Below the pieces are notes generated by a model. That model was not told the origin of the DNA. It ran no database searches and was given only the letters and a program-made list of their open reading frames with translations. Source: Anaerolineae bacterium (GTDB taxonomy: Bacteria; Chloroflexota; Anaerolineae; Promineifilales; Promineifilaceae). Taken from it: 64,000 nt of DNA. The position numbers were made by a program, and so were the translations under genes. Location: the NCBI GenBank assembly GCA_023954475.1, contig JAMLHW010000019.1, forward strand, positions 2,768 to 66,767, in the 5' to 3' direction. Position 1 is the stretch's first letter; each line of letters starts with the position of its first letter. Positions 1-64,000 of this stretch are shown here, one piece after another.

Positions 1-1448
1 CCCCGTTCCCAATTGTGACCCGATCCGGCCAGCAGGTCATCGGCAGCCGACGGCCCCCATGATCCGGGTTCATAGTGGGCGAGAGGTGGGCCATCGTCAG
101 CTTCCCAGCCGTTGATAATGGGATCGATAATGCGCCAGGCCCGCTCGATATTGTCCGCACGTGTGAACAGAGTGGGATCGCCCTCAAGTGCTTCGAGCAA
201 CAGCTTTTCGTATGCTTCCGGTATCGGCGCGTTGCCAAACGAGTCAGCATAGTGAAATTCCATGTCGACCGACTTCATCGTGGCTGCAGTCCCCGGCTGT
301 TTGGCTTCAAAGCGCAGATGAATCCCTTCGTCGGGCTGCACGCAAATGGAGAGTAAGTTGGGTCTGGGCGTATACGGTTCCGGCAAAGGGAACATATTGT
401 GTGGTGGGCACTTGAACTGAACAGCGATTTCTGTGCTCTTGTCCGCCAGTGCTTTGCCGGAGCGCAGGTAAAATGGCACACCTTGCCAACGCCAATTGTC
501 GATGTAGAGGCGGAGCGCAGCAAAAGTCGGCGTTTTCGAGTTCGGTGTGACATCTTCACTATCGAGGTAGCCGTCGTATTGAGCCAGGACGGTGTTGGCG
601 GTGAGGTTGTCGCCGTTTATCGGCCGAATCGCGGCAAACACCTTGCTTTTTTCATTGCGAATCGCATTCGCCTCAAACGAACTCGGTGGTTCCATCGCCA
701 CCAGACTCAACAATTGTAACAAGTGATTCTGAAACATGTCGCGCAGCACGCCGGCTTTATCGTAGTAGCCTGCACGCCGACCGACATCGACCGATTCTGC
801 TGCCGTAATCTGCACACTTTCGACGTAATTGCGATTCCACAGCGGTTCAAAAATAGTATTGCCGAAGCGGAACACGAGAATATTCTGCACGGTCTCTTTC
901 GCCAGATAGTGGTCGATGCGGTAGATTTGCGATTCGTCCAGTTCGGCGTGAATGGCATCGTTGAGGGCTTCGGCCGATTTAAGATCATGTCCGAACGGTT
1001 TCTCGATGACAACGCGTCGCCAGCCGGATTTTTCGTGTACCATGCCCGATGCTCCCAGGTGAGCAATGGTTTCGGCAAAAAAGCGCGGCGCAACGGCGAG
1101 ATAATAGAGTCGGTTGGCGACATCGCCTTCCTGTTGCTTCAGAAAATCGTCGATAGCGCGATAAATATCCGGCTCGTTTAAGTTGCCGGGAATGTAGTGA
1201 ATAGTCGGCGCGAAGGTGTCCCAAATCGCCGGATCGAAGGTATCCGGTGTAAATTGTTGCAAGCCAGTGCGGAGTTTTGCACGAAATTCGGCCGAACTAT
1301 ATGCTCGCCGTGATGATCCGACCACGCGAAAGTTGGCCGGCAGGCGCTCTTTCACGTGCAGATTGTACAAACCTGGAATCAATTTGCGCCAGGTCAGGTC
1401 ACCCGATGCGCCGAAAATCACAACCGAAGTCGATTTACTGTCACTCAT
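1..1448 (-). CDS. zwf: glucose-6-phosphate 1-dehydrogenase; 3' end lies beyond the left edge (missing from the supplied ORF track because it runs off the window)
   Basis: Own minus-strand translation from ATG 1446-1448 gives [43 protein letters not shown] (G6PD NADP motif GASGDLxxRKL). In-frame [14 protein letters not shown] lies around 890-930 (G6PD signature RIDHYLGKE). The start overlaps the gnd stop as TAATG. Confidence 0.9.
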
Positions 1449-2359
1449 TATTCCTCTGCCTTCTTCACCGCATGGCCGCCGAATTGGTTGCGCATGGCGG
1501 CGAGCAATTTTGCCCAATATTGCGTGTCGTCTCGGCTGGCAAAACGCATTTGCAGCGCCAATGTAATCACTGGCGCAGGGACACTCAGATCAATTGAATC
1601 GAATACCGTCCAGCGTCCTTCGCCACTATCTGGCACAAACCCTTCAATGCCGCTCAACTCCTGGTCGTCGGCCAGCGCAAGCGCCGTCAGATCGAGCAGC
1701 CACGAGCGAACCACGCTGCCGTAGCGCCAGATTTCAGCAATTTGATGTAGATCGAGTCCGAACTCAGTTTTGGCACGCAAAATATCAAACCCTTCGGCAT
1801 ATGCCTGCATCATGCCGTATTCAATGCCGTTGTGTACCATTTTGGTGTAATGGCCGGAACCGCGTGGCCCGACATGTCCCCAGCCTTTGTCGGCAGCCGG
1901 TGCCAATGTTTCCAATACAGGACGGATATGTGCCACGGCGTCATCGGCGCCGCCAACCATCATGCTGTACCCTTCAGCCAACCCCCATACGCCGCCGCTT
2001 GTGCCGACATCAACCATATAGATGCCTTTATCGGCCAATGTATCACCGCGCTGGATAGTATTTTTGTAGTTGCTGTTGCCACCGTCAATGACGATGTCAC
2101 CCGGTTCCAGCAGGTCGCCGAGTGTGACGAGGACGCCGTCGGTAGGTTTGCCTGCCGGAACCATCACCCAGACAGTGCGCGGCGCCGACAGCTTGTCGAC
2201 CAATTCGCTGATTGATGCGGCTCCGATTGCGCCGTGGGATTCGGCCGATTGCACCGCCTCTACACTCAAATCCGACACCACGACGCGATGACCACCGTTT
2301 AGCAAGCGCTGCGTCATATTCGCGCCCATTTTTCCCAGACCGATCATGCCGAGTTCCAT
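1448..2359 (-). CDS. gnd: 6-phosphogluconate dehydrogenase, decarboxylating, short (about 300 aa) form
   Basis: 303 aa ORF with N-terminal Rossmann motif [16 protein letters not shown] and 6PGDH-like core ([23 protein letters not shown]). Lies between pgl/GDE and zwf in one operon. Confidence 0.85.
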
Positions 2360-2442
2360 TGTATTCTCCTTTGGGAAGCGTTTAGCTGTTGGCTATTAAC
2401 TTTGATGTTCCATTCTTCAGATGCAGTGAAGGTTGGTTGAAC

Positions 2443-4413
2443 TTACGTCGTCGGGGTGGTTAATGCCCAACAGCGCAACAGTTCGGCAACCGTCCAGGCC
2501 TGAGCATTACAGCCGCGTGGCGTGAACGGTGCATCGCCGTCGAAGATTTCACTCAGACTGCCGACGCAGTGGCCGTTCAGGTGGCGCAGCAACGGCTGAA
2601 GAAATGAACCCGCTCGTTGTGCGTCGTGGTAGACGCGCAGATGGGCAGCGACGTAAGGCCCGATCAACCAACCCCATGTCGTGCCTTGATGGTAAGCACC
2701 GTCACGGGTTATACGACTGCCGCCGTACACGCCGACGTAATCAGGGTGCTCGGGAGACAGGCTGCGCAAGCCGTGGGGGGTCAGCAAATGGTGCGTACAC
2801 GTATCGACGACTGCTTTCTGTTGCGCTGGTGTCAGCGGTGAGTAAGGCAGTGAGACGGCAAAGAGTTGATTCGGCCGAAGTGCATCATCGTTCCCGTCAG
2901 GCCCGTCAATGACGTCAAAGCAATATCCTTTCGCCGCATTCCAGAATTTGTTGAAATGGGTTTGCACGAGATCGGCCAATTGTTCGTATTTGCTTGCGCT
3001 GAGACCGGCAATCTGGGCGAAATCGCACATGATGCGCAGCGCATTGTACCAGAGGGCACTGATCTCAACTGGTTTGCCGATGCGCGGCGTCACGACCCAC
3101 AAGTCGACTTTGGCGTCCATCCATGTCAATTGTACGCCGGGTGAGCCACCGTAAATCAGACCATCGGCCGAATCAGCTTTGATGTTATAGCGCGTACCCT
3201 TCAAATGCCAATCAATAATGTCGTCGAGTACGATGAACAGCTCTTTGATCAGCGCCCCATCGCCAGTTTGTGCATAATACGCGCGAATGGCTTCAAAATA
3301 CCACAAAGTCGCGTCGATTGTATTATATTCCGGTTGCTCACCTTCGTCCGGGAACCGGTTGGGCAACATGCCTTTGTCGACATAGTGCGCAAACGTCTGC
3401 AAAATGCTGCGGGCGACGTGGGAGCGACCTGTATGCAATGTCAGGCCTGGCAGGGCGATCATGGTATCGCGGCCCCAATCACTAAACCATGGATAACCGG
3501 CAATGATGGTGTGTCCGTCACCGGCGGGTGTCGTGCGCTTGACGATAAACTGGTCGGCTGCCAACACCAATTGATCAATGGCCGCCGTCTTGTCGGGTAG
3601 ATCGTCTCCGGCAGAGAGCAGGGCATCATCCAATGACCGGCGTACTTCGTAGGCTGTCTGGCCGTCCAGATCGGGCGCAGCGTCGGTTGTTGCAACCAAT
3701 GTCAGCGATTCGCCCGGTTCGAGAACGGCCGAAAATGTGCCGGCGAGTAAATTATCGTCATGGTCACCCGTGTGCCGGTAATGTTCGATAGCGGCGTAGA
3801 ATTTCTTTTGCCAGATGTAGCGCGGTTGTACCGATCCGCGATCGCTGTAGACGTAATAGGGTGCCATGCCGACAGCACCGGTGAGTTGTAATCCGCCATC
3901 GACTGGTGTGACGGCCAAGTGGGCAGTGGCAGCCTCTGTGTGGCTGTGATAGTCGCGATGGTTGACGAGCGCGTCGAGGACGAGTGCCAATGGCCCACTA
4001 CCGCGCACAAAGTTGTAGCGTACGTAAGTTGTATTTGCGCCGGCCTGCATCCAGATGCGTTTTTCGAGTACGGCGTCGGCAAAGGTGTATGTCCAGACGG
4101 GTGTTGACCCTTCGAGGCGGAATTGTTCGATGTGCGCATAGCCGTTGGGTGAGACGATGTCTGGCCCCCAGCGATTGGCAAATACTGGGTAGCGCTGCCC
4201 TCCGTACCCGGCAGTGGCTTCGAGCTTGGTGACGAGCAGCGTGCGCCCCAGCGGCGGCTTGAGCGCGGCGATGAGCAGCCCGTGGTAGCGTCGACTAAGG
4301 ATGTCGGAGACGGTTCCCATAGCGAAGCCGCCGATGCCGTTGGTGACAAGCCATTCCCGGTTTTCGGCCGAAACCAGTTCATTACACGTGTCGCGTCCAA
4401 ATTCGATAGTCAT
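2443..4413 (-). CDS. glycogen debranching enzyme / amylo-alpha-1,6-glucosidase family protein
   Basis: 667 aa ORF with GYPWFSDWGRDTMIALPGL and WMDAKVD...VTPR motifs typical of the GDE C-terminal (alpha/alpha)6 family. ATG at 4413 (MTIEF...) gives an ATGA overlap with the pgl stop, so it is preferred over the track start at 4446. Confidence 0.85.
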   Translation of the reverse strand: MTIEFGRDTCNELVSAENREWLVTNGIGGFAMGTVSDILSRRYHGLLIAALKPPLGRTLLVTKLEATAGYGGQRYPVFANRWGPDIVSPNGYAHIEQFRLEGSTPVWTYTFADAVLEKRIWMQAGANTTYVRYNFVRGSGPLALVLDALVNHRDYHSHTEAATAHLAVTPVDGGLQLTGAVGMAPYYVYSDRGSVQPRYIWQKKFYAAIEHYRHTGDHDDNLLAGTFSAVLEPGESLTLVATTDAAPDLDGQTAYEVRRSLDDALLSAGDDLPDKTAAIDQLVLAADQFIVKRTTPAGDGHTIIAGYPWFSDWGRDTMIALPGLTLHTGRSHVARSILQTFAHYVDKGMLPNRFPDEGEQPEYNTIDATLWYFEAIRAYYAQTGDGALIKELFIVLDDIIDWHLKGTRYNIKADSADGLIYGGSPGVQLTWMDAKVDLWVVTPRIGKPVEISALWYNALRIMCDFAQIAGLSASKYEQLADLVQTHFNKFWNAAKGYCFDVIDGPDGNDDALRPNQLFAVSLPYSPLTPAQQKAVVDTCTHHLLTPHGLRSLSPEHPDYVGVYGGSRITRDGAYHQGTTWGWLIGPYVAAHLRVYHDAQRAGSFLQPLLRHLNGHCVGSLSEIFDGDAPFTPRGCNAQAWTVAELLRCWALTTPTT

Positions 4414-5150
4414 AACGCTCTCCCGGCTGATTCGTCGATCAGCCATGTGATTGTACCGTTTTTCGGCCGAATGCGTTGTGCCGGCAGGTTGACCGGATCA
4501 TCCGGCCCGTTGAGTACGCGTTGCAGCGCATCGGCCTTATTGGCTCCTGTCACCAGAAAAAGCACGTGGTGCGCGTCGTTGAAGACGGCTTGCGTCAACG
4601 TCACACGCCTCGACGGACGGTTCTCGTAGTCAGCCGTTATTGCCAGCACCGGCTGCGTGGCACCATCGGCCGGATCACTGCCCGGAAAAAGCGAAGCCGT
4701 GTGCCCGTCACTGCCCATGCCCAGCAGCGCCACATCGAGCTGCGGCCACATGCGCCCCGGTTCTGCCAGCGCTGCCAGTCGACGTTTGTAGTCATTTGTT
4801 GCCGCATTCGGTTCCAGTTCGCCTTTGATGCGATGGATGTGGCTGTCCGGCACAGCAATATGTGTCAAAATGGTGTCGTGGACTTGCCGGTAATTGCTCC
4901 CTGAAGCATTTGGTGGCACCAGACGTTCGTCGCCCCAGAGAAAATGAACTTGCTGCCACGGCATTTGCGTAGCGTACGGTTTGGTCGCCAGTAATTCGTA
5001 GAGTCTTTGCGGTGTGCCACCGCCGGAAAGCGCGATGAGAAAGCGCCCACGTTGTTCAACGGCAGCTTGCGCAATGGTGACAATCTGTTTGGCGGCGTAG
5101 TGGCTGAGCACGTCGTCATCGGGAAACTGGGTAACGGTTGGCATCGCCAC
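4410..5150 (-). CDS. pgl: 6-phosphogluconolactonase
   Basis: 246 aa ORF with LSGGGTPQRLYELL, WGDERLVP and LLGMGSDGHTASLFPG motifs of the Pgl/NagB family. Confidence 0.9.
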   Translation of the reverse strand: MAMPTVTQFPDDDVLSHYAAKQIVTIAQAAVEQRGRFLIALSGGGTPQRLYELLATKPYATQMPWQQVHFLWGDERLVPPNASGSNYRQVHDTILTHIAVPDSHIHRIKGELEPNAATNDYKRRLAALAEPGRMWPQLDVALLGMGSDGHTASLFPGSDPADGATQPVLAITADYENRPSRRVTLTQAVFNDAHHVLFLVTGANKADALQRVLNGPDDPVNLPAQRIRPKNGTITWLIDESAGRAL

Positions 5151-5156
5151 GATCTT

Positions 5157-5189
5157 AGAAACCGGGTTTCTCCAAGAAACCCGGTTTCT
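5157..5189 (-). terminator. perfect 15-bp inverted repeat hairpin (AGAAACCGGGTTTCT CCA AGAAACCCGGTTTCT) just after the acyltransferase stop
   Basis: Read directly. The arms are exact reverse complements with a 3-nt loop, and the hairpin sits between the stop at 5198 and the pgl start. There is only a short T stretch, so terminator function is tentative. Confidence 0.45.
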
Positions 5190-5197
5190 GGTTACAA

Positions 5198-6376
5198 TTA
5201 ACGAAAGATGGCGTCGCGGCGGGCAACGCGCTCATTGAGCATGGTCTGAATCGTGTGATGCGTCTTTTTGGCTAGTTGGGCGACAATGTCGTCATTTTCG
5301 GCCGAATCCGTTTCAAAGCTGCTCACTGACAACGGTTCACCAAACTCAATCGTCCATTTGGTTGGGTATGGCACAGCAGCCAACAATCCCAGCCACGGAA
5401 ACCGCAGCGTAATGGGAAAATAAGGAATACGCAGCCATTCGGCAATAGAACGGGCGTTGTGGACGGCGACATAGGTTTCCTCACCGCCAACAACGGCAAC
5501 GGGGATGATCGGCGCAGCGTGCCGCAAAGCCAGTCTGACAAAGTCGTCGTTGCGGAACGGCGTCATCTGGTAGCGATCCCAGAAGAGTTTGCCGGAACCG
5601 CGCAATCCTTCGGGGAAGACGGCAATTAAGTGACCTTGTTCGAGTAAGGCAGCGGCATTTTCGGCCGAATCGCTGGCATACCCGGTTTTATTGAGCAGCG
5701 ACGCCAGAACAGGCACATGTGCAAGCCGCGATGCATACAGAGGACGCACCATGCGCTCGTCGAAATGTTCTTTGGCAACTGCTGTGGCAATCATAGCGGC
5801 GTCAAACGGCAGTTGGCCGGAATGATTGGCGACCAGGATTGCCGCTTCACCGTCGTTGGGAACGTGTTCGATACCCAATGTCGTGACACGCCAGTAACGC
5901 GTGTAGAGAAAGTCGACCAATGGGCGCACCGCGTCGTTAAACTCCGGATCAAATCCCCATTCGTCCGTCTCGAAATCACCGGCAGCCCGTCGTTTGGCAG
6001 TGTCCACGTAACTCTGCACCGTATAGCTGATGAGAAACCAGATACCGCGATATGTGTCGGCGTCGAACGGATCGACATTGGCCGCGATCACGCCCAATTG
6101 ATCGAGCCAGCCCTGCGCGAACGATGGCGTCAGACGACGCACACCGCGTCCGATTTGATCGAAGGCGACTTCGGCCGAAAATCCGAGTGGTACGAACTCC
6201 GGATCAATGGCACGCAACCGCTCGATCACCTTGTTGAGTTCGTCGATTAACTGCTCACGCAGCGCCGTTACATCGACTTCGTCGTCAATATGTACGTCAT
6301 TGTCAGCGGTATCCGCGGCATGTCCGTTGACGTGTATTGCTTCATCTTCCATATAGTCTGTCCTAACGCCGCGCAT
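5198..6376 (-). CDS. PlsC-like glycerolipid/lysophospholipid acyltransferase with about 170 aa N-terminal extension
   Basis: 392 aa ORF with the acyltransferase block VANHSGQLPFD and the FPEGLRGSGK block. The N-terminal part carries the DTYRGIWFLISYT motif shared with the adjacent SAP protein. Alternative ATG at 6352. Confidence 0.75.
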   Translation of the reverse strand: MRGVRTDYMEDEAIHVNGHAADTADNDVHIDDEVDVTALREQLIDELNKVIERLRAIDPEFVPLGFSAEVAFDQIGRGVRRLTPSFAQGWLDQLGVIAANVDPFDADTYRGIWFLISYTVQSYVDTAKRRAAGDFETDEWGFDPEFNDAVRPLVDFLYTRYWRVTTLGIEHVPNDGEAAILVANHSGQLPFDAAMIATAVAKEHFDERMVRPLYASRLAHVPVLASLLNKTGYASDSAENAAALLEQGHLIAVFPEGLRGSGKLFWDRYQMTPFRNDDFVRLALRHAAPIIPVAVVGGEETYVAVHNARSIAEWLRIPYFPITLRFPWLGLLAAVPYPTKWTIEFGEPLSVSSFETDSAENDDIVAQLAKKTHHTIQTMLNERVARRDAIFR

Positions 6377-6410
6377 TCAGATAGCTCCGAACTATCTAAA
6401 CGCTGCCGGA

Positions 6411-7073
6411 TTAATTGTCTGTTTCACCCAACACCATCTGCTTGAGTTCCTGTGCTTTCGACTGCGCCGTGTAAGATGCCAGAAACCAGATGCCCCGGTA
6501 CGTATCTATTTCGAGCAAGTCGCGTGGGCCGATGTTTTGCGCTATTTGTCCCAGACCGACCAGGGTCTCGCCGCCGGGCAACTGCTGCACCAGCGCACCC
6601 AACCCGCTGACACTTTGTTGCAGTTCTTCCGCCTTGGAGTGCGCCGTGTAGTTGAGCAGAAACCACATGCCTTTCCATGTGTCGGGGTCGAGGATGTCCT
6701 GTGGAGACATGCCGGCGGAAACCTGTTTCAGTTCGCGGAGAATGCCGATGCGCATGTCGGGCGTGAACTTCACCATGTTTTCGCGCAGCAGATTGAGCAA
6801 AGCTTGCCTTGAGTAGGGCGGTGGATCGTATCCGTCAACCGTTTCCTGCAATTCTTCGACGACCTCGTTCAAGCCTTCCAGCACTTCGTAGAATTCCTGT
6901 TGATCGGCCGAAGGGCCGGCAGGCGCATTTTGCGCAGCGGCTGCTTCGGCGGCAAGAGCGCGTTCAAGTCGGGCGATCAATTCTGCTTTGCGCCCGCCAA
7001 CTTTGAGGTCGCGCTCGCGCAGCATCTCTTTCAGGGCCGGAACAGTGTACTGGTTCAGATTTACATTGCTCAT
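6411..7073 (-). CDS. SAP (Rho_N-like) domain protein with two internal DTxxGxWFLxxYTAxSKAxEL repeats
   Basis: 220 aa ORF. N-terminus YTVPALKEMLRERDLKVGGRKAELIARLE fits the SAP consensus. GGAG lies 7 nt upstream of the ATG. Confidence 0.6.
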   Translation of the reverse strand: MSNVNLNQYTVPALKEMLRERDLKVGGRKAELIARLERALAAEAAAAQNAPAGPSADQQEFYEVLEGLNEVVEELQETVDGYDPPPYSRQALLNLLRENMVKFTPDMRIGILRELKQVSAGMSPQDILDPDTWKGMWFLLNYTAHSKAEELQQSVSGLGALVQQLPGGETLVGLGQIAQNIGPRDLLEIDTYRGIWFLASYTAQSKAQELKQMVLGETDN

Positions 7074-7104
7074 CGTGATCTCCGGTACATAGTGGATGTC
7101 AAGT

Positions 7105-9273
7105 TTAATGGCCGCGTTTGCGCAGGAAAACGAGTCCGGCGCTTACGGCAGCGGCGGCTGCGCCGGCAGCTGCACCAGCAACGACCAATTTGCTCTTGTC
7201 ATCTTTGTCGTCGCTTATCTCATAGCCTGCTTCGGCATCGAGGCGCTTGAGTCCTGCGGCTGCTTCGGTCTGCACTTGAGCGAATTTTTCCGGATCGGCA
7301 CGCAAGGCGTCAGCCAGCGCGCGTTTTTCGGCTAAATCTTCATCGGTCAGGAAGTGGCCGTGGCTGCGGATGCCGGAAAGTTCCAGACCGTGCTTCTTGT
7401 AGAGCCGGTAGATTTCTTTGACGCGATCGATTTCGATTTCGCGGCCCAGCGTGTAATCTTCGAAGAGGCCTTCCATGGCCAGCAAGGCTGTCTCGGCAAG
7501 GCAGGCATAGGCGACACCTGGCGGCAGGCCGATGTCGTATCCGTAATCAGGATTGCCGGGGAGCAGGATTTCGCCGGATTCGATGACCAGCATGTCGGGA
7601 CGCAGCGCGGCTTCTTCGGCCGTTATGTCGGGTGGACGCGCGATGTCACAGACGACGGCTCCCGGTTTGCATTTGCTGACGTCGATAATGCGTTGGTTGA
7701 GTGCTGTCGTGGTCGTGACGATCAGGTCGGCGTCGGCAACATGATAATCGGCCGAAGTGCTAATCGTCACATGGGCGTCCGGCGTTTCTTCTTCAATCGT
7801 CCGTTTCAGCGCGATCAATTTTTCCGGGCGCGGTGCCACGAGCGTGATATTGGGGATGGCCTGTGCCAGTAAGCGCGAGCAAACAGAGCCAATTGATCCG
7901 GTTGCGCCGATGACCATGACATTGCCCTGGCGCGAATCTTCCAGCCGGTGCCCCATCTGTACCAATGCCTGTTTGGCCGTTTCCAACGTAGCGGCAACGG
8001 TGAGGCTGTTGCCCGACGTAATGGCGATGTCGGATTTTTGCGCGACGGTAATGCCGGCATCGCCGACCACTGACGTAAACGCGCCGAGGCCCATCAACCG
8101 CGCGCCGCGCCGTTCCGCCATCCGGGCGCAGTAAATCAACTGGCGATAAATGAGACCTGGCTCAAGACGCATCAGTTCCTTTGGCGTGCCGCCTAAACCG
8201 TAGAGATAGCCTTCAATTTTTTGGCCGGTTGCCGGACTTTCTATGCCGGTGATTTTGCTGATGTAAAACGGACGGATGCGGCTGGCAGCGCGTTCGACGA
8301 CAGCGTCAGGCAAATATTTAGTAAAGGCGAACCGCGGGCTATTGTGGATGAACTTGATGCTCAGTGGGTGGATGACAAAAGCGAATCGGTTAATGCCGGC
8401 GTCGTCGCTGAGGAAACGCATGCCCGGTGACCAATTGAGATCGGCCATCAGGTTGAGGTATGTGTCTTCACTGAGCGGCGCTGATTGGTCTTCGCGAATG
8501 GAGACCAGTGCGGCTTCAAACACGGCTGCACCGTGTTCGGCCAGATCGTTATCGGTCAATGACGGCATGGTAGTGACGAGTACGGATGCATTGCGACTTT
8601 GTAAATCGGCGACATCTTCGTCAGTAGCGTATTCGGTGACGATGGTTTTGCTTTTGAGTGAGGCGGGGCTATACCGGCGAATAGCACCCATATCGCCGGC
8701 AATGATATCGGCCGATTTGAACATTTCTTCGTCGCGCTTGACACCTGCCGTACCGGCAGCAGGGAAAATTAAACGGAACGATTGATCCGCCATGCGCTTG
8801 AGACTGAACAAAATCGGTGCGTTGGGATCATAAATGCGCGCATCGGCCGCGTGTACTTCTTCCGTGTACTGTCGGAATGCTTTTGTCAAGCCACTGTGAT
8901 TGAGTGACGGCACGAGCAAAATCTGTTTGCGTGACCAGATGCCGGGTTGATTATCGTCGGCCAGACGCAATGCCCAGCGTTCCATGGCAGCACGCACGCC
9001 ACTGCCATCGACGACTGGCGTTTCCTCCGCGATAGCAAACAGCTTCGCGCCTTCGACATGGGTCACGCGGTCGCTGCCGATGCGCAGCGTTTTGGCGACA
9101 CCTTCGAGCGCGATGGCATCGACTTTGCCGTCGAAATCGCTGATATGGGCCGACATGACGGCCAAATCTTTGTCACAGCCGATGTGTTCGACTGAAATGG
9201 TGTTGTCGAGGAGGCGTATTGCTTCAGTACGGCGCTCTGTTGGCCGGAAATGCAGGACGACGATTTTGTTCAT
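7105..9273 (-). CDS. fusion protein: unknown N-terminal domain (about 290 aa), acyl-ACP reductase (AAR)/shikimate-DH-like NAD(P) domain, and a C-terminal transmembrane tail
   Basis: 722 aa ORF. The central region matches remembered blocks of cyanobacterial AAR (LGAFTS vs GGFTS, TSGNSLTV vs TTGNTHTA, VIGATGSIGSVCSRLL vs VVGATGDIGSAVCRWL, ACLAETALLAMEG vs ACFAEAMLLEFEG). The tail GAAAGAAAAAVSAGLVFLRKRGH is hydrophobic. AAGGAG lies 9 nt upstream of the ATG. Confidence 0.6.
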   Translation of the reverse strand: MNKIVVLHFRPTERRTEAIRLLDNTISVEHIGCDKDLAVMSAHISDFDGKVDAIALEGVAKTLRIGSDRVTHVEGAKLFAIAEETPVVDGSGVRAAMERWALRLADDNQPGIWSRKQILLVPSLNHSGLTKAFRQYTEEVHAADARIYDPNAPILFSLKRMADQSFRLIFPAAGTAGVKRDEEMFKSADIIAGDMGAIRRYSPASLKSKTIVTEYATDEDVADLQSRNASVLVTTMPSLTDNDLAEHGAAVFEAALVSIREDQSAPLSEDTYLNLMADLNWSPGMRFLSDDAGINRFAFVIHPLSIKFIHNSPRFAFTKYLPDAVVERAASRIRPFYISKITGIESPATGQKIEGYLYGLGGTPKELMRLEPGLIYRQLIYCARMAERRGARLMGLGAFTSVVGDAGITVAQKSDIAITSGNSLTVAATLETAKQALVQMGHRLEDSRQGNVMVIGATGSIGSVCSRLLAQAIPNITLVAPRPEKLIALKRTIEEETPDAHVTISTSADYHVADADLIVTTTTALNQRIIDVSKCKPGAVVCDIARPPDITAEEAALRPDMLVIESGEILLPGNPDYGYDIGLPPGVAYACLAETALLAMEGLFEDYTLGREIEIDRVKEIYRLYKKHGLELSGIRSHGHFLTDEDLAEKRALADALRADPEKFAQVQTEAAAGLKRLDAEAGYEISDDKDDKSKLVVAGAAAGAAAAAVSAGLVFLRKRGH

Positions 9274-9463
9274 TAACTATGTTCTCCTTCGCGGTTGGTG
9301 ACAGTCGCGCCGTGTGGCTCTCCAATTGTGGCTTCGGCGTTAGTGTGATTCGATTGGTAGTTGTGCGTTGGCTGCGCCGCTCCGTAACTGTGTCAGATGC
9401 TGTTAGAAGCTTCGGCAACGGTCGAGCCTTTGGAATGATTATAGGTTTGACCGTGTTTTTCCG

Positions 9464-11107
9464 TCAAGCGTTTGCCGCCGGGTCTGAGTGGAGTGCTACG
9501 CTGGACAGATTGTGGGCTGCAATGGCGATGGCAGCGTGGTGAGCCATCGTCATCGGTGCGCGATTGTAGAGGTAGTAGCGGCCAAGATGACTGGGCAAGA
9601 CGGTGTGCAAGACGCCGATGTAGCGGCCAAATGCAACGAGCGGACAAACCATCGCTGTGCCACGTACGGGCAGACATGGCTCTGTGACGGGTTCGATGTC
9701 TTTTATTGACAAATTGGCACGCAACATGTCGTCAGCTACGCGCCCGATGAAACCGGTACCTACTGCAATGTTTTCCGGTGGTGCGACACTCTCCAGCCCG
9801 CGCAGTGCCAGTCGATGGTGGATGCCGTTGGTCTCATCGTAAAGATGTAAGGATGCTTGCAGGCTTTCAAAGTCGTTGATCATGGAGGTGGTGAGGATGG
9901 CGGCCACATTTTCGGCCGAATCCTGATTCGACAGTTGTTGAGCAGCAACCTCCAGCGCGATCAATCCCTGATTCGTCTCACCCGAAATCAGGTCGAGTCT
10001 TTGCTCAAGCGCCTGTAACTTCACCTCCATGTCAAATTGATGCTGTTCCAACCGATCGGCATCGTCGGTTACCAGTACCGACGTCAGCGAAGCGATCAAA
10101 ATACTCGTAATGACAAAGCCGACCAAAATCAGACCGACGGTAATCAACCGTCCTTCCAGCGTCGTAGGATTGTAGAGGTCGGCATAACCGCCCGTAATCA
10201 CCGTGGTAAAACTCCACCACAAACTTTGGTCAATGTCGCCGATACTCGATGATTGATTGCCCTCGATCAACAAGATGGCAATGGCGCCGAGTGTCAGCAG
10301 GATGATTGCAGCCCAAACCGAGCGTTTGACCAGTTTGAGTTCGAGGGTGCGCATCAGTTGATCGAGGCCACGGGAGTAGAGAGACAGGGATCGGGCAGCA
10401 CGACTCAGGCGGGCAAAGCGCAGGATGCGGGCAAAACGGGCGATGCGTGCCAAACGGCCCAGGCGCAAAATGCCTGTGGCGGGAATGGATGAAACAAAAT
10501 CGATCCAATAGCGACTGACATACCAGCGCCGGTCTTCTGCTGCCCAGAGTCGGAAGAAGAAATCGCCGAGCAGCAGAAAACAAATCAAGGTGTCGATCAG
10601 GACGAACGTGTTGAATGTTTCGGCCGAAATGGGCACAAAGATTTCGATCAATGTGAGCGCGACAGCAACCAGAATGGCGATGAAGATGACGGCTTCGAGC
10701 AGATTGAGATTGCGTCGGCTGCCTAAAATGCTGAGCAACCTGCTGTGCAGATGTCGTTCGAGCAGGGCCTGGTCGATTTCTTGCAGATGGGCATTGAGTG
10801 TCTTCCATTCGGCCGAAATGCGATTGATTTGCTGCCTTGATCGTTCTGTCTCTACCGGGTTTCCTTGCTGCACGAAGTGCAAAAAAGCTTGATTCGCCGC
10901 ATCCAGCATTTTTTCAACGCGCGCCATTTCATCGAGTAAGGCGTGGCGCATCTGCGTCAGCGTCGGTTCATCACAATCGGTCAGACGCCAATGCGCGGCT
11001 TGCCGCCGGATAGTAGCGACATCGGCTTCGTGGCGTGCAAACTCGCGTACTTTATCGTGATCGTGGTAATTGGCAGGGTTTGGATCGATTGCCGGATCGG
11101 TACTCAT
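9464..11107 (-). CDS. voltage-gated cation channel (Kv-like) with N-terminal coiled coil and C-terminal GAF-like domain
   Basis: S4 helix RLGRLARIARFARILRFARLSRAAR, pore region WWSFTTVITGGYADLY, and a GAF-like C-terminus. ATG 11107 (MSTDPAI) is preferred because the track start TTG 11143 falls inside a TTGACG -35-like box. Confidence 0.75.
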   Translation of the reverse strand: MSTDPAIDPNPANYHDHDKVREFARHEADVATIRRQAAHWRLTDCDEPTLTQMRHALLDEMARVEKMLDAANQAFLHFVQQGNPVETERSRQQINRISAEWKTLNAHLQEIDQALLERHLHSRLLSILGSRRNLNLLEAVIFIAILVAVALTLIEIFVPISAETFNTFVLIDTLICFLLLGDFFFRLWAAEDRRWYVSRYWIDFVSSIPATGILRLGRLARIARFARILRFARLSRAARSLSLYSRGLDQLMRTLELKLVKRSVWAAIILLTLGAIAILLIEGNQSSSIGDIDQSLWWSFTTVITGGYADLYNPTTLEGRLITVGLILVGFVITSILIASLTSVLVTDDADRLEQHQFDMEVKLQALEQRLDLISGETNQGLIALEVAAQQLSNQDSAENVAAILTTSMINDFESLQASLHLYDETNGIHHRLALRGLESVAPPENIAVGTGFIGRVADDMLRANLSIKDIEPVTEPCLPVRGTAMVCPLVAFGRYIGVLHTVLPSHLGRYYLYNRAPMTMAHHAAIAIAAHNLSSVALHSDPAANA

Positions 11108-11281
11108 AAGTGTGTATTGTGCCGATTTCCGCTGTTGCGTCAATATGGCAACCGCTTTCTGCAGAATTTTCGCATTCTGATTTTATAACAGCCGTGTTGA
11201 CTTTTCGGCCGAAAGGTGGCGCAACATGGGCGCATTTTCTATACTACGCGACACAAACCTTGTCCTCAGGAGAGCCACACT

Positions 11282-12961
11282 GTGACCACCGACATCCGCT
11301 TTGATACGTATTATCGCTACGACGCTATCACGCAATTTCTCCACAATTGGCCCGAAAAATACCCCGATCTATGCCGGCTGAGCAGCATCGGTAAGAGCTA
11401 TCAGGATCGCGACATCTGGTTGCTGACGATCACGAATTTCGACACAGGCCCCGATACGGAAAAGCCCGCCTTCTGGATAGACGGCAATATTCATTCTGTC
11501 GAATTGTCAGCGTCATCGGCAGCGCTCTATCTGATCAACCATCTGTTGACGCACTACGGCAGCGACGAACGCGTCACGCACGCACTCGACAGCCGTGTTT
11601 TTTACATCGTGCCGCGCCTCAATCCGGATGGTGCCGAATGGGCGCTGGCTGATGATCCGATCTATATCCGTTCCACAACGCGCCCGTTTCCGCGCACCGA
11701 CCAACTTGATGGTCTGATTCGACGTGACAGCGACGGTGACGGGCGCGTGCTGCAAATGCGCATCAAAGATCCCAACGGTGCGTTCAAGCCCCATCCGGAG
11801 CATCCGCGCCTGATGATTTTGCGCCAGCCAGACGATTTGCCGGGTGGCGACTATTACCGCTTGCTGCCGGAAGGGAAGATTCAAAATTACGACGGCGTGA
11901 CGATCAAGCTGGCACCGCGCAAGCAAGGGTTGGATATGAATCGCAATTTTCCGGTGGAGTGGACACCGGAGCAGGTAACAGGCGGTGACTATCCGGCAAG
12001 TGAGCCGGAAATCCGGTCAGCGGTTGATTTTATTGTCAAGCATCCCAATATCACCGGTGCGATTACGTTTCACACGTTCAGCGGCGTGCATCTGCGTCCG
12101 CCGACAAAGGGGCCGGAATCGGTCTTGCCGACGCGTGATTTGCGGACGTACAAGACAATCGGCCGAAAAGCGACTGAGCTGACCGGTTATGCGGCTATCT
12201 CTGTCCATGAGGACTTTGCGTACGATCCCAAATCCTACATCAAAGGTACGTTTGACGATTGGATGTATGAGCATCGCGGTGTCTATGCCTGGACAACAGA
12301 AATCTGGAGTCCGCAGCAACAGGCCGATCTCAAGGATTACCATTACATCGACTGGATGCGCGAACATTCGGCCGAAGACGATCTGAAGATCATCCGCTGG
12401 TTTGAGGAAAACGCACCCGAAGGATATGTCGACTGGTACGAATACGACCACCCGCAACTGGGTAAAGTCGAGTTGGGAGGCTGGCACGATATTTACTCGT
12501 GGAGCAATCCGCCGCACAAGCTGCTGGAAAAAGAAATCGCACCATTGGCCGAATTTGCCCTGTACCAATGCCTGATTTCGCCCAGACTCGAACTGCACAG
12601 CGTCGATGTTACATCCAACGGTGACACACATCGCATCCGCCTCGTCGTGGAAAACACGGGTTGGCTGCCGACCAACGTCACCGAGCAGGCGTTGAACATG
12701 AAGATCGCACAGCCTGTCGAAGTCGATCTTGAGTTGCCGGAAGGTGCGCGTTTGTTGATGGGCGAGCTAAAGACGTTTGGCGGACAACTGGCGGGGCGCG
12801 ATCATCGCAGTGCGCTCACAATCTGGAGCGCCGATGTAACCGATAATCGGTTGAAAGTAGAGTGGGTGGTTGCCGCGCCGTCAGGAACAACGGTCAACTT
12901 GACTGCGCAACACGACCGCGCCGGTGTCGTGCGCACGTCAGTGGTCCTCGGCAACCATTAG
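11282..12961 (+). CDS. M14 family zinc carboxypeptidase
   Basis: ORF 11216-12961 has the zinc motif GNIHSVELSA (HxxE) and M14-like architecture. GTG 11282 is preceded by AGGAG, so it is the preferred start. Confidence 0.8.
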   Translation: MTTDIRFDTYYRYDAITQFLHNWPEKYPDLCRLSSIGKSYQDRDIWLLTITNFDTGPDTEKPAFWIDGNIHSVELSASSAALYLINHLLTHYGSDERVTHALDSRVFYIVPRLNPDGAEWALADDPIYIRSTTRPFPRTDQLDGLIRRDSDGDGRVLQMRIKDPNGAFKPHPEHPRLMILRQPDDLPGGDYYRLLPEGKIQNYDGVTIKLAPRKQGLDMNRNFPVEWTPEQVTGGDYPASEPEIRSAVDFIVKHPNITGAITFHTFSGVHLRPPTKGPESVLPTRDLRTYKTIGRKATELTGYAAISVHEDFAYDPKSYIKGTFDDWMYEHRGVYAWTTEIWSPQQQADLKDYHYIDWMREHSAEDDLKIIRWFEENAPEGYVDWYEYDHPQLGKVELGGWHDIYSWSNPPHKLLEKEIAPLAEFALYQCLISPRLELHSVDVTSNGDTHRIRLVVENTGWLPTNVTEQALNMKIAQPVEVDLELPEGARLLMGELKTFGGQLAGRDHRSALTIWSADVTDNRLKVEWVVAAPSGTTVNLTAQHDRAGVVRTSVVLGNH

Positions 12962-13000
12962 AAATCGTTTGCGTGCGGACGATTTCCCTGATTCAATAGG

Positions 13001-13051
13001 CTCTGAGAGCGCGGGCATCCTTGCCCGCCTGCAGACAAGATGTCTGCGCTC
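13001..13051. repeat. GC-rich multi-hairpin intergenic repeat (REP-like), copy 1
   Basis: CTCTGAGAGC, then GCGGGCA-TCCT-TGCCCGC, then GCAGACA-AGA-TGTCTGC, closed by GAGC/GCTC. Lies between convergent gene ends and is related to the element at 17857-17955. Confidence 0.55.
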
Positions 13052-13179
13052 CATATCACTTGCGTATTCAGCGAATGAACCACTAAATACTCTGTAACAA
13101 AAGAAGCCTGGCTTTTTCGTCTGGTGCAAACGCTACTCATAGCAAAAGCTAGGTTTCTGAAAACTTCCGTTACAGTGTG

Positions 13180-13551
13180 CTAAACATGTTGGTCGAAGAG
13201 AATCGGGTTTCCGTCCGGATCAGTCAGCATGAAGCTTGCCGGCCCTGTCGTATCTTCATCAGCTTCATTCATTAACGCGACGCCTTGCTCTTTCAAGCGG
13301 CGCTGCAATTCACGAACATCGGTGAATTCAGCGAGTTGGCTGGCGTCCTGGTCCCATCCGGGATTGAAAGTCAGTATGTTTTGGGGAAACATGCCCTGGA
13401 ACAGTCCGATCACCGTTGTGCCGTTCTTCATGATAAGCCAGTTTTGCGTGATGTCACCACCAAATAGCTGGAAGCCCAGTTTTTGATAGAAGTCGCGCGA
13501 TGCTTTGATATCTTTTACGGACAGACTCACTGAAAATGCACCGAGTTGCAT
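13180..13551 (-). CDS. VOC (glyoxalase/bleomycin resistance) family protein
   Basis: 123 aa ORF, MQLGAFSVSLSVKDIKASRDFYQKLGF..., typical of the VOC fold. AGGAG lies upstream. Confidence 0.8.
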   Translation of the reverse strand: MQLGAFSVSLSVKDIKASRDFYQKLGFQLFGGDITQNWLIMKNGTTVIGLFQGMFPQNILTFNPGWDQDASQLAEFTDVRELQRRLKEQGVALMNEADEDTTGPASFMLTDPDGNPILFDQHV

Positions 13552-13686
13552 GGTTTGCTCCTGTTGTATTGCGTATGTACCCTGTCAGAGATTAGAACGT
13601 GTGTTTGATAATCTGGAAACAGTATAGGCGATTTTCGGCCGAAACTCAAGCGACCCAACTCGGCACCACCAATGGCGATTGTAGCA

Positions 13687-13714
13687 TCGACACACCTTGC
13701 ATCAGCGCTATAAT
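13687..13714 (+). promoter_or_regulatory. sigma70-like promoter TCGACA-16-TATAAT ending 6 nt before ATG 13721 (leaderless arrangement)
   Basis: Hexamers read directly. There is no Shine-Dalgarno between the -10 box and the ATG. Confidence 0.4.
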
Positions 13715-13720
13715 TGCGCC

Positions 13721-14491
13721 ATGTTCGATCTAGCCAACTCACACCGCTCTATCCGTTCCTTTACCGACCAGACTGTCGATGATGCACTGCTCAACGACCT
13801 GCTAATGACCGGTTTGCGCAGTTCCAGTTCCGGTAACATGCAAACATGGTCCGTCATCGTGACCCGCGATGAGGCCAACAAGCGCAAGCTGTATGAACTG
13901 CACGTCGAGCAGGAGATGGTGCTCGAAGCGCCGGTCGTGCTCACCTTTTGCGCCGACGTGTTTCGCATGCGCGAATGGATACGCGTCAACGATTCCAAAC
14001 AGAGCTTTGACGATCTGCTCGGTTTTCTGACCGGCGCTGTCGATGCCGTGATTGCGGCACAGACCATTTGTCTCGCAGCCGAGTCGGTCGGGTTGGGCAT
14101 CTGTTACATGGGAACGACGTGGTGGGCAGCCGACGCACTCATCAAATTTTTGGCCTTGCCGCAAGGCGTTTTTCCTGTGACAAGCCTGGTTCTCGGCTAT
14201 CCGGCAGAGGATCCGCCATTGCGCGACCGCTTACCGCTTGATCTGATTGTGCACCAGGAACGCTACAGGCAACTGTCTGATGATGAAATCCGTGCAGGTC
14301 ATGCTGGGCGCGAACAGAAAGCATGGGCGCGGTACAATGCGATTGAATCGGTGCGCACAAAGCTGGCTGAAGCCGGCATCACACGAGTTACCGATTACTA
14401 TACGTCGAATTTCAAGTATTCCAAAGACCTGCACCAGCGCGTCAGCCGGATGCTGATCGAAACGCTGCAAACACAGGGTCTCTGGTTGTAG
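13721..14491 (+). CDS. nitroreductase family protein
   Basis: ORF 13697-14491. SIRSFTDQTVDD and the CYMG region are typical of NADH/FMN nitroreductases. ATG 13721 is preferred over TTG 13697. Confidence 0.85.
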   Translation: MFDLANSHRSIRSFTDQTVDDALLNDLLMTGLRSSSSGNMQTWSVIVTRDEANKRKLYELHVEQEMVLEAPVVLTFCADVFRMREWIRVNDSKQSFDDLLGFLTGAVDAVIAAQTICLAAESVGLGICYMGTTWWAADALIKFLALPQGVFPVTSLVLGYPAEDPPLRDRLPLDLIVHQERYRQLSDDEIRAGHAGREQKAWARYNAIESVRTKLAEAGITRVTDYYTSNFKYSKDLHQRVSRMLIETLQTQGLWL

Positions 14492-14572
14492 CCTTGCTAC
14501 AATGCATGGCAGTATGTGCATTTTGATCTTCAATAACGTGAGTTTGAAACCATCTCAGGAGAAACCTCGGTC

Positions 14573-15439
14573 ATGAAAGATGCTTTGACCGCACTTGAAA
14601 ACACCCCTTTAACCACTTTCCTCGTCGTTGGCGGCATCGTATTGATTGTCCTCGCGCTGGCAGGTGGCTTCAGTGACAAAATCAAGATTCCACCCGAACG
14701 GCAACGGCTGACCGGGATAGTCGGTGTTGTGTTTCTGATCATTGGTGTCGGGTTGTACCTCCTGGCACCAGAGACGGGTGATCAGATCACTGAAAACCCA
14801 ACGCAGACGCCAATAGGTACGGCAACAATCGTGCCGTCACCAACGCCGACCCCACCAACTGCTGCGACGGCGGAGCCCAAGACGTTTGTGCAGACATTTG
14901 ACGTTGCGAAGAGTTGGCCGATAGGTCAATACAACGATACAGTGTTGCGCCTTGAAAACGGCGTCTATATCATGGAAGTCGCCGGAGCCGAACAGACCGC
15001 GTGGTCAACGGCTGACGATAGATTTGCTGACGGCATCTTTTCACTTGAGGGTGCACTGCTCGAAGGTGATTCCGCAGCAAGTTACGGCATCGTTTGGCGC
15101 TCGGACACAAATGCGGATGAATTCTATGCGTTTCAGGTGGATGCGGATGGGTTGGTGTGGATTGGGCGCTGTCTGAATGCCTGTGCGGAACGGGTTATGC
15201 TGGTCGGCAGTGGCTGGTTTGAGTCTGATGCCGTGCGCACAGGGTATAACCAGACAAATGTCCTCCGCGTTGAAGCAGACGGCAGTGCATTCACCTTTTT
15301 CATCAACGGCGTTGAGGTGGGGCGCAGCGTGGATGCGGCGCGGAGTGAGGGCACCATCGGAGTCATTGTAGAAACGGCCAATGGGGAACGGACTGTCGCT
15401 CGTTTTGACAATTTTACGGTGATCTCGGCCGATAATTAA
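14573..15439 (+). CDS. membrane-anchored protein with Pro/Thr linker and ConA/LamG-like (DUF1080-like) C-terminal domain
   Basis: 288 aa ORF with two N-terminal hydrophobic helices, the linker PSPTPTPPTAATAEP, and a C-terminal beta-rich region ending ARFDNFTV. AGGAGA lies upstream. Confidence 0.6.
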   Translation: MKDALTALENTPLTTFLVVGGIVLIVLALAGGFSDKIKIPPERQRLTGIVGVVFLIIGVGLYLLAPETGDQITENPTQTPIGTATIVPSPTPTPPTAATAEPKTFVQTFDVAKSWPIGQYNDTVLRLENGVYIMEVAGAEQTAWSTADDRFADGIFSLEGALLEGDSAASYGIVWRSDTNADEFYAFQVDADGLVWIGRCLNACAERVMLVGSGWFESDAVRTGYNQTNVLRVEADGSAFTFFINGVEVGRSVDAARSEGTIGVIVETANGERTVARFDNFTVISADN

Positions 15440-15541
15440 CCGTCACCGTTTACTGTCTCCATCGCGTTCCATAGCAGCCAAGAGAAGTGGTCGGCAAGAG
15501 AGTCTCAATTGCTGCCGCCAATTTGGTATACTTGACGCCCT

Positions 15542-17818
15542 ATGGATTTACTACACGGACTCAACCCGGCGCAAAGAGCCGCCGTTTCGGCCGAACCCGG
15601 CCCCATTCTCGTCCTTGCCGGCCCCGGCAGCGGCAAAACTCGCGTCTTGACCCACCGTATCGCTTACCTAGTCACCGAACTCGGCGTCGCGCCCTGGCAC
15701 ATCATGGCCGTCACCTTCACCAACAAGGCGGCCCGCGAAATGCGCGAACGCATCGAAAAGCTGATGGGCGGCAGCATGCGCGGTGTGATGATGGGCACGT
15801 TTCACAGCAGTTGCGTGCGCATCTTGCGCCGCGAAGTCGATCACCTCGTCGGCTACGACCGCAACTTCGTCATATTCGACAGCGACGACCAGAAACAGGT
15901 CGTCAAACAGGCACTCAAAGACCTCAATCTGGACGACAAGCGTTTCCAGCCGGCCAAAATGCTCAGCGGCATCAGCACTGCCAAAAGCGAACTGGTCACG
16001 GCGGAACAATACGAAGCGGCCAACTACGTCGCCGAAATTACCAAACGCGTTTACAAACGCTACCAGGAAATCCTGATCGCCAACAACGCAATGGATTTCG
16101 ATGATTTGCTGCTCAACACCGTGCTGCTTTTCGACGGCAATCCCGACGTGCTGCGTGCCTATCAGGAACGCTACCAACACATCCTCGTCGACGAATTTCA
16201 GGATACCAACTCAGTGCAATATGAACTGGTCAAACGGTTGTCGGCGTTGCACCAGCATATCTTTGTCGTCGGCGATGCGGATCAGTCGATTTACAAATGG
16301 CGTGGTGCCGATTTCCGCAACATTCGTCGTTTTGAGAAGCAGTTCCCTGGTGCACGACAAATTCTGCTGGAGCAAAATTACCGCTCGACGCAGCTCATTC
16401 TCGATGCAGCCAAAGCGGTCATCAAGCGCAACAGTGACCGCGTGCACAAGGAACTGTTTACGGAACGACGCGGCGGTGAGCGGCTTGTCATTCACGAGGC
16501 GTACAACGAAAGTGATGAAGGGCAGTATGTGGTCGACTCGATTGCGATGTTGACGGCACAGGGGCGCGAACCGGGTGATGTGGCGGTGATGTACCGCACG
16601 AATGCCCAGTCCCGCGCGCTGGAAGAAGCGTTTATTCGCGCCGGTTTGCCGTATCGTCTGGTCGGGGCGCAGCGCTTCTACGGACGGCGTGAGGTCAAGG
16701 ATGTCATCGCTTATTTGCGGCTGATCCACAATCCACGCGACGATGTCAGTTTCGGCCGAATTATCAACGTGCCCAAACGGGCTATTGGCCGCACGACGCA
16801 GATGCAGATTCAACAATACGCGCAACAAATCGGCTTCAGTTCGGCCGAAGCCGTCATGCTGCTGGCCGGAGATGCCACATTGCCCCATCCGTTTAGCGCG
16901 CGTGCCTTCAACGCGCTCTCGCACTTCGGCAACCTGCTCAACGGATGGGTTGCCGTGCGCGACGCCATGCCCGTCGGCGAACTGCTCGACCTCGTGCTGG
17001 AGCAAACCGATTACCGCAGCTACATCGACGATGACACGCCGGAAGGGGCCAGCCGCTGGGAGAATGTCATCGAACTGCGCGGTGTCGCGAGCGAGGCCGA
17101 CGACACATCACTGGCTGATTTTCTGGAACAGGTGGCCCTCGTCGCCGACGCCGACCGCACCGAAGGCGGCCCCAACGCGCCGACGTTGCTCACCTTGCAC
17201 GCGGCGAAGGGACTGGAATTCCCGATTGTCTTCATCACCGGCGTTGAAGACGGCATTTTGCCGCACAGCCGTTCGCTGGACGACATGGAAGAGATGGCCG
17301 AAGAACGCCGCCTGTTTTACGTTGGACTCACGCGAGCCGAAGATCGCGTTTACTTGACCCGCACTTTCCGGCGTACCCTATGGGGCAATTCGGATGTCGC
17401 TGTGCCGTCGCGGTTTTTGCAGGATTTACCGGCCGATGTGGTGGAGAGCGCCGCCGGTTCCCACAGCAGCCGGCAGCAGTCACAAAGCCGCATGACGAGC
17501 TGGAACTGGTCGAACCCGGACAACGCACCTCGTGGCCGTTCGACTCATCGCGCCCGCGCGTCCCGCCCGACCACTGAATACCGCACCCGCCAGCCTTTGC
17601 CGCCGTCACGCAGCGCCCAGCCTGAGCGGGAACGACAATCCGCACCCATACAGGCACAGTTCAAGACGGGCCAGCGTGTCAGGCACGGCAAGTTTGGCGA
17701 AGGGATTGTGATCGAGTCGAAGCTGACAGGTAATGACGAAGAGGTCACGGTCGCGTTCAGCGCTGCCGGTATCAAACGGCTGGCGGCGAGTTTTGCCAAA
17801 CTCGAACTGCTGGAATAG
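15542..17818 (+). CDS. pcrA: ATP-dependent DNA helicase PcrA/UvrD
   Basis: 758 aa ORF with LNPAQRAAV, Walker A AGPGSGKT, DEFQDTN, VGDADQSIYKWRGA, and the C-terminal GQRVRHGKFGEGIV Tudor-like tail. Confidence 0.92.
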   Translation: MDLLHGLNPAQRAAVSAEPGPILVLAGPGSGKTRVLTHRIAYLVTELGVAPWHIMAVTFTNKAAREMRERIEKLMGGSMRGVMMGTFHSSCVRILRREVDHLVGYDRNFVIFDSDDQKQVVKQALKDLNLDDKRFQPAKMLSGISTAKSELVTAEQYEAANYVAEITKRVYKRYQEILIANNAMDFDDLLLNTVLLFDGNPDVLRAYQERYQHILVDEFQDTNSVQYELVKRLSALHQHIFVVGDADQSIYKWRGADFRNIRRFEKQFPGARQILLEQNYRSTQLILDAAKAVIKRNSDRVHKELFTERRGGERLVIHEAYNESDEGQYVVDSIAMLTAQGREPGDVAVMYRTNAQSRALEEAFIRAGLPYRLVGAQRFYGRREVKDVIAYLRLIHNPRDDVSFGRIINVPKRAIGRTTQMQIQQYAQQIGFSSAEAVMLLAGDATLPHPFSARAFNALSHFGNLLNGWVAVRDAMPVGELLDLVLEQTDYRSYIDDDTPEGASRWENVIELRGVASEADDTSLADFLEQVALVADADRTEGGPNAPTLLTLHAAKGLEFPIVFITGVEDGILPHSRSLDDMEEMAEERRLFYVGLTRAEDRVYLTRTFRRTLWGNSDVAVPSRFLQDLPADVVESAAGSHSSRQQSQSRMTSWNWSNPDNAPRGRSTHRARASRPTTEYRTRQPLPPSRSAQPERERQSAPIQAQFKTGQRVRHGKFGEGIVIESKLTGNDEEVTVAFSAAGIKRLAASFAKLELLE

Positions 17819-17856
17819 ATTGAACGGCGCTTTCGGCTCGCATCCTGACTGCCTAA

Positions 17857-17955
17857 CTCTGAGAGATTTTGGGAGCGCGGGCATCCTGCTCGCCAGTGGT
17901 GATGCGACCAAGATGGTCGCGCTCTAGTCAGTCCGATGCGGACAAAGATGTCCGC
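17857..17955. repeat. GC-rich multi-hairpin intergenic repeat (REP-like), copy 2
   Basis: CTCTGAGAG, then three hairpins: GCGGGCA-TCC-TGCTCGC (one G-T pair), GCGACCA-AGA-TGGTCGC and GCGGACA-AAGA-TGTCCGC. Lies between convergent pcrA and protease ends. Confidence 0.55.
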
Positions 17956-18015
17956 GTTCCGATCCCAAATTTTGGTTTTCGAGGTGCCGGAGACAGCTTT
18001 TGGTCGAGTTGGGTT

Positions 18016-18867
18016 CTATCCATCGATTTGATAACCACCAAACGCAGGTGCGTTTTCGCCGTTTGTAGCGCGTGGCATTGGAACCAACATCTCGACCGCC
18101 AGCTCAGCTGCAATACAGCCGGTTGTCGCTACTGTGCCGCCGTTTCCGTCAGCCGCGACGTTGATTTTTGTCGACCACATATTGCCCACCAGTTGACCAT
18201 CCAGCCACACGCCGCCGCCGGAATCGCCGGGAATGATCACGTCCCCGTTTAACGTGCGCAAATCGACAGTCTGACGTCCGTTGTGTGTCCTGTCGACTTC
18301 GACCTGAGCCACAACGACGTCGATGATATTGTCCAATGTCGGATGTTGGCGGGCGACATAGACAATGTCGCCTACACTGGCATCGGTTTCATTGTGCCAT
18401 TGGAAAGGCTCTACGGCATCGCTCACGGTCTGTGGTGTCAGCAAGACGACTGTGCCACCGTCGCGGTAGCGCAGCAGTTGCGCGAATTCCGGGCCGCTCA
18501 TTTCGGTTAGCACAGTGCCCCATGCGTTCAGCATCTGAATCGTAAAGCGTGCATCGCTCATTGTCGGCCAGTGGTCGTGGGTCACGATGCGGTGTTCACC
18601 GTCGACGTTGACGACTGTGCCGATGCCGTTGTACTGTTTGCGGCTCGTTGCCTGCTCTGTTGCGCCGTTGTCGTTCGTGATTTCAACGATTCGCGCCGGA
18701 CCGTACATGACGATGCGAATCGATGCGTTCAATATTGCTTGGCGACGATTCGGGTCAATTGTGTAGGCTGTCGTGTCTGTGACGTTTTCCACGTGAGCCA
18801 GAACGGTTGTTGCCAATACGGTGAGCATGATTACTAAAATAACGGTGGTTGTGGCTTTGCGTAACAT
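18016..18867 (-). CDS. secreted trypsin-like (S1) serine protease
   Basis: GDSGGGVW active-site serine motif. ATG 18867 (MLRKATTTVILVIMLTVLATTVLA signal/anchor) is preceded by GAGGA. The track start at 18930 is probably too far upstream. Confidence 0.75.
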   Translation of the reverse strand: MLRKATTTVILVIMLTVLATTVLAHVENVTDTTAYTIDPNRRQAILNASIRIVMYGPARIVEITNDNGATEQATSRKQYNGIGTVVNVDGEHRIVTHDHWPTMSDARFTIQMLNAWGTVLTEMSGPEFAQLLRYRDGGTVVLLTPQTVSDAVEPFQWHNETDASVGDIVYVARQHPTLDNIIDVVVAQVEVDRTHNGRQTVDLRTLNGDVIIPGDSGGGVWLDGQLVGNMWSTKINVAADGNGGTVATTGCIAAELAVEMLVPMPRATNGENAPAFGGYQIDG

Positions 18868-18969
18868 GGTCGTCCTCGCTGCTACATTCCTGTTTTCTGC
18901 TTTGCTCACGGGGTTGCGTGAGCGTTGCAAACAGGATGCCAGCGAGGCATGAACCAGTTGTCAGTCCGG

Positions 18970-19041
18970 GCGTGAACAGATGGGGACAAAAACGTGATGG
19001 ATTTCACGCCAGCGTGAACAAATTCGGCCGAAGCGTGAACA
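18970..19041. promoter_or_regulatory. array of direct repeats GCGTGAACA phased at about 21 bp (candidate SARP/OmpR-type operator)
   Basis: Exact GCGTGAACA at 18970, 19012 and 19033 (spacings 42 and 21), plus a degenerate ACGTGAT at 18992. Lies in the divergent region between the protease and the BTAD-kinase gene. Confidence 0.4.
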
Positions 19042-19157
19042 AATCACCAACTGGCTCAAAACCGTGCTACAGTGTTGATTATTAAGCCAGTAGGGGGAAG
19101 GGGATTGGGGCATTGAAAGTTCGGCGTGGTGAATCATGCCAAACTCCTCCTAAGGTA

Positions 19158-19190
19158 GGGGCGTAGCTGTAGCTGCGCTCCTATTTTTTT
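19158..19190 (+). terminator. intrinsic-terminator-like hairpin plus T-run with no obvious upstream plus-strand gene
   Basis: GGGGCGTAGC-TGTA-GCTGCGCTCC (two G-T pairs) followed by TATTTTTTT. Confidence 0.4.
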
Positions 19191-19236
19191 GAAGAGGGGC
19201 TATGGTCGGCCGAAACGGCGTGTTTAACGCAAGATG

Positions 19237-19264
19237 TTCACAATCTTTGTCAATGTGTTATAGT
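19237..19264 (+). promoter_or_regulatory. candidate promoter TTCACA-16-TATAGT for the BTAD-kinase gene
   Basis: Hexamers read directly, 42 nt upstream of ATG 19306. Confidence 0.35.
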
Positions 19265-19305
19265 ACGTAGAGCGTCAACTCCTTCTGTGAATACAACTAT
19301 CCGGA

Positions 19306-22300
19306 ATGTCGAAAGGGGCGAGGCGAGGTTCCGTGCCAGGACTTCAGATGTCACTGATTGAAGCCACCTTGTTCGGCGACTTCGCACTTCAGATTGCCGA
19401 ACAAACGCATACACAATTCAGAACCAGTAAAGTGCAGGCGCTGCTCGCGTACCTGATTGTCGAGCGCGAGAACGCTGTACGGCGTGAACAACTGTACGAC
19501 TTGCTGTGGCCCGGCTTGCCGCTGCAATCGGCTCAGGTCAACCTGCGGCAGACACTGTATCAGGCGCGGAAGGTGCTGAGCGCAGCACACAAGACGCCGA
19601 TCGTGAGCGAACGGGGCATGTTGCAGCTCAATCCGGAGCTGCCACTTTCGGCCGATGTGATCCGGTTTGACGCATTACTCAGAGCCAACGCCCAACACGA
19701 GCACGTCGATCTGCGCAGTTGCCAACTGTGCCGCGAGCGGCTCGAAGAGGCCGTCAGCCTCTACACAGGGCCGCTGCTGGCCAATGTCTATCTCTCAGAC
19801 AGCAATGAGTTTGAAGATTGGGCTGCCGGCAGACGCGCTGCATACGAACGCAGCTACTTCGATGCCCTGGCGACCTTGACCACGATCTACTTGCGCAATG
19901 GCCGCTACAGTGAAGCAGAAGCCGGTGCGCGTCGTCAACTCGAACAGGACAATTTGCGCGAAGTCGCCTACCAGCAGTTGATGGAAGCGTTGGCACGCAG
20001 CGGGCAACGCGAAGCGGCATTGGCCATGTACGATGAATGCCGTTCGCTACTTTACGAAGAACTGGGCATGTCCCCGTCGCGCTACACCACGCGCCTGGCT
20101 GAGCGCATTGCGTCCGGAGAAGTCGATCTCGCTCCCGTACAGACGCCCGATGTGCGCGGCTACGAATTGCTGGAGAAAGTCGGTAGCGGCGCGTTCGGCG
20201 TCGTTCATCGCGCTTATCAAGCACTAATCGGGCGCGAAGTGGCGATCAAGATCATTCAACCGGAATACGCCAATCGGCCGAATTTCATCCGGCGCTTTGA
20301 GGTTGAAGCACAGACCATTGCCCGACTGGAACACCCGTACATCGTGCCGCTCTACGACTACTGGCGCGAACCGGACGGCGCGTTCCTGGTGATGCGCTAC
20401 ATGCGCGGCGGCAATCTGGCGACGGCCATCAACCGGCGCGGCGCGTGGGAGCCGGCAGCCGTGTTGCAACTGGTCGACCAACTCGGGTCGGCATTGGCAA
20501 CGGCCCACGAGCAGGGCATCGTCCATCGCGACCTCAAACCGGCCAACATCCTACTCGATGAAGCCGGCAACGTCTACCTCTCCGACTTTGGCATTGCCCG
20601 TCACATTATCGCGGAAGAAATGGGCCAGGATGCCGGCGATAGTGCTGTTTTGACCAGTTCACCTTACTACACCTCGCCCGAACAATTGCGCGGCGATCCG
20701 GTGACTTTGCGCAGCGACATCTACACGTTCGGCTTCCTATTATTCGAGTTGTTCACAGGCCGCAAACCATTTGAGACCGCCTCGCTGGGCCAGGTCTTGC
20801 AGCAACACCTGCATGGGTCGCTGCCCTCGGCGCATGCGCTCAATGCGGACCTGCCGGTGGCGCTTGACGCCGTGTTGCAGCAGGCCACAGCGACAGACCC
20901 GGATGCACGTTTTAGTGCCGTCAGTGACCTGGCTGAGTCGCTGTATGCGGCACTGAACGGCACGGTCGCACCGCCACCACCGGCATTGATCGCTCAAATT
21001 GAAGGCAATCCGTACAAAGGTTTGCGAGCGTTTCAGGAGTCAGATGCGGAGACGTTTTTCGGCCGAACTGCCCTCACCAACCAACTGCTCGACCAACTTG
21101 CCGATGCCAACTTCCTTGCCGTCGTCGGTCCCAGCGGCAGCGGCAAATCGAGCGTCGTCAAAGCCGGTTTGCTCCCGGCTCTGCGCAGCGGTGCAATCGA
21201 CGGGGCTGACGCATGGTTCATCACCGAAATGGTGCCCGGCACCCGCCCGTTGGAAGAGCTGGAAGCCGCCCTGATGCGCGTAGCCGTCAATCCTCCGGCG
21301 AGCTTGATTGAACCACTCGAAAAGGACGAACGTGGCCTGGTGCGCATCCTGAAACGCATTCTGCCGCCGGAAAGCAACGCTGGACGCGCAGCCACCCTGC
21401 TTCTCGTCATCGACCAATTCGAAGAACTGTTTACGCTGGTCAGTGAGCAGGCACGGCAGCACTTTCTCGACAATCTGCTCACCGCGCTCAACGAACCGCG
21501 TTGTCAATTACACGTCGTCATCACACTGCGTGCTGACTTCTACGACCGTCCGTTACAGCTACCGAAGCTGGCCGAATACATTAAAACCAACACCGTTGTG
21601 ATCACACCGCTGACCGGTGCCGAATTGCAAGAAACCATCGTGCGCCCGGCTGCACTTGCAGGCACGCGCTTTGAAGACGGGCTGGTGGCCGACATCATTG
21701 ACGATGTCCACGACCAGCCGGGCATGTTGCCGCTGTTGCAATACGCCCTGACTGAACTGTTTGAACAGCATCAAGACGACATGATGACCAAAGCGGCGTA
21801 CGCTGCACTGGGCGGCATCGAGGGTGTTCTCGGCATACGGGCCGAAACACTCTACGCCGACCTGTCCGAAAGCGAACAGATGCTGACACGGCAACTGTTT
21901 TTGCGCCTGGTGACGCTTGGTGAAGGTGTCGAGGATACCCGCCGCCGCGTTCTGCAGTCTGAACTGGAAGCCATCGCAGTAGACGACGCCCTTCATCCTT
22001 CAGCCCGCATCCTTCAGCCTTTCGGCGCTGCCCGTCTGTTGTCATTTGACCACGATCCAGCGACCCGCACCCCCACTGTCGAGGTGGCGCATGAAGCATT
22101 GCTGCACGAGTGGCCACGCCTGCGCCAATGGCTTGACGAAAGCCGCGCCGATGTGCGCTTGCAGCGCCTGCTCGCCGTGGCAGCGGCTGAGTGGCGACAA
22201 GCTGACCAGGACGATGGCTATTTGCTGCGCGGTTCGCGATTGGAGCAGTTTGAAGGGTGGTCGGAGTCAGCGATGGTAGCCCTCACTGCTGATGAGCGCA

Positions 22301-22758
22301 CCTTCCTGGCGGCTAGTGGCGAGGCACGTCGCCGGCGGCAGGCGGCAGAAGAGGCGCGTCGCCAAAGCGAATTGGAGACAGCTCAACAATTGGCTGAAGA
22401 ACAACTTCGACGTGCCGAGATTCAGACTCGTTCGGTTAAACTTTTACGTTACCTTGTATCCGGATTGAATGTGCTTGCAATACTAGCCATTGCTGCTGCC
22501 TGGTTGGCTATAAATAGTCAACAGAAGACGCAGGTAGAGGTTGAAGCACGCAGTACAGCTCAGGCAGAAGCAGTTGCCGAAGCAAATGCCAAGAGCACGG
22601 CTCAAGTCGAGAGCGAGCGCAGCGCCAATCTCGCCGCAACCAGAGAAGTCGAAGCTCTCGAACAGGCGGCCATTGCTGCCATACGCGCGAAGCAGAAATC
22701 CATACCGAATCTGAAATCAGGGCAACAGCGGAGGCTATTGCTATTGAAGAGAGGGTGA
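19306..22758 (+). CDS. SARP/BTAD wHTH, Ser/Thr protein kinase, nSTAND P-loop NTPase, TM helix and coiled coil (N-terminal 1150 aa of a frameshifted giant gene)
   Basis: wHTH+BTAD (LYDLLWPGLPLQSAQVNLRQTLYQARK); kinase (HRDLKPANILL, SDFG, YTSPEQ); GNPYKGLRAFQESDAETFFGR plus Walker A VVGPSGSGKSS; TM LVSGLNVLAILAIAAAWLAI. The alternative start ATG 19348 (MSLIEATLFGDF) aligns with the paralog start. Confidence 0.85.
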   Translation: MSKGARRGSVPGLQMSLIEATLFGDFALQIAEQTHTQFRTSKVQALLAYLIVERENAVRREQLYDLLWPGLPLQSAQVNLRQTLYQARKVLSAAHKTPIVSERGMLQLNPELPLSADVIRFDALLRANAQHEHVDLRSCQLCRERLEEAVSLYTGPLLANVYLSDSNEFEDWAAGRRAAYERSYFDALATLTTIYLRNGRYSEAEAGARRQLEQDNLREVAYQQLMEALARSGQREAALAMYDECRSLLYEELGMSPSRYTTRLAERIASGEVDLAPVQTPDVRGYELLEKVGSGAFGVVHRAYQALIGREVAIKIIQPEYANRPNFIRRFEVEAQTIARLEHPYIVPLYDYWREPDGAFLVMRYMRGGNLATAINRRGAWEPAAVLQLVDQLGSALATAHEQGIVHRDLKPANILLDEAGNVYLSDFGIARHIIAEEMGQDAGDSAVLTSSPYYTSPEQLRGDPVTLRSDIYTFGFLLFELFTGRKPFETASLGQVLQQHLHGSLPSAHALNADLPVALDAVLQQATATDPDARFSAVSDLAESLYAALNGTVAPPPPALIAQIEGNPYKGLRAFQESDAETFFGRTALTNQLLDQLADANFLAVVGPSGSGKSSVVKAGLLPALRSGAIDGADAWFITEMVPGTRPLEELEAALMRVAVNPPASLIEPLEKDERGLVRILKRILPPESNAGRAATLLLVIDQFEELFTLVSEQARQHFLDNLLTALNEPRCQLHVVITLRADFYDRPLQLPKLAEYIKTNTVVITPLTGAELQETIVRPAALAGTRFEDGLVADIIDDVHDQPGMLPLLQYALTELFEQHQDDMMTKAAYAALGGIEGVLGIRAETLYADLSESEQMLTRQLFLRLVTLGEGVEDTRRRVLQSELEAIAVDDALHPSARILQPFGAARLLSFDHDPATRTPTVEVAHEALLHEWPRLRQWLDESRADVRLQRLLAVAAAEWRQADQDDGYLLRGSRLEQFEGWSESAMVALTADERTFLAASGEARRRRQAAEEARRQSELETAQQLAEEQLRRAEIQTRSVKLLRYLVSGLNVLAILAIAAAWLAINSQQKTQVEVEARSTAQAEAVAEANAKSTAQVESERSANLAATREVEALEQAAIAAIRAKQKSIPNLKSGQQRRLLLLKRG

Positions 22759-23456
22759 ATGCTGAAAGCCAGTTCAAACTGGCTCGCTCGCGCGAACTGG
22801 CCGGCCTGGCCAAAGAAGCGTTGGAAACTGACCCAGAACTAGCTATGCTATTGGCCTCAGAAGCTTTGTCGACAGCCTATACGGCCGAGGCAGAAAGCTT
22901 GCTGCATCAGGCAGTACTCGCGTCGCGGGTTCGACAGCGATTGGCCACTGGTGAGTCCAACGTTTGGGTAGGTCCCGTTGTTCCTAGTCCCGACGGGAAA
23001 TACGTCGCTGGCTTGGGGAATTCAGTTCATGTATGGTCAACTGAAAGTGGTGAGAGGCTCTTCCAAGTCGAACCAAAGCCATATGTCATCTCTTTTGTAG
23101 ATCATTTTTCCTTTAATTCCGATAGCAATCGTCTGGTAACGTCAGGACCTGAGGAAAATGTTACGTTGTCGTTCTGGAAAGTTCCTTCCGGTGAACTCGA
23201 CACAAAACTTGAGTTGCCGTTGCCGAGTGAAGACGTGTCGCAATTCGTACTAAGTCCAGATTGGAGCAGGATTGCCATAGGCTATCTTGACGGGACAGCT
23301 AGCCTATGGTCGACTGACACCGGTGAAAAAATAGCCGACCTAAACGGACACATTAGTCGGGTAGGTGTGGCGTTCAGCCGTGATAGCCAACGCCTGTCGT
23401 CTGTGGACGAGCAAACAGCGAAAGTGTGGATGCCGCCACGGGTGAAGAACAATTGA
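22755..23456 (+). pseudogene. WD40 fragment 1 of the same gene (frame shifted relative to 19306-22758)
   Basis: ARSRELAGLAKEALETDPELAMLLASEAL linker followed by degenerate WD40 blades. The open frame extends upstream of 22755 to about 22683 (EAEIHTESEIRATAEAIAIEERV), so the frame change lies near 22680-22690. Confidence 0.7.
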
Positions 23457-24940
23457 GTTTCCCACACAGTGGTTGGCCTTTATCCTCTGCAACTACGGCA
23501 CTTAGCCCCGATGGCAATCTGTTGGCAATCGTCGTCAATACCAGAGAGATTGGCATTTGGGATTTGGAGGCCGTTAGTAATAATCCCACAGACCCGGCTC
23601 GACTGACTACGCTTACGGGGGGGCATACGTTAGTTCCCCTGGGTATGAACTTCAGCGCTGATGGCACGAAACTGGTGAGTGGCTCTCGCGATCAGACAGC
23701 CCGGATTTGGGATCCGATTACGGGTGAAGAGTTGTTGGTATTACCGGGTGGCACGAGCAATGTACTCACTGCTGACTTCAGTTCGGATTACGACACAGAT
23801 TCTGACGGAAGCCAGGATGGCACAGTCAAACTCTGGGATATCACATCGAGTGGAGCTGAACAGCTAGACAGTGTTCCGCTCGTGCCTGATGCGGGTGCAA
23901 TTGCTCTGAACCCTGAAGAGACTCATCTAGCTGTTGAGACAGGTGATGGCAAGGTCCTCATATGGGACTTACGCTCGAAGCAAATATTATTGACAATCGA
24001 AGGACATATGGAAGGCATTCGGGATATTGAATACAGTCCAGATGGGAGAAAGATCGTTACATCGAGTCCGGATCGAACTGCCATTATCTGGAATGCCACG
24101 AGCGGCGAGCCATTACTGACACTGGAAGGACACGGAGAAAGAATATCGGGATTTACATGGCAGGGGATCGTCGGCGTTGACTATTCCTCGGACGGGAGAA
24201 AACTGGCTACGGCTGGACGCGACGGTACAGCTCGTATTTGGGATGGTGAGACAGGAACAGAGCTTCTCAAACTGGAACATGCATCTGCTTTATTCGATGT
24301 CAAGTTCAGCCCCGACGACAGGCTGGTAAATGGCCAGCGACGAGCCAGATGCAACACTCGTGCTAGGACGCTGTCACCGGTGAGAAGCTATTTACTTTGC
24401 CCCAAGTTCATGGCGATTCGCATTTGGATGGTGGATTTCAATCCTGACGGAACACGAATGGCGACGAGCGGCGGCGATGGGACGATCAAAATTTGGCAGG
24501 TTGATGCTGCTAAGATGCAGGTTGATTTGTTAGCTACTTTGCTCGGTCACACAGGTTCAGCGTTTGGTGTTGTATTTAGCCCTGATGGACAAACACTTGC
24601 TTCCAACAGTACACAATTGAAGTTGTGGGATGTTTCTGTGTTACCAGCAGTTAATCAAGACGATCCATTGGCAACGACGTTGACAACGCCCAGATTTACG
24701 CTTCCTATCGTAGGACTGGGTAGTTATCTGTTTACAGGAGATAGCAGTAAGCTAATTTATACATTCCCAACCTGGAACGAAGAGCAATATGTGGCCCGCT
24801 CCTTGACGCTATCTATCGACGAATTGATGAGCCTGGCGCAAGCGCGATTGACGCGTTCGTTCACCGAGGAGGAGTGTCTGCTATATCGAATTGAGAATTG
24901 CTGGTGTTTCAGATGGTTGAGGGCGATTGAATGGATATAG
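23426..24940 (+). pseudogene. WD40 fragment 2 of the same gene
   Basis: TAKVW|DAATGEE is split by a missing base at about 23429 (TGG GAT read as TGGAT). About 10 WD40 blades follow (GTVKLWD, TARIWD, TIKIWQ). Three further compensating 1-nt shifts lie within 24320-24420. Confidence 0.7.
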
Positions 24941-26079
24941 TGGTTCAGTTGTTTGGCGAATTCGTAATCCGGATCGATAGAATTACGTATAACAAATTCC
25001 GCACGACAAAAGTGCAGGCGTTGCTGGCTTTCCTCATCGTCGAATACGCGCATCCTGTACGGCGTGAGCAACTGTACGACTTGCTGTGGCCTGGCTTGCC
25101 GCTGCAATCGGCGCAGGTCAACCTGCGACAGACGCTGTATCAGGCGCGGAAGGTGCTGAGCAAGGCGCATGAAGCGCCCATTGTCAGCGAACGGGGGATG
25201 TTGCAGCTCAATCCGGAGTTGCCGCTTTCGGCCGATATACACCACTTCGATCAAAACCTCCTCGAAAATGCCGATCACGATCATTTCGATCTCGTGACAT
25301 GCCGACCGTGTCAGCAGCGATTGGCGCAAGCCGTCGATCTGTATGCCGGCCCCCTGTTAGCCAACGTCTACCTCGACGACAGCGATGTCTTTGAAGAATG
25401 GATCCGCAACCACCGAACGGCTTACGAGCGCGATCAATTAGAAGCCCTGACCACGTTGACCACGATCTACTTGCACAGCGGACAATACCAGGCCGCAGAA
25501 GCCGCTGCCCTGCGCCAGTTGTCGTATGACAATTTGCGTGAGGAAGCCCATCAGCAACTGATGGAAGCGCTGGTGTTGAGCGGACGCCGCACGCAAGCTT
25601 TGCGCCAGTACGATGTGTGCCGCCATCTGTTACAGGATGAACTCGGCATTTTGCCGTCTACGGCGATAGAGGAATTGAACGAAGCGATCCGCAGCAGCGT
25701 CTATCAAGGTGTGGCGGTCGGTCGCGTGACACCTGTCACGATCGATCCGGAATCAGCAAGCAAACTACCCCATCACAATCTGCCTGCGCAGGCGACGCCG
25801 TTTATCGGCCGAATCAAAGAACTGATGGCATTAGACACCCTGCTGGGCCAATCGCGAATCGTCTCGATTGTCGGTTTGGGAGGCATGGGTAAAACGCGTC
25901 TGGCACTTGCCTGTGCTGCGCGACAATTGGCGCTTGCCAACCAGGCGGACGCGCGCTTCAGCGATGGTGTGTTCTTCGCCGCACTGGTCGCCGTCGATAA
26001 TCCGGAGCACATCGCCGCCGTTATTGCAGAAGCTGTGGGCTTCCAGTTTCAAGGTGATGCGTCGCGTTCGGAAATGTAA
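24931..26079 (+). CDS. SARP/BTAD wHTH plus start of NB-ARC/AAA ATPase (paralog of 19306; truncated by an in-frame TAA)
   Basis: wHTH+BTAD is highly similar to 19306 and carries the P-loop VGLGGMGKTRLA. TAA at 26077-26079 is followed in the same frame by QLLDYLANKQMLIVLDNFE (Walker B). Confidence 0.8.
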   Translation: MDIVVQLFGEFVIRIDRITYNKFRTTKVQALLAFLIVEYAHPVRREQLYDLLWPGLPLQSAQVNLRQTLYQARKVLSKAHEAPIVSERGMLQLNPELPLSADIHHFDQNLLENADHDHFDLVTCRPCQQRLAQAVDLYAGPLLANVYLDDSDVFEEWIRNHRTAYERDQLEALTTLTTIYLHSGQYQAAEAAALRQLSYDNLREEAHQQLMEALVLSGRRTQALRQYDVCRHLLQDELGILPSTAIEELNEAIRSSVYQGVAVGRVTPVTIDPESASKLPHHNLPAQATPFIGRIKELMALDTLLGQSRIVSIVGLGGMGKTRLALACAARQLALANQADARFSDGVFFAALVAVDNPEHIAAVIAEAVGFQFQGDASRSEM

Positions 26080-27160
26080 CAGCTTCTCGATTATCTCGCC
26101 AACAAACAGATGTTGATCGTGCTGGACAACTTTGAGCAGCTCATCGCCAGTGTCGGCATGCTCGAGGAGCTGATTCGGCTTGCACCGGGCGTGACACTCC
26201 TGGTGACGTCGCGCGAGAAGCTGCGCGCACGCGGCGAGCAGTTGTTTATGCTGGATGGGCTGGATAGCGACACTGGAAGGACTGAGCAGCTTTGTCGGGC
26301 AGACACCGGCAGGACAGTTATTTGTGCGATCAGCACGTCGCATTCGCCGTGATTTTGCACTCGACCAGCCCGAAGATGAGGCGTATTTACGCGAGGTTTG
26401 TCAGTTGGTCGGCGGCATGCCGCTGGCGCTGGAATTGTCGGCCGGTTGGGTTGATATGCTTTCGCTGGCAGATATCGTCGCCGAACTGCGTGCCGGCATC
26501 GACATTCTCGATTCCGATTTGGATACCGCTGAACAGCGGCAGGGCAGTATTCGCGCTTGTGTTTGATGCGACATTTGAGCGCCTGGATTCGGCCGAAAAG
26601 GAAATAATTGCCCAACTTCCATCTTTCGCGGCGGCTTCACCCGTAAAGCTGCCCACACAGTGACAGGCGCCTCCTTTCGCCAACTAGCCCAACTCAACAA
26701 CAAGTCGCTCATCAGCTATCGACGTCGTCTGGATCGGTACGAAATCCACGAATTGTGGCGCCAGTATGGTGCCGAACGGTTGCGCGCCGATGCTGCAAGT
26801 CAACACGCCGCCCGCGATCGACATAGTGCTTTCTACTGTCATTTCCTCGAACAGCACAGCGAGCAATGGCATACAAACGAACAGCTACAGACGCTGGCGG
26901 CTGTCACCCGCGATCTGGAAAACAGCAGACGCGCTTTGCGCTGGGCGCTGCAACAAGAAGATTGGCAACGCATTCTGGCGGCGATGGATAGCTGGGGTTG
27001 GTATCGCGAATGGCAAGGCAGTTCGGCCGAACAAACATCTTTTTTTCAGGCAGTGGTCGAACAAGCTGCGGCACGAGATGCGACTGAATCACCTTTACCT
27101 CCTGATTGCCTTCGTGTCTGGGCCAGAGCGGTGACCTGGATCGCATTGGTTAGAAGATGA
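26080..27160 (+). pseudogene. decayed middle part of the BTAD-NB-ARC-TPR gene (at least three or four frame changes)
   Basis: The homologous reading jumps between frames. 26110-26352 is in frame 1 (LIVLDNFE...VTSREKL). 26255-26566 is in frame 2 (GGMPLALELSAGWV). About 26560-26660 is in frame 3 (VFDATFERLDSAEKEII). 26660-27160 is back in frame 2. Confidence 0.65.
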
Positions 27161-27182
27161 TCTCGAAAAGGCGTCTGCGCGA

Positions 27183-28340
27183 ATGGAACACAGTCTTGCT
27201 CTTTTGACTCGGCCGGAACTGTTCAGACACGATGTACGTCGAGAGAAGGCATTTGCACGCTCGATCTATGCTAGGTTTCTGGTCTCAATGGATATTGAGG
27301 GAGCGCGTCGACTCTTTCAGCAACTACTCGATGAATATGAGGAGTTGGGGGATCCGTGGGGCATTGGCTGGAGTCTTTTCGGCGTAGCGCGAGTCGATTT
27401 CGATACGGGTCGTTTTGCATCAGCCCTGGAAGGTATGCAGGCCGTCGACCAGTTGTTTCAGGAACGAGGCGATCTGAGGCGCCAGGTTGACACGTCCAGC
27501 ATGCTGGGATTCATTCAAATGGATCTCGGTCAGTTGGATCTGGCTGAACAGCAGTTTCGCAAGGCATTGGGCCTCTGTGAGGAAATCAACTATCTGCGCG
27601 ATCTCAGTTGGGAACAAGCAAACCTGGCGCGCATGTTGTTGTGGCACGGCAATCGCGACGAAGCATATCAGATGGCTTACAGGAGTTTAGCCACAGCTCT
27701 CGAGTTCGGAAACAGGAATGATGAATCGAATGCCCATATGACGATTTGTGGCATCCTGATCTATTCAGGGCATTATGAACAAGCCGGCCAGATGTTAGCA
27801 GAAATCTCGGCGTATATGTGGGAAGACGACAATGCTTTTCATGCGTGGGTTTGTCATCTCAAGGGATTATTGGCTGTGACGCAATTGGCTTATGACGAGG
27901 CGCGATCCGCATTTGCGACGAGTGTCAGGGTCTGGCCATCCACCTATCCGCACCATTTCATTTCATCATCGACGGCGCTGGCTCTAACGATGTTGCGCTT
28001 GGGACAGGTTTCGGAAGCGAAACAGCAGTTGACTGACGTGTTGTCAAACGCGCTGACTCATCGGTCGATCGTACCTGCAGTGGCTGCGCTGCCGGTTGCT
28101 GCATTGGTGTTGGCTGAAGCCGGGGATATGGCGGGAGCAATTGAGCACTGGATGCTGGCGCAACGTTACCCCGTTATCGCCAATTCAAAGTGGTTTGCAG
28201 ATGTGATGGGTGAAGATGTCGCCAACTGGACTGCGGTACTCTCTCCGGAACGTGTTGCTGCAATGAGAGAAAGCGCAAAATCTCAACCGCTATGGGCTAC
28301 TGTTGAACGTATCCAAGATGTACTGTCAGACGAATTTTGA
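27183..28340 (+). CDS. TPR-repeat C-terminal module of the same decayed regulator
   Basis: 385 aa ORF of TPR-like helical repeats (EELGDPWGIGWSLFGVARV..., AEQQFRKALGLCEE...). It is in a different frame from 26660-27160. Confidence 0.7.
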   Translation: MEHSLALLTRPELFRHDVRREKAFARSIYARFLVSMDIEGARRLFQQLLDEYEELGDPWGIGWSLFGVARVDFDTGRFASALEGMQAVDQLFQERGDLRRQVDTSSMLGFIQMDLGQLDLAEQQFRKALGLCEEINYLRDLSWEQANLARMLLWHGNRDEAYQMAYRSLATALEFGNRNDESNAHMTICGILIYSGHYEQAGQMLAEISAYMWEDDNAFHAWVCHLKGLLAVTQLAYDEARSAFATSVRVWPSTYPHHFISSSTALALTMLRLGQVSEAKQQLTDVLSNALTHRSIVPAVAALPVAALVLAEAGDMAGAIEHWMLAQRYPVIANSKWFADVMGEDVANWTAVLSPERVAAMRESAKSQPLWATVERIQDVLSDEF

Positions 28341-28389
28341 ACTACAGTTTGCCGCTTGTTGCCATTCCATTGCGTCCCATGACAGTTTT

Positions 28390-28418
28390 TTGACTCGTAG
28401 CGCAAGAACGGCGACAAT
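28390..28418 (+). promoter_or_regulatory. promoter TTGACT-17-GACAAT ending 6 nt before ATG 28425 (leaderless arrangement)
   Basis: Read directly. No SD is present. The track start TTG 28419 lies between the -10 box and the ATG. Confidence 0.45.
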
Positions 28419-28424
28419 TTGCGC

Positions 28425-29228
28425 ATGAATTATCTGATTGATGGTCACAATCTGATCGGCAAGCTGCCGGATATCAAACTGTCCGACCCCGACGATGAAG
28501 CGAAGCTGGTGCTCAAGTTGATCAATTGGGCGGCGGTGGGGGATAACCGGCGCGTCATCGTCGTCTTTGATCGCGGGATGCCGGGCATCCAGTGGGCGCG
28601 TTTTCGCAGTGATCACATCAAGACGGTGTTTGTGGCGGATGGGGATTCGGCCGATAATTGGCTAATCCAGTTCATGAAGCGCGAAATACGCGATCCGCGT
28701 CAATTCACGCTGGTCACGAGCGACAACGCCATTGTCAAAATTGCCCGGCAATTGCGTATCAAACAGATATCTTCCGATCAATTTGGCAATGAGATGAGCG
28801 ACGAACTGGCGCGATTGCTGCAGGGCGATCAGTCCGTTGCAGATGATCCGGCCCCGCTCAAGCCACTGCCTCGTGAAAATCCCAGGCAGCTCTCCGATGA
28901 AGAAGTCGCGGCCTGGCTCGATCTGTTTGGCGGCGAGCAGCAGGTCGAACTCAAGCCATACCAGCGTCGCCGTTCGCAGCCAGAGCCAACTGAGCAGCCT
29001 ACACCGGCCAAGGACGGCGTCCCGCTTGATCCTGAGGACTTTGTTTTGTCGCCCGATGACGTGGCTCAATGGCTGGCGTTGTTTGGCGGTGAGCCGGAAC
29101 TCAAACCGGGCAAGAAGAAGAAACAGGATTCGGCCGAAACGACACCTGGCAAACCATCCGCTTCCAACCCGCATCTTTCCCAAAGCGATATCGATATGTG
29201 GCTCTCTCTTTTCGGCGACGATACCTGA
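28425..29228 (+). CDS. YacP/Rae1-like NYN-domain ribonuclease with a C-terminal triple repeat tail
   Basis: MNYLIDGHNLIGKLPD...VVFD...ADNWLI fits the YacP-like NYN family. The tail has three LSxxD(V/I)xxWLxLFG(G/D) repeats. Confidence 0.8.
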   Translation: MNYLIDGHNLIGKLPDIKLSDPDDEAKLVLKLINWAAVGDNRRVIVVFDRGMPGIQWARFRSDHIKTVFVADGDSADNWLIQFMKREIRDPRQFTLVTSDNAIVKIARQLRIKQISSDQFGNEMSDELARLLQGDQSVADDPAPLKPLPRENPRQLSDEEVAAWLDLFGGEQQVELKPYQRRRSQPEPTEQPTPAKDGVPLDPEDFVLSPDDVAQWLALFGGEPELKPGKKKKQDSAETTPGKPSASNPHLSQSDIDMWLSLFGDDT

Positions 29229-29395
29229 CACACGTTACGCAGTGCTATCCTCTGCATACGCCAGCCCGTTCTTCAAAGCGCTTGCGCCAAGTCGTCTTGC
29301 CCATTTCAGTCGTTCGCGTTACTCGTTTGCCCGTGCCTGTGGTATCATACTTGTGAAATTTGGAGCTAAGATTTAACGATACAGGTTACTGATCC

Positions 29396-30871
29396 ATGTT
29401 TGCAGCCCCTACACTCAATCTCTGGGTAATCACACCCCTGATCATCCTCACAGTCTGGGCGATCATTCTCATGTTTATCGACCTGTTCATCCCGGCAGGC
29501 AAGAAACAATGGACCGGTTGGTTGACGCTGGTTGGTCTCATTCCGGCATTGGCTCTCACGCTTATGCAATGGGGACAAACCGGCGGTGCCTTTATTGCTG
29601 AGGGTGGCCAACCCATGGTAGTAGTGGATAACTTCGCCACATTCCTCAACACCCTGTACCTGCTCACCGGTATTTTGGCTGTCTTTATCAGCGTCAGTTA
29701 CATCCGCGACGCCGGCCTGGAGCGCGGTGAGTACTACTTTCTCATGCTGTTCTCCATCGTCGGCATGATGCTGATGGGCATGGCCAACGACCTGATCCTG
29801 ATCTTCCTGGCACTCGAACTACTCTCGATTCCGCTCTATATCCTCTCCGGATTTGACACGGGTAGTGACACATCGGAAGAATCTGCCCTCAAATATTTTC
29901 TGCTGGGCGCATTTTCGTCGGCATTTTTCCTGTTTGGCATTGCGCTGACCTATGGGGCAACCGGGACCACGTCGCTGCCAGTGATTCTCGATACGATCAG
30001 CCTCGACGATCCGCTGGCGTTGGCGGCACTGGGTATGCTGCTCGTTGGCTTTGCGTTCAAAGTGGGTGCCGTGCCTTTCCACATGTGGACGCCGGACGTA
30101 TACGAAGGCGCACCGACCTCCGTCGTCGCGTTTATGTCTATTGGCGCTAAAGTTGCCGGGTTTGCAGCACTCATGCGCGTGTTAGGCCAGGGCTTCCCGA
30201 TGTGGGGTGAGTTGTGGCAGCCGGCCATTGTCGTGATTTCGGCTTTGACAATGATAGTCGGTAATTTCGCCGCAGTTCGTCAGCAAAACATCAAGCGCAT
30301 GTTGGCTTATTCCGGCATTGCCAACGCCGGTTATATTTTGATCGGCGTGGCAGCCAGTGCAACCGATCCGGAAGCGATCAGCGCATCGCTGTACTATATG
30401 CTGGCTTACTTGTTCACCAATATCGGTGCATTTGCTGTTGTCATTGCTGTCGAAAAACTCGATGGTCAAAAAGGTTTGCTGGTCGAAGATTACAAGGGCC
30501 TTGCCAAGCGCCACTTGTTGTTATCGCTCGCGCTGGCCTATTTCATGTTTTCATTGGTCGGTATTCCGCTGACGGGGGGCTTTACGGCTAAATTCTACGT
30601 GTTCGGCGCCGGTGTCACAGCCGGTTTGTATTGGTTGGTCGTCATTGGTGCGATTACGAGTGTTGTGTCGGCGTTTTACTATTTGCGGCCGGTGCTCTAT
30701 GCGTTTATGTACGAAGGACCGGCAGTGGCGCGCGTTTCGCGTGGTTTGATGTTTGTCTTGGTCGTGGCTGTGTTTGCGACGCTGGTGTTTGGCATTTTTC
30801 CCGGCCCCTGGTATGAACTGGCCAGTCAGGCCACGTTTGGCAATGTCGCAACGTTTGTTGCCGGAGGATAA
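29396..30871 (+). CDS. nuoN: NADH-quinone oxidoreductase subunit N (antiporter-like subunit), solitary
   Basis: 491 aa polytopic ORF with NuoN/ND2-like blocks (LSIPLYILSG, KYFLLGAFSSAFFLFG, KVGAVPFHMWTPDVYEGAPT). No other nuo genes are adjacent. Confidence 0.85.
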   Translation: MFAAPTLNLWVITPLIILTVWAIILMFIDLFIPAGKKQWTGWLTLVGLIPALALTLMQWGQTGGAFIAEGGQPMVVVDNFATFLNTLYLLTGILAVFISVSYIRDAGLERGEYYFLMLFSIVGMMLMGMANDLILIFLALELLSIPLYILSGFDTGSDTSEESALKYFLLGAFSSAFFLFGIALTYGATGTTSLPVILDTISLDDPLALAALGMLLVGFAFKVGAVPFHMWTPDVYEGAPTSVVAFMSIGAKVAGFAALMRVLGQGFPMWGELWQPAIVVISALTMIVGNFAAVRQQNIKRMLAYSGIANAGYILIGVAASATDPEAISASLYYMLAYLFTNIGAFAVVIAVEKLDGQKGLLVEDYKGLAKRHLLLSLALAYFMFSLVGIPLTGGFTAKFYVFGAGVTAGLYWLVVIGAITSVVSAFYYLRPVLYAFMYEGPAVARVSRGLMFVLVVAVFATLVFGIFPGPWYELASQATFGNVATFVAGG

Positions 30872-30891
30872 AGGCACGCTACAAAACAAGT

Positions 30892-30927
30892 AAGCCATCC
30901 CAATCTAAAGGGGTGGCTTTTTTTTTG
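30892..30927 (+). terminator. rho-independent terminator after nuoN
   Basis: AAGCCATCCC-AATCTAAA-GGGGTGGCTT (10-bp stem with one G-T pair) followed by TTTTTTT. Confidence 0.7.
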
Positions 30928-31010
30928 CGCTTTGCAGGATAATGGTGTAAACAAGAGCCGTTCACTGCTGCGGTCTGACATTCGTGTGTACCACAGGAAG
31001 GGATCAAGCC

Positions 31011-33074
31011 ATGACCAGGTTGTCACATCTAAAACAGCGTTACTGGATTGAACCGCAACGTTCGGGGTTCCGCTTGTTGTCGCGCATTCGGTTCCCGGAC
31101 GGCATTGTCATGATGGGGCTGGCGGTGATTGTTGGGATCGGCACGGCATTAGGCGCAGTTGTGTTTGTTAAGTTGCTGCGCCTCATGGGTGATCTGACTG
31201 TTGCAGTGGAAGTTGCCATTGGCTCAATCGCAGGCTTGTTTCTCGTCATGGGCCTGGGTGGTTTGATAGTCGGATATATGATTAACCGCTGGGCCAGTGA
31301 GGCTAAAGGCCATGGTGTACCTGAGGTGATGGAAGCGATTGGTTTACGCGGGGGTCGAATTCGGCCGATAGTAGCCGTCGTCAAAGTCATTGCATCGGCC
31401 ATTACCATTGGCGTTGGTGGATCGGCCGGACGAGAAGGCCCCATTGTGCAAGTTGGCTCTGCTTTAGGGTCGTCACTCGGTCAGGTACTCGATCTCTCCA
31501 GAGAACGAATCATCACACTCGTCGCTTGTGGATCAGCCGCCGGTATTGCCGCAACCTTTAACGCACCAATCGCCGGCGCAATTTTCGCACTCGAAGTCAT
31601 ATTGGGTCAATTCAGCGTCCGCTACTTCGGCGCCGTCGTGATTAGCGCCGTTTCTGCATCCATCGTTGCTCAGGCATTTTTGGGAAACCGGCCAGCGTTC
31701 AACGTGCCGTCATATGCACTCAATCACCTCGGTGAAATTCCGATCTATATCACACTCGGTGTCTTGTCCGCGTTGTGGGCAGTGTTATTCATACGAATTC
31801 TGTACCGCATTGAAGGCATGTTCGACCACTGGCATATTCCGCTGGCTATCAAAACCACAATTGGTATGCTGTTGACGGCGGCGATTGCATTGCCGCTTGT
31901 CGAGCGCCAGGTTTTAGGCCCCGGTCTTGAATTCATCGGCGAATCAATCGCTGAGGATTTTGGACTGGAGTTGCCTTTGTTATTTGCCTTGCTCATCTTT
32001 AAGCTGCTGGCAACCAGCTTTACGCTTGGCAGTGGCAATTCGGGCGGCGTCTTTGCACCGAGTCTTTTCATGGGTGCAATTTTAGGTGCGATTGTCGGGA
32101 CAATTTCCAATCGCTTGTGGCCCGATGTTGCCATCAATCCGGGCGCATACGCCATCGTCGGTATGGCATCTGTTTTTGCTGGTGCAGCAAGGGCACCAAT
32201 CACCGCCATTTTAATCGTGTTTGAAATGTCGAGTGACTATAAGTTGATTTTGCCGCTCATGATGTCAACGGTATTGGCGACGGTATTGGCTGAAGCGATT
32301 TTCCCGGAGTCCATCTATACCCTGAAGCTCAAATTGAAAGGCGTTTCGTTGCACCGTGGTCGTGACAATGAACTGCTCGACAGTGTACTCGTGAACGAAA
32401 TCATGAGAAATAATGTGCCTGTTATGTCACCGGAAACGACATTGGGCGAGCTTTCGCAGCAATTTGCTGAAACACACGGGCACGGGTTCCCGGTCGTTGA
32501 TGACGATAATAATTTGCGCGGCGTTGTGACAATAAGCGACTTGGAGCGGGCGTGGACTGATGGTGTGCCGCATTACGATGACGCGATGCATGTAATTGAC
32601 ATAGCTACCCCGTATGAGCAACTGCTGTTTACTTTTCCCGATGAGACGATGGGACAGGCATTGGAGCGCATGGGACATCGCGACCTCGGACGACTGCCGG
32701 TTGTTGCCCGCGAGAATTCCCGACAATTTGTCGGATTGATTCGCCGTGCGGATATTATTCGCGCGTACAATCTGGGATTGGCGCGCCGCGATGTGCTGCG
32801 TCATCGGGTTGAGCGGGCAAAGGTTGAGCAGGAGGACGCTGAATTTGTCGATATTGTTCTGGACACAGGTGACGCTGTGGTTGGTAAGTCGTTGAGTGAG
32901 ATCGCTACCAATTTACCGAGAGGGTGTGTCTTGATTTCGGTAACGCGTGCCGGACGTGTTGTTATTCCGCACGGCCAAACGGTTTTCCTGGCAGGCGACC
33001 ACATTACGGCGTTTGTACGCAAGCAGGATCGCGCAGAATATATGCAGGCGTTTGGCATTGGTAGTGAAGCTTGA
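31011..33074 (+). CDS. ClC family chloride channel/antiporter with CBS pair and TrkA-C (RCK_C) domain
   Basis: GSAGREGP, GSGNSGGVFAPSLFMGA and the AGAARAPITA blocks, then two CBS-like units and a C-terminal TrkA-C-like unit. ATG 31011 is preceded by AGGAAGGG. Confidence 0.88.
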   Translation: MTRLSHLKQRYWIEPQRSGFRLLSRIRFPDGIVMMGLAVIVGIGTALGAVVFVKLLRLMGDLTVAVEVAIGSIAGLFLVMGLGGLIVGYMINRWASEAKGHGVPEVMEAIGLRGGRIRPIVAVVKVIASAITIGVGGSAGREGPIVQVGSALGSSLGQVLDLSRERIITLVACGSAAGIAATFNAPIAGAIFALEVILGQFSVRYFGAVVISAVSASIVAQAFLGNRPAFNVPSYALNHLGEIPIYITLGVLSALWAVLFIRILYRIEGMFDHWHIPLAIKTTIGMLLTAAIALPLVERQVLGPGLEFIGESIAEDFGLELPLLFALLIFKLLATSFTLGSGNSGGVFAPSLFMGAILGAIVGTISNRLWPDVAINPGAYAIVGMASVFAGAARAPITAILIVFEMSSDYKLILPLMMSTVLATVLAEAIFPESIYTLKLKLKGVSLHRGRDNELLDSVLVNEIMRNNVPVMSPETTLGELSQQFAETHGHGFPVVDDDNNLRGVVTISDLERAWTDGVPHYDDAMHVIDIATPYEQLLFTFPDETMGQALERMGHRDLGRLPVVARENSRQFVGLIRRADIIRAYNLGLARRDVLRHRVERAKVEQEDAEFVDIVLDTGDAVVGKSLSEIATNLPRGCVLISVTRAGRVVIPHGQTVFLAGDHITAFVRKQDRAEYMQAFGIGSEA

Positions 33075-33079
33075 CGAAT

Positions 33080-33736
33080 TCAGGGAGCCAGCCGTTCGAT
33101 TTGCCACTTTCGGCCGATACGCACATAACGAAACCGGTCGTGTAGCCGACTAGGACGTCCCTGCCAGAATTCAAACACGTGCGGCACGACGCGATAACCA
33201 CCCCAGAATGGTGGTAAAGGAATCTCTTTACCGGCAAATTGACGTTCCAGTTGCACCCGTTTGGTTTCGAGAATATCGCGATTGGGGATGACAGTGCTTT
33301 GTGGCGAAGTCCACGCGCCGATTTGGCTGTCACGCGGGCGGCTGTGAAAATATTCGGCCGATTCGGCCTCACTCAACCGCTCAACCGCGCCGGCTATCCG
33401 TACCTGTCGCTGCAATGTGTCCCAGTACAAAACCAGCGCGGCTCTGGGATTGGCCGCCAAATCGCGCCCTTTCCGGCTTTCGTGATTGGTGTAGAAGACG
33501 AATCCACGTGTATCGACGCCTTTGAGCAGCACCATGCGTGCCGACGGCATGCCGTCAGCATCAGACGTTGCCAGGGTCATCGCATTGGGTTCGACCAGAT
33601 CAGCGTGCAGGGCAACCTGCCACCATGTCTGGAATTGCGTAAACGGATCGGGGTCGAGATCGGCACGATCCAATGCGTCGACCGTGTAGCTGATGCGCAG
33701 TTTGGCGGGATCGTTTTCATCCATGTTCAGCAGCAT
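33080..33736 (-). CDS. pdxH: pyridoxamine 5'-phosphate oxidase
   Basis: 218 aa ORF with RMVLLKGVDTRGFVFYTNHESRKG, RQVRIAG, PPFWGGYRV and EFWQGRPSRLHDR motifs. GGAG lies upstream. Confidence 0.9.
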   Translation of the reverse strand: MLLNMDENDPAKLRISYTVDALDRADLDPDPFTQFQTWWQVALHADLVEPNAMTLATSDADGMPSARMVLLKGVDTRGFVFYTNHESRKGRDLAANPRAALVLYWDTLQRQVRIAGAVERLSEAESAEYFHSRPRDSQIGAWTSPQSTVIPNRDILETKRVQLERQFAGKEIPLPPFWGGYRVVPHVFEFWQGRPSRLHDRFRYVRIGRKWQIERLAP

Positions 33737-33750
33737 GAAGTACTCCGCAA

Positions 33751-34140
33751 TCAGAAGCCGTCAAAATGTTCCCATTTCGGCCGAATGATGTAGCCCACCA
33801 CCGCAAACGGCACGATGCGCGCATAGACGACGAGCAGCGAACCGGCAGACAGTACATCCAGGAAAAGGGCAACAATGGTTGCGGCGAGATAGAGGTACAA
33901 GCCCCACATTTTCCAGCGCCAAAACGCAATACCAGCGACAATTTCAGCCAGACCGACACCGATGACGAGCGGGAGCAGCCATCCTGGCGCAAGGACGCCC
34001 CGGGCGCTGTCGAACATTATTACAAGGACGATCAGCGCCAGCCCATAGCCGATGACGAAGCAGATCGCCGCTGTCAACCAACGGCCCCGCTCGCGCTCGG
34101 TTGGCAGATCATAATCGGCCGAATCGTCCTCATCCCACAT
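33751..34140 (-). CDS. small 3-4 TM membrane protein (paralog of 34355-34720)
   Basis: The C-terminal half, WRWKMWGLYLYLAATIV...RIVPFAVVGYIIRPKWEHF, aligns with the neighbour. ATG 34140 is preferred because the track start 34170 lies inside a terminator stem. Confidence 0.55.
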   Translation of the reverse strand: MWDEDDSADYDLPTERERGRWLTAAICFVIGYGLALIVLVIMFDSARGVLAPGWLLPLVIGVGLAEIVAGIAFWRWKMWGLYLYLAATIVALFLDVLSAGSLLVVYARIVPFAVVGYIIRPKWEHFDGF

Positions 34141-34168
34141 CGTTGCGTTGAGACAGCAATAGAAATGC

Positions 34169-34210
34169 AAAAGGCACAGAAAGACAAAGATCTGCCGTTC
34201 TGTGCCTTTT
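34169..34210 (-). terminator. 13-bp perfect inverted repeat with flanking T runs (bidirectional terminator-like)
   Basis: AAAAGGCACAGAA, a 16-nt loop, then TTCTGTGCCTTTT. On the minus strand it is followed by TTTTGCATTTC. Confidence 0.55.
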
Positions 34211-34247
34211 GGAAATAACTACAGAACTGGTGTCTGGCGAAAATCGA

Positions 34248-34306
34248 GACCCTTAGGGTTTTCTCTCGAGTAATCAATCCAATTTAGGAACAAAACCCTA
34301 AGGGTC
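34248..34306. repeat. 15-bp perfect inverted repeat GACCCTTAGGGTTTT / AAAACCCTAAGGGTC with a 29-nt spacer, each arm followed by CTCGAGTAA
   Basis: Read directly, between the two paralogous small membrane protein genes. Confidence 0.5.
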
Positions 34307-34354
34307 TTACCTCGAGTAACTTTCAAAAACGCCAGTGTCCAGTACGGAAGTGAC

Positions 34355-34720
34355 CTACGTAAAATATTTCCGCTTGGGCATGACGATGTAGCCAACAATG
34401 GCAAACGGAACGATACGCGAAAACGCGACGCCCAACGACCCGGTAGCTGCCAATCCCAGGATGATGACAACAATCGTGGCCGCCAGATAAACGTACAGGC
34501 CCCAAAGCTTCCACGTCCATAAGCCGTATGCGGCTACAATGTCCAGGAGAGCCACAATTAACATGGCGGGCAAGTACCAGTCGGGATAGTCGACACTGCG
34601 CAGTTCGTTGTCACCCAGCGCGACGCCTAAAACCAACAGACCGTGCAGGGCGACGAACACGATAGCTGCTACGAGCAAGCCGCCACGTTCCGGTTTTCTG
34701 TGTTGTTTCACTTTACTCAT
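34355..34720 (-). CDS. small membrane protein (paralog of 33751-34140)
   Basis: MSKVKQHRKPERGGLLVAAIVFVAL... with C-terminus WTWKLWGLYVYLAATIV...RIVPFAIVGYIVMPKRKYF. The internal ATG is preferred over the track TTG start at 34867. Confidence 0.55.
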   Translation of the reverse strand: MSKVKQHRKPERGGLLVAAIVFVALHGLLVLGVALGDNELRSVDYPDWYLPAMLIVALLDIVAAYGLWTWKLWGLYVYLAATIVVIILGLAATGSLGVAFSRIVPFAIVGYIVMPKRKYFT

Positions 34721-34863
34721 TGTTTTGTCTCCGATGTTTATAGATTGCGTCAGAAGTGTACTCGTTACCAGCCTGTTAATGCAACACCATTTCAATGCCG
34801 GGCGATGGATGTAACCGCACAGAATCGGCCGACTGCGCCTGATCCCGGTCGCAAAGACATGGA

Positions 34864-35649
34864 TCAAAACAGTGAGCCTTGCACCGGAATATCGGGATAA
34901 CTCGTCGGCAGACCGATCAACTGTTTGAATTGGTTACACGTGCCCGGTGAATGGCCACTGTAGTCGTTGTTGAAGAAGCCGTACACGTCGCCGAGCTGCG
35001 GCAGATGGGGTTCGATGAGGTCGAGCCAGTTTTGCAAGCGGTCGCGCCGGTCCAGCAAAATGCGGTCTTTGGTGGCGAACTGACCGTGTGTGCCGATGAA
35101 ACGCAAGTAGAGAAAATCGGTGGTCAGATGGATTTCGGGTGGCAGATGAATATAATCGGCCGAAACCCAGGCCACGTTCAGCCGACTGAGCAATTCCAGC
35201 ACGCGTCCACGCCGCCACGACGCGTCGCGAAACTCCACCGCATAGCGCACTGTTGTGGGCAGTCGTGCCAGAAAATCAGTCAGGTCGTCCAAATAGTTAA
35301 ACGTAAACGTCGGCGGAAACTGGATCAAAATCGGCCCTAGCGAGGTGCTGAGCAAGCGCATCCGGTCGACAAAAGCGCTCATTTGCGGCAATGTGTCGGG
35401 CAAAAACGGCGCATGTGAAATGTCGCGCGGTGTCTTGGGGCACAGCGTGAATCCGGACGGTACGGCCTGTGCCCACTTGCGCACCGTCATTGCTTTGGGA
35501 ATGCCGTAAAAGGTGGTATCGAGTTCGGCCGAATTGAAATAGTGCGCGTAATGCGCCAGAAATTGACTCGGCGGCAATCCAAGAGGGAAAAACGTCCCCA
35601 GCCACTGCTTGTAGCCAAACCCAATCGTGCCAAGATGCCAGTCTGTCAC
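34864..35649 (-). CDS. DUF72 (YecE-like) family protein
   Basis: 261 aa ORF. The N-terminus HLGTIGFGYKQWLGTFFP...FNSAELDTTFYGIP is typical of DUF72. Its start overlaps the ctaA stop by 4 nt. Confidence 0.85.
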   Translation of the reverse strand: MTDWHLGTIGFGYKQWLGTFFPLGLPPSQFLAHYAHYFNSAELDTTFYGIPKAMTVRKWAQAVPSGFTLCPKTPRDISHAPFLPDTLPQMSAFVDRMRLLSTSLGPILIQFPPTFTFNYLDDLTDFLARLPTTVRYAVEFRDASWRRGRVLELLSRLNVAWVSADYIHLPPEIHLTTDFLYLRFIGTHGQFATKDRILLDRRDRLQNWLDLIEPHLPQLGDVYGFFNNDYSGHSPGTCNQFKQLIGLPTSYPDIPVQGSLF

Positions 35650-36629
35650 GGTTTGTCGGGTTGCGGCGTCAATTCAATAGCCTCATTAGACTCAATGAGA
35701 TGGACAGGAGCAGCCAGCGCCGCTGCTGTCCACAACACAGCGAGTACCCACATGACATGCGTGATCAGCAAATGGGTCAATTGCAGTCCAATTGGAGCCA
35801 ACAGGAACGCATTCAGCCCGCCGAGCATATATTGCAGCCAGAACAATCCCATGACCCAGCGCGACAGACGCCGACCTTGTGTCGACGGAGCGGTGTCATT
35901 GACATTGCCGTACAGATATACCAGATACAAGCCGACAATGGTGGCGAAAACGGGATGCCAAATACGCAGCCGGATCAAATAGTGTACATTTTCGGCGAAA
36001 TCCTTTTGCACCCCTTCGACAAATGTGTCTGATGGAAAAAGCGTACTGGCGAGTGATGCAATTGCGCCAAAAACACTGAGTACCATCAATCCGAGCAGAA
36101 ACAGGCCCATTTTCGTCGTCAACATGCGGTTGGTACGCCACTTGACCGGAGGGTAGCCGCTGGCCCACCATGCTGTCAACGCGATAGAACCGGTCAGCAA
36201 GAACGTGTTGATCAAGTGCAGCGGCTGAACAAACGCCCGCGCCAGCGATTCGTTTGTGTCGACCCATTGGAAAATGACCAAGCCTGCGCCGAGCAGCGAT
36301 TCTGTCACCATGAAGAACATCGCCCAAGCGGCTCCCTTGCGCACACGATGCCCTTTGGGATAGCGGCGCAGCGCTAAAATCAGCATAAGAATGACGGAGA
36401 GCAGTGCCAGACCGCTGGTTCCCCTGTGGAAAAATTCGACCAGCGTAGACGTTTCGATCTCGGTTGCGGCGAGGTTGCCGCAGTACGGCCAGTCGGTGCC
36501 GCAGCCGTCACCGGAGCCGCTGGCGCTGACGAAGCCGCCCCATATAATGACGAACAGGTTGAAGATGAGGACAGCCCACGCGTAGCGGGCGAAATTGCGT
36601 TGTTTAGAGGTTAGTGATGCGATATCCAT
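35646..36629 (-). CDS. ctaA: heme A synthase (COX15/CtaA)
   Basis: 327 aa, 8-TM ORF with the SGSGDGCGTDWPYCGN cysteine loop and conserved His in the TM helices. TACAAT lies 6 nt upstream of the ATG. Confidence 0.85.
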   Translation of the reverse strand: MDIASLTSKQRNFARYAWAVLIFNLFVIIWGGFVSASGSGDGCGTDWPYCGNLAATEIETSTLVEFFHRGTSGLALLSVILMLILALRRYPKGHRVRKGAAWAMFFMVTESLLGAGLVIFQWVDTNESLARAFVQPLHLINTFLLTGSIALTAWWASGYPPVKWRTNRMLTTKMGLFLLGLMVLSVFGAIASLASTLFPSDTFVEGVQKDFAENVHYLIRLRIWHPVFATIVGLYLVYLYGNVNDTAPSTQGRRLSRWVMGLFWLQYMLGGLNAFLLAPIGLQLTHLLITHVMWVLAVLWTAAALAAPVHLIESNEAIELTPQPDKP

Positions 36630-36755
36630 ACGTTAATTGTAGCGCAACCGGCAAGCTGCGGCATGATTGACAGGTGCTTATTCGGCCGATATCGACAGCA
36701 GTTGCACAGCGCAGTAAACTCATACGGTCAATGAAAATGACACGCAGGTAAAGAC

Positions 36756-38090
36756 ATGACGAAGCAAATTGAGTCAATTGAGTTGTCCGAGTTGCACTCA
36801 CGTATTCCGGGCCAGTTATGGCGTCGTTTCCGCTGCGATCCACTGGGGACGCTGACGGAGATGCACGCGAATCACGGCGACATGGTGGCGTTCAAGTTGT
36901 TTAATCGGCCGATAATCGGACTCTTTCACCCCGATTTGATACAAGACGTGTTGGTACGTCAACAGCGCCATTTGGGCAAGAGTCGCATTTTGCAGCAATC
37001 AAAAATATTACTCGGTGATGGCTTGCTGACTAGTGAGGGCGACTTTCACTTGCGCCAGCGGCGGCTGATGCAGCCCGTATTTCACCGGCGACGCATTGCC
37101 GAATATGGCGCTGCGATGGTCGATGCCTGTGATCAGATAGCGCGACAGTGGCAATCGGGCAGCACGCTCGACATCCACGAGGAGATGATGCGCCTGACTC
37201 TGTCCATTGTCGGGCGTGCGCTGTTCGATGTCGATGTTGCCGGTGATGCACAGGAAGTTGGCGCGGCGATGGATTTATTGCTGGGTACATTTAGTCGGGC
37301 AATGAGTCCGCTGGCACAGATTCGGTTGCGTCTGCCGTTACCGTCAACTCGTCGCATCGAAGCTGCCATCGACCAATTGAATTCCCTTGTCTACCGCATT
37401 ATCGCGCAGCGCCGCACCGAAGGCGGCAGCGATGATTTGGTGTCGATGCTGCTGGCGGCTGGAGACGGTGACGACCGCATGACCGATGTCCAGATACGGG
37501 ATGAGGTGATGACGCTGCTGCTGGCGGGTCACGAAACGACGGCGAATGCGCTTACCTGGACATGGTATTTGTTGTCACAAAATCCTGAAGCAGAACAGGC
37601 GCTGCACGCTGAACTGGATGCGGTGCTTGCCGGCCGCCTGCCCACGGTCTCTGATATGGACAACTTGCCATACACGCGCATGGTTGTTACCGAATCGCTG
37701 CGACTGTACCCGCCTGCATGGGCTTTGGGCCGCACGGTGTTGACGCCGATTGAATTGAACGGTTACGCGATTGACGCGGGTACAACGCTGTTTATGAGTC
37801 AGTGGATTGTGCAGCGTGATGCTCGCTGGTATGCTGAGCCGGATTGTTTTCGGCCGATGCGATGGACGGAAGATGCGGATAATCGGCCGAAATTTGCCTA
37901 TTTCCCCTTTGGCGGCGGCTCCCGGCTCTGTATTGGCGAGCACTTCGCGTGGATGGAAGCCATATTAGCTGTTGCAACATTGGCCCAGCACTGGCAATTG
38001 CGGCTAGAGCCGGGACATCCTGTCGTGCCGCAGCCTGCCATTACCTTGCGCCCCCGGTATGGCATGCGCATGCTTCTGCAAGCACGGTGA
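36756..38090 (+). CDS. cytochrome P450
   Basis: 444 aa ORF with the heme loop FPFGGGSRLCIGEHFA, the ESLRLYPP (ExxR) motif and the AGHETT I-helix. Confidence 0.9.
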   Translation: MTKQIESIELSELHSRIPGQLWRRFRCDPLGTLTEMHANHGDMVAFKLFNRPIIGLFHPDLIQDVLVRQQRHLGKSRILQQSKILLGDGLLTSEGDFHLRQRRLMQPVFHRRRIAEYGAAMVDACDQIARQWQSGSTLDIHEEMMRLTLSIVGRALFDVDVAGDAQEVGAAMDLLLGTFSRAMSPLAQIRLRLPLPSTRRIEAAIDQLNSLVYRIIAQRRTEGGSDDLVSMLLAAGDGDDRMTDVQIRDEVMTLLLAGHETTANALTWTWYLLSQNPEAEQALHAELDAVLAGRLPTVSDMDNLPYTRMVVTESLRLYPPAWALGRTVLTPIELNGYAIDAGTTLFMSQWIVQRDARWYAEPDCFRPMRWTEDADNRPKFAYFPFGGGSRLCIGEHFAWMEAILAVATLAQHWQLRLEPGHPVVPQPAITLRPRYGMRMLLQAR

Positions 38091-38097
38091 GTCGAAT

Positions 38098-39090
38098 TTA
38101 TGCGGCCAGCAATGCATCCGCTGCCGCCAAACCGGACATCGCCGCGCCTTCAACACGGGGTCCGGCAAAGGCGTCACCGGCAAACAGTAATTTTCCCGGT
38201 TGGTCAATGGCTGCGAAACGTGCCGGAAACATCTGGACAGGAATGCTGTAGCGCCAACGCTGTACCTGATATGTGAGTACATCAGCGCCAACCAATGCGT
38301 CGGCTGCTGCAATGAGCCGATTTGCAACTGCGTCAGGATCGTCATCAAAGTGGTCACGGCTGAATTGCGGCCCTGCGTGGATTGTGACAGCCGGTTGGTC
38401 ACTCACGCCTTTTTGCTGGTTGTCGGCAATCCACGAAATCGGTTCGGGATGTACGGGCCAGACGCCGCCGGGTGGCGGTAGGCGGCTGGGACTGCCCAGC
38501 GTCGCGAGTACGGCAAAGCACGGATCGTATTCGATTTGTGCCAGTTGGTGACGCAGATCGCGTGGCAGCACCACGTTGCCGCTGTCGATCAAGGCCAGTG
38601 ATTGGGGCACAGGCGGGGTGAGGATGAGGGATTCGGCCGAAAACAGCCGCCCATCTTTCGCCGCAGCTGCAAACGCACCTTCCCAGCGCAATGTTGTTAT
38701 TGTGACACCGGTGTATACGTCGAGGTTTCGTGCCAGATACTTGGGTATAGTTGTCATGCCATCTGTGCCAACGTAGCGCGGTGTCTGGTTGAAGTGAGGC
38801 GTTCCGTCTGATGCATGAAAACCGTTACTCCATTTCCGGACAATGCCAACGGCCAGCCACTCAGCAAGCATCGGTGTGAACTGCGGATCGTAGTTGGTGA
38901 AATATTGCGCACCGTGATCGATCCGTGCTGCGCCGTCCGGCGATGTCAGCCGGCGTGTAGCCATGCGCCCACCGACGCCGCGCCCTTTATCGACGACTGT
39001 TACGGTCAGCCCGGCTGACTGAAGCCGTTGTGCTGCGACTAATCCGGCGATACCGGCGCCGATGATCAGGCATTGTGTGTCGATTGTCAT
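38098..39090 (-). CDS. FAD-dependent oxidoreductase (renalase/amine-oxidase-like)
   Basis: 330 aa ORF with the dinucleotide fold CLIIGAGIAGLVAAQRL...VVDKGRGVGGRMATRR. Confidence 0.8.
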   Translation of the reverse strand: MTIDTQCLIIGAGIAGLVAAQRLQSAGLTVTVVDKGRGVGGRMATRRLTSPDGAARIDHGAQYFTNYDPQFTPMLAEWLAVGIVRKWSNGFHASDGTPHFNQTPRYVGTDGMTTIPKYLARNLDVYTGVTITTLRWEGAFAAAAKDGRLFSAESLILTPPVPQSLALIDSGNVVLPRDLRHQLAQIEYDPCFAVLATLGSPSRLPPPGGVWPVHPEPISWIADNQQKGVSDQPAVTIHAGPQFSRDHFDDDPDAVANRLIAAADALVGADVLTYQVQRWRYSIPVQMFPARFAAIDQPGKLLFAGDAFAGPRVEGAAMSGLAAADALLAA

Positions 39091-39253
39091 GGTTCTTTCT
39101 CGGCCGAAATTTAGCTTTCACACCATCTGAGTCCGTTGCTACACTTCGGATTTGACTATCTTTATGTCTTCTTCACGTTCTATTCACGTGGAATTAGTAC
39201 TGATCTGCCAGTCAGATTAACAGTATTGTGATGCTCTCTGCTAGAATTCTAAC

Positions 39254-41008
39254 ATGTCCGACGTGGTTGTTCAGCTTGGCGATCGTTTGATGGCGTTTCG
39301 CCACCCTAAAGTCATCATGCAAACTGATTCTGTCGGTGATGTTGTTCCCATGTTGGTGGAAGTCGAGGCGCTTGTCAACCGGCACAACTTGACGGCGGCA
39401 GGTTTTGTCGGCTATGAAGCGGCGGCGGCTTTTGATACGGCACTGACTTGTTTTCCCGCTACGCCAACGCCGCTGCTGTGGTTTGGATTGTACGAAAACG
39501 GAGCGCCATTCGGCCGAAACGCACCATCCGGCGGCTACCATTTGGGAACGCCGCGCCTGAGCCTGACGGCGACTACGTTTGCGCAGCGTATCGCTTTGAT
39601 CAAAGCTGCCATAACCCGTGGCGAAACATATCAGGTCAACTTCACATTTCCCGTTACAATGTCGTTTGAAGGTGATCCGCTCGCATTGTTTTTCGATTTG
39701 CTGGCCGCGCAACAGGGTCGTTACGGCGCGTATATCCGTGCGGATGCGTTTGCGATTTGTTCCGCTTCACCTGAGTTGTTTTTTGCACTCGAAGGCAATC
39801 TGCTGACAACGCAGCCGATGAAAGGGACTGTGGCACGTGGCCTCACGCTGGCTGCCGATCGGGCTAACATGGCCTGGCTGCGCCATTCGGAGAAAAACCG
39901 GGCTGAAAATGTCATGATCGTCGATATGATTCGTAACGACTTGGGTCGGATTGCCCGCACGGGTAGTGTGCGCGTGGACAATTTGTTCCAGGTGACGCGT
40001 TATCCGACGTTGCATCAGATGACATCAGACGTTTCGGCCGAAACTGATGCCTCGCTTGTCGCTATTTTCCGCGCGTTGTTTCCCTGCGCCTCCATCACCG
40101 GCGCGCCCAAAGTGCGCACCATGCAGCTTATCCATGCCCTAGAAACGCAACCGCGCGGCGTCTACACCGGCGCAATCGGCATTATCGCGCCTAATCGCCG
40201 CGCACAATTCAGCGTAGCCATTCGCACTGCCGTCATCGATCAACAGCGACAGACAGCGACCTATCACGTCGGCTCCGGTATCGTCTGGGATTCGGATGCG
40301 GCAGAGGAGTTTGATGAATGTCAACTCAAGGCACAGGTATTGACAGTGCGTCGTCCGCCGTTTGAGTTGTTGGAATCGCTGTTGTTTGAGCCGGACAACG
40401 GTCTGTTTCTATTGCCTTATCATCTGGATCGCCTGGCAGATTCGGCCGAATATTTCGGCATTACGCTGGATCTTGCCGAACTGCGCCGCCGTTTGCAGTT
40501 GGCAGTTGCCCCGCTGACAACGCGCACCAAACTGCGTGTTTTGGTGGCGCAATCCGGCACGATCACGGTGGAGACGGCACCACTCGCGCCACAGCAAGAT
40601 GTGACGCCGCTGACACTGGGGCTGGCAGCCGAACCGATCTATTCTGACAATCAATTTCTGTATCACAAGACGACATATCGGCCGATGTACGACAATGCCC
40701 GCGCCGCATGCCCTGACTGTGATGATGTCATCCTGTGGAACGAACACGGTGAGGTGACAGAGACATCACGCGGCAATCTGCTCTTTGAAATCGATGGCGA
40801 TCTGGTCACACCGCCTGTCACATCGGGATTGTTGGCCGGAACGTATCGCGCTCATCTACTTGATAGGGGCATCATAAGTGAACGAGTCGTCCATTTAGAT
40901 GATATTGACCGCGCTGATCGCATTTGGATGATCAATTCTGTGCGCGGTCAACTGCCCTGCTGCCTGCGCACATCGCAGAATGCATCCGAATTGGTCTTGT
41001 CGCAATAG
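39254..41008 (+). CDS. pabB: aminodeoxychorismate synthase component I fused to aminodeoxychorismate lyase (PabB-PabC)
   Basis: Chorismate-binding blocks (GETYQVNF, SPELFF, PMKGT, ENVMIVDMIRNDLGRI, SITGAPKVRTMQLI, RGVYTGAIG) followed by a class IV aminotransferase-like C-terminus (SRGNLLFEIDGDLVTPPVTSGLLAGTYR). Confidence 0.85.
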   Translation: MSDVVVQLGDRLMAFRHPKVIMQTDSVGDVVPMLVEVEALVNRHNLTAAGFVGYEAAAAFDTALTCFPATPTPLLWFGLYENGAPFGRNAPSGGYHLGTPRLSLTATTFAQRIALIKAAITRGETYQVNFTFPVTMSFEGDPLALFFDLLAAQQGRYGAYIRADAFAICSASPELFFALEGNLLTTQPMKGTVARGLTLAADRANMAWLRHSEKNRAENVMIVDMIRNDLGRIARTGSVRVDNLFQVTRYPTLHQMTSDVSAETDASLVAIFRALFPCASITGAPKVRTMQLIHALETQPRGVYTGAIGIIAPNRRAQFSVAIRTAVIDQQRQTATYHVGSGIVWDSDAAEEFDECQLKAQVLTVRRPPFELLESLLFEPDNGLFLLPYHLDRLADSAEYFGITLDLAELRRRLQLAVAPLTTRTKLRVLVAQSGTITVETAPLAPQQDVTPLTLGLAAEPIYSDNQFLYHKTTYRPMYDNARAACPDCDDVILWNEHGEVTETSRGNLLFEIDGDLVTPPVTSGLLAGTYRAHLLDRGIISERVVHLDDIDRADRIWMINSVRGQLPCCLRTSQNASELVLSQ

Positions 41009-41013
41009 TCATC

Positions 41014-42666
41014 ATGTCTGCTCTGAGAAGAACGCCGTTTGACATACCGTTTTTGCTGTTGCTGCTTATGGCGCGAATCAGCATCTGGCCGGCTTATGAT
41101 ACGACGGGTGCCTGGCACAAATTCTGGCTGCTGGCTGCCGCAGTTGCCGTTTTCTATGTTGTCGTATGGTGGCAGCGGTCTCACGTTAACAGTGCGGTTT
41201 CGGCCGAACAGGTAGCCTGGTTGTTGCTGCTTTTCGCTGCCGGACTGTCTGTCTATTTCCTGATAACGACTGATTGGTCATTGTCGCCATTGGCACAGGT
41301 CGGTGAGCGTTTGGGTTTGCCGTACGTTGCGGCGGAATCAGTGCATCCCAATGTTGTTGCCGGCGTTCTGGCAACGGTATTGCCGTTTGCCGGTGCTGTC
41401 ATCTATGCCCGGCGGCGCACACCATTGCTGCAATCTATAGCCGTCGCACTGATGATCATCCTCGTTATCGGATTGGTTGTATCGTTCTCGCGGGCAGCCT
41501 GGTTGGCTCTGGTCGTCGTTGTGCTGTTGTGGTTGTGCTGGCGCTTTTTCGGCCGAATCATGCCCACCCACAACCGCCGTCGCTTTGCCTTCACGATTAC
41601 CGTTTCCATTCTGGTGCTTGCCCTCTGTGCTGTGTTTCTGACGACGCCAGGCTCAGCCATCGGGATGTTGCGCACCATCCTCGCCGATCAGGGACGGTTT
41701 GATCTGTACAGCGACAGCTTCATGTTGTTGCTCGATTATCCGATCCTCGGTGCCGGTCTCGGCAGCTTCATGATGAACCATGCAACCTATGCATACCTGA
41801 CCCACGTCGGATTCAGTACACATGCGCATAATCTCGTACTCGATCTGTCTATCGAGATGGGTATCGCCGGTGTGCTGGTTATGGGTTGGATAATCATTCG
41901 GCAGTTCGCCATAGCGATTCGGTTTACACGCCATCAAACCGTGCCACCCTGGTTGGGAGCCGCAACACTGTCAACAGCAATCATTATCTTGCACGGTATG
42001 CTCGATGATCCGTTGTACAGCAGCCGCGCCGTCATATTGCTATTTGTGCCCACGGCACTCACTGTGCCGTATGCCCGGCCTGTAGCCCATAGTCTCACGA
42101 AGCGTCTGGTTCCTGTCATGGTAGCCGCGCTGGTTATCATGCTCATCGTTATGTGGCGACCCATTGTCTCTACCGGGCTTTCGAACTGGGGCGCGCTCGT
42201 GCAAAGTCGGCAAGAGTTGACCCGCTATCATTGGCCCCAGTGGGCGCTCCAGGATCAGCTACGCCGCGAACTGGACCTGGCGACGCCAGTTTACTATTAT
42301 CAGCAGGCACTGCACTTTAGTTCGACCAACATATCCGCTAATCGACGTCTTGGGCAAATTGAACTGTCGAACGGCGACTTTGATCAGGCATTGGCGCATC
42401 TCGAAACGGCCTATAAATCAGCGCCCTGGGACAATAGCATACGCCAGATGCTTGGCGAAGTGTACATTGTGACGGGCGATACACGCCGTGGTACGGTTCT
42501 CTGGACTGATGTGGACAATACACACGGCCAGCTCGATGCACGTGCATATTGGTATCGTTGGTTGAAAGACGCAGAACGCCAGCAGTTGATCAGATTCGCC
42601 CTGGGTCAAATTGGCACGGCCATTGTGCCGGACCCGAATTCACCCATTCCCCCCGTCAGTAATTAG
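41014..42666 (+). CDS. O-antigen ligase/polymerase (Wzy_C) family membrane protein with C-terminal TPR-like region
   Basis: Polytopic ORF with SRAAWLALVVVV and HAHNLVLDLSIEMGIAGVL motifs. ATG 41014 lies just after the pabB stop, and the track start at 40924 overlaps pabB. Confidence 0.7.
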   Translation: MSALRRTPFDIPFLLLLLMARISIWPAYDTTGAWHKFWLLAAAVAVFYVVVWWQRSHVNSAVSAEQVAWLLLLFAAGLSVYFLITTDWSLSPLAQVGERLGLPYVAAESVHPNVVAGVLATVLPFAGAVIYARRRTPLLQSIAVALMIILVIGLVVSFSRAAWLALVVVVLLWLCWRFFGRIMPTHNRRRFAFTITVSILVLALCAVFLTTPGSAIGMLRTILADQGRFDLYSDSFMLLLDYPILGAGLGSFMMNHATYAYLTHVGFSTHAHNLVLDLSIEMGIAGVLVMGWIIIRQFAIAIRFTRHQTVPPWLGAATLSTAIIILHGMLDDPLYSSRAVILLFVPTALTVPYARPVAHSLTKRLVPVMVAALVIMLIVMWRPIVSTGLSNWGALVQSRQELTRYHWPQWALQDQLRRELDLATPVYYYQQALHFSSTNISANRRLGQIELSNGDFDQALAHLETAYKSAPWDNSIRQMLGEVYIVTGDTRRGTVLWTDVDNTHGQLDARAYWYRWLKDAERQQLIRFALGQIGTAIVPDPNSPIPPVSN

Positions 42667-43056
42667 CAGGATGCAGGCCAGCCGTACCTGCCGCAGTCGA
42701 TTTCTATAAGGTCCACCCTCATTAAGCTTGTAGAAGTTCTCTCTGAATTCCTGTGATCTGCTCAATGTCAATGACATATTTCACACCATCCGCGCAATTG
42801 ATTATCGCTGCAACAGTCCGGTAACTGCACGAACGTCTGTGTTGTGATTTCCGTCATCTTCCACAGATAACAAAAGACACTATCAGCCGCGGCCCGTTCG
42901 CTGCATACTGTAAGGTAGTAACTTTCGATGGTGAAAACTGTCGTTTGATTTAGGTATGTAAGGTAATTGTATTGGTTCATTGGTGGGAGCAAATTTTCGG
43001 GAAATTAGGGCATTTTATCCATTGAATTGGGCAGGTAATCGGGGAGCTGTTTGAAG

Positions 43057-43548
43057 ATGGAACCAAAGATTGTGACACGCCCAGCTTTTACTGTGATCGG
43101 TATGTTGTATCACGGCAAGAATGAACATCAGGAAATACCTCGGCTGTGGGAGCAATTCAATCTGCGTTCGGCCGAGATTGAGTCAGCGATTAATGCAGAA
43201 GTTTGTTACGGTATTGCCGATAACTTCGACCACATTTCAAGTACATTTGATTATTTGGCAGGAGTGGAAGTGACAGATGACGCACAGCCACCGTTGGATA
43301 TGGTGCGCTGGCAGTTATCCCAGCAGCTTTACGCAGCATTTGACTGCACGTTGCTGACGTTGATGCGCACATTCCAGATTGCCTACGACGACTGGATGCC
43401 TCAAGCTGGTTATCGTCGCGCACCAGGGCCGGAGTTTGAATTGTATGGAAACATGTTTAATGCCGGTGATCCGCACTCGCCGATGTTTATCTACATACCG
43501 GTTCAACCCATCAATCATTCGCAACCGGTTGTAGCAAGCCCTGTCTAG
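43057..43548 (+). CDS. GyrI-like (AraC effector-binding type) small-molecule binding protein
   Basis: MEPKIVTRPAFTVIGMLYHGKNEHQEIPRLWEQF is typical of the GyrI-like fold. GGGGAG lies upstream. Confidence 0.75.
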   Translation: MEPKIVTRPAFTVIGMLYHGKNEHQEIPRLWEQFNLRSAEIESAINAEVCYGIADNFDHISSTFDYLAGVEVTDDAQPPLDMVRWQLSQQLYAAFDCTLLTLMRTFQIAYDDWMPQAGYRRAPGPEFELYGNMFNAGDPHSPMFIYIPVQPINHSQPVVASPV

Positions 43549-43583
43549 GATTGTTCGACATCAGACTTTATGGAGGTGTTGTT

Positions 43584-44054
43584 ATGGCAGTGGTTAAACG
43601 ATCAATTGATATACAAGCTCCGGCACCGATGGTTTGGAATCACTTGACAGACTATGATCGGGTACTGGAGTGGAACAAGCAATACGATCTCTTTTCCATC
43701 GTCGAAGATGTGCCCGACAATGTGGGGACGCGCTATGTGACGATGGAGAAGTTTCGCGGCAAGACGTTGCGCAATGAGTGCGTGATTACAGAGTGGGTTG
43801 CGAATCGACGTTTTGGCTTTAGTGGTGATAGTGCTGAATATCACAAAGAAGGCATTTATACGTTGGAGCCGAAAGGAGATGCGTGTCGCATTACGATGGA
43901 AATTACGCTGACGCCTAAAGGCGGGCCCATGAAAAAGGCGGCTTCCAAGTTGTTGGTTGAAAAGCCGTATGAAGTTGAAGTTGGTGCCATTCTGACTGAC
44001 TTGAAACAGGCGGTGGAAGCTGCTTATCACGATGAAAACGTAATCCGCATCTAG
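43584..44054 (+). CDS. SRPBCC (START/polyketide cyclase-like) family protein
   Basis: MAVVKRSIDIQAPAPMVWNHLTDYDRVLEWN is typical of the SRPBCC N-terminus. GGAGG precedes ATG 43584. Confidence 0.75.
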   Translation: MAVVKRSIDIQAPAPMVWNHLTDYDRVLEWNKQYDLFSIVEDVPDNVGTRYVTMEKFRGKTLRNECVITEWVANRRFGFSGDSAEYHKEGIYTLEPKGDACRITMEITLTPKGGPMKKAASKLLVEKPYEVEVGAILTDLKQAVEAAYHDENVIRI

Positions 44055-44115
44055 GGGTTTTTGATGATGCAGCGTGTGGCAGCGTCACTTGTCTGCCACA
44101 CGCTGTTGAGATTAA

Positions 44116-44139
44116 TCGGCCGAAACACTAATCGGCCGA
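44116..44139. repeat. two copies of the iterated palindrome (TAATCGGCCGAA twice, 16-nt period) straddling the hmgA stop
   Basis: Read directly. This is a representative locus of about 90 TCGGCCGA copies in the window. Confidence 0.9.
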
Positions 44140-45318
44140 ACCGTTGCCCCTCACCACTTTCTCTGAAAGCCATGAATATGCATAGTTTTGGTCCTCGTAG
44201 CGGTGTGCCACCTTGGCAACCTTGAGCGGACGGAACGTATCGACCATTACTGCCAGCTCTTCCGTGCGCTCCTTGCCAATCGAGCCTTCATACGTGCCGG
44301 GATGCGGCCCATGCGGGATACCGTTTGGATGCGCCGTGATTGATGCCCGCTCAATCCCTTTACGCGACATAAAATCCCCTTCCACATAATACAAAACCTC
44401 GTCTGAATCCACATTGGAATGATTATATGGCGCGGGAATTGCCAATGGATGGTAATCAAACAGACGCGGTACGAAAGAGCATACCACAAAGCCAGGCCCG
44501 TCAAACGTCTGGTGCACCGGGGGTGGTTGGTGAATGCGCCCCGTAATCGGCTCAAAATCCTCAATATTGAAGGCAAACGGCCACAAGTGACCGTCCCAGC
44601 CGACAACATCGAGCGGATGATGCCCGTAGACAAAACGCGTAATGACACCGCGTGCCTTGACGTGAACCTCGAATTCACCTAATTCGTCATGTGTCACTTG
44701 GGCATCAGGTGGCCGAATATCGCGCTCACAATAGGGCGAATGCTCCAAAAACTGGCCGTAATTATTGAGATAGCGCTTCGGCGGCACGATATGGCCGTAT
44801 GCTTCTGTCACAAACATGCGCTGTTCGACGCCTTCGTCGGGAATGAAACGCCACATCACGCCCGTGGGAATGACGAGATAGTCACCGGGACGGTAGCGCA
44901 AATTGCCAAACTGAGTCTCCAGTACGCCGGTGCCGTCGTGAATGAACAGGCAGTCATCCCCGGCCGCATGTTTGTACCAATAATCCATCGCCTTGGTCGG
45001 GCGTGCTACATAGAGAACTACGTCGCTGTTCCCCAGCATGGGTACGCGGGCACTGATTGCGTCACCGCCGGCTGGGACATTGGCTGTAAAGAAGTGGCGC
45101 ATTTGCAGCGATACATCCTCTTCGTAGGCGATAGTGTCCGGGCGCAACACCTCTACAGAGCGCACTTGCGTCGGCGGGCGCAAATGGTACAAAATCGACT
45201 GGATGCCGGCAAAACCGTGAATGCCCATCACCTCTTCGTGATATAAAGATCCGTCTGATTGCCGATATTGAACATGACGTTTATGGGGGATGGCTCCAAG
45301 TTTATAATAGTAGGTCAT
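44128..45318 (-). CDS. hmgA: homogentisate 1,2-dioxygenase (short, Firmicutes/Chloroflexi-type cupin form)
   Basis: 396 aa ORF. The N-terminus MTYYYKLGAIPHKRHVQYRQSDGSLYHEEVMGIHGFAGIQSILYH resembles short bacterial HmgA as I remember it. It is adjacent to fumarylacetoacetase. GGGAG lies upstream. Confidence 0.8.
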   Translation of the reverse strand: MTYYYKLGAIPHKRHVQYRQSDGSLYHEEVMGIHGFAGIQSILYHLRPPTQVRSVEVLRPDTIAYEEDVSLQMRHFFTANVPAGGDAISARVPMLGNSDVVLYVARPTKAMDYWYKHAAGDDCLFIHDGTGVLETQFGNLRYRPGDYLVIPTGVMWRFIPDEGVEQRMFVTEAYGHIVPPKRYLNNYGQFLEHSPYCERDIRPPDAQVTHDELGEFEVHVKARGVITRFVYGHHPLDVVGWDGHLWPFAFNIEDFEPITGRIHQPPPVHQTFDGPGFVVCSFVPRLFDYHPLAIPAPYNHSNVDSDEVLYYVEGDFMSRKGIERASITAHPNGIPHGPHPGTYEGSIGKERTEELAVMVDTFRPLKVAKVAHRYEDQNYAYSWLSEKVVRGNGSAD

Positions 45319-45395
45319 TTTTCAAACTCCCTTAAATATTGGATGGTTGATCAATTCGTCTTGCGAACGGATGACCAATTCATCCTGCAAGTAAT

Positions 45396-46661
45396 CTAGA
45401 TTGTTAACGAAACGGCTGGCTGAATTTGCCCTGTCACCTCACCAAAACCGACGCGATAGCCGTCGCCCTGGGCATAACCGGTCATGATCACCGTGTCGCC
45501 GTCAGCGAGAAATTTGCGCGTTGTGCCATCGGGCAGATCGATTGGTTTTGTGCCGCGCCACGTGAGTTCAAGCATTGAACCGTAAGCATCGGGTGTCGGC
45601 CCGCTGATGGTGCCGGAAGCAAGCAAATCGCCGGGGCGCAAATTGCAGCCGGTAATGGTGTGATGGGCGAGTTGCTGGCACATGTTCCAGTAGAGATATT
45701 TGAAGTTGGAGCGACAAATGGTGTGTGGCTCCGTCATTTGGGTGCTTTGCAACTGCACTTCCAGGGCGATGTTGTAGGTGCGATTGCTTTTGCCCCGCAA
45801 ATAGGGCAATGGCTCCGGGTCCTGCTGCGGTCCGTTGACGAGGAACGGTTCAAGTGCTTCCAGTGTCACGACCCAGGGCGAAATCGATGTCGCGAAATTC
45901 TTGGCATTGAATGGGCCGAGCGGCTGGTATTCCCACTTCTGGATGTCGCGGGCGCTCCAATCGTTGACCAGCACGAGGCCGAAAATATGGTTCCATGCTT
46001 CTTTGACGGAGACAGGTCGGCCGAATTCATTGCCAGGCCCAATCAGGAATCCCATTTCCAGTTCGAAATCCATCAGCCGGCTGGTGCCGAACTCCGGTGT
46101 TGTGCTGTCGCCGCGCACAGTTTGGCCGTGTGGACGTGCAATAGGCGTGCCGCTGATGACGACAGAACTGGCGCGACCGTGATAACCGACCGGTAGGTGC
46201 AGCCAGTTGGGCATCAGAGCGTTTTCCGCAGCGCGAAACATGGTACCGACATTGGTAGCGTGTTCGCGTGACGAATAGAAATCAGTGTAATCGCCGATGG
46301 CGACGGGCAAATGCATGATTACGTCTGCTTGCCGGAAAAATGCGAGCTGCCGCATCGATTCGTTGTCGAGAAAACTGCCAGGCTGCAGTTGTTGCTTGAT
46401 AGCGCTGCGGGCGGCTCGCCATTTGTCCCGACCCAATGCCATGAAGCTGTTAAGCGTTGGCTCGTTGAAGGCGTTGCTGTTGTTCAGCAAGTCGTCGTCG
46501 AAAAGGGCGAGGTCGTGGAAAACGCGCATGTCGAGAACGACATCGCCGACGGCAACACCGATGCGTGGTTCGCCGCCTTCGCGCGGGCTGAAGACGCCGT
46601 AAGGCAAGTTTTGAATTGAGAAATGGGAGTCGGGCGGGATGGGGATAAAGGTGGTTTGCAT
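45396..46661 (-). CDS. fahA: fumarylacetoacetase
   Basis: The start [25 protein letters not shown] and FAH-fold blocks ([30 protein letters not shown]). The internal ATG 46661 is preferred over the track start 46799. Confidence 0.88.
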
Positions 46662-46683
46662 GAGAACTGGATACGTCGAATGG

Positions 46684-47637
46684 TTAATTGTGAATTGGCA
46701 GAAGACCGAGCATCTGCAGGTCGGCACGGGGTTCGTCGAAGCTGCAACTGCCGAAGGAGAGCAAACGGGATTGACGTAGGGCGGCAATTTGGGCTGCATC
46801 GGCCGATAAGTTGCGCCATGAGAATGTTTCGGCCGAAAATGTGAATGCTTCTGTGTCTTGTTCGGCGATGATAGCAGTCAATTCGGCCGAATCCAGCTCG
46901 TGAACCGCTGCCAGCATACCCCCGCCAAATATATTGACGAAGCCGTGCATCATCGCATCTATATCGTCGCTGTAATGACGGAAGGGATGGTGCAACCCTG
47001 CCGTGCATTTTAGCATCACATCCGCATCGCGGCAGCGTGTGATAGCGCGTGCCACCTGCGCTGGTGAAGGCACCATGGGCGCAGCAATGCCACCGCAACG
47101 CAGTTTGAAACCGCTGTTGTCACCTGTTGCTTGATTGTGTTCGGCCAGTTTTGTGATCACTTCGGGCAACCTGGTGTCCCAATTAGCGTCAAACGGCAGT
47201 TCGTAAAAAATGCGGGCCGATAATCCGAGTTGTTGCAGCACAGTCGCGTTGTCGGCGATAAACGCAGCGCACGAATCCGTTGCAGGCAGTCGGCTTTCAA
47301 TGATGTCAACTGTCACGCGTTCTTTATGCTCGGTCAGGAATCGGCCGATTTGGGCACCATCTATCTGCAAATCCGATGTCAGTAGTGAGAGATGCAACGG
47401 TATTTCGGCCGAGAACGAGCTTAAAATGGCTTCATCCAACTCGAGCAGGCGATTTGCCGGCAGGATAAAACGCGCCAGCATCCAATGGTCTGCCCCGCGA
47501 CGATAGCTCGCGTAGTTGGCAACCGCAGGCTCCAATGCTAGATTCGCCGGTGGAAACAGGCCGGCATAATCGATCAATCCGTTGAGAAGTGCAGCCAATG
47601 CCGGGAAGACAGCATCACGTGTTTTCATGGCTGGCAA
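46684..47637 (-). CDS. conserved hypothetical protein (about 315 aa, soluble) in the homogentisate operon
   Basis: Intact ORF with native composition and four iterated-palindrome copies, 22 nt upstream of fahA and overlapping the marR stop. No family recognised. Confidence 0.5.
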
Positions 47638-48091
47638 CCAATTTTTGCAGCAATGTGAGCAGGGTCATCTGTTCAGCATCATCTAAATCGTCCGTGAGAT
47701 TGGCCTCAACCTGGCCTATACGCACGCGAGCTTGCTCCTGAAAAGCAATTCCGTCCTCTGTCAGGCGCACATTATGCTGGCGACGATCCTGTTCGGCACG
47801 CTCGCGCTGGATCAGGCCACGCCGCTCCAGCTTGCGCAATGGATCGACGAGTACGGATGGTGCTGTGCCTACCAGTTCTGCGATTTGACGCTGTGTTAAA
47901 TCAGGGTTGGCTGCGACGACCTCAAGGATGGCAAACTGGATTGGTGTGATATACAGGTCGGTAAACGCATCGTTGAAAAGTTGCGAGGTAATAAAGTATG
48001 CAAGGCGCAGATTGAAACCGATTTGGTCGGTAAGGATGCTGCGCGTCAATTCATCTGTATTTTGCGAGACTGGGATCATAAGATTACTCAT
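47615..48091 (-). CDS. MarR family transcriptional regulator
   Basis: 158 aa ORF with a wHTH region (LTQRQIAELVGTAPSVLVDPLRKLERRGLIQRE) typical of MarR. Confidence 0.85.
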   Translation of the reverse strand: MSNLMIPVSQNTDELTRSILTDQIGFNLRLAYFITSQLFNDAFTDLYITPIQFAILEVVAANPDLTQRQIAELVGTAPSVLVDPLRKLERRGLIQRERAEQDRRQHNVRLTEDGIAFQEQARVRIGQVEANLTDDLDDAEQMTLLTLLQKLVASHENT

Positions 48092-48117
48092 TTTAATTTA
48101 CATTTAGAACGATTCAT

Positions 48118-48146
48118 ATTATAAATTAGATTTGGATCGCTGTCAA
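48118..48146 (-). promoter_or_regulatory. consensus sigma70 promoter TTGACA-17-TATAAT for the marR operon
   Basis: The minus strand reads TTGACAgcgatccaaatctaattTATAAT, about 26 nt upstream of ATG 48091. The surrounding AT-rich region contains the inverted repeat TAATTTA...TAAATTA. Confidence 0.6.
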
Positions 48147-48263
48147 TAACTGCGGCCTGGCTTTTAATTGCAAACGGACCTCACAATCGTCTCAACTTGG
48201 CGCTGTTTCTGATTCACGTCATATTTTGTGGAGAGTCAGAATTGAGCAAAGCACTGGAGGAAT

Positions 48264-48470
48264 GTGAGCTGGAACGGGGTACGATTTTCGGTATACGCAC
48301 TGGTTCCAGCCGAATACGCCGATTTGACCTGGCAGAACTCCTTTCTCGCCAATTTACTTCCGGTAACAATCGGCAACATCATCGGCTGCGTGTTGATGGT
48401 TGGTCTCGTTTACTGGTTTATCTACCTATGGCCGAGCTGGACAAACCGCCGTTCGCCTGTGCAGACGTAA
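48264..48470 (+). pseudogene. 3'-terminal remnant of a formate/nitrite transporter (FNT) gene
   Basis: The 68 aa ORF ends LTWQNSFLANLLPVTIGNIIGCVLMVGLVYWFIY, matching the last TM region of FocA/NirC-type proteins. An in-frame stop lies just upstream and no N-terminal part is present. Confidence 0.6.
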
Positions 48471-48980
48471 TTACTGTCCAACCCAATCGATGGCGATACC
48501 TGCCGCCGTATCTAGTCGTTCGCACAACTCACCTGTGTGAGATTGCAGATGGCGCAAATTGTAGAACTGTAACTCCAGCTTGCTGAAAGGTAGCCAGTAA
48601 AAGCCGGATGATGGGCTGGCGAGGTCTAGCGTAGGAATAACCGAGTCAATTTGCTCGCGCAGCACGGCGATGTATTCGCGAATGTCCGCCTGACTATACG
48701 CTTCATCGATCGCAGGTGGTTCGTGTGGCGGCCAGGGCACGCTGCCCATAAACTGGTATTCAGGTCGCTGTTTGGCCCAGGGAACGAATGTCTCTTCTGA
48801 CTTTTGCAAATAGAGGTGGACGTAAAACAAGGCGTGGTAAGCGATATGCCAAAAGCGGTTGGTATATGTTGCATCATCCCACAGCGTGTCTGGACAGGCA
48901 TTGACGGCGCGTTCGAGCATGGTTAGGGCTGCGTGGAACTGGGTTTGAATTGCATTTGATAGATCCATTGATCTCTCCAT
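48471..48980 (-). CDS. DinB family protein
   Basis: 169 aa ORF with four-helix-bundle His pattern (FWHIAYHALFYVHLY, HLQSHTGEL). Confidence 0.75.
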   Translation of the reverse strand: MERSMDLSNAIQTQFHAALTMLERAVNACPDTLWDDATYTNRFWHIAYHALFYVHLYLQKSEETFVPWAKQRPEYQFMGSVPWPPHEPPAIDEAYSQADIREYIAVLREQIDSVIPTLDLASPSSGFYWLPFSKLELQFYNLRHLQSHTGELCERLDTAAGIAIDWVGQ

Positions 48981-49037
48981 CCGCGTATTTGATTCGGGAA
49001 GCGACCGGTTGCCAATTGTGCGGCGTCTGTAACGCTT

Positions 49038-49619
49038 TTACCATTGTCCGGCATAGCGCACGCCAAACGGTTGCGCGGCTTCCAGCGTGAGGGCGTAGTG
49101 CAGTTCGACGAGCTGGCGCATGTGCAGCAAGTCGTGGGCAACCCAGGCGGCGAGCATGTCACCGGCGCGAATGGTCCCACCCCAGGGGGCCGGGCCGGCG
49201 GCGTTCCAATCGGCCGATTTCAATGTTTGCAACCAGTCCAGCGAGCGTTCCCGTTCCGCAGTAAAGGCTGCCAGCGACTCGGCAAAATCGCGTTCATTGT
49301 ATTGACGCGTTGTCACCCAACCTTCCGGATCGATGGGTGGCCACGGATCCATCGGCCGATGGAGCAGAATATCCACTTTCACGCGAAAATCTTCGCGCTC
49401 CTCGTCGAGCAAATGGTTGACGACTTCCAGAATTGACCACGAATCGGGTGACGGTTTCCAGCGGGCGCTTTCGGCCGAAACAGATTGTGTCAGCGCTTTA
49501 ATCGTCTCCGCTTGTTGAGCCAATTGTGCGCAGAGTTGACTTGGATTCACGATTTTCCTCTTGGCATTCAGCCGTACAACGTCCACCGCATGCCGGTCGT
49601 CTTGCACAACGGATACCAA
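49038..49619 (-). CDS. DinB superfamily (DinB_2-like) protein
   Basis: 193 aa ORF with WSILEVVNHLLDEEREDF and AWVAHDLLHMRQL His motifs. Confidence 0.8.
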   Translation of the reverse strand: MVSVVQDDRHAVDVVRLNAKRKIVNPSQLCAQLAQQAETIKALTQSVSAESARWKPSPDSWSILEVVNHLLDEEREDFRVKVDILLHRPMDPWPPIDPEGWVTTRQYNERDFAESLAAFTAERERSLDWLQTLKSADWNAAGPAPWGGTIRAGDMLAAWVAHDLLHMRQLVELHYALTLEAAQPFGVRYAGQW

Positions 49620-49640
49620 TCTGAATTGACAAAAGTGCGG

Positions 49641-50285
49641 TTAACGGTAGCTGAACCGTTCCTCACGCCAGGGGTCGGCGTTGTTGTTGTAGCCCGCTTT
49701 TTCCCAGAAGCCAAGCTGGTCGTCGGCCCGAAATTCGAGACCGCGCAGCCATTTGCCACCTTTCCAGAAGTACGTGCTTTTTGCTTCGCTGCGGTCGGCA
49801 AAGGAGCCGACGACGACGCGCAAAGGATAGCCATGATCGGGCGTCAACGGTTTGCCGTCAAAATGGGTGGCGAGCAGCACGTTGTCTTCGAGCATGAAGT
49901 CGAGCGGCAGATTGGTGGTGAAGCCGTATTCGCAATGCTGGATGACGTATTTGGCGGATGGTAGCGGCTTGATGAAACCCTGATCGATCAAGGTTTTGAG
50001 TGAAACGCCCTGCCATTGGGTGTCGAATTTAGACCAGCGGGTGACGCAATGGATGTCCATGGTCACATCAGTGCGCGGCAGTTGATTGAACTGCTCCCAG
50101 TTCCAGGTAACTTCTTCGGCAACAGCGCCGAAAATGCGCAGGGTCCATGTGCTCAAGTCGGTACGCGGTACGGGGCCGTAATGCAATACGGGAAATTTGC
50201 GGGTCAGAGATTGACCGGGAGGCAGCCGGTTTTCGCTGCGGACCTGATTTTCTTCATCTTTTCGGCCGAAAACTCGATTGAGCAT
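49641..50285 (-). CDS. sulfite-oxidase-fold molybdopterin-binding oxidoreductase
   Basis: 214 aa ORF with LPPGQSLTRKFPVLHYGPVP, DIHCVTRWSKFDTQWQGV and HGYPLRVVV blocks. Confidence 0.8.
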   Translation of the reverse strand: MLNRVFGRKDEENQVRSENRLPPGQSLTRKFPVLHYGPVPRTDLSTWTLRIFGAVAEEVTWNWEQFNQLPRTDVTMDIHCVTRWSKFDTQWQGVSLKTLIDQGFIKPLPSAKYVIQHCEYGFTTNLPLDFMLEDNVLLATHFDGKPLTPDHGYPLRVVVGSFADRSEAKSTYFWKGGKWLRGLEFRADDQLGFWEKAGYNNNADPWREERFSYR

Positions 50286-50408
50286 AACTCACCTTCTCTT
50301 TTTGACGCGATATTCCACTACAGCATAGCAAGAAAAGCTGCCTCAAGGCAACTATTCGGCCGATTTTTCAACTTCTGTTTGGTTCTATCCGCGGGCAGAT
50401 AGTGCCCG

Positions 50409-51839
50409 CTATGAGTCGGGCGGAACATACCGGTAGATACGCATGGGATAGCTTCTGCCGGTTACGTGCACGTCAAATGAGTCGATCAGCCTGCCGTTTC
50501 GGCCGAACCATGCCTCAACCTCTGGAAACGCTTCAGCCACTGTCGCATCCACAGCCAGCCACACGGGGACCGGTGACTCAGGGAGTGCTGCCAGTTGCAG
50601 CGCCTGAATGGGGCCTGAAGGTCGATCCAGATAGTACGATGCGAGCTTGAAATCGCTGCTAAATATGTGATCGGTCGGCTGTGCCTGCTCTGCAATCACA
50701 GCCATACCGCTGCGCCAATCAGAGCGATTGCCGTGTTGTTCACGGAAGTAGAGCGCGTTGTCACTCATGGCCTGTACGACCGGCAGCGCGATTAACCCCA
50801 ACAACAGCAAACGTCGCTGTTTGTCTGTTTGCAGCGCCGTGGCCATACTGTCCAGCGCTGCGGCTGCCAGCACGATCCAACTGGTCAGGGTGATGAATGC
50901 GTACCGGTTGGCTACGTAGTGAAATGGTGTCAGCAGGGTCAAGAGCAGAACGGGCATGAAGGCAATGAGTGACAACCACAGCGCAATCGGCCGCTGCGTG
51001 ACAATCCCATGCGCACTCCCAACCAGTGCCAGCACCACAATCGGCACATTCAAGTAGAAGGCGACGCTGGCGGCGAAGCGAAACGGTGTGTTGTTGGCAA
51101 AGCCGAATCCTTCCATCCAATCACTCAGATTGCTGACGTAAGGCCAGGCAAAAAGGAGCGCGACACCGAGCAGTGGCAAGAGCAGCAACAGCCGCAAATC
51201 CGTACGCAGTGACAGGTTTCGGTTTTCGCCGACCCAGTGCATCACAACGTAGAGCAAAACGCATGGAATCAGCAGCAGTGCCAGTAGGCTTTCGCGTGTT
51301 GCAAGCGCAAGAAAAAGGGCTGAAAGGAGCAAAAATCCGTTACTTTTCTCTTCGTAACCAATATGGAAGCAAACCCAGGCAAGGGTGAAGAAGAGCAGCA
51401 GCAACGTATAGAAACGCGCATTTTGTGACCAAAAAAGGTGCCACGGCGATACAGCTAACAAAAGCGCTGACAGCAATGCGATGCGGGGCGTCAGTAAACG
51501 GCGAATCGCCATGTAAAATACGGGAATCGTCAGGGCACCGATCAGGGCAGGGAAAAACCGGGCATTGGCTTCAGTGATGCCCTTGTGTGCTACCCATGCT
51601 TGCACAAGCGTTGAGGCGAGTGATTGTCGCAGCCAATTGTAGTTGAACCCGTCTTCAAGCCCACTTACGGTAAACCATTCGTCACTCCAGAAGCTCCACG
51701 CACCGATCTGATAGAAACGCAGCGCGGCTGCCAGCAAGGTGATGAGTGTCAGCGCCAGAATCTGGTGGCGTTCACGTGCCCAGAAATCATGCAGCGAGAT
51801 GGTAGTTGAAGATGGGGCTGCAGTGTTGCTACGATTCAT
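50409..51839 (-). CDS. GT39/ArnT-like (PMT_2) GT-C glycosyltransferase
   Basis: Polytopic ORF with FWSDEWFT (first-loop DE motif) and SPWHLFWSQNARFY. ATG 51839 (MNRSN) is preferred over the track start and overlaps the upstream stop by 11 nt. Confidence 0.75.
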   Translation of the reverse strand: MNRSNTAAPSSTTISLHDFWARERHQILALTLITLLAAALRFYQIGAWSFWSDEWFTVSGLEDGFNYNWLRQSLASTLVQAWVAHKGITEANARFFPALIGALTIPVFYMAIRRLLTPRIALLSALLLAVSPWHLFWSQNARFYTLLLLFFTLAWVCFHIGYEEKSNGFLLLSALFLALATRESLLALLLIPCVLLYVVMHWVGENRNLSLRTDLRLLLLLPLLGVALLFAWPYVSNLSDWMEGFGFANNTPFRFAASVAFYLNVPIVVLALVGSAHGIVTQRPIALWLSLIAFMPVLLLTLLTPFHYVANRYAFITLTSWIVLAAAALDSMATALQTDKQRRLLLLGLIALPVVQAMSDNALYFREQHGNRSDWRSGMAVIAEQAQPTDHIFSSDFKLASYYLDRPSGPIQALQLAALPESPVPVWLAVDATVAEAFPEVEAWFGRNGRLIDSFDVHVTGRSYPMRIYRYVPPDS

Positions 51840-53094
51840 GGGTTGGCTCCGCTTCGGCCGAAACGCAGCGCCATTGATGGGGTGGCCATAAAATGCTTTT
51901 ACTATTCCCGCCGTAGACGCGTAGCGGATAGACGTGCCAATGGTAGTCGAATGCATGTGACCAATTGCGTTCGTAGATGCCGACATCGAAAAAGTATGTG
52001 CCGTCGCTGAGATCGAGGCGCTCAAAGTCGATGACGACCTGGCCTGTGCCGGTTATGCGCTCGAAACCGAGTGCGCTACCGGCGATGCTTTCGTCGTAGT
52101 AAATCTCACCGCTTTCATCAGTGATAGTCAGGCCGAAGATGGGATCGGGAATCGGCCGATTTGCCCGGTAAGTCAGCGCAATGCGTACCGGATCGCCGCT
52201 GTTGATACTGGTAATCGGCCGATTCAGTCCGTCCAGCAGTTGTACCTGCTCAAGCGCGAGTTCAAGCGAGCCAAAGCGATTTTCCATCACCTTCAGGTGG
52301 GTACCCGATGGCGTCACAATGGTCGGATAATTGGCAGGTGTGCGCATTTTCGACTCGGTCAACATATCCGCCGTGTATTCAGTCGTGATCACCTGCGCCG
52401 GTCCACGCCCCATGATCTGACCGCGATGCAGCCAGATGACCTCATCGCATAACTCGCGCACCAGCGACAAATCGTGCGTCACCAGCAGAATGGCGCAACC
52501 GTTCGCCTGAAACTGCGCGATGCGATCCAGACATTTTTGCTGAAAAGCAACGTCCCCAACAGCCAATACTTCATCGACGAGCAAAATGTCAGGTTCAATA
52601 TGAACGGCAACTGAAAAAGCAAGTCGCATCTGCATCCCTGTGCTGTAAGTGCGTAGCGGACTGTCGATAAATGCTTCCAATTCAGCGAATGCGACAATAT
52701 CGTCAAAGCGTTCGCGCACATCAGCACGCGTCAAACCGGATATGATGCCACTGACAAAGACATTTTCGCGACCCGTCAATTCAGGATGAAAACCGGTACC
52801 CAATTCAAGCAAGGCACCAATACGGCCTGAAGCGTGCACTGTCCCTTCATCCGGTCGGCCGACACCGCCAACCAGTCGCAGCAGCGTCGATTTGCCGGCT
52901 CCGTTTGAGCCAATGACACCGACCATGCGACCCGGCGCAATCGAGAAAGAAACATCGCGCAATGCCCAAAAACGATCAGTTGGGTGCAACCGTCGGAATC
53001 CCTTGGCCAGGGTTTCAATAAACGTATGCGGCCGATCGGGATGAAATTGACGGTACTGCTTGCCTAGTTGGTTGACGACTATGGCGGCGTCCAT
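51829..53094 (-). CDS. polysaccharide ABC exporter ATP-binding protein (Wzt/TagH-like) with about 175 aa C-terminal Wzt_C-like domain
   Basis: Walker A GSNGAGKST, signature YSTGMQMRLAF, Walker B LLVDEVLAVGD, and a beta-rich C-terminal extension. Confidence 0.88.
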   Translation of the reverse strand: MDAAIVVNQLGKQYRQFHPDRPHTFIETLAKGFRRLHPTDRFWALRDVSFSIAPGRMVGVIGSNGAGKSTLLRLVGGVGRPDEGTVHASGRIGALLELGTGFHPELTGRENVFVSGIISGLTRADVRERFDDIVAFAELEAFIDSPLRTYSTGMQMRLAFSVAVHIEPDILLVDEVLAVGDVAFQQKCLDRIAQFQANGCAILLVTHDLSLVRELCDEVIWLHRGQIMGRGPAQVITTEYTADMLTESKMRTPANYPTIVTPSGTHLKVMENRFGSLELALEQVQLLDGLNRPITSINSGDPVRIALTYRANRPIPDPIFGLTITDESGEIYYDESIAGSALGFERITGTGQVVIDFERLDLSDGTYFFDVGIYERNWSHAFDYHWHVYPLRVYGGNSKSILWPPHQWRCVSAEAEPTHES

Positions 53095-53898
53095 CTACAG
53101 TTCCTCGACAAAGACGTAACTCATATGCATAAAAAAGCGATGGCTGAAGTACAGCAGCACCGTTGACAAGAACGCGAGCAGTGTCAATAGCGGTACATTG
53201 GGCAGTTCGCCGCGCAGGAAGATAGCGCGGTACCCATCGAGCAGGGGTACCAGTGGATTGAGTGCGTAAAGTGGTCGCAATTGTGCCGGCACCATGGCGA
53301 TATCGTAGAAAACTGGGCTGAGGTAGAAGAGCAGTAAGACAATCACACCTACCAGATGGGCAATGTCGCGGAACTGAACATGCAACGCGGCTGTGATGTA
53401 TGCAATACTCAATGTAAACAAGAACTGAATCGCGATCAACACAGGTAGCAATAACACGGTCGCCGTCAGCGGGACATCGGTGATGAGCATGAAGACGATC
53501 AATACAGGTAACGCCAAAAGGAAATGAACCAAATTGGACGTGATAGAAACGATGGGCAAAATCCCGGGCGGAAAGCCCGGCCGTTTGATAAGGGCGCGGC
53601 CATCGACAATGGTGACGGTCGCCGATGTCCACGACGTCTGAAACCATGTCCACGGCAGCAGTGCGCAGAACATAAACAGGGCGTAATTGGGAATATCCAG
53701 CGGCAATATCCACGTGAAAATAATGGTGAAGACGACAAGTTGGGCCAGCGGATTGAGTAGTGACCACACGATGCCCAAAAGCGACCCTTTGTAGCGCAGC
53801 TTCATGTCGCGCCGTACCAATTCCCAAATCAGGTCGCGCATGTAGATGAGTTTGCGGCGGTTGATTTGCCGCAATGCGGGTTGTCGAATCTGTGTCAT
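53095..53898 (-). CDS. ABC-2 type polysaccharide exporter permease (Wzm/TagG-like)
   Basis: 267 aa, 6-TM ORF with the N-terminus ELVRRDMKLRYKGSLLGIVWSLLNP typical of ABC-2 permeases. It directly abuts the ATPase gene. Confidence 0.85.
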   Translation of the reverse strand: MTQIRQPALRQINRRKLIYMRDLIWELVRRDMKLRYKGSLLGIVWSLLNPLAQLVVFTIIFTWILPLDIPNYALFMFCALLPWTWFQTSWTSATVTIVDGRALIKRPGFPPGILPIVSITSNLVHFLLALPVLIVFMLITDVPLTATVLLLPVLIAIQFLFTLSIAYITAALHVQFRDIAHLVGVIVLLLFYLSPVFYDIAMVPAQLRPLYALNPLVPLLDGYRAIFLRGELPNVPLLTLLAFLSTVLLYFSHRFFMHMSYVFVEEL

Positions 53899-53910
53899 GC
53901 TGTATTCAGC

Positions 53911-55674
53911 TTACCTGGTTTCTGCTAACTGCTCCACGATAGCCGGCGGCGCGTTGATCGTGACCGGTGTGTCCGGCAAGACGACTGTGTGATAGTCTTG
54001 ACCGGCAGGTCTGTTCGCATCGAGAATATCGACAGCAGCGCCACTTTCGGTGCGGACGATTTGGAACGCGTAATCGATCTGTGTAAACGGCGGTACCATT
54101 AATTCGAGTTCGAAAAGACTTTCGGCCGATTGCAGCGGCGTATAAGCAACGACACCATCCAGTGTGGTGTCGAGGGGCAGCCACTCTTCCGGTGGTAATT
54201 GCCACCCATTGATGCCCCAGATAAAGATAACGGCAGCCGCGCCGGGCGCATGATAGCTGATTTTTTGCACAATTGGATCAGTACTCATCGTCTCGGAAAG
54301 CGTCAGGTCGGCAAACTCACTAATCCCGGCCGCGTGCAGCATGCGGATTTTGGCTTCAACTTGCGGCGGTTCCCACCAGTGGATCAGGAATTCCTGATGG
54401 CGTTCCGCGATAATGTTGACGGGTGTTCCTGCCGCAATGTCGTTTTCAATAGCCAGCATACCATCGCGATACCAGTCGCCCCAGCGCAATCCCAATAAAT
54501 GATTAGGCACTAATGCAGCCGCAATGATTACGGCCATCACGGTCGGTATCCACATCTGCCACCGCAATCGGCCGAAAATCAGCCAGCAAAAATAGACGGC
54601 ACAAAGAGTCAGCGCAGACAACAGCACATAGCGCAGAGGCCAGAAGTTGTCGCGTTGAATATGAGCCGCACGCCCATACCCCATGGCAACAGTGAACAAG
54701 GCCATATTGCTGAGAAATACGAGTATGCCGATTGCTTGATGGCGATTTGGCTCGTTTAGTCGCCGCAGTTGTAGAAGCAGCAAGCCAAACGTGAGTGCCA
54801 CCAGCCCAGCTGATACGATGAAAGCGACTGCCCACCCTGGGATGGCTGCCGGCCCCCAGCCGAGCACCAGAAACTGCATTGCCGCCACGATGGATGGCAG
54901 GAGACCAGGATTGGGCGGATTCCAGGGTGGATGCACATAACCGACAAAATACAGTAACGTCACCATGCCGGCGGTTACAGACGCACCCCACAGCAATCCG
55001 ATTGTCAGCGCTGATCCCTTTTTCCGCCATTGGCGCCAGCCGCAAACTGCGTTCCAGATTGCCAACAACGGCACGAACAACAGTCCTGTTGCGCCGGTAA
55101 GCGGTAGCAAGAGCAGGATCACTCCCGCCGCCAACGCAACAATCGGCCGATCCATTGCAGGACGCAGCACAAGGATCAACAAATATACAGCCACCAACTC
55201 AATCGAAACGACGAAGCTGAGCTGCCATGTCCAGAATAAATTTTCCCAGTTGCCGGCATGGAGGATCAAGAGAGGGAAAAAGACATCGGCAATGTGACTG
55301 TAACCGCGAATGCGCCGGGCTGCCAACATCATCGCAGCGGCGAGTAATGCCAGCGTGGCAATATTGAAGAGCATGCCTGACCGAAAATCACCGTGTGATA
55401 TTGCGAGCAGCGCCAACATAATCAAGCGCGGCAGGGGCACACGATGTTCGTTGTTTTGCGACCACAGCCATTGCCAAAAGTTTGGTTCGTTGCCGGTAAA
55501 CGGAGCGACTAATTGCCAATCTTCGGCCAGTGGGATGTTTCGGCCGAAACGCAGAAACAACACCAGCGCCGTCAGCAGCATGATTGCCCACACACCCCAT
55601 ACGACCCAGGCGTGCCAGCCCGGCACCGATTGACGGGCTACTTGTCGCTCATTGAGCGCAGCAGAACTATTCAT
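53911..55674 (-). CDS. uncharacterised polytopic membrane protein with extracytoplasmic C-terminal domain (possible GT-C-type enzyme)
   Basis: About 587 aa with more than 10 hydrophobic helices, the loop WSQNNEHRVPLPRL, and a C-terminal soluble part of about 130 aa. ATG 55674 overlaps the upstream stop. Confidence 0.5.
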   Translation of the reverse strand: MNSSAALNERQVARQSVPGWHAWVVWGVWAIMLLTALVLFLRFGRNIPLAEDWQLVAPFTGNEPNFWQWLWSQNNEHRVPLPRLIMLALLAISHGDFRSGMLFNIATLALLAAAMMLAARRIRGYSHIADVFFPLLILHAGNWENLFWTWQLSFVVSIELVAVYLLILVLRPAMDRPIVALAAGVILLLLPLTGATGLLFVPLLAIWNAVCGWRQWRKKGSALTIGLLWGASVTAGMVTLLYFVGYVHPPWNPPNPGLLPSIVAAMQFLVLGWGPAAIPGWAVAFIVSAGLVALTFGLLLLQLRRLNEPNRHQAIGILVFLSNMALFTVAMGYGRAAHIQRDNFWPLRYVLLSALTLCAVYFCWLIFGRLRWQMWIPTVMAVIIAAALVPNHLLGLRWGDWYRDGMLAIENDIAAGTPVNIIAERHQEFLIHWWEPPQVEAKIRMLHAAGISEFADLTLSETMSTDPIVQKISYHAPGAAAVIFIWGINGWQLPPEEWLPLDTTLDGVVAYTPLQSAESLFELELMVPPFTQIDYAFQIVRTESGAAVDILDANRPAGQDYHTVVLPDTPVTINAPPAIVEQLAETR

Positions 55675-57244
55675 GCCCAGACAACTCCCGTGGCGGCAGC
55701 AGGCGCGTTCCAAACCGCGTCTCTATGCACAGGTGGCGCAACACATGCCAATAGCCGCCGCCTACCTGTGCCAGCTTGAATGATGACAAGCCCATATCAG
55801 GTGTGCGGTTGATCCATGAGATCGGCACCTCTTTGACCCGGAATCCCATGAAGAGTGGGTACAGACCGGTCTCTGCATTGATTGAGAATCCCGGTTGTGA
55901 CAGCGGTAGTTGTGCCAGCACCTCGCGCCGCATCAATTTGAGATTGTTGGTCAGGTCGCGGAATTTACGGCGCAATAAAAGTTGCGCCAGAATGTGAAAA
56001 CTGCGATTGGCGAAAATTTTGCCGAAGGGATAGTTGAGCAAAACGCTGTGCCGCGAAAATCGACTGCCGACAACGACATCGTATCCGGCTGCCGCCGCAT
56101 CAAACAAATCGCGAATTTCAGGCAGCAAATGCTGAAAATCGCAATCCATTGACAGCACATACTGGCCGGTTGCCACTCTGTAACCGTCCATCAGCGCCAG
56201 GCCAACGCCGTTGGGTGGCCGACGATATACAGGTTTGATTCTGGTGTCAGTCGCGGCCAATTGACGGATTTTAGTCGCCGTCTGATCGCGACTGTTGTCG
56301 TCAACGAGAACAATTTCGTGAATGTAATCGTCATATAGTGAGCGTATTTGATTGACGAGCGGTTCCAGATTCATTTCTTCGTTGTGGCAAGGCACAACAA
56401 ATGAAACAGAGCGGTGCAGCACGCTGTGCTCACACAGTGAAACGGGTGGCTGTTCACGTATTCCCGGCGGTTTTTGGGCGTGAATCAGGATAGACCCGGC
56501 CAGGCTGCGCACGACAGGTGCATTTTCCAGCAGGATGGACAGATTGCGCAGTAGCCAGACCAGGGGCCGGTTGAGCGGTGCGTAGACGAAGTCGTTGTAG
56601 ACGGCAAAGAGCCGGATGAAGCCTACTTCTGAGATGAGTTCATACAGTCGTGTACGGTTGAGGAGGTTGCGCGGGTCTTTTCGGCCGAAAAGACGTGCTA
56701 CAGAACGCTTCACCTTGAGAACAACATTCCACGGGTTGCTCTCATAGAAAATGACCTGACCACCCGGCGCCAACAACGTGTAAACCTGCTGCAAAAACCA
56801 CGCCGAATTACTCTGGTCGAGCAAATCCATGGCGATAATCGTGTCAAATTGATGGCCTTCCAGCACACCAGGGAGTGCCGTCAGCGTCAGTCGCGTGACA
56901 TTGGCGGCCAGTTGTGGCGGCGCAGGCGTATCGGGTTGGAAAGTGACGGCCGTAATCGGGTTTTCGCCCCGTGTGATATGCTGCAACTGCTCTGTAAACA
57001 AGCCGCTTCCGGCACCCAATTCCAGTATCGATGCGCCGGGCAACAAATGCACCATTTGGCGGAAAGATTGCGCACGCCAGAGTAAACGATCAGCGAAAAT
57101 CGGATCTTTCTTGCGCCAATATTCGTCGCGGAACTGTTCACGAATGCCCAGTGTGTGAATGGTCTCTGCCATTTTGGCGTCTGCATAGGCCGTTTCTGTT
57201 GCCGTTGTGCCGTGCAATTCGTGGATGGTCGGTCTCCTGCTCAT
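55667..57244 (-). CDS. fusion of class I SAM-dependent methyltransferase (N) and GT2 glycosyltransferase (C)
   Basis: [15 protein letters not shown] (SAM motif I), then [18 protein letters not shown]...[11 protein letters not shown] (GT2, DPM1-like). Confidence 0.8.
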
Positions 57245-58323
57245 GACATCTTCTCGCGGCGCCAGCGTGCGCCGTTTACCGCATAAATTTCTTCCAATAT
57301 GTCCGTCACCGTGTAGCGCAACTGCCAGTCAGGATAGTGGCGTTGGAATTTGCGCACATCGCTGATCCACCAGATGTGATCACCGACGCGGTTTGAGTCT
57401 TGATACTGCCATTGCAGGGGACGCCCGACAATCTGCTGACACAAGTCGATTGCTTCGAGAAGCGAGCAGTTGGCAAAACGGCTGCCTCCGATATTGTATA
57501 CTTCGGCGACACGCGGGTTTTGGAAAAAATGATAAAAAGCGTTGACAAGGTCGCTGCTGTGAATGTTGTCGCGCACTTGTTTGCCGTGATAGCCATAGAT
57601 GGTGTAAGGGATGTCGCTGACTGTGCACTTCATCAGGTAGGACAGGAAACCGTGCAGTTCTGTGCCGGCGTGACCGGAACCGGTCAGGCAACCACCGCGA
57701 AAACACGCTGTCTTGAGGCCAAAATATCGGCCGAATTCCTGCACAAGCACATCGGCAGCCACTTTAGACGCACCAAACAGCGAATGCATACTCTGATCAA
57801 TACGCATCGTTTCGTCAATACCGGCATAAAAGTTGTGAGCTGCATCGATTTCCCAACGCGTCTCGTGTTCCAGCAATGGCAACTGGTTGGGACTGTCCCC
57901 GTAGACCTTATTGGTTGAGCAAAAAATGAAGACAGCATCCGGGCAAAAATGCCGGGTTTGTTCCAGCAGGTTGAGCGTACCGTTGGCGTTGACATCGAAG
58001 TCAGTGAACGGATCGCGGGCTGCCCAATCATGCGACGGTTGGGCGGCAGCATGAATGATCAGCGCAATCTCTTTGTTATATGCAGCAAATAAGTCACGCA
58101 TCGCCTGGCGGTCACGGATATCGCTGTCGTAATGAAGATAAGCTGGGCCATATTTTGCCTGGAGACGGCGTTTGTTCCATTCGGTTGATGCGTCTGCGCC
58201 GAAAAACACGCGACGCATGTCATTGTCGATTCCGACAACGGTATAACCCAACTCACAAAAAAAACGTACAGACTCAGAGCCTATTAACCCTGCTGACCCG
58301 GTAACCAGAATAACACTCATCAA
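57241..58323 (-). CDS. NAD-dependent epimerase/dehydratase (CDP-paratose 2-epimerase-like SDR)
   Basis: [18 protein letters not shown] Rossmann motif and the [10 protein letters not shown] catalytic YxxxK. ATGA overlap with the downstream gene. Confidence 0.85.
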
Positions 58324-58341
58324 TCTACCACGAGATACAAA

Positions 58342-59154
58342 CTATGCCGGACTCGCGAGTCCTTCTTCGGAGATCGTTGCTGCCAGGTGACGCGCCTCCT
58401 CTTCACCCGGCAATCTGTGGGCGAAAGGCGGTGCGACAGGTGTGCATATTACAGTTCGGGCAAACGGTTCTGTAGCCCGGAAATCAACCCGAAAGCCGGC
58501 ATTGGCAAGTAGGGATTCGAGCGCGCTGGGCGAAAGTCCCCAGAACCAGTTGCCGAATCCTTGCTCCGGCTCAAACCCATTGGTTATGCCGACCTGATGA
58601 GTCACGCCCAGGTTGGCAAGATTCCACAGTTTGCGATCAGTGGGGCTCAACATCGGCCAATAGACGGCCATGTTGGGTAGTGCCCGATTTTCCGGAATGG
58701 TTGACGTGCGCAGGATCAACATCTCGCCGCACATGCGGCGCAGCGCCACCAGCAGATCGAACGGGCTGGGGTGGTGATACAGTACCCCGGCACAGAACAC
58801 GATGTCTACAACTCCGACCTGGGCGATTGTATCGGGATGTGTGGCGTCACCTAGAATGAATGTCACGTTGGAGTTGCGTGCCTGTTTTTTCTCCTCAAAC
58901 TCGGGCGTCGGACCGAAAACGTCAACGCCTTTTACCTCAGTCGCGCCGGATTCTTCAGCGATGAAGGCGTATTCGCCGTTGACGCCCCACATGCAGCCGA
59001 TGTCGACGAAACTGCGGCCGGCGGCGTGGTTGCGGATGTAGTCGGGCAACTTTGCATAATTACCGACGTGACGACCCAAATACGCCATTGCGTAGCGCCA
59101 TATGTAGTTGATGGAGCGATTTTTGAACAAGTGTACTTTGATGCGATACCACAT
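58342..59154 (-). CDS. class I SAM-dependent methyltransferase
   Basis: 270 aa ORF with SFVDIGCMWGVNG...VKGVDV (motifs I/II). GGAGAA lies upstream of the ATG. Confidence 0.7.
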   Translation of the reverse strand: MWYRIKVHLFKNRSINYIWRYAMAYLGRHVGNYAKLPDYIRNHAAGRSFVDIGCMWGVNGEYAFIAEESGATEVKGVDVFGPTPEFEEKKQARNSNVTFILGDATHPDTIAQVGVVDIVFCAGVLYHHPSPFDLLVALRRMCGEMLILRTSTIPENRALPNMAVYWPMLSPTDRKLWNLANLGVTHQVGITNGFEPEQGFGNWFWGLSPSALESLLANAGFRVDFRATEPFARTVICTPVAPPFAHRLPGEEEARHLAATISEEGLASPA

Positions 59155-59168
59155 GGAGTCTGATTCTC

Positions 59169-61853
59169 CTATTTTATGGGCAGTGATTTGTTGGTTTGGT
59201 TGTGACGGGTTGCTTCGGCCGAAAAACCTCGCCGTCCCACAGGTACATACGGTTCACTGCGACCTAGACGTTCAACCCGGCGCTGTGACCGCCACAACGC
59301 CCACGGCCCCATCAGTTGACCGGCGATTTCCAGAGCATGATACCGTAACGGATAATCAGTTTGACGCAACAACCAGAGAATCAATCGGTAAACGTGCCCA
59401 ATCGGCAATTGTACCAGCAGATAAAACAGGCTGCGCCGATCATGCTGCTTCAACCAGATCAGCAGATGATAGGCAACATGTCCTTTACTGTAATTGAACA
59501 GTTGCCGCCGTAACGCCGCTGTGCTGGTTCGATGCTCATGCCAGACATAGGCAGTCGGTTCATAGACAATCGTATTACCGGCACGCAAAATCTGGTAAAA
59601 CGCATACGTATCTTCACTGCAACCGGTTGGTGAGCCTGCGCCAAGCGCTTCTTCGAGCAGGCCAATTTCGGGATGACTGTAAATAGTAGCACGAAATGCG
59701 GCATTTGCCGTCGCGCCTAATTCCCAAGTCTTCAATCCCCGAAAGCGTGTGGCGACAAACCAGTCATAAGCCGTTCTGCGCGGTTCAAAGCCGCGTCCGA
59801 GTCCGCCATATTGCTCAAACAATTGTTGAGCGCGATTATCCAGTCTGTACGGCAGGACGTTGCCTGTCACGGCCATGACATCCGGATCGACAAAAGGTGC
59901 TACGAGGCGCTCCAGCCAATCGGGAGGCATGACGATATCATCATCGGCGCACACGATGATGTCGCCGCTGCTGGCCACAATGCCCGCGTTGCGCGCATAG
60001 GAAAGACCGGGCCGCTTCTCGGTGACATAGATAACCTGAGGGAAGTCGGTGATAACAAATCGGCTTTGACCCGACATCGGGTTGTTGTCGACGACAATCA
60101 GCTCAACCGTGCGGGAGGTTTGCTGTTGTTGAATGTGTTGCAGGCAGCGGCGCAAAGCGGCTGATCGATCGTAGGTTGCCACGACAATCGAGACAGATTG
60201 ATCGTCGGGCAGCGCCGCTAATACTGGTTGAACAGGTGCTGGGCTTCTGTCGTCTGTTTGTTGTGTGAGCCGGGCCATCAGCGCGCTCGTTGCATCCTCT
60301 GACACCTGACCGGTTACGGCGGCTAGAATCTCAGGGGTTAATTGATCCGCAATGCCGTCCATGAATTCTTTATCACTGATGGGATGATGGAAGTTGTCAA
60401 ATTCGGCCGAACCCAGCAGCTTACCCTGCCATGAGACAAACACCTGAACGCGATGATACGTTTCCGTATCCGGGGGCACGGCGACTGACTCGCTCAGATC
60501 GATTTGATGCACCAGCCAGGCGTTTGGCGGTGCTGCGTGCGGGAACTTGTGAATTCGGCCGACTGGCGGCAGCTTTCGGCCGAATTGTCGGGCGCGGCGT
60601 TTCGCCTGGCGTTGGGCACGACCGTACCGCAACATACCGCGAAACGTTCCCCAGAACTCAGTCACAATCAAATCACGCGGAAACGTATACGACGGCTGCA
60701 GCGACAGCAAAAAACGGCGGCCATACCACCACAGCCACCACCAGATCATCAAATACGTGATGCCGCGCCATTCCCGTGGATAGTGGCGCAAATTGCGCAC
60801 GATATGGGCATAAAATCCGATGCCGTTGTTGGTGATTTGTGTGCGCAGTTCACCGTATGTCTGCCGGTGGCGATGTCGGACGATTGCCTGCGGTTCATAG
60901 ACCAATGTCAAGCCTTCGTGCACCACGCGAAAGAACATATCCAGATCGCCGCCACCGTTGGTGAGTGTGCCGACGTCGAGTGCCGGGTCAAAATAGCCGA
61001 TTTCCTGGAAAATGGCTGTGCGGAACGCCATGTTGGCACCTGTGCCAAAGCGCCCGCTGCCGACGAAATACCGCCCGTTAAACCCGGAGAGGAACCGGTA
61101 TCCGCGCGTCCATTCCCGACGATAACCACGCCCAAAACCGCCGTAGGCTTCAAAAAGCTGCTGCGCTTCCGTTTGCAGTTCCAGCGGTAATACCAGGCCG
61201 GTAACGGCGGCGACATCGGCATCGTCACGGAATAGACGTGCCACTGCCCGCACCCAGCCCGGATCGACGATGACGTCGTCATCTGTAAAGGCGATGACTT
61301 CGCCGTATGCTTCGCTGATGGCCTGGTTGCGTGCCCAGTTCAGTCCGGGGATCGGCTCGCAGATATAGCGCATTTCGGGAAATTCGGCCGATAACAACGC
61401 CTTGGTCGCATCGTCAACCGGCGCATTATCAACTACCAATATATCCAGATGGGGGTAGTCCAATCGGCGCAAGGCGCTGAGACAATGGCGCAGTGAGGCG
61501 GAGCGGTTACGCGTACAAACCGCTACGGTGACCAGCGGCCAGTGATCTGTTGCAGGAGATTCGGCCGATTTTTCAAGTGACGGCCACTCGCAACCTGAAT
61601 CAGGTGGGTGTTCAGCTAGCTTGGGCAGCGCATCGCGGACGAGGAGCCTGACCGTATCAATGCTTATCTGCTCACAGAGTGCTTGACGGATTGTTTCTGC
61701 ACTGCAAACGCCGTTTTTTACACCGACCTGGACACAACCCAGCGGTGTGCCGTACCACCGCACCAATACATTGACAGCGTGCCCTGTTAATTGGTGCAGC
61801 GTTGGAACAGAATCTGCCAGATCGATATCACGTACGTCAATGGGTCTAAACAC
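59169..61853 (-). CDS. dual-domain GT2 glycosyltransferase (two tandem GT-A modules)
   Basis: Two copies of the GT2 pattern. The first is VTVAVCTRNRSASL...VVDNAP...AFTDDDVIVDPGW. The second is VSIVVATYDRSAAL...VVDNNP...VCADDDIVMPPDW. Confidence 0.85.
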   Translation of the reverse strand: MFRPIDVRDIDLADSVPTLHQLTGHAVNVLVRWYGTPLGCVQVGVKNGVCSAETIRQALCEQISIDTVRLLVRDALPKLAEHPPDSGCEWPSLEKSAESPATDHWPLVTVAVCTRNRSASLRHCLSALRRLDYPHLDILVVDNAPVDDATKALLSAEFPEMRYICEPIPGLNWARNQAISEAYGEVIAFTDDDVIVDPGWVRAVARLFRDDADVAAVTGLVLPLELQTEAQQLFEAYGGFGRGYRREWTRGYRFLSGFNGRYFVGSGRFGTGANMAFRTAIFQEIGYFDPALDVGTLTNGGGDLDMFFRVVHEGLTLVYEPQAIVRHRHRQTYGELRTQITNNGIGFYAHIVRNLRHYPREWRGITYLMIWWWLWWYGRRFLLSLQPSYTFPRDLIVTEFWGTFRGMLRYGRAQRQAKRRARQFGRKLPPVGRIHKFPHAAPPNAWLVHQIDLSESVAVPPDTETYHRVQVFVSWQGKLLGSAEFDNFHHPISDKEFMDGIADQLTPEILAAVTGQVSEDATSALMARLTQQTDDRSPAPVQPVLAALPDDQSVSIVVATYDRSAALRRCLQHIQQQQTSRTVELIVVDNNPMSGQSRFVITDFPQVIYVTEKRPGLSYARNAGIVASSGDIIVCADDDIVMPPDWLERLVAPFVDPDVMAVTGNVLPYRLDNRAQQLFEQYGGLGRGFEPRRTAYDWFVATRFRGLKTWELGATANAAFRATIYSHPEIGLLEEALGAGSPTGCSEDTYAFYQILRAGNTIVYEPTAYVWHEHRTSTAALRRQLFNYSKGHVAYHLLIWLKQHDRRSLFYLLVQLPIGHVYRLILWLLRQTDYPLRYHALEIAGQLMGPWALWRSQRRVERLGRSEPYVPVGRRGFSAEATRHNQTNKSLPIK

Positions 61854-61975
61854 AAACCGTCTCTCGCTCTGTCAATTGAGCAGGATATGCCATCGCTTTG
61901 GTACAAACAAGCAACGCTCACATAGGAGAATGCTCATGGAGTCTTTCAGGAGTGTGCTGCTCAGGTCAAGGAAGC

Positions 61976-63577
61976 TCAAAACTCCTTATCTGCATTGCGG
62001 GGAATCTGCGAGACTCGATAAACGGCGTGATCTGGCTGTTTTGCCTTTACTTCATGTGTTTGAGGTTGCAGGAATGACTGTACGGATTTGTCTGATCGCT
62101 CGATCACAAGCATAAACAACATGGCGTGCAGGACAAACATCGTTGCAGTAAACAACATGATTAAAGGTGACAGCGTCGCCTGGCGCACGATGCTGAAGCC
62201 AAGACCAGCCAATAACAGGGTTACTGTTGCGAACTGCGGGATAAGCCAGCTTAAATTGAAACGATCTGCTTTAACTTTAGGTGTCGGCCGAAATCCCAGC
62301 GGCAGACGTATACATGCCATCACCCATGACAATGTATAAATGGGCCACGTGTTGAACACCAGAACAAACGGCTTGTACTGCATGCTGGAGCGTATTGATT
62401 TGTGCTGCCACTCTGCTAAAACCAACTGTCGAATCAAGGTGAACACAACCATCAGCGGGATGAACACGAGTAGATAGCTTTCAAATAACTGTCGCAGCGC
62501 AGCATTTGTTGAAAAAAGCACGATGATGGTTGCCAGAAGATGGGCAGCAATGAATACGCCCGCCCAATAGTAAGTCATTCTAACCGCATAGGATAGTTTT
62601 TGTCCGAGTTGCAATCGGCCGAATACGTTGGGATAAGCGGTAATCAGCAACTCAAAGACACCGCGTGACCACTTGAACTGCTGATTGAACCACGCTGTCA
62701 AATCAGGCGGTGCGACTCCGGGGGCAAGCGGTTCGTGCACATAACGCGATTGCCAGCCCGCCGCATGCAGCGCAACCGATGTTGCCAGATCTTCGGCCAA
62801 ACCCGGTTGATAGCCGCTGATCGATTCGAGGGCTGTACGTCGAATCAGCGCATTGCTGCCGATCAATGTAGCGCTGTTGATGCGATCGGCGCCGACTGAT
62901 GTCGGATTGTAGAAATCCATGCTGCTCTCACCGGCAGCTTGAGCAACCCAGCCGTCATTGTCGTTAGCAAATGTCAACATCACTTGCACAAATCCAACCG
63001 CAGGATCAGCAAAATACGGCAAACTGCGCAATAGAAAATCAGGTTCCGGTGCGTGATCAACATCAAAAATGACGATGATGTCGCCGTCGGTACGGTCTAG
63101 CGCGGCATTGAGATTGCCCGCTTTTGCATCGTCATTACCTGTGCGTGTCAAATAGCCGATGCCCAGACGGCTTGCCATTTGTTCCAGTCGGTAATCTGCT
63201 CCATCGTCGAGCAGCCACGTTCGATGGGCACCGTGCATGTTGTGGGCGGCAAGCACGGCGCGTTCGATGAGTGCGGGTTCCTCACCACAGGCAGTGATGA
63301 AAACATCGACACGCAACTGTGTTGTCAGGGGTATTGTGGTGTGCGGAGCGCGGTGGGCGGCAAGGTAGAGCGTCCAGTTTCCTACCATCTGTACCAACGT
63401 GTAGATCAACGCGGCGACAAACGGAATGAGCAGCCAACTTGAGTAAGCGACGCCCTGTGTCAACCACCAGGTAATGTAAATTATCAAGAAAAGGACACCG
63501 GTTGCAATAATGGCTGTGTCGCGTACGATTTTGGCCGTTTTGCGGCGTTTTTCTTTATCAATAATAGTGCTTTCCAT
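61976..63577 (-). CDS. processive GT2 beta-glycan synthase (cellulose/chitin synthase-like), no PilZ domain seen
   Basis: DDGAD, KAGNLNAAL, IFDVDHAP, AEDLATSV and QQFKWSRG (QxxRW) motifs, with N- and C-terminal TM bundles. Confidence 0.85.
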   Translation of the reverse strand: MESTIIDKEKRRKTAKIVRDTAIIATGVLFLIIYITWWLTQGVAYSSWLLIPFVAALIYTLVQMVGNWTLYLAAHRAPHTTIPLTTQLRVDVFITACGEEPALIERAVLAAHNMHGAHRTWLLDDGADYRLEQMASRLGIGYLTRTGNDDAKAGNLNAALDRTDGDIIVIFDVDHAPEPDFLLRSLPYFADPAVGFVQVMLTFANDNDGWVAQAAGESSMDFYNPTSVGADRINSATLIGSNALIRRTALESISGYQPGLAEDLATSVALHAAGWQSRYVHEPLAPGVAPPDLTAWFNQQFKWSRGVFELLITAYPNVFGRLQLGQKLSYAVRMTYYWAGVFIAAHLLATIIVLFSTNAALRQLFESYLLVFIPLMVVFTLIRQLVLAEWQHKSIRSSMQYKPFVLVFNTWPIYTLSWVMACIRLPLGFRPTPKVKADRFNLSWLIPQFATVTLLLAGLGFSIVRQATLSPLIMLFTATMFVLHAMLFMLVIERSDKSVQSFLQPQTHEVKAKQPDHAVYRVSQIPRNADKEF

Positions 63578-63734
63578 AATCGGTATGAATCAATATGCAA
63601 TGTTTGAAGCAATAAGTCACGAATGCGGACCAATAACATGACACAAGTCCTACGCATTTTCGGCGCGATCGTAGCACATTTTCGGCCGATAACGTAGCGA
63701 CTGACTCACCCCAACGCAAACCTTCTGGTCAAAT

Positions 63735-64000
63735 TCACACGATATGGCTACTGGTCATGCGCATTTTACTGCCTGAATCGTGATTGGCGGGACATGCATA
63801 GTCAAACTGCAATTTTACAACCATTTTATAATCAAATTCGGCGGTAAAATTCCTTGCTTTTGTGCTACACTGTAGGTGTTCAATCAGTACCGGGGTACTG
63901 TAAAACGAATTGAAGTTCAAAACAGCATAGGGAAATTGTGTGGTCATTTTGACCGCTTTGTCGCGCATGTCCGCGTAGTGCCGGTCTGCACTCGCACAGG
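63735..64000 (-). CDS. hypothetical protein, C-terminal part only (open frame continues past the right edge)
   Basis: The track ORF 63735-63968 stays open upstream to position 64000 (..CASADRHYADMRDKAVK..). The segment is low in GC and no family was recognised. Confidence 0.35.
   Translation of the reverse strand, partial: CASADRHYADMRDKAVKMTTQFPYAVLNFNSFYSTPVLIEHLQCSTKARNFTAEFDYKMVVKLQFDYACPANHDSGSKMRMTSSHIV

Follow-up and report, generated by a model that had tools for sequence, protein, structure and literature searches.

The window considered here, a 64 kb stretch taken in its entirety, is part of a MAG chromosome from the Anaerolineae (Chloroflexota), with a G+C content of 54.5% rather than the roughly 57% estimated in an earlier note. 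Its genes and intergenic regions are punctuated by a 12-letter palindromic word, WWTCGGCCGAWW, at a spacing of about one per 700 bases. An exact-match search for the octamer TCGGCCGA returned exactly 90 copies (1.4 per kb), all within 1 nt of the 90 or so starts that had been listed from reading alone; nearly all of those starts were exact, with five being shifted by one (correctly, 46829, 55540, 56681, 60403 and 62615). The copies are given below, with strand in each case given as (.), followed by the reading in the host ORF and, as a sequence token, the context.

620..627: I-R-P-I in ORF 3-1421(-); taTCGGCCGAat
970..977: S-A-E in ORF 3-1421(-); ctTCGGCCGAtt
1288..1295: S-A-E in ORF 3-1421(-); atTCGGCCGAac
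2241..2248: S-A-E in ORF 1448-2359(-); atTCGGCCGAtt
2871..2878: L-R-P-N in ORF 2443-4413(-); atTCGGCCGAag
3164..3171: S-A-D in ORF 2443-4413(-); caTCGGCCGAat
4364..4371: S-A-E in ORF 2443-4413(-); ttTCGGCCGAaa
4463..4470: I-R-P-K in ORF 4410-5150(-); ttTCGGCCGAat
5298..5305: S-A-E in ORF 5198-6376(-); ttTCGGCCGAat
5661..5668: S-A-E in ORF 5198-6376(-); ttTCGGCCGAat
6171..6178: S-A-E in ORF 5198-6376(-); ctTCGGCCGAaa
6904..6911: S-A-D in ORF 6411-7073(-); gaTCGGCCGAag
7748..7755: S-A-D in ORF 7105-9273(-); S-P-D in L016 orthologue; aaTCGGCCGAag
8708..8715: S-A-D in ORF 7105-9273(-); W-A-D in L016 orthologue; taTCGGCCGAtt
9912..9919: S-A-E in ORF 9464-11107(-); ttTCGGCCGAat
10620..10627: S-A-E in ORF 9464-11107(-); ttTCGGCCGAaa
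10809..10816: S-A-E in ORF 9464-11107(-); atTCGGCCGAaa
11205..11212: intergenic; ttTCGGCCGAaa; first claimed promoter site, unsupported
12159..12166: I-G-R-K in M14 peptidase ORF 11282-12961(+); I/L-G-E/Q/K in relatives; aaTCGGCCGAaa
12368..12375: S-A-E in ORF 11282-12961(+); P-V/L/T-E/A/D in relatives; atTCGGCCGAag
13635..13642: intergenic; ttTCGGCCGAaa
15425..15432: S-A-D in ORF 14573-15439(+); tcTCGGCCGAta
15587..15594: S-A-E in PcrA ORF 15542-17818(+); T-A-P/G/D/E in most relatives, kept in L371 and L372
16752..16759: F-G-R (TTC GGC CGA) in PcrA; F-N/A-R in most relatives, TTT GGC CGC (synonymous non-site) in L372
16841..16848: S-A-E in PcrA; P-A-E in relatives (CCGGCCGA in L009, L012, L018, L021)
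19024..19031: intergenic; atTCGGCCGAag
19206..19213: intergenic; CCGGCCGA in a 98.9%-identical MAG (L370)
19648..19655: S-A-D in ORF 19348-22758(+); ttTCGGCCGAtg
20274..20281: N-R-P-N in ORF 19348-22758(+); aaTCGGCCGAat
21059..21066: F-G-R-T in ORF 19348-22758(+); ttTCGGCCGAac
25228..25235: S-A-D in ORF 24931-26079(+); ttTCGGCCGAta
25805..25812: I-G-R-I in ORF 24931-26079(+); taTCGGCCGAat
26589..26596: intergenic; atTCGGCCGAaa
27023..27030: S-A-E in ORF 26660-27160(+); gtTCGGCCGAac
28647..28654: S-A-D in NYN ORF 28419-29228(+); mostly T-A-D in relatives; atTCGGCCGAta
29130..29137: S-A-E in ORF 28419-29228(+); atTCGGCCGAaa
31361..31368: I-R-P-I in ORF 31020-33074(+); atTCGGCCGAta
33110..33117: I-G-R-K in ORF 33080-33736(-); ttTCGGCCGAta
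33354..33361: S-A-E in ORF 33080-33736(-); atTCGGCCGAtt
33777..33784: I-R-P-K in ORF 33751-34140(-); ttTCGGCCGAat
34115..34122: S-A-D in ORF 33751-34140(-); aaTCGGCCGAat
34825..34832: intergenic on the gene map used; aaTCGGCCGAct
35156..35163: S-A-D in ORF 34864-35649(-); aaTCGGCCGAaa
35525..35532: S-A-E in ORF 34864-35649(-); gtTCGGCCGAat
36682..36689: intergenic; atTCGGCCGAta; second claimed promoter site, unsupported
36905..36912: N-R-P-I in P450 ORF 36756-38090(+); aaTCGGCCGAta
37850..37857: F-R-P-M in ORF 36756-38090(+); ttTCGGCCGAtg
37883..37890: N-R-P-K in ORF 36756-38090(+); aaTCGGCCGAaa
38633..38640: S-A-E in ORF 38098-39090(-); atTCGGCCGAaa
39100..39107: intergenic; tcTCGGCCGAaa
39510..39517: F-G-R-N in ORF 39254-41008(+); atTCGGCCGAaa
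40034..40041: S-A-E in ORF 39254-41008(+); ttTCGGCCGAaa
40442..40449: S-A-E in ORF 39254-41008(+); atTCGGCCGAat
40678..40685: Y-R-P-M in ORF 39254-41008(+); taTCGGCCGAtg
41200..41207: S-A-E in ORF 41053-42666(+); ttTCGGCCGAac
41549..41556: F-G-R-I in ORF 41053-42666(+); ttTCGGCCGAat
43168..43175: S-A-E in ORF 43051-43548(+); gtTCGGCCGAga
44116..44123: intergenic, between convergent genes; first TAATCGGCCGAA unit
44132..44139: S-A-D, 3' end of ORF 44128-45318(-); second TAATCGGCCGAA unit
46017..46024: F-G-R-P in FAA hydrolase ORF 45396-46661(-); L-G-H/E in relatives; ggTCGGCCGAat
46799..46806: S-A-D in ORF 46684-47637(-); caTCGGCCGAta
46829..46836: S-A-E in ORF 46684-47637(-); ttTCGGCCGAaa
46883..46890: S-A-E in ORF 46684-47637(-); atTCGGCCGAat
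47341..47348: I-G-R-F in ORF 46684-47637(-); aaTCGGCCGAtt
47405..47412: S-A-E in ORF 46684-47637(-); ttTCGGCCGAga
49210..49217: S-A-D in ORF 49038-49523(-); aaTCGGCCGAtt
49352..49359: H-R-P-M in ORF 49038-49523(-); caTCGGCCGAtg
49471..49478: S-A-E in ORF 49038-49523(-); ttTCGGCCGAaa
50262..50269: F-G-R-K in ORF 49641-50285(-); ttTCGGCCGAaa
50356..50363: intergenic; atTCGGCCGAtt
50499..50506: F-G-R-N in ORF 50409-51839(-); ttTCGGCCGAac
51854..51861: S-A-E in ORF 51829-53094(-); ctTCGGCCGAaa
52152..52159: N-R-P-I in ORF 51829-53094(-); aaTCGGCCGAtt
52215..52222: N-R-P-I in ORF 51829-53094(-); aaTCGGCCGAtt
52855..52862: V-G-R-P in ORF 51829-53094(-); ggTCGGCCGAca
54122..54129: S-A-E in ORF 53911-55626(-); ttTCGGCCGAtt
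54568..54575: F-G-R-L in ORF 53911-55626(-); aaTCGGCCGAaa
55143..55150: D-R-P-I in ORF 53911-55626(-); aaTCGGCCGAtc
55540..55547: F-G-R-N in ORF 53911-55626(-); ttTCGGCCGAaa
56681..56688: F-G-R-K in ORF 55667-57217(-); ttTCGGCCGAaa
57727..57734: F-G-R-Y in ORF 57241-58251(-); taTCGGCCGAat
59215..59222: S-A-E in ORF 59169-61853(-); ctTCGGCCGAaa
60403..60410: S-A-E in ORF 59169-61853(-); atTCGGCCGAac
60555..60562: V-G-R-I in ORF 59169-61853(-); atTCGGCCGAct
60576..60583: F-G-R-K in ORF 59169-61853(-); ttTCGGCCGAat
61384..61391: S-A-E in ORF 59169-61853(-); atTCGGCCGAta
61561..61568: S-A-E in ORF 59169-61853(-); atTCGGCCGAtt
62284..62291: F-R-P-T in ORF 61976-63577(-); tgTCGGCCGAaa
62615..62622: F-G-R-L in ORF 61976-63577(-); aaTCGGCCGAat
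63682..63689: intergenic; ttTCGGCCGAta

The number of copies expected was considered by shuffling and modelling. Across 100 dinucleotide shuffles, 1.67 +- 1.26 copies of TCGGCCGA were expected (maximum 6), with Markov models predicting 1.35-4.69 copies at orders 0-3 and 1.2-2.9 copies at orders 0-4 when TCGGCCGA was masked in training. The excess is therefore about 20-70-fold, in line with the 50-fold or so previously estimated by hand. When synonymous codons were shuffled inside each of 51 ORFs (300 shuffles), 7.8 +- 2.5 copies were expected (maximum 16), as compared to 79 genic copies; under the higher-order Markov and codon-shuffled models, the observed/expected ratio was at least 10, not near 1. 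TCGGCCGA is the top-ranked 8-mer of any kind in the window, while the runner-up palindromic octamer, TGCCGGCA, is present in 8 copies, as opposed to 90.

Examination of the flanks revealed W at position -1 in 93% of copies, at -2 in 83%, at +8 in 94% and at +9 in 79%, bearing out the T/A bias described earlier; no conservation was detected among the 90 copies beyond these two bases per side. The real repeat unit is the 12-bp palindrome WWTCGGCCGAWW. A dispersed MITE or REP element was ruled out, since flanks outside WWTCGGCCGAWW are unrelated and could not be aligned, as anticipated by the earlier claim that these are not copies of a longer mobile element. At one point, two TAATCGGCCGAA units lie 16 nt apart (44116, intergenic between convergent genes, and 44132). 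Support was not obtained for two candidate promoters said to carry the palindrome (11196-11212 and 36667-36689), as a consensus scan assigned no promoter-like site to the cited TTGAC boxes and gave no more hits than in shuffles.

Copies occupy all three codon phases as well as intergenic DNA, with 45 being read as S-A-E/D, 19 as F/I/V-G-R and 15 as x-R-P-x, and with 11 being intergenic, close to the previous tally of 46, 18, 16 and 10. Among tripeptides, Ser-Ala-Glu shows the strongest over-representation (34 observed vs 5.6 expected). Orthologue comparison, proposed earlier as a check, traced the origin of copies to site gains by substitution, without indels. TCGGCCGA copies arise in place via point substitutions, amino-acid replacements included, with protein sequence being altered to accommodate the WWTCGGCCGAWW word. 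Once present, 7 of 8 copies were retained across 22% nucleotide divergence, vs about 1.2 expected, and conservation of TCGGCCGA between related genomes far exceeds that of control octamers.

Relatives share a common CGGCCG core in other dialects, namely ACGGCCGT (at densities reaching 2.2 per kb), flank-free CGGCCG, or CCGGCCGG, while CGGCCG is wholly absent from other Anaerolineae. These dialects are lineage-specific. The matching dialects are also found in phage contigs, where their density (0.75-4 per kb) is similar to that of host loci.

The palindrome resembles HIP1 of cyanobacteria, copies of which are likewise reported to appear by substitution without indels, to be conserved between related genomes and to exist as word variants in related lineages; in our own analysis, HIP1 too is carried by phages at host-comparable density. 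The favoured explanation is a site-specific bias in repair or recombination that would fix and protect complete sites, probably linked to methylation. Neither the window nor the roughly 10 kb that continue beyond its high-coordinate end in conspecific MAG sequence contain a recognisable DNA methyltransferase.

The excess, unalignable flanks and properties shared with HIP1 support the earlier reading, in which a highly iterated palindrome behaves like HIP1 but is spelled differently. Full-text literature searches found no earlier description of the Anaerolineae palindrome. Given the excess, in-place substitution, conservation, dialects and phage carriage, WWTCGGCCGAWW extends the HIP1-like type of highly iterated palindrome to a second phylum, and it seems to be a so far unreported equivalent of the enigmatic cyanobacterial repeat.

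An exact word search returned 90 copies of the palindrome TCGGCCGA in the 64-kb window, corresponding to 1.41 copies/kb. The count and coordinates offered in the earlier note are thereby confirmed, with five of the starts having been off by one base. By contrast, dinucleotide-preserving shuffles of the window yielded 1.67 ± 1.26 copies (maximum 6), while Markov models predicted 1.35–4.69 copies at orders 0–3, or 1.2–2.9 copies at orders 0–4 when trained with the word masked. In this DNA of 54.5% G+C, TCGGCCGA is the most frequent 8-mer of any kind, the runner-up among palindromic octamers being present in 8 copies. To assign copies to genes, we mapped 51 ORFs, called by ourselves and together spanning 92% of the sequence. 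When synonymous codons were shuffled within each ORF, a procedure that preserves the protein and the codon inventory of each gene, 7.8 ± 2.5 copies were obtained (maximum 16 in 300 shuffles), as compared to the 79 genic copies observed. TCGGCCGA thus shows the abundance expected of palindromes of the HIP class (top octamer, at least 15-fold over-represented, about 0.5–2.5/kb), as well as their presence in coding DNA of any phase and in non-coding DNA, beyond what codon usage provides.

The palindrome extends past the 8-mer. At the two bases on either side of TCGGCCGA, A or T is found in 79–94% of the copies, such that a T/A bias previously noticed in the immediate flanks not only holds but reaches two bases on each side. 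Flanks of the W..W class surround 80 of the 90 copies and those of the WW..WW class 54 of the 90. At position -1, W reaches 82–100% in any one codon phase and in spacers, the background being 39–57%. As WW flanks are seen in every phase and in spacers alike, the repeated unit is the 12-bp palindrome WWTCGGCCGAWW. Flank comparison revealed no similarity among the copies past this 12-mer, arguing that they do not constitute a MITE/REP family and agreeing with the proposal that they are not copies of a longer mobile element, there being no alignable sequence beyond two W positions per side. Given this, and given an excess that, far from falling to a ratio near 1, survives both the Markov and the synonymous-codon-shuffle checks (79 genic copies vs 7.8 ± 2.5), the signal is real.

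On the 51-ORF map, 45 copies are read as Ser-Ala-Glu/Asp, 19 as (Phe/Ile/Val)-Gly-Arg and 15 as x-Arg-Pro-x, with 11 copies being intergenic. The pattern proposed in the earlier note (about 46, 18, 16 and 10, respectively) therefore stands, although the exact figures do not. The skew between phases is significant (chi-square p = 4e-5) and looks like a protein-level filter acting upon a phase-blind process. Among the proteins of the window, no tripeptide is more over-represented than Ser-Ala-Glu (34 vs 5.6 expected, i.e., 6-fold), while depletion is seen for Pro-Ala-Glu, the coding sequence of which differs by a single transition, CCG to TCG (1 copy vs 5.4 expected). The spelling TCG-GCC is used in 45 of the 49 instances of Ser-Ala-(Asp/Glu), as opposed to 6 of the 91 instances in which Ser-Ala is followed by another residue. 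Similarly, NTC GGC CGA spells 19 of the 44 (Phe/Ile/Leu/Val)-Gly-Arg tripeptides, 13 of these being TTC GGC CGA. Phe-Gly-Arg, 4-fold enriched, is so spelled in the window, where CGA is rare, representing 10% of Arg codons. A DNA-level force is hence overriding coding constraint. As to sequences that differ from TCGGCCGA at one position, small counts throughout, all twelve such neighbours are at or below about 1.7-fold in the window, where they total 32 as compared to 41–51 expected, being enriched instead in relatives; variants at the outer positions number 11 vs 14.6 expected, such that the enrichment of outer-letter variants typical of HIPs is not seen in the window. For the C-to-T variants, namely, TCGGCTGA (1 vs 4.6), TTGGCCGA (6 vs 3.5) and TCGGTCGA (3 vs 3.4), the counts are too small to be read individually.

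Gaps between copies (mean 709 bp, CV 0.90) fit an exponential distribution (KS p = 0.41), which rules out periodic or regular spacing, with the distribution in 4-kb bins being slightly more even than Poisson (variance/mean 0.58). Pairs of copies up to 40 nt apart occur at chance level (4 vs 4.9 expected), and the sole tidy pair, at 44116/44132, is a direct repeat; paired copies serving as hairpins or terminators were accordingly ruled out. This repeat, at 44112–44141 between convergent genes, comprises two units of TAATCGGCCGAA 16 nt apart (12-nt repeat), and a distinct GTGTGGCAG...CTGCCACAC hairpin, terminator-like for the upstream gene, is located just upstream of it. The 11 intergenic copies do not differ significantly from the 7.4 expected. 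An association of two copies with candidate promoters (11196–11212 and 36667–36689) did not hold up, as a consensus scan placed no promoter on the boxes in question and gave no more sites than were obtained with shuffles. The window contains no match to Rfam families, and a structured-RNA reading was dropped on this basis. Likewise rejected was a general avoidance of GGCC with the palindrome as the exception, since GGCC outside TCGGCCGA is only mildly low (ratio 0.69–0.93). Under a second-order model, several other palindromic hexamers are scarce in the window (CAGCTG, 4 vs 40; CCGCGG, 4 vs 32; GGGCCC, 1 vs 11; GAGCTC, 0 vs 9.5; CGATCG, 14 vs 50), possibly as footprints of past or present restriction systems. 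The largest copy-free gap (21059–25228) falls where a STAND-kinase gene, frameshifted in the window's assembly, encodes its WD40 part, and is not obviously a palindrome-poor island.

The genes of the window are ordinary chromosomal genes, including zwf-gnd-pgl and those encoding a glycogen debranching enzyme, PcrA, the STAND kinase, a P450, homogentisate/fumarylacetoacetate catabolism and Wzm/Wzt with glycosyltransferases. The PcrA protein is 100% identical to that of an NCBI 'Anaerolineae bacterium' MAG, GCA_023954455.1 (contig JAMLHX010000005.1), which matches the window at 98.9% identity across 22.3 kb (221 mismatches). Indels relative to this MAG are small and fall mostly at 22.6–27.1 kb (noted region 22681–24902), with a further 16-nt gap at 15479. 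The BTAD-kinase-STAND-WD40 gene, a single ORF of 1857 aa in GCA_023954455.1, is found in the window as three ORFs (19348–22758, 22755–23456 and 23426–24940), reflecting either a real pseudogene or indel errors in the assembly; the split accounts for a low coding score and for part of the longest palindrome-free gap. At 6411–7073, on the minus strand, a 220-aa protein with an N-terminal SAP domain (PF02037, E = 6e-11) is encoded, as it is at the same place in the conspecific MAG. SAP domains bind DNA and are chiefly familiar from the scaffold-attachment proteins of eukaryotes.

Among species representatives, those nearest to the window are Ardenticatenaceae/Promineifilaceae-like MAGs, with PcrA identities of 55–67%. 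Scans of metagenome contigs for closer relatives returned none, the best matches being of at most 62% identity and from other phyla; as a control, the same scan recovered cyanobacterial contigs carrying HIP1, the iterated palindrome GCGATCGC of that phylum, none of which carried TCGGCCGA. Closer relatives were instead obtained by protein search and contig retrieval, as follows.

Contigs closest to the window and their copies of TCGGCCGA
L371: PcrA 84% identical; 8 copies of TCGGCCGA in 5.7 kb
L372: PcrA 81% identical; 5 copies of TCGGCCGA in 3.4 kb
L493: conspecific MAG, extends 10 kb beyond the window's high-coordinate end; 20 copies of TCGGCCGA in 12.2 kb

All three present the same flanks as does the window, i.e., the T..A dialect of CGGCCG, at the density of the window, and sites recur in independent assemblies, namely, GCA_023954455.1, GCA_040770805.1, and Logan and JGI contigs. 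In all, the DNA considered for the T..A lineage comprises the 64 kb of the window and about 50 kb of conspecific and congeneric contigs.

When PcrA from the window was aligned with that of 23 relatives, no gaps were seen at the sites. Where the window protein reads S-A-E, F-G-R and S-A-E, most relatives read T-A-P, F-N-R and P-A-E, with the P-A-E of the third site being encoded by CCGGCCGA in four relatives. Lineages bearing ACGGCCGT, the A..T dialect of the same core, present Thr-Ala-Val in PcrA where others present Ala/Glu/Arg-Ala-Val, and certain core positions are common to several dialects, with the flank having changed. Six more alignable sites in four other conserved proteins revealed window-specific residues of the same kind, while in 78%-identical relatives, alleles lacking the site carry the synonymous TTT GGC CGC and ATT GGC CGC. 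Together, gap-free alignments and alleles that differ by point changes indicate that the copies were written in place by substitutions, both synonymous and non-synonymous. Spread in this manner, without indels or shared flanks, is a further property of the HIP class. Once in place, the sites persist. Seven of the eight aligned TCGGCCGA sites are intact in L371 or L372, where control octamers lead one to expect about 1.2 (78% nucleotide identity), and 78–96% of ACGGCCGT sites are retained between the paired relatives L007/L011 and L012/L023, as compared to 22–38% of control octamers. Complete sites outlast neighbouring sequence by far, and TCGGCCGA and ACGGCCGT are both conserved above control octamers, as are HIP-class palindromes. 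The window is an ordinary Anaerolineae chromosome with a HIP-type palindrome that was built by substitution, often at the cost of a rare codon or an amino-acid replacement.

Examination of CGGCCG among Anaerolineae revealed that the flanks of this core vary with lineage. In the window, 90 of the 108 copies of CGGCCG are of the T..A form. In the relatives L007, L012 and L023, the A..T form accounts for 50 of 66, 47 of 63 and 42 of 63 copies, respectively; the 50 copies of ACGGCCGT in L007 lie within 22 kb, where 0.43 are expected, and 47, 42, 37 and 28 copies were counted in L012, L023, L011 and L017, respectively. The C..G form CCGGCCGG is favoured in L016, while in L001, L010, L018, L028 and L067, the core is 5–13-fold enriched with mixed flanks. 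At the other extreme, CGGCCG is avoided in L026, L027, L029 and L030 (0 copies vs 15–36 expected). When L038, L050, L052 and L062 are added to these Anaerolineae/Anaerolineaceae MAG loci, the count is still 0, as compared to 5–36 expected from dinucleotide composition. In a class that elsewhere enriches the site, such absence reads as a strong signature of restriction avoidance, putatively of EagI-type specificity.

On a quick neighbour-joining tree of PcrA, computed without support values, the A..T dialect forms a clade and the window groups weakly with a flank-free lineage. In the A..T genomes, it is one-off variants at the outer positions that are enriched (TCGGCCGT/ACGGCCGA, 6.2-fold; GCGGCCGT, 1.9-fold), as is characteristic of HIPs, and transition variants are about 2-fold enriched. 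Across 261 pooled ACGGCCGT sites (L003–L023), A is favoured at -1/-2 and T at +8/+9, with G reaching about 50% at -4 and C about 52% at +11. This suggests a footprint of about 16 bp for the A..T dialect, with a weaker but wider symmetric context, which could instead be a codon-position effect arising from mixed gene strands. Just upstream of pcrA in L007 (9598–9840) lies a 62-bp tandem repeat of 3.9 copies (94% identical), each unit of which holds AAACGGCCGTTT, the palindrome of that lineage. The repeat is not a CRISPR array, as whole units are repeated.

The palindromes are also found in viral contigs. A pattern scan of IMG/VR identified L165, a 14.7-kb contig with 11 copies of TCGGCCGA, where 0.36 are expected, all 11 being flanked as W..W. 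This contig encodes a siphovirus-type structural module, comprising major head, adaptor, tail tube, tape measure, Dit and tail spike proteins. The corresponding scan for the A..T pattern returned 98 viral stretches, 38 of which carry ACGGCCGT at 0.6–4.0 copies per kb; L292, a phage with terminase and major head protein genes, contains 31 copies vs 0.24 expected. In a control scan using a HIP1 pair pattern, 20 of 120 viral stretches contained GCGATCGC at 0.9–5 copies per kb. The viral density of the matching dialect, 0.75–4/kb and biased upward as the scans pick contigs with two nearby copies, is comparable to that of host loci. Carriage by mobile DNA is common to HIP1 and the Anaerolineae palindromes.

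The HIP1 control sets comprise L373–L492 from IMG/VR and L095, L098, L104, L105, L117 and L137 from metagenomes; L104, a cyanobacterial-type contig, holds both GCGATCGC (22 copies) and TCGATCGA (14 copies). Among L272–L369, the 'viral' contigs richest in ACGGCCGT (e.g., L347, L274 and L359) reach 3–4 copies/kb. Many such contigs encode FtsK/SpoIIIE-like ATPases, replication initiators and endolysin-like proteins, with no clear capsid genes, and may be conjugative/integrative elements or plasmid-like phages of Chloroflexota. A single IMG metagenome (3300030397) yielded L165, with TCGGCCGA, as well as L307 and L318, with ACGGCCGT; two dialects among its viral contigs imply that hosts of both dialects coexist in that sample.

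HIP1 has been known for more than 30 years, with its origin and function still not agreed upon. Proposals include a methylation-coupled repair ratchet, a role in chromosome structure and a signal for uptake or recombination. In cyanobacteria, HIP1 is the commonest octamer, tens-of-fold over-represented and present at about 0.5–2.5 copies per kb (PMC5861425, PMC4390886). Like HIP1, TCGGCCGA is a G+C-rich 8-bp palindrome built on a CG-NN-CG restriction/methylation core (CGATCG in HIP1, CGGCCG here), is the top octamer with a tens-of-fold excess in genes and spacers, and has spread by substitution without indels (for HIP1, Robinson 1997, as relayed in 10.64898/2026.06.24.733823). The palindromes of the window and its relatives are, moreover, conserved between genomes above controls, as is HIP1 (PMC5861425), and, as with HIP1, are found in viral contigs at 0.75–5/kb, comparable to host loci. 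HIP1 differs in word, in phylum (cyanobacteria vs Chloroflexota, class Anaerolineae) and in outer letters (G..C vs T..A). Unlike HIP1, TCGGCCGA has an additional WW flank, giving a 12-bp unit, and shows no excess of first- or last-letter variants in the window; the enrichment of outer-letter one-offs that Elhai reported for HIP1 (PMC4390886) is matched by the A..T genomes. HIP1 is served by the methyltransferases DmtC (CGATCG) and DmtA (GATC), while a counterpart for TCGGCCGA is hypothetical. HIP1 proper is not what the window contains, given that GCGATCGC is outside its 15 commonest palindromic octamers, that CGATCG is scarce (14 vs 50) and that the host belongs to the Anaerolineae.

In the alternate cyanobacterial HIPs (TCGATCGA, GGGATCCC, GGCGCC, rCCGGy and GCsGC; Elhai 2015, PMC4390886), related lineages keep the core and swap the outer letters. 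Accordingly, GCGATCGC vs TCGATCGA in cyanobacteria parallels TCGGCCGA vs ACGGCCGT vs CCGGCCGG in Anaerolineae, and enrichment of the 6-mer only, as with GGCGCC in Calothrix, parallels flank-free CGGCCG in L001, L010, L018 and L067. Unlike the cyanobacterial alternates, the Anaerolineae variants map to clades of one order-level group, certain sisters of which avoid the core completely. The published HIP variants, which further include CAGGCCTG, are all cyanobacterial (PMC4390886; 10.64898/2026.06.24.733823), and none contains CGGCCG. In the full-text literature that could be searched, holding few subscription journals and with Delaye & Moya 2011 outside it, no report was found of TCGGCCGA, ACGGCCGT or CGGCCG as an iterated palindrome, or of HIP-type repeats in Chloroflexi, which is not proof of novelty. 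The phenomenon is the same as HIP1, but the word and the phylum are new, the unit is extended to 12 bp, and a clear set of dialects exists beside core-avoiding sisters.

Other systems were also considered. The DUS/USS of Neisseria and Pasteurellaceae likewise occur about once per kb, lie within genes in all phases, affect peptides, form lineage dialects and are made by substitution. These are asymmetric sequences that are often paired as terminators. By contrast, WWTCGGCCGAWW is a palindrome, its close pairs are at chance level and phages are enriched in it; asymmetric 9–12-mers in inverted terminator pairs are not what the window presents. Chi is a short, over-represented and lineage-specific word that marks 'self' DNA, being asymmetric and co-oriented with replication. 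As TCGGCCGA is its own reverse complement, no orientation is possible, and the palindrome does not behave as Chi. In E. coli, Dcm/Vsr very-short-patch repair shifts the frequencies of CCWGG/CTWGG, with an effect of well under 2-fold, and is to our knowledge the only experimentally established methyltransferase-linked repair bias that raises the frequency of a methylated palindrome. Here, unlike in E. coli, the excess is 20–70-fold, and depletion of C-to-T one-offs is not consistent. Finally, REP/MITE families have tens of alignable bp, are mostly intergenic and spread by insertion, none of which describes the copies seen here.

As the mechanism, we prefer a substitution ratchet, albeit with somewhat less than even confidence. 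In this view, the CGGCCG core would be read by a DNA enzyme resident in the cell that is symmetric and dimeric, the most plausible candidate being an orphan cytosine methyltransferase with EagI-like specificity, and a partner would read the marked site together with its flanks and bias mismatch correction or recombinational repair toward the strand bearing the complete site. A mutation completing a site would in this manner be fixed, and one breaking a site would be reverted. Such a ratchet would act upon any DNA replicating in the cell, phages included, would saturate near one site per 0.5–1 kb, and would give rise to a new dialect whenever the flank-reading specificity of the partner changed. 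An EagI-type methyltransferase is the obvious candidate in that CGGCCG-avoiding relatives point to such specificities circulating in the class; in cyanobacteria, every variant of HIP is accompanied by a methyltransferase that acts on the core concerned (PMC4390886). The proposed ratchet generalises the model of HIP1 advanced by Elhai in 2015, the specific version of which invokes a reader of G-5mC (PMC4390886). That version predicts G..C flanks, i.e., GCGGCCGC, of which the window holds 0 copies. As the window is T..A and relatives are A..T instead of G..C, only the generalised version survives.

Pfam searches of the 51 ORFs turned up no gene for a DNA methyltransferase, a Vsr/MutH-like nuclease or any other potential reader of the site, nor were such genes found in the approximately 10 kb beyond the window's high-coordinate end in the conspecific MAG (for the opposite end, no recorded sequence was retrieved), while a scan of all fetched loci for C5-methyltransferase motifs gave matches only in palindrome-poor viral contigs. 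The central actors of the ratchet are therefore hypothetical. It also counts against the ratchet that a stepwise process should leave near-complete sites, whereas one-offs are not enriched in the window. Products of C-to-T deamination show no clear depletion in the window, which, together with the approximately 2-fold enrichment of transition variants in the A..T genomes, would tend, on these small counts, to speak against Vsr-type very-short-patch repair. Selection of the site for a function would predict its strong conservation and its carriage by phages just as well.

Selection for function underlies the main rival, which we regard as possible but doubtful, namely, that the palindrome is a 'self' tag for DNA exchange or recombination, read by competence machinery (as are DUS/USS) or by a recombination helicase-nuclease (as is Chi). 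DNA bearing the local dialect would have an advantage in uptake, in escaping degradation or in recombination, copies would accrue by molecular drive and selection, and phages would benefit from mimicking the tag. Density of about one copy per 0.7 kb, presence in all phases, peptide distortion and lineage dialects all parallel DUS/USS, the sites are strongly conserved, and phages present the matching dialect at host-like density, as a Chi-like protective tag predicts. However, known uptake sequences and Chi are asymmetric, whereas WWTCGGCCGAWW is a perfect palindrome, close pairs, the usual terminator layout of DUS/USS, are not in excess (4 vs 4.9 expected within 40 nt), and a role in uptake only does not predict enrichment in phages. 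Moreover, uptake-sequence genomes carry a cloud of one-mismatch sites that the window does not, competence and RecBCD/AddAB genes were not found in the window, and we know of no natural competence in Anaerolineae. For HIP1, likewise seen in viral contigs (20/120), methylation of the sites increases natural transformation by as much as 100-fold and a role akin to that of Chi has been put forward; an uptake or recombination tag is now favoured by some authors (bioRxiv 10.1101/2024.09.10.611283; 10.64898/2026.06.24.733823). In short, a 'self' tag fits the dialects, conservation and phage carriage, and fits poorly with palindromic symmetry and the lack of excess pairs.

Selection could also maintain the palindromes as binding sites of an abundant dimeric protein that organises the nucleoid, chromosome or replication, with dialects following changes in its recognition helix. 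Although a symmetric 12-bp site, in which A/T borders a G+C core, is typical of dimer operators, the sites are conserved and their spacing is slightly more even than Poisson (variance/mean 0.58, CV 0.90), we consider this improbable: the spacing does not differ statistically from an exponential one (KS p = 0.41), phages have no obvious need for host-like density, and sites would number thousands per genome, mostly genic and paid for with amino-acid replacements, more than any site-specific nucleoid protein known to us requires. For HIP1, a role in chromosome structure has been proposed (PMC5861425), yet EMSA detected no specific binding protein, according to the summary of Robinson et al. 1997 in 10.64898/2026.06.24.733823. 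It is highly improbable that codon usage, the amino-acid composition of the proteins or context-dependent mutation generated the palindrome without any site-specific process. TCG, GCC, GGC and CCG are indeed fairly common codons in this window of 54% G+C, but sister lineages of similar composition use another word, and the synonymous shuffle, the same W flanks in three phases and spacers, the use of rare CGA and the behaviour of one-off neighbours exclude such an origin. Least probable of all, to the point of being negligible, are dispersed copies of a MITE/REP element or an assembly artefact. Here, the high copy number of the exact word is the sole support; a mobile element is excluded by the sharing of merely 12 bp, by the in-frame location of 79 of the 90 copies (88%) within ORFs and by the lack of indels relative to orthologues, while the same sites appear in independent assemblies.

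Comparative inference about HIPs has been weak, given that the searchable literature deals only with cyanobacteria, where one word dominates nearly the whole phylum. A second, independent system in Chloroflexota, in which a single core has at least three or four dialects of flank, alongside avoiding sisters and matching phages, offers natural contrasts for finding genes that co-vary with dialect and for testing methylation, repair bias or DNA exchange as the driver. In practical terms, the palindrome can be used as a barcode of lineage, both when Anaerolineae MAGs are binned and when phages are matched to their hosts, with L165 bearing the exact 12-mer of the window. The 6-fold over-representation of Ser-Ala-Glu illustrates how a DNA-level process can visibly reshape a proteome. 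We tentatively suggest, as a conjecture held at clearly less than even confidence, that Anaerolineae may possess an undescribed 'palindrome-writing' system, independent of HIP1, in which a CGGCCG-core enzyme would be joined by a flank-reading partner. Switches of that partner (T..A, A..T, C..G or none) would have rewritten thousands of sites, amino-acid sequences included, and the system would imprint, or be exploited by, resident phages. With several dialects in close lineages and core-avoiding neighbours, the responsible genes should be findable by phylogenetic profiling. If true, such a system would finally supply a mechanism for HIP-type repeats in general.

Follow-up and report, generated by a model that had tools for sequence, protein, structure and literature searches.

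What does an uncultured bacterium of the Anaerolineae make with a three-gene locus that pairs a predicted thioester reductase with an acyltransferase-like protein? The locus lies in a 64,000-nt stretch of DNA (the window) and encodes proteins of 722, 220 and 392 amino acids, here called A, B and C. All three genes lie on the minus strand, as do all features given below, with A at 7105–9273, B at 6411–7073 and C at 5198–6376; these coordinates bear out the initial annotation of co-directional genes separated by 31 nt (A/B, 7074–7104) and 34 nt (B/C, 6377–6410). A GGAG is found 9–12 nt 5′ of the A start codon (ATG, 9273). About 165 nt upstream of this start, a sigma-70-like promoter candidate (9438–9467, TTGACG-18 nt-TATAAT, 11/12 consensus match) overlaps the stop of the upstream channel-like gene; it comes from a consensus scan only, in a region where the total of such sites is not above the shuffle expectation. 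Between the C stop codon (5198–5200) and the start of pgl (5150), a hairpin with a perfect 15-bp stem and a 3-nt loop (5157–5189; ΔG −25.1 kcal/mol, z −4.2) has arms that are unique in the window, with a chance expectation of 0. There is no T-run 3′ of the hairpin, which may be a transcript end or a processing or attenuation site. Besides the tight spacing, the promoter-like site and the terminal hairpin, the operon signals include synteny: the closest relative (L163) keeps the same A-SAP-acyltransferase order, with identities of 87% (A), 73% (B) and 74% (C).

By its sequence, the central domain of A (residues 296–655, 7309–8388) is a member of the AAR/PigE-N superfamily of NAD(P)H-dependent thioester reductases. 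It contains a GATGSIG motif (456–462) and a catalytic-type cysteine, Cys591, in YACLAET. This cysteine aligns with that of the AAR/PigE ACxAE block, and both it and the glycine motif are invariant across 31 homologues. In PigE and AAR, the equivalent cysteine holds the acyl-enzyme intermediate (PMC8341465). The domain had initially been likened to cyanobacterial AAR on account of four sequence blocks, three of which (TSGNSLT, VIGATGSIGSVCSRLL and ACLAETALLAMEG) proved exact, while the fourth reads GAFTS and not GGFTS. The likeness extends to the superfamily, the nucleophilic cysteine and the NAD(P)-binding motif, but it is weak: the AAR family model (TIGR04058, E 4.7e-13, 49 bits against an equivalog cut-off of 449.7) and the AAR structure (PDB 6jzq, E 2.7e-8) score much below PigE positions 2–358 (NF053554, E 1e-48) and the PigE structure (PDB 4ppm, E 3e-25). 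Thus, A is not an AAR orthologue; among characterised proteins, the reductase domain of PigE is its closest relative. A and AAR are nonetheless predicted to share a fold and a catalytic logic, in which acylation of the cysteine and reduction by NADPH yield a fatty aldehyde. AAR passes this product to its partner enzyme ADO, whereas there is no ADO within 10 kb of A, which carries two extra modules and neighbours an acyltransferase and a putative adaptor instead of an alkane-forming enzyme.

Could A then be a PigE-like enzyme of specialised metabolism, its thioester reduction feeding an amine, alkaloid or pyrrole pathway? The sequence of A residues 297–655 is closest to the N-terminal thioester-reductase domain of PigE/TamH, from the prodigiosin and tambjamine pathways, and PigE-type reductase-aminotransferase fusions are the best HMM, PDB and plasmid matches. 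A Cys-containing ACxAET block and a GxxGxIG NAD(P)-binding motif align, and each protein joins its reductase to a partner domain. However, identity is only about 24–31%, and the PigE partner is a C-terminal class-III aminotransferase whereas that of A is an N-terminal domain of no known family, together with a membrane anchor. Moreover, no aminotransferase domain or neighbour, PigD-like enzyme, pyrrole-pathway neighbour, PKS or NRPS gene was found nearby, and A is near-universal in its clade, unlike a specialised-metabolite gene. We therefore consider a PigE-like role highly improbable. Even less credible are the database names: NCBI and JGI label homologues of A as serine carboxypeptidase, shikimate/quinate dehydrogenase or amino-acid dehydrogenase, and Pfam Shikimate_DH does reach 26.4 bits against a cut-off of 24.3. 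This match spans only the Rossmann fold (residues 443–557), however, and the NCBIfam aroE and hemA models, like those of cyclodeaminase, remain at 15–29 bits against cut-offs of 200–430, so that shikimate/quinate dehydrogenase and GluTR, the comparison proposed at the outset, are rejected. Pfam and NCBIfam detect no peptidase domain of any kind in A, and the thioester-reductase Cys motif is invariant.

The whole of A is a fusion: an N-terminal domain is followed by the AAR/PigE-type reductase domain and, after a linker, by a membrane anchor at the C-terminus. It has more than 5,400 homologues and is found in at least 580 species-level genomes; the full-length architecture of ~730 amino acids is kept at 50–87% identity in Anaerolineae, Caldilineales, Ardenticatenaceae, Chloroflexaceae and Roseiflexus, with a mean column identity of 70% across classes. 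The hydrophobic tail of the initial annotation is real: residues 694–722 (7108–7194) comprise an Ala/Gly-rich hydrophobic helix (Kyte-Doolittle mean 1.93 over residues 697–715) followed by RKRGH, and a tail with a basic end is common to the homologues (consensus + R718). The tail weakly matches a C-terminal sorting-domain model (E 0.0012) and no N-terminal signal sequence is apparent in A; we read the C-terminus as a putative tail anchor.

The region preceding the reductase (residues 1–295, 8389–9273), left unassigned in the initial annotation, indeed has no sequence match in Pfam, NCBIfam or the PDB. The structure prediction suggested there yields an undescribed two-lobed alpha/beta domain (AlphaFold pLDDT 87.8, pTM 0.89), for which Foldseek finds generic two-lobe matches only (TM 0.3–0.5). 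Its many invariant polar residues include H8, D48, H72, D89, R94, E98, W100, K116, N125, H126, Y148, R180, R199, R200, Y201, K209, D220, D223, R227, E253, Y272 and W281. This N-domain also occurs as stand-alone proteins of ~300 amino acids, and in 35 of 66 metagenome loci the stand-alone gene lies directly 5′ of a stand-alone reductase gene, often with overlapping stop and start; the partner reductase is 40% identical to A residues 294–654. Because they occur as adjacent separate genes in other bacteria, the N-domain and the reductase are likely functional partners. In other phyla, such pairs sit among housekeeping genes (birA, coaX, dusB, greA, lysS) with no lipid genes nearby and an HTH regulator as the only conserved extra neighbour. 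The pair therefore appears to have a self-contained function for which C is not needed. A and C could be neighbours without a common pathway, A being a self-contained, near-universal Chloroflexota enzyme whose aldehyde is used for something else, and B and C serving separate lipid remodelling; the very high conservation of A points the same way.

What, then, do C and B contribute? The catalytic domain of C (Pfam residues 164–295, 5492–5887) matches PF01553 (E 8e-12), and the top Foldseek match is PlsC (5kym, E 2e-7, TMt 0.56), with GPATs and PatA next. The initial label of PlsC-like acyltransferase thus holds only for the fold and the Pfam domain; the PEG and IPV...G.EE-type blocks are likewise shared with the PlsC/GPAT/PatA superfamily (PDB 5kym, 1k30, 5f2z). 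However, the HX4D motif is replaced by NHSGQxPxD (184–192), which is invariant in 29 homologues together with PEG (255–257), P289/I291/P292 and G297/E299/E300; C reaches 26.9 with TIGR00530, whose cut-off is 102.95, and a PDB profile search retrieves PlsC at E 0.28 only. C further differs from this superfamily in a helical N-terminal extension of ~140 residues (1–140, 5957–6376) that contains a motif common to B (6002–6064), and it has no predicted transmembrane helix.

Gene B opens with the SAP domain initially reported (residues 6–40, 6954–7058; Pfam E 6e-11, 42 bits against a cut-off of 23.9) and contains two copies of the motif D-x-D-T-[WY]-[KR]-G-[IM]-W-F-L-x-[NS]-Y-T (6624–6689 and 6444–6509). 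Its residues 63–157 match C residues 42–133 (BLASTP E 3e-12) and residues 174–219 match C residues 94–138 at 54% identity; judged from these alignments, B combines a SAP domain with a paralogue of the N-terminal extension of C. The B family comprises only 14 clusters, 4 of which have SAP, and in L169 a B-like gene adjoins two phasin genes. The combination of a DNA-binding-type SAP domain with a lipid-enzyme- or phasin-associated module recalls the PHA granule-to-nucleoid adaptors of the PhaM/PhaF type, and purely by this analogy B might bind DNA or inclusions.

Conserved linkage between A and the acyltransferase had been suggested as a check, and the linkage is real, since A lies next to the C homologue at 4 of 6 C loci, but facultative (10 of 58 informative A loci). 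The order A-SDR-acyltransferase-SCP2-SCP2-FeADH-patatin is found in L006, L009, L011, L039, L059, L060, L064 and others, and L082, L165 and L166 additionally carry a second patatin and an AMP-binding (acyl-CoA-synthetase-like) gene. Upstream of the relatives' clusters, in divergent orientation, are genes for phasin, PhaR-like and SRPBCC proteins. Of 80 A loci, 23 have at least one member of this gene set. The 64-kb window contains no SDR, Fe-ADH, SCP2, patatin or phasin gene, and A-B-C looks like a cut-down version of this uncharacterised lipid gene cluster recurrent in Chloroflexota. How does this bear on A and C acting separately? The low linkage count and the housekeeping contexts favour separation, as do two loci (L081 and L164) that keep the SDR-acyltransferase-SCP2 core without A. 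Against it, the association recurs where A is only 52–68% identical to window A, always on the same strand and in the same order and with other lipid genes joining it; and B-like genes, relatives of the C N-terminus, lie directly 3′ of A even where the acyltransferase is absent (L003 and L005). We judge separate pathways to be rather less than likely, though a serious alternative.

The clustered SDR, SCP2, Fe-ADH, patatin, phasin and PhaR-like genes support a role in a lipid derived from fatty aldehyde or alcohol, probably tied to storage inclusions. The module initially proposed thus gains from the relatives' neighbourhoods, but its product (wax ester, diol lipid or other) is conjectural. We infer the following order of steps. 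A would be a tail-anchored enzyme facing the cytoplasm and probably forms aldehydes from activated fatty acids: Cys591 would be loaded from an acyl-ACP or acyl-CoA thioester, and the acyl group then reduced with NAD(P)H. The fused N-domain would be an obligate partner of the reductase domain; on the model of AAR-ADO, GluTR-GSAM and the PigE fusion of reductase and aminotransferase, it probably either takes over the aldehyde or delivers the substrate. An acyltransferase cannot directly use an aldehyde, and the window cluster lacks an aldehyde-to-alcohol enzyme; reductase and acyltransferase alone, initially taken as the minimal logic, are therefore not chemically sufficient. This step would fall to the clustered Fe-ADH or SDR in relatives and to an enzyme encoded elsewhere in the present genome. 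C, with its PlsC/GPAT fold and atypical active-site motif, would then esterify a hydroxyl acceptor. B, in effect a free-standing copy of the C extension with a SAP domain, may serve as an adaptor or in targeting, perhaps as a tether for the enzymes or for a lipid inclusion. There would be a parallel in myxobacterial ElbD, a single protein of ether-lipid synthesis that unites a reductase with an AGPAT domain: there, too, one genetic unit combines fatty-acyl reduction with an acyltransferase of the PlsC superfamily to make an unusual lipid. ElbD also contains adenylation and carrier domains, and its reductase is of the SDR/FAR type; A-B-C has none of these.

Alternatively, the module could make a membrane lipid backbone, such as alkane-1,2-diol-based lipids or alkyl-ether glycerolipids via a DHAP-type route; in the diol version, A would reduce a 2-hydroxyacyl thioester and C would acylate the diol. 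Diol glycosides have been reported from Roseiflexus. A is present in Roseiflexus and Chloroflexaceae bins, is membrane-anchored and is conserved like a core gene, and the GPAT/PlsC fold of C would suit such a role. In Thermomicrobium, diol-lipid synthesis has been proposed to begin with fatty acid reduction (PMC2615216). However, A does not adjoin the acyltransferase in the Roseiflexus and Chloroflexaceae loci, the cluster has no alkyl-DHAP synthase, fatty-acid 2-hydroxylase or head-group enzyme, and a search of the T. roseum megaplasmid (chromosome left out) gave no match. The phasin, PhaR, patatin and SCP2 genes nearby suggest inclusions and turnover instead. We find a membrane backbone quite unlikely.

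The genetics of wax esters in Chloroflexota is not completely the blank assumed in the initial annotation, as Roseiflexus has been reported to possess a protein with a WS/DGAT domain (PMC4520822). For a storage lipid, two observations call for caution: the high conservation of A is more in keeping with a core role than with storage, and the phasin and PhaR-like neighbours could simply reflect PHA metabolism. With these reservations, we tentatively propose that A-B-C is a lineage-specific, trimmed form of a Chloroflexota cluster for an ester lipid derived from fatty aldehyde or alcohol, which would most likely be of neutral or storage type and linked to phasin-coated inclusions.

Gene A, encoding a fusion protein of 722 aa (7105..9273), gene B, encoding a SAP-domain protein of 220 aa (6411..7073), and gene C, encoding an acyltransferase-like protein of 392 aa (5198..6376), belong to a longer co-directional array on the minus strand. 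These open reading frames confirm the initial annotation of three co-directional genes with gaps of 31–34 nt (31 nt between A and B, 34 nt between B and C). A near-consensus sigma-70-type site (TTGACG-18-TATAAT, 9467..9438, minus strand) overlaps the stop codon of the upstream channel-like gene, and GGAG lies ahead of the A start codon (ATG). At the other end, a perfect 15-bp hairpin with a 3-nt loop (5157..5189, minus strand; dG −25.1 kcal/mol, z −4.2) lies between the C stop codon and the pgl start codon. Its arms are unique within the window, and no T-run follows it. Such a hairpin might act as a variant terminator, as a site of RNA processing or in the translational control of pgl. Given the tight spacing, the sigma-70-type site and the terminal hairpin, A-B-C can be read as one candidate transcription unit.

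The same A-SAP-acyltransferase-...-pgl order is found in L163, the closest relative on record, and Anaerolineae metagenome-assembled genomes encode identical or almost identical proteins. The channel-like protein upstream of A (559 aa, 9464..11143, minus strand) has an Ion_trans/Ion_trans_2 core at residues 150–358, flanked by a long N-terminal region and a C-terminal region of ~200 aa that both lack a family match; its gene is syntenic in L163. An M14 zinc carboxypeptidase gene (11216..12961, plus strand) is divergent from the channel-A-B-C array and syntenic in L163 and in a further locus, L167. PADLOC returned no match for A, B or C and so lends no support to an anti-phage defence reading.

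Residues 297–655 of A gave their best NCBIfam match to the PigE model NF053554 (positions 2–358 of 837, E 1e-48) and matched PDB 4ppm with E 3e-25 and the acyl-ACP reductase (AAR) structure PDB 6jzq with E 2.7e-8. Two sequence blocks carry this relationship: (i) YAC591LAET aligned to the Cys-containing ACxAE block of PigE and AAR; and (ii) GATGSIGS (residues 456–463) aligned to their nucleotide-binding motif. Both blocks were invariant among 31 full-length A homologues. In AAR, Cys294 bears the acyl-enzyme intermediate and is equivalent to Cys296 of the enzyme with which it was compared (PMC8341465). From these matches and the invariant Cys and nucleotide-binding blocks, we conclude that A contains a predicted thioester-to-aldehyde reductase of the AAR/PigE superfamily, in a clade apart from both AAR and PigE. 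The initial annotation had called this domain AAR-like, which holds at the level of the superfamily, but PigE-N is closer and the AAR equivalog TIGR04058 scored only 49.2 bits (E 4.7e-13) against a curated cut-off of 449.7 bits.

A is not an AAR equivalog: besides that score, AAR is a single-domain soluble protein of ~340 aa whose gene lies beside that of aldehyde-deformylating oxygenase, whereas A has 722 aa, an extra N-terminal domain and a membrane tail, and its neighbours within 10 kb all have Pfam assignments other than that oxygenase. PigE-type proteins are fusions of a reductase to a class-III PLP aminotransferase, and A shares only their N-terminal reductase domain; its full-length NF053554 score was 166 bits, against the >850 required of a PigE-type bifunctional protein, and Pfam and NCBIfam scans detected no such aminotransferase domain in A or its neighbours. 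PigE-type reductase-aminotransferase fusions (24–31% identity) were also the sole relatives of A found by tblastn in plasmid records, where the Thermomicrobium roseum megaplasmid had none. A shikimate/quinate dehydrogenase or glutamyl-tRNA reductase, the identities against which the initial annotation had proposed to check the domain, can be ruled out: Pfam PF01488 (Shikimate_DH) matched only the Rossmann part (residues 443–557, 26.4 bits), the NCBIfam aroE and hemA models gave 16–26 bits against cut-offs of 209–429, and cyclodeaminase models also scored far below theirs. An Arg in the LVAPR motif after the second Rossmann strand is compatible with NADPH as cofactor, and NADPH-producing pentose-phosphate genes lie directly downstream of A-B-C; both hints are suggestive only.

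The A family is named 'serine carboxypeptidase' by NCBI and 'predicted amino acid dehydrogenase' by JGI (A and its homologues P0001, P0010, P0017, P0023, P0025 and P0090). No peptidase domain was detectable, and thus the former name is probably an annotation error that has spread between records. Our literature search on COG5322, AAR-like enzymes in Chloroflexi and Anaerolineae wax-ester genes found no functional study of the family.

What is the function of the N-terminal domain (N-domain, residues 1–295)? The initial annotation had left ~290 aa unassigned. By sequence, this region matched neither a Pfam or NCBIfam family nor any solved structure, and Pfam and PDB searches with the fused and the stand-alone alignments gave no credible match. 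The AlphaFold model predicts two alpha/beta lobes (pLDDT 87.8, pTM 0.89), for which Foldseek returned generic two-lobe proteins only, at TM 0.3–0.5 (sugar-binding proteins, carmabin TAD, AAR, malic enzyme, AroE). The TM values of 0.35–0.52 to AAR, carmabin TAD, AroE and malic enzyme raised the idea that the N-domain is a duplicated and degenerated reductase domain, but hhalign profile-profile comparison gave no support for this (probability 0.4%). Many His, Asp, Arg, Lys, Tyr and Trp residues are invariant in the N-domain, a pattern that suggests a binding or catalytic site and not a spacer.

An exhaustive search recovered 360 N-domain cluster representatives, many of them stand-alone proteins of ~300 aa. 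When 80 metagenome loci were sampled with an 8-sequence alignment, the stand-alone gene was recovered in 66, and in 35 of these it was directly followed by a stand-alone reductase gene of ~360 aa. In L105, one such locus, the N-domain gene (5995–6915) and the reductase gene (6915–8000) overlap by stop and start; this reductase is 40% identical to A residues 294–654, matches PigE-N and AAR best, and scores 127 bits against TIGR04058, also below the 449.7-bit cut-off. By Rosetta-stone logic, fusion in A and adjacent separate genes elsewhere argue that the two domains work together, with the N-domain the predicted obligate functional partner of the reductase. In other organisms, the pair is joined by a helix-turn-helix protein of ~180 aa between dusB and greA-lysS, near birA, bioY and coaX, with no lipid genes nearby. 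Loci with this conserved triad (within L083-L162; e.g., L105 5468–8000 and L134 5435–7869) come from anaerobic-bioreactor and sediment metagenomes, and in 12 of the L083-L162 loci a different protein of ~304 aa without family match takes the place of the reductase.

The hydrophobic C-terminal tail noted in the initial annotation is present: A ends in an Ala/Gly-rich hydrophobic helix (residues 697–715, mean Kyte-Doolittle value 1.93) followed by RKRGH, and this basic-ended tail is conserved throughout the family. Since no N-terminal signal sequence is apparent in A, the simplest reading is that of a tail-anchored enzyme facing the cytoplasm.

C had been annotated as a PlsC-like acyltransferase, and its fold and Pfam match agree: PF01553 scored 45.5 bits (cut-off 23), and the modelled core (pLDDT mostly >85, with a low-confidence N-terminal extension) matched PlsC 5kym first in Foldseek (E 2e-7, TMt 0.56), followed by plant and human GPAT and PatA. 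However, C scored only 26.9 bits with the PlsC/AGPAT model TIGR00530 (cut-off 102.95), and its profile reached PlsC in the PDB with no better than E 0.28. In place of the canonical HX4D of PlsC/AGPAT, the C family has an invariant N184-H-S-G-Q-x-P-x-D192, in which His and Asp are six residues apart, so that the HMMER alignment to the PlsC NHQSLMD needs a gap. Because of these low scores and the altered motif, C is a distant member of the PlsC/GPAT superfamily. The Pfam scan of C returned only PF01553 and no WS/DGAT catalytic domain; if C makes wax esters, it would do so as a different enzyme class.

The SAP domain assigned to B is supported by PF02037 (residues 6–40, 42.1 bits, gathering score 23.9, E 6e-11), and the three nearest B homologues also have it. 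The B family comprises 14 clusters in 5.8 billion proteins, with SAP only in the four closest. The rest of B resembles C: residues 63–157 are homologous to the N-terminal extension of C (residues 42–133, E 3e-12), and the last 46 residues repeat the same segment with 54% identity to C, around a shared core D-x-D-T-[WY]-[KR]-G-[IM]-W-[FY]-[LM]-x-[NS]-Y-[ST]. As judged from these alignments, B evidently derives from the N-terminal extension of C. This core is not supported as an amphipathic membrane helix, as its hydrophobic moment is low (0.17–0.26), and no transmembrane segment was predicted in B or C. Many aligned C homologues, and the B-like proteins of loci L003 and L005, carry an N-terminal C-x5-6-G-x2-C-K-N-x(6-8)-Y-C-x-H motif (e.g., L009 11461–11560 and L003 5601–5700) that looks like a zinc ribbon. 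In the window lineage, C lacks this motif and B has SAP instead. Thus, two different putative nucleic-acid-binding modules occur at one position.

With one genome scanned per species, relatives of A numbered at least 580. The best 80 are full-length and 50–68% identical, and most of them come from bins of Anaerolineae, Caldilineales, Ardenticatenaceae, Chloroflexaceae and Roseiflexus. In 23 of these 80 loci, A was accompanied by one or more members of a recurring gene set. The usual order is A, extended SDR (PF01370), acyltransferase, SCP2, SCP2, Fe-alcohol dehydrogenase and patatin, as in the long cluster of L009 (8001–15494), and genes for phasin, PHB_acc_N (PhaR-like) and CoxG/SRPBCC proteins lie divergently upstream. 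Of the 60 loci that extend 3 kb or more upstream of A, 11 have phasin or PhaR-like genes on that side. Of the 58 loci that extend 4 kb or more downstream, 10 have a C-family acyltransferase gene there, on the same strand as A, so the expected linkage of A to an acyltransferase recurs in strand and order but only in a minority of loci. The association of A with lipid genes is recurrent, ordered and well beyond chance for such specific families, yet facultative.

Six loci with C homologues were compared: A adjoins C in four (L082, L163, L165, L166) and is absent from two (L081, L164), and only the window lineage lacks an SDR gene. L082 and L166 also have AMP-binding (acyl-CoA-synthetase-like) genes and a second patatin gene. 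In L003 (5601–10902) and L005 (10438–11399), the genes after A encode a B-like protein, SCP2, SCP2, Fe-alcohol dehydrogenase and patatin, but no acyltransferase catalytic domain; thus, the extension module can outlast the enzyme from which it derived. In L169 (5844–8056), a 351-aa B-like protein with 28% identity to B is encoded divergently beside two phasin genes. This gene stands ahead of polysaccharide-synthesis genes, with no A or acyltransferase gene nearby. SDR, SCP2, Fe-alcohol dehydrogenase, patatin, phasin and PhaR genes occur nowhere in the 64-kb window, whose cluster is a reduced version with B in place of the SDR.

Downstream of A-B-C, the window carries 6-phosphogluconolactonase (pgl, 4410..5150), glycogen-debranching enzyme (2443..4446), a 6-phosphogluconate-dehydrogenase-type gene (gnd-like, 1448..2359) and, cut by the window edge, a zwf-like gene for which only a GASGDLT signature points to glucose-6-phosphate dehydrogenase, all on the minus strand; the syntenic L167 has G6PD_N and G6PD_C fragments at the matching position. 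An NADPH-producing pentose-phosphate set and glycogen breakdown (1–5150) thus lie directly 3' of A-B-C, and in L164 a glycogen branching enzyme gene (GlgB) follows the SDR-acyltransferase pair. Through these neighbours, the A-B-C module may be linked to carbon-storage metabolism.

How might these proteins work together? A, a Cys-dependent and NAD(P)-binding homologue of thioester reductases, is fused to a partner domain and anchored in the membrane, and the wider cluster family is rich in lipid-handling genes. The reductase domain would convert acyl-ACP or acyl-CoA to an aldehyde. Characterised superfamily members pass the aldehyde to a partner (AAR to aldehyde-deformylating oxygenase, GluTR to GSAM, PigE to its aminotransferase; PMC8341465) and, by analogy, the N-domain may take over the aldehyde or act on it, or else bring in the substrate. 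The aldehyde would next be reduced to an alcohol by an SDR or alcohol dehydrogenase, clustered in relatives and presumably encoded elsewhere in this genome, and C would esterify a hydroxyl acceptor. SCP2 proteins could ferry hydrophobic intermediates, patatin could mobilise the product, and an inclusion could be structured or controlled by phasin and PhaR-like proteins. Docking of these proteins to A or to the inclusion may fall to B and to the N-terminal extension of C; the SAP domain, like the zinc-ribbon-like motif of relatives, hints by analogy at nucleic-acid tethering.

Several observations temper this scheme. The distribution and conservation of A far exceed its linkage to C, and in other phyla the N-domain/reductase pair clearly functions as a self-contained unit without acyltransferase. 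The reductase-plus-acyltransferase lipid logic of the initial annotation finds support in the lipid-rich clusters of relatives, but the window cluster lacks the aldehyde-reducing step; the observation made in the initial annotation is confirmed and the interpretation given there partly supported. The phasin and PhaR genes could relate to PHA and not to neutral lipid. We set aside mycobacterial Rv0501/Rv0502 as a possible counterpart of the SDR-acyltransferase pair; the passages of PMC10593935 on Rv0502, PlsM and PlsB2 contain no statement of Rv0502 function. Because Roseiflexus has a WS/DGAT-domain protein (PMC4520822), the wax esters of phototrophic Chloroflexota may be independent of the A system. 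The origin of the 1,2-diol lipids of Thermomicrobium is unresolved (PMC2615216), which leaves room for a more novel role of A. Its family might be the missing entry enzyme of Chloroflexota-specific non-glycerol or WS/DGAT-independent lipids (alkane-1,2-diol-based membrane lipids or phasin-coated wax-ester bodies), with the N-domain as a new aldehyde-processing partner, the NHSGQxPxD acyltransferase as ester-former and the SAP protein tethering enzymes or inclusion to the nucleoid; we consider this full proposal improbable. A-B-C is best described as known acyl reductase and acyltransferase logic, built here from a fusion enzyme not described before, a SAP adaptor and an acyltransferase of atypical motif.

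Sediments, hot-spring mats and wastewater sludge harbour abundant Anaerolineae and relatives of this class, whose lipid biosynthesis has, to our knowledge, hardly been charted. Chloroflexota are known for wax esters and long-chain diol lipids, made by routes that are poorly resolved. A represents a currently mislabelled protein family in hundreds of Chloroflexota species, and its relatives supply a concrete gene set for expression (A, SDR, atypical acyltransferase, SCP2, alcohol dehydrogenase, patatin and phasin). A-B-C is worth experimental follow-up with regard to its inferred product and physiological role. If the proposed activity is correct, A would be a new fatty-aldehyde-producing enzyme architecture of relevance to fatty alcohol and alkane engineering, a widespread annotation error would be corrected, and lipid biomarkers attributed to Chloroflexota might be explained.
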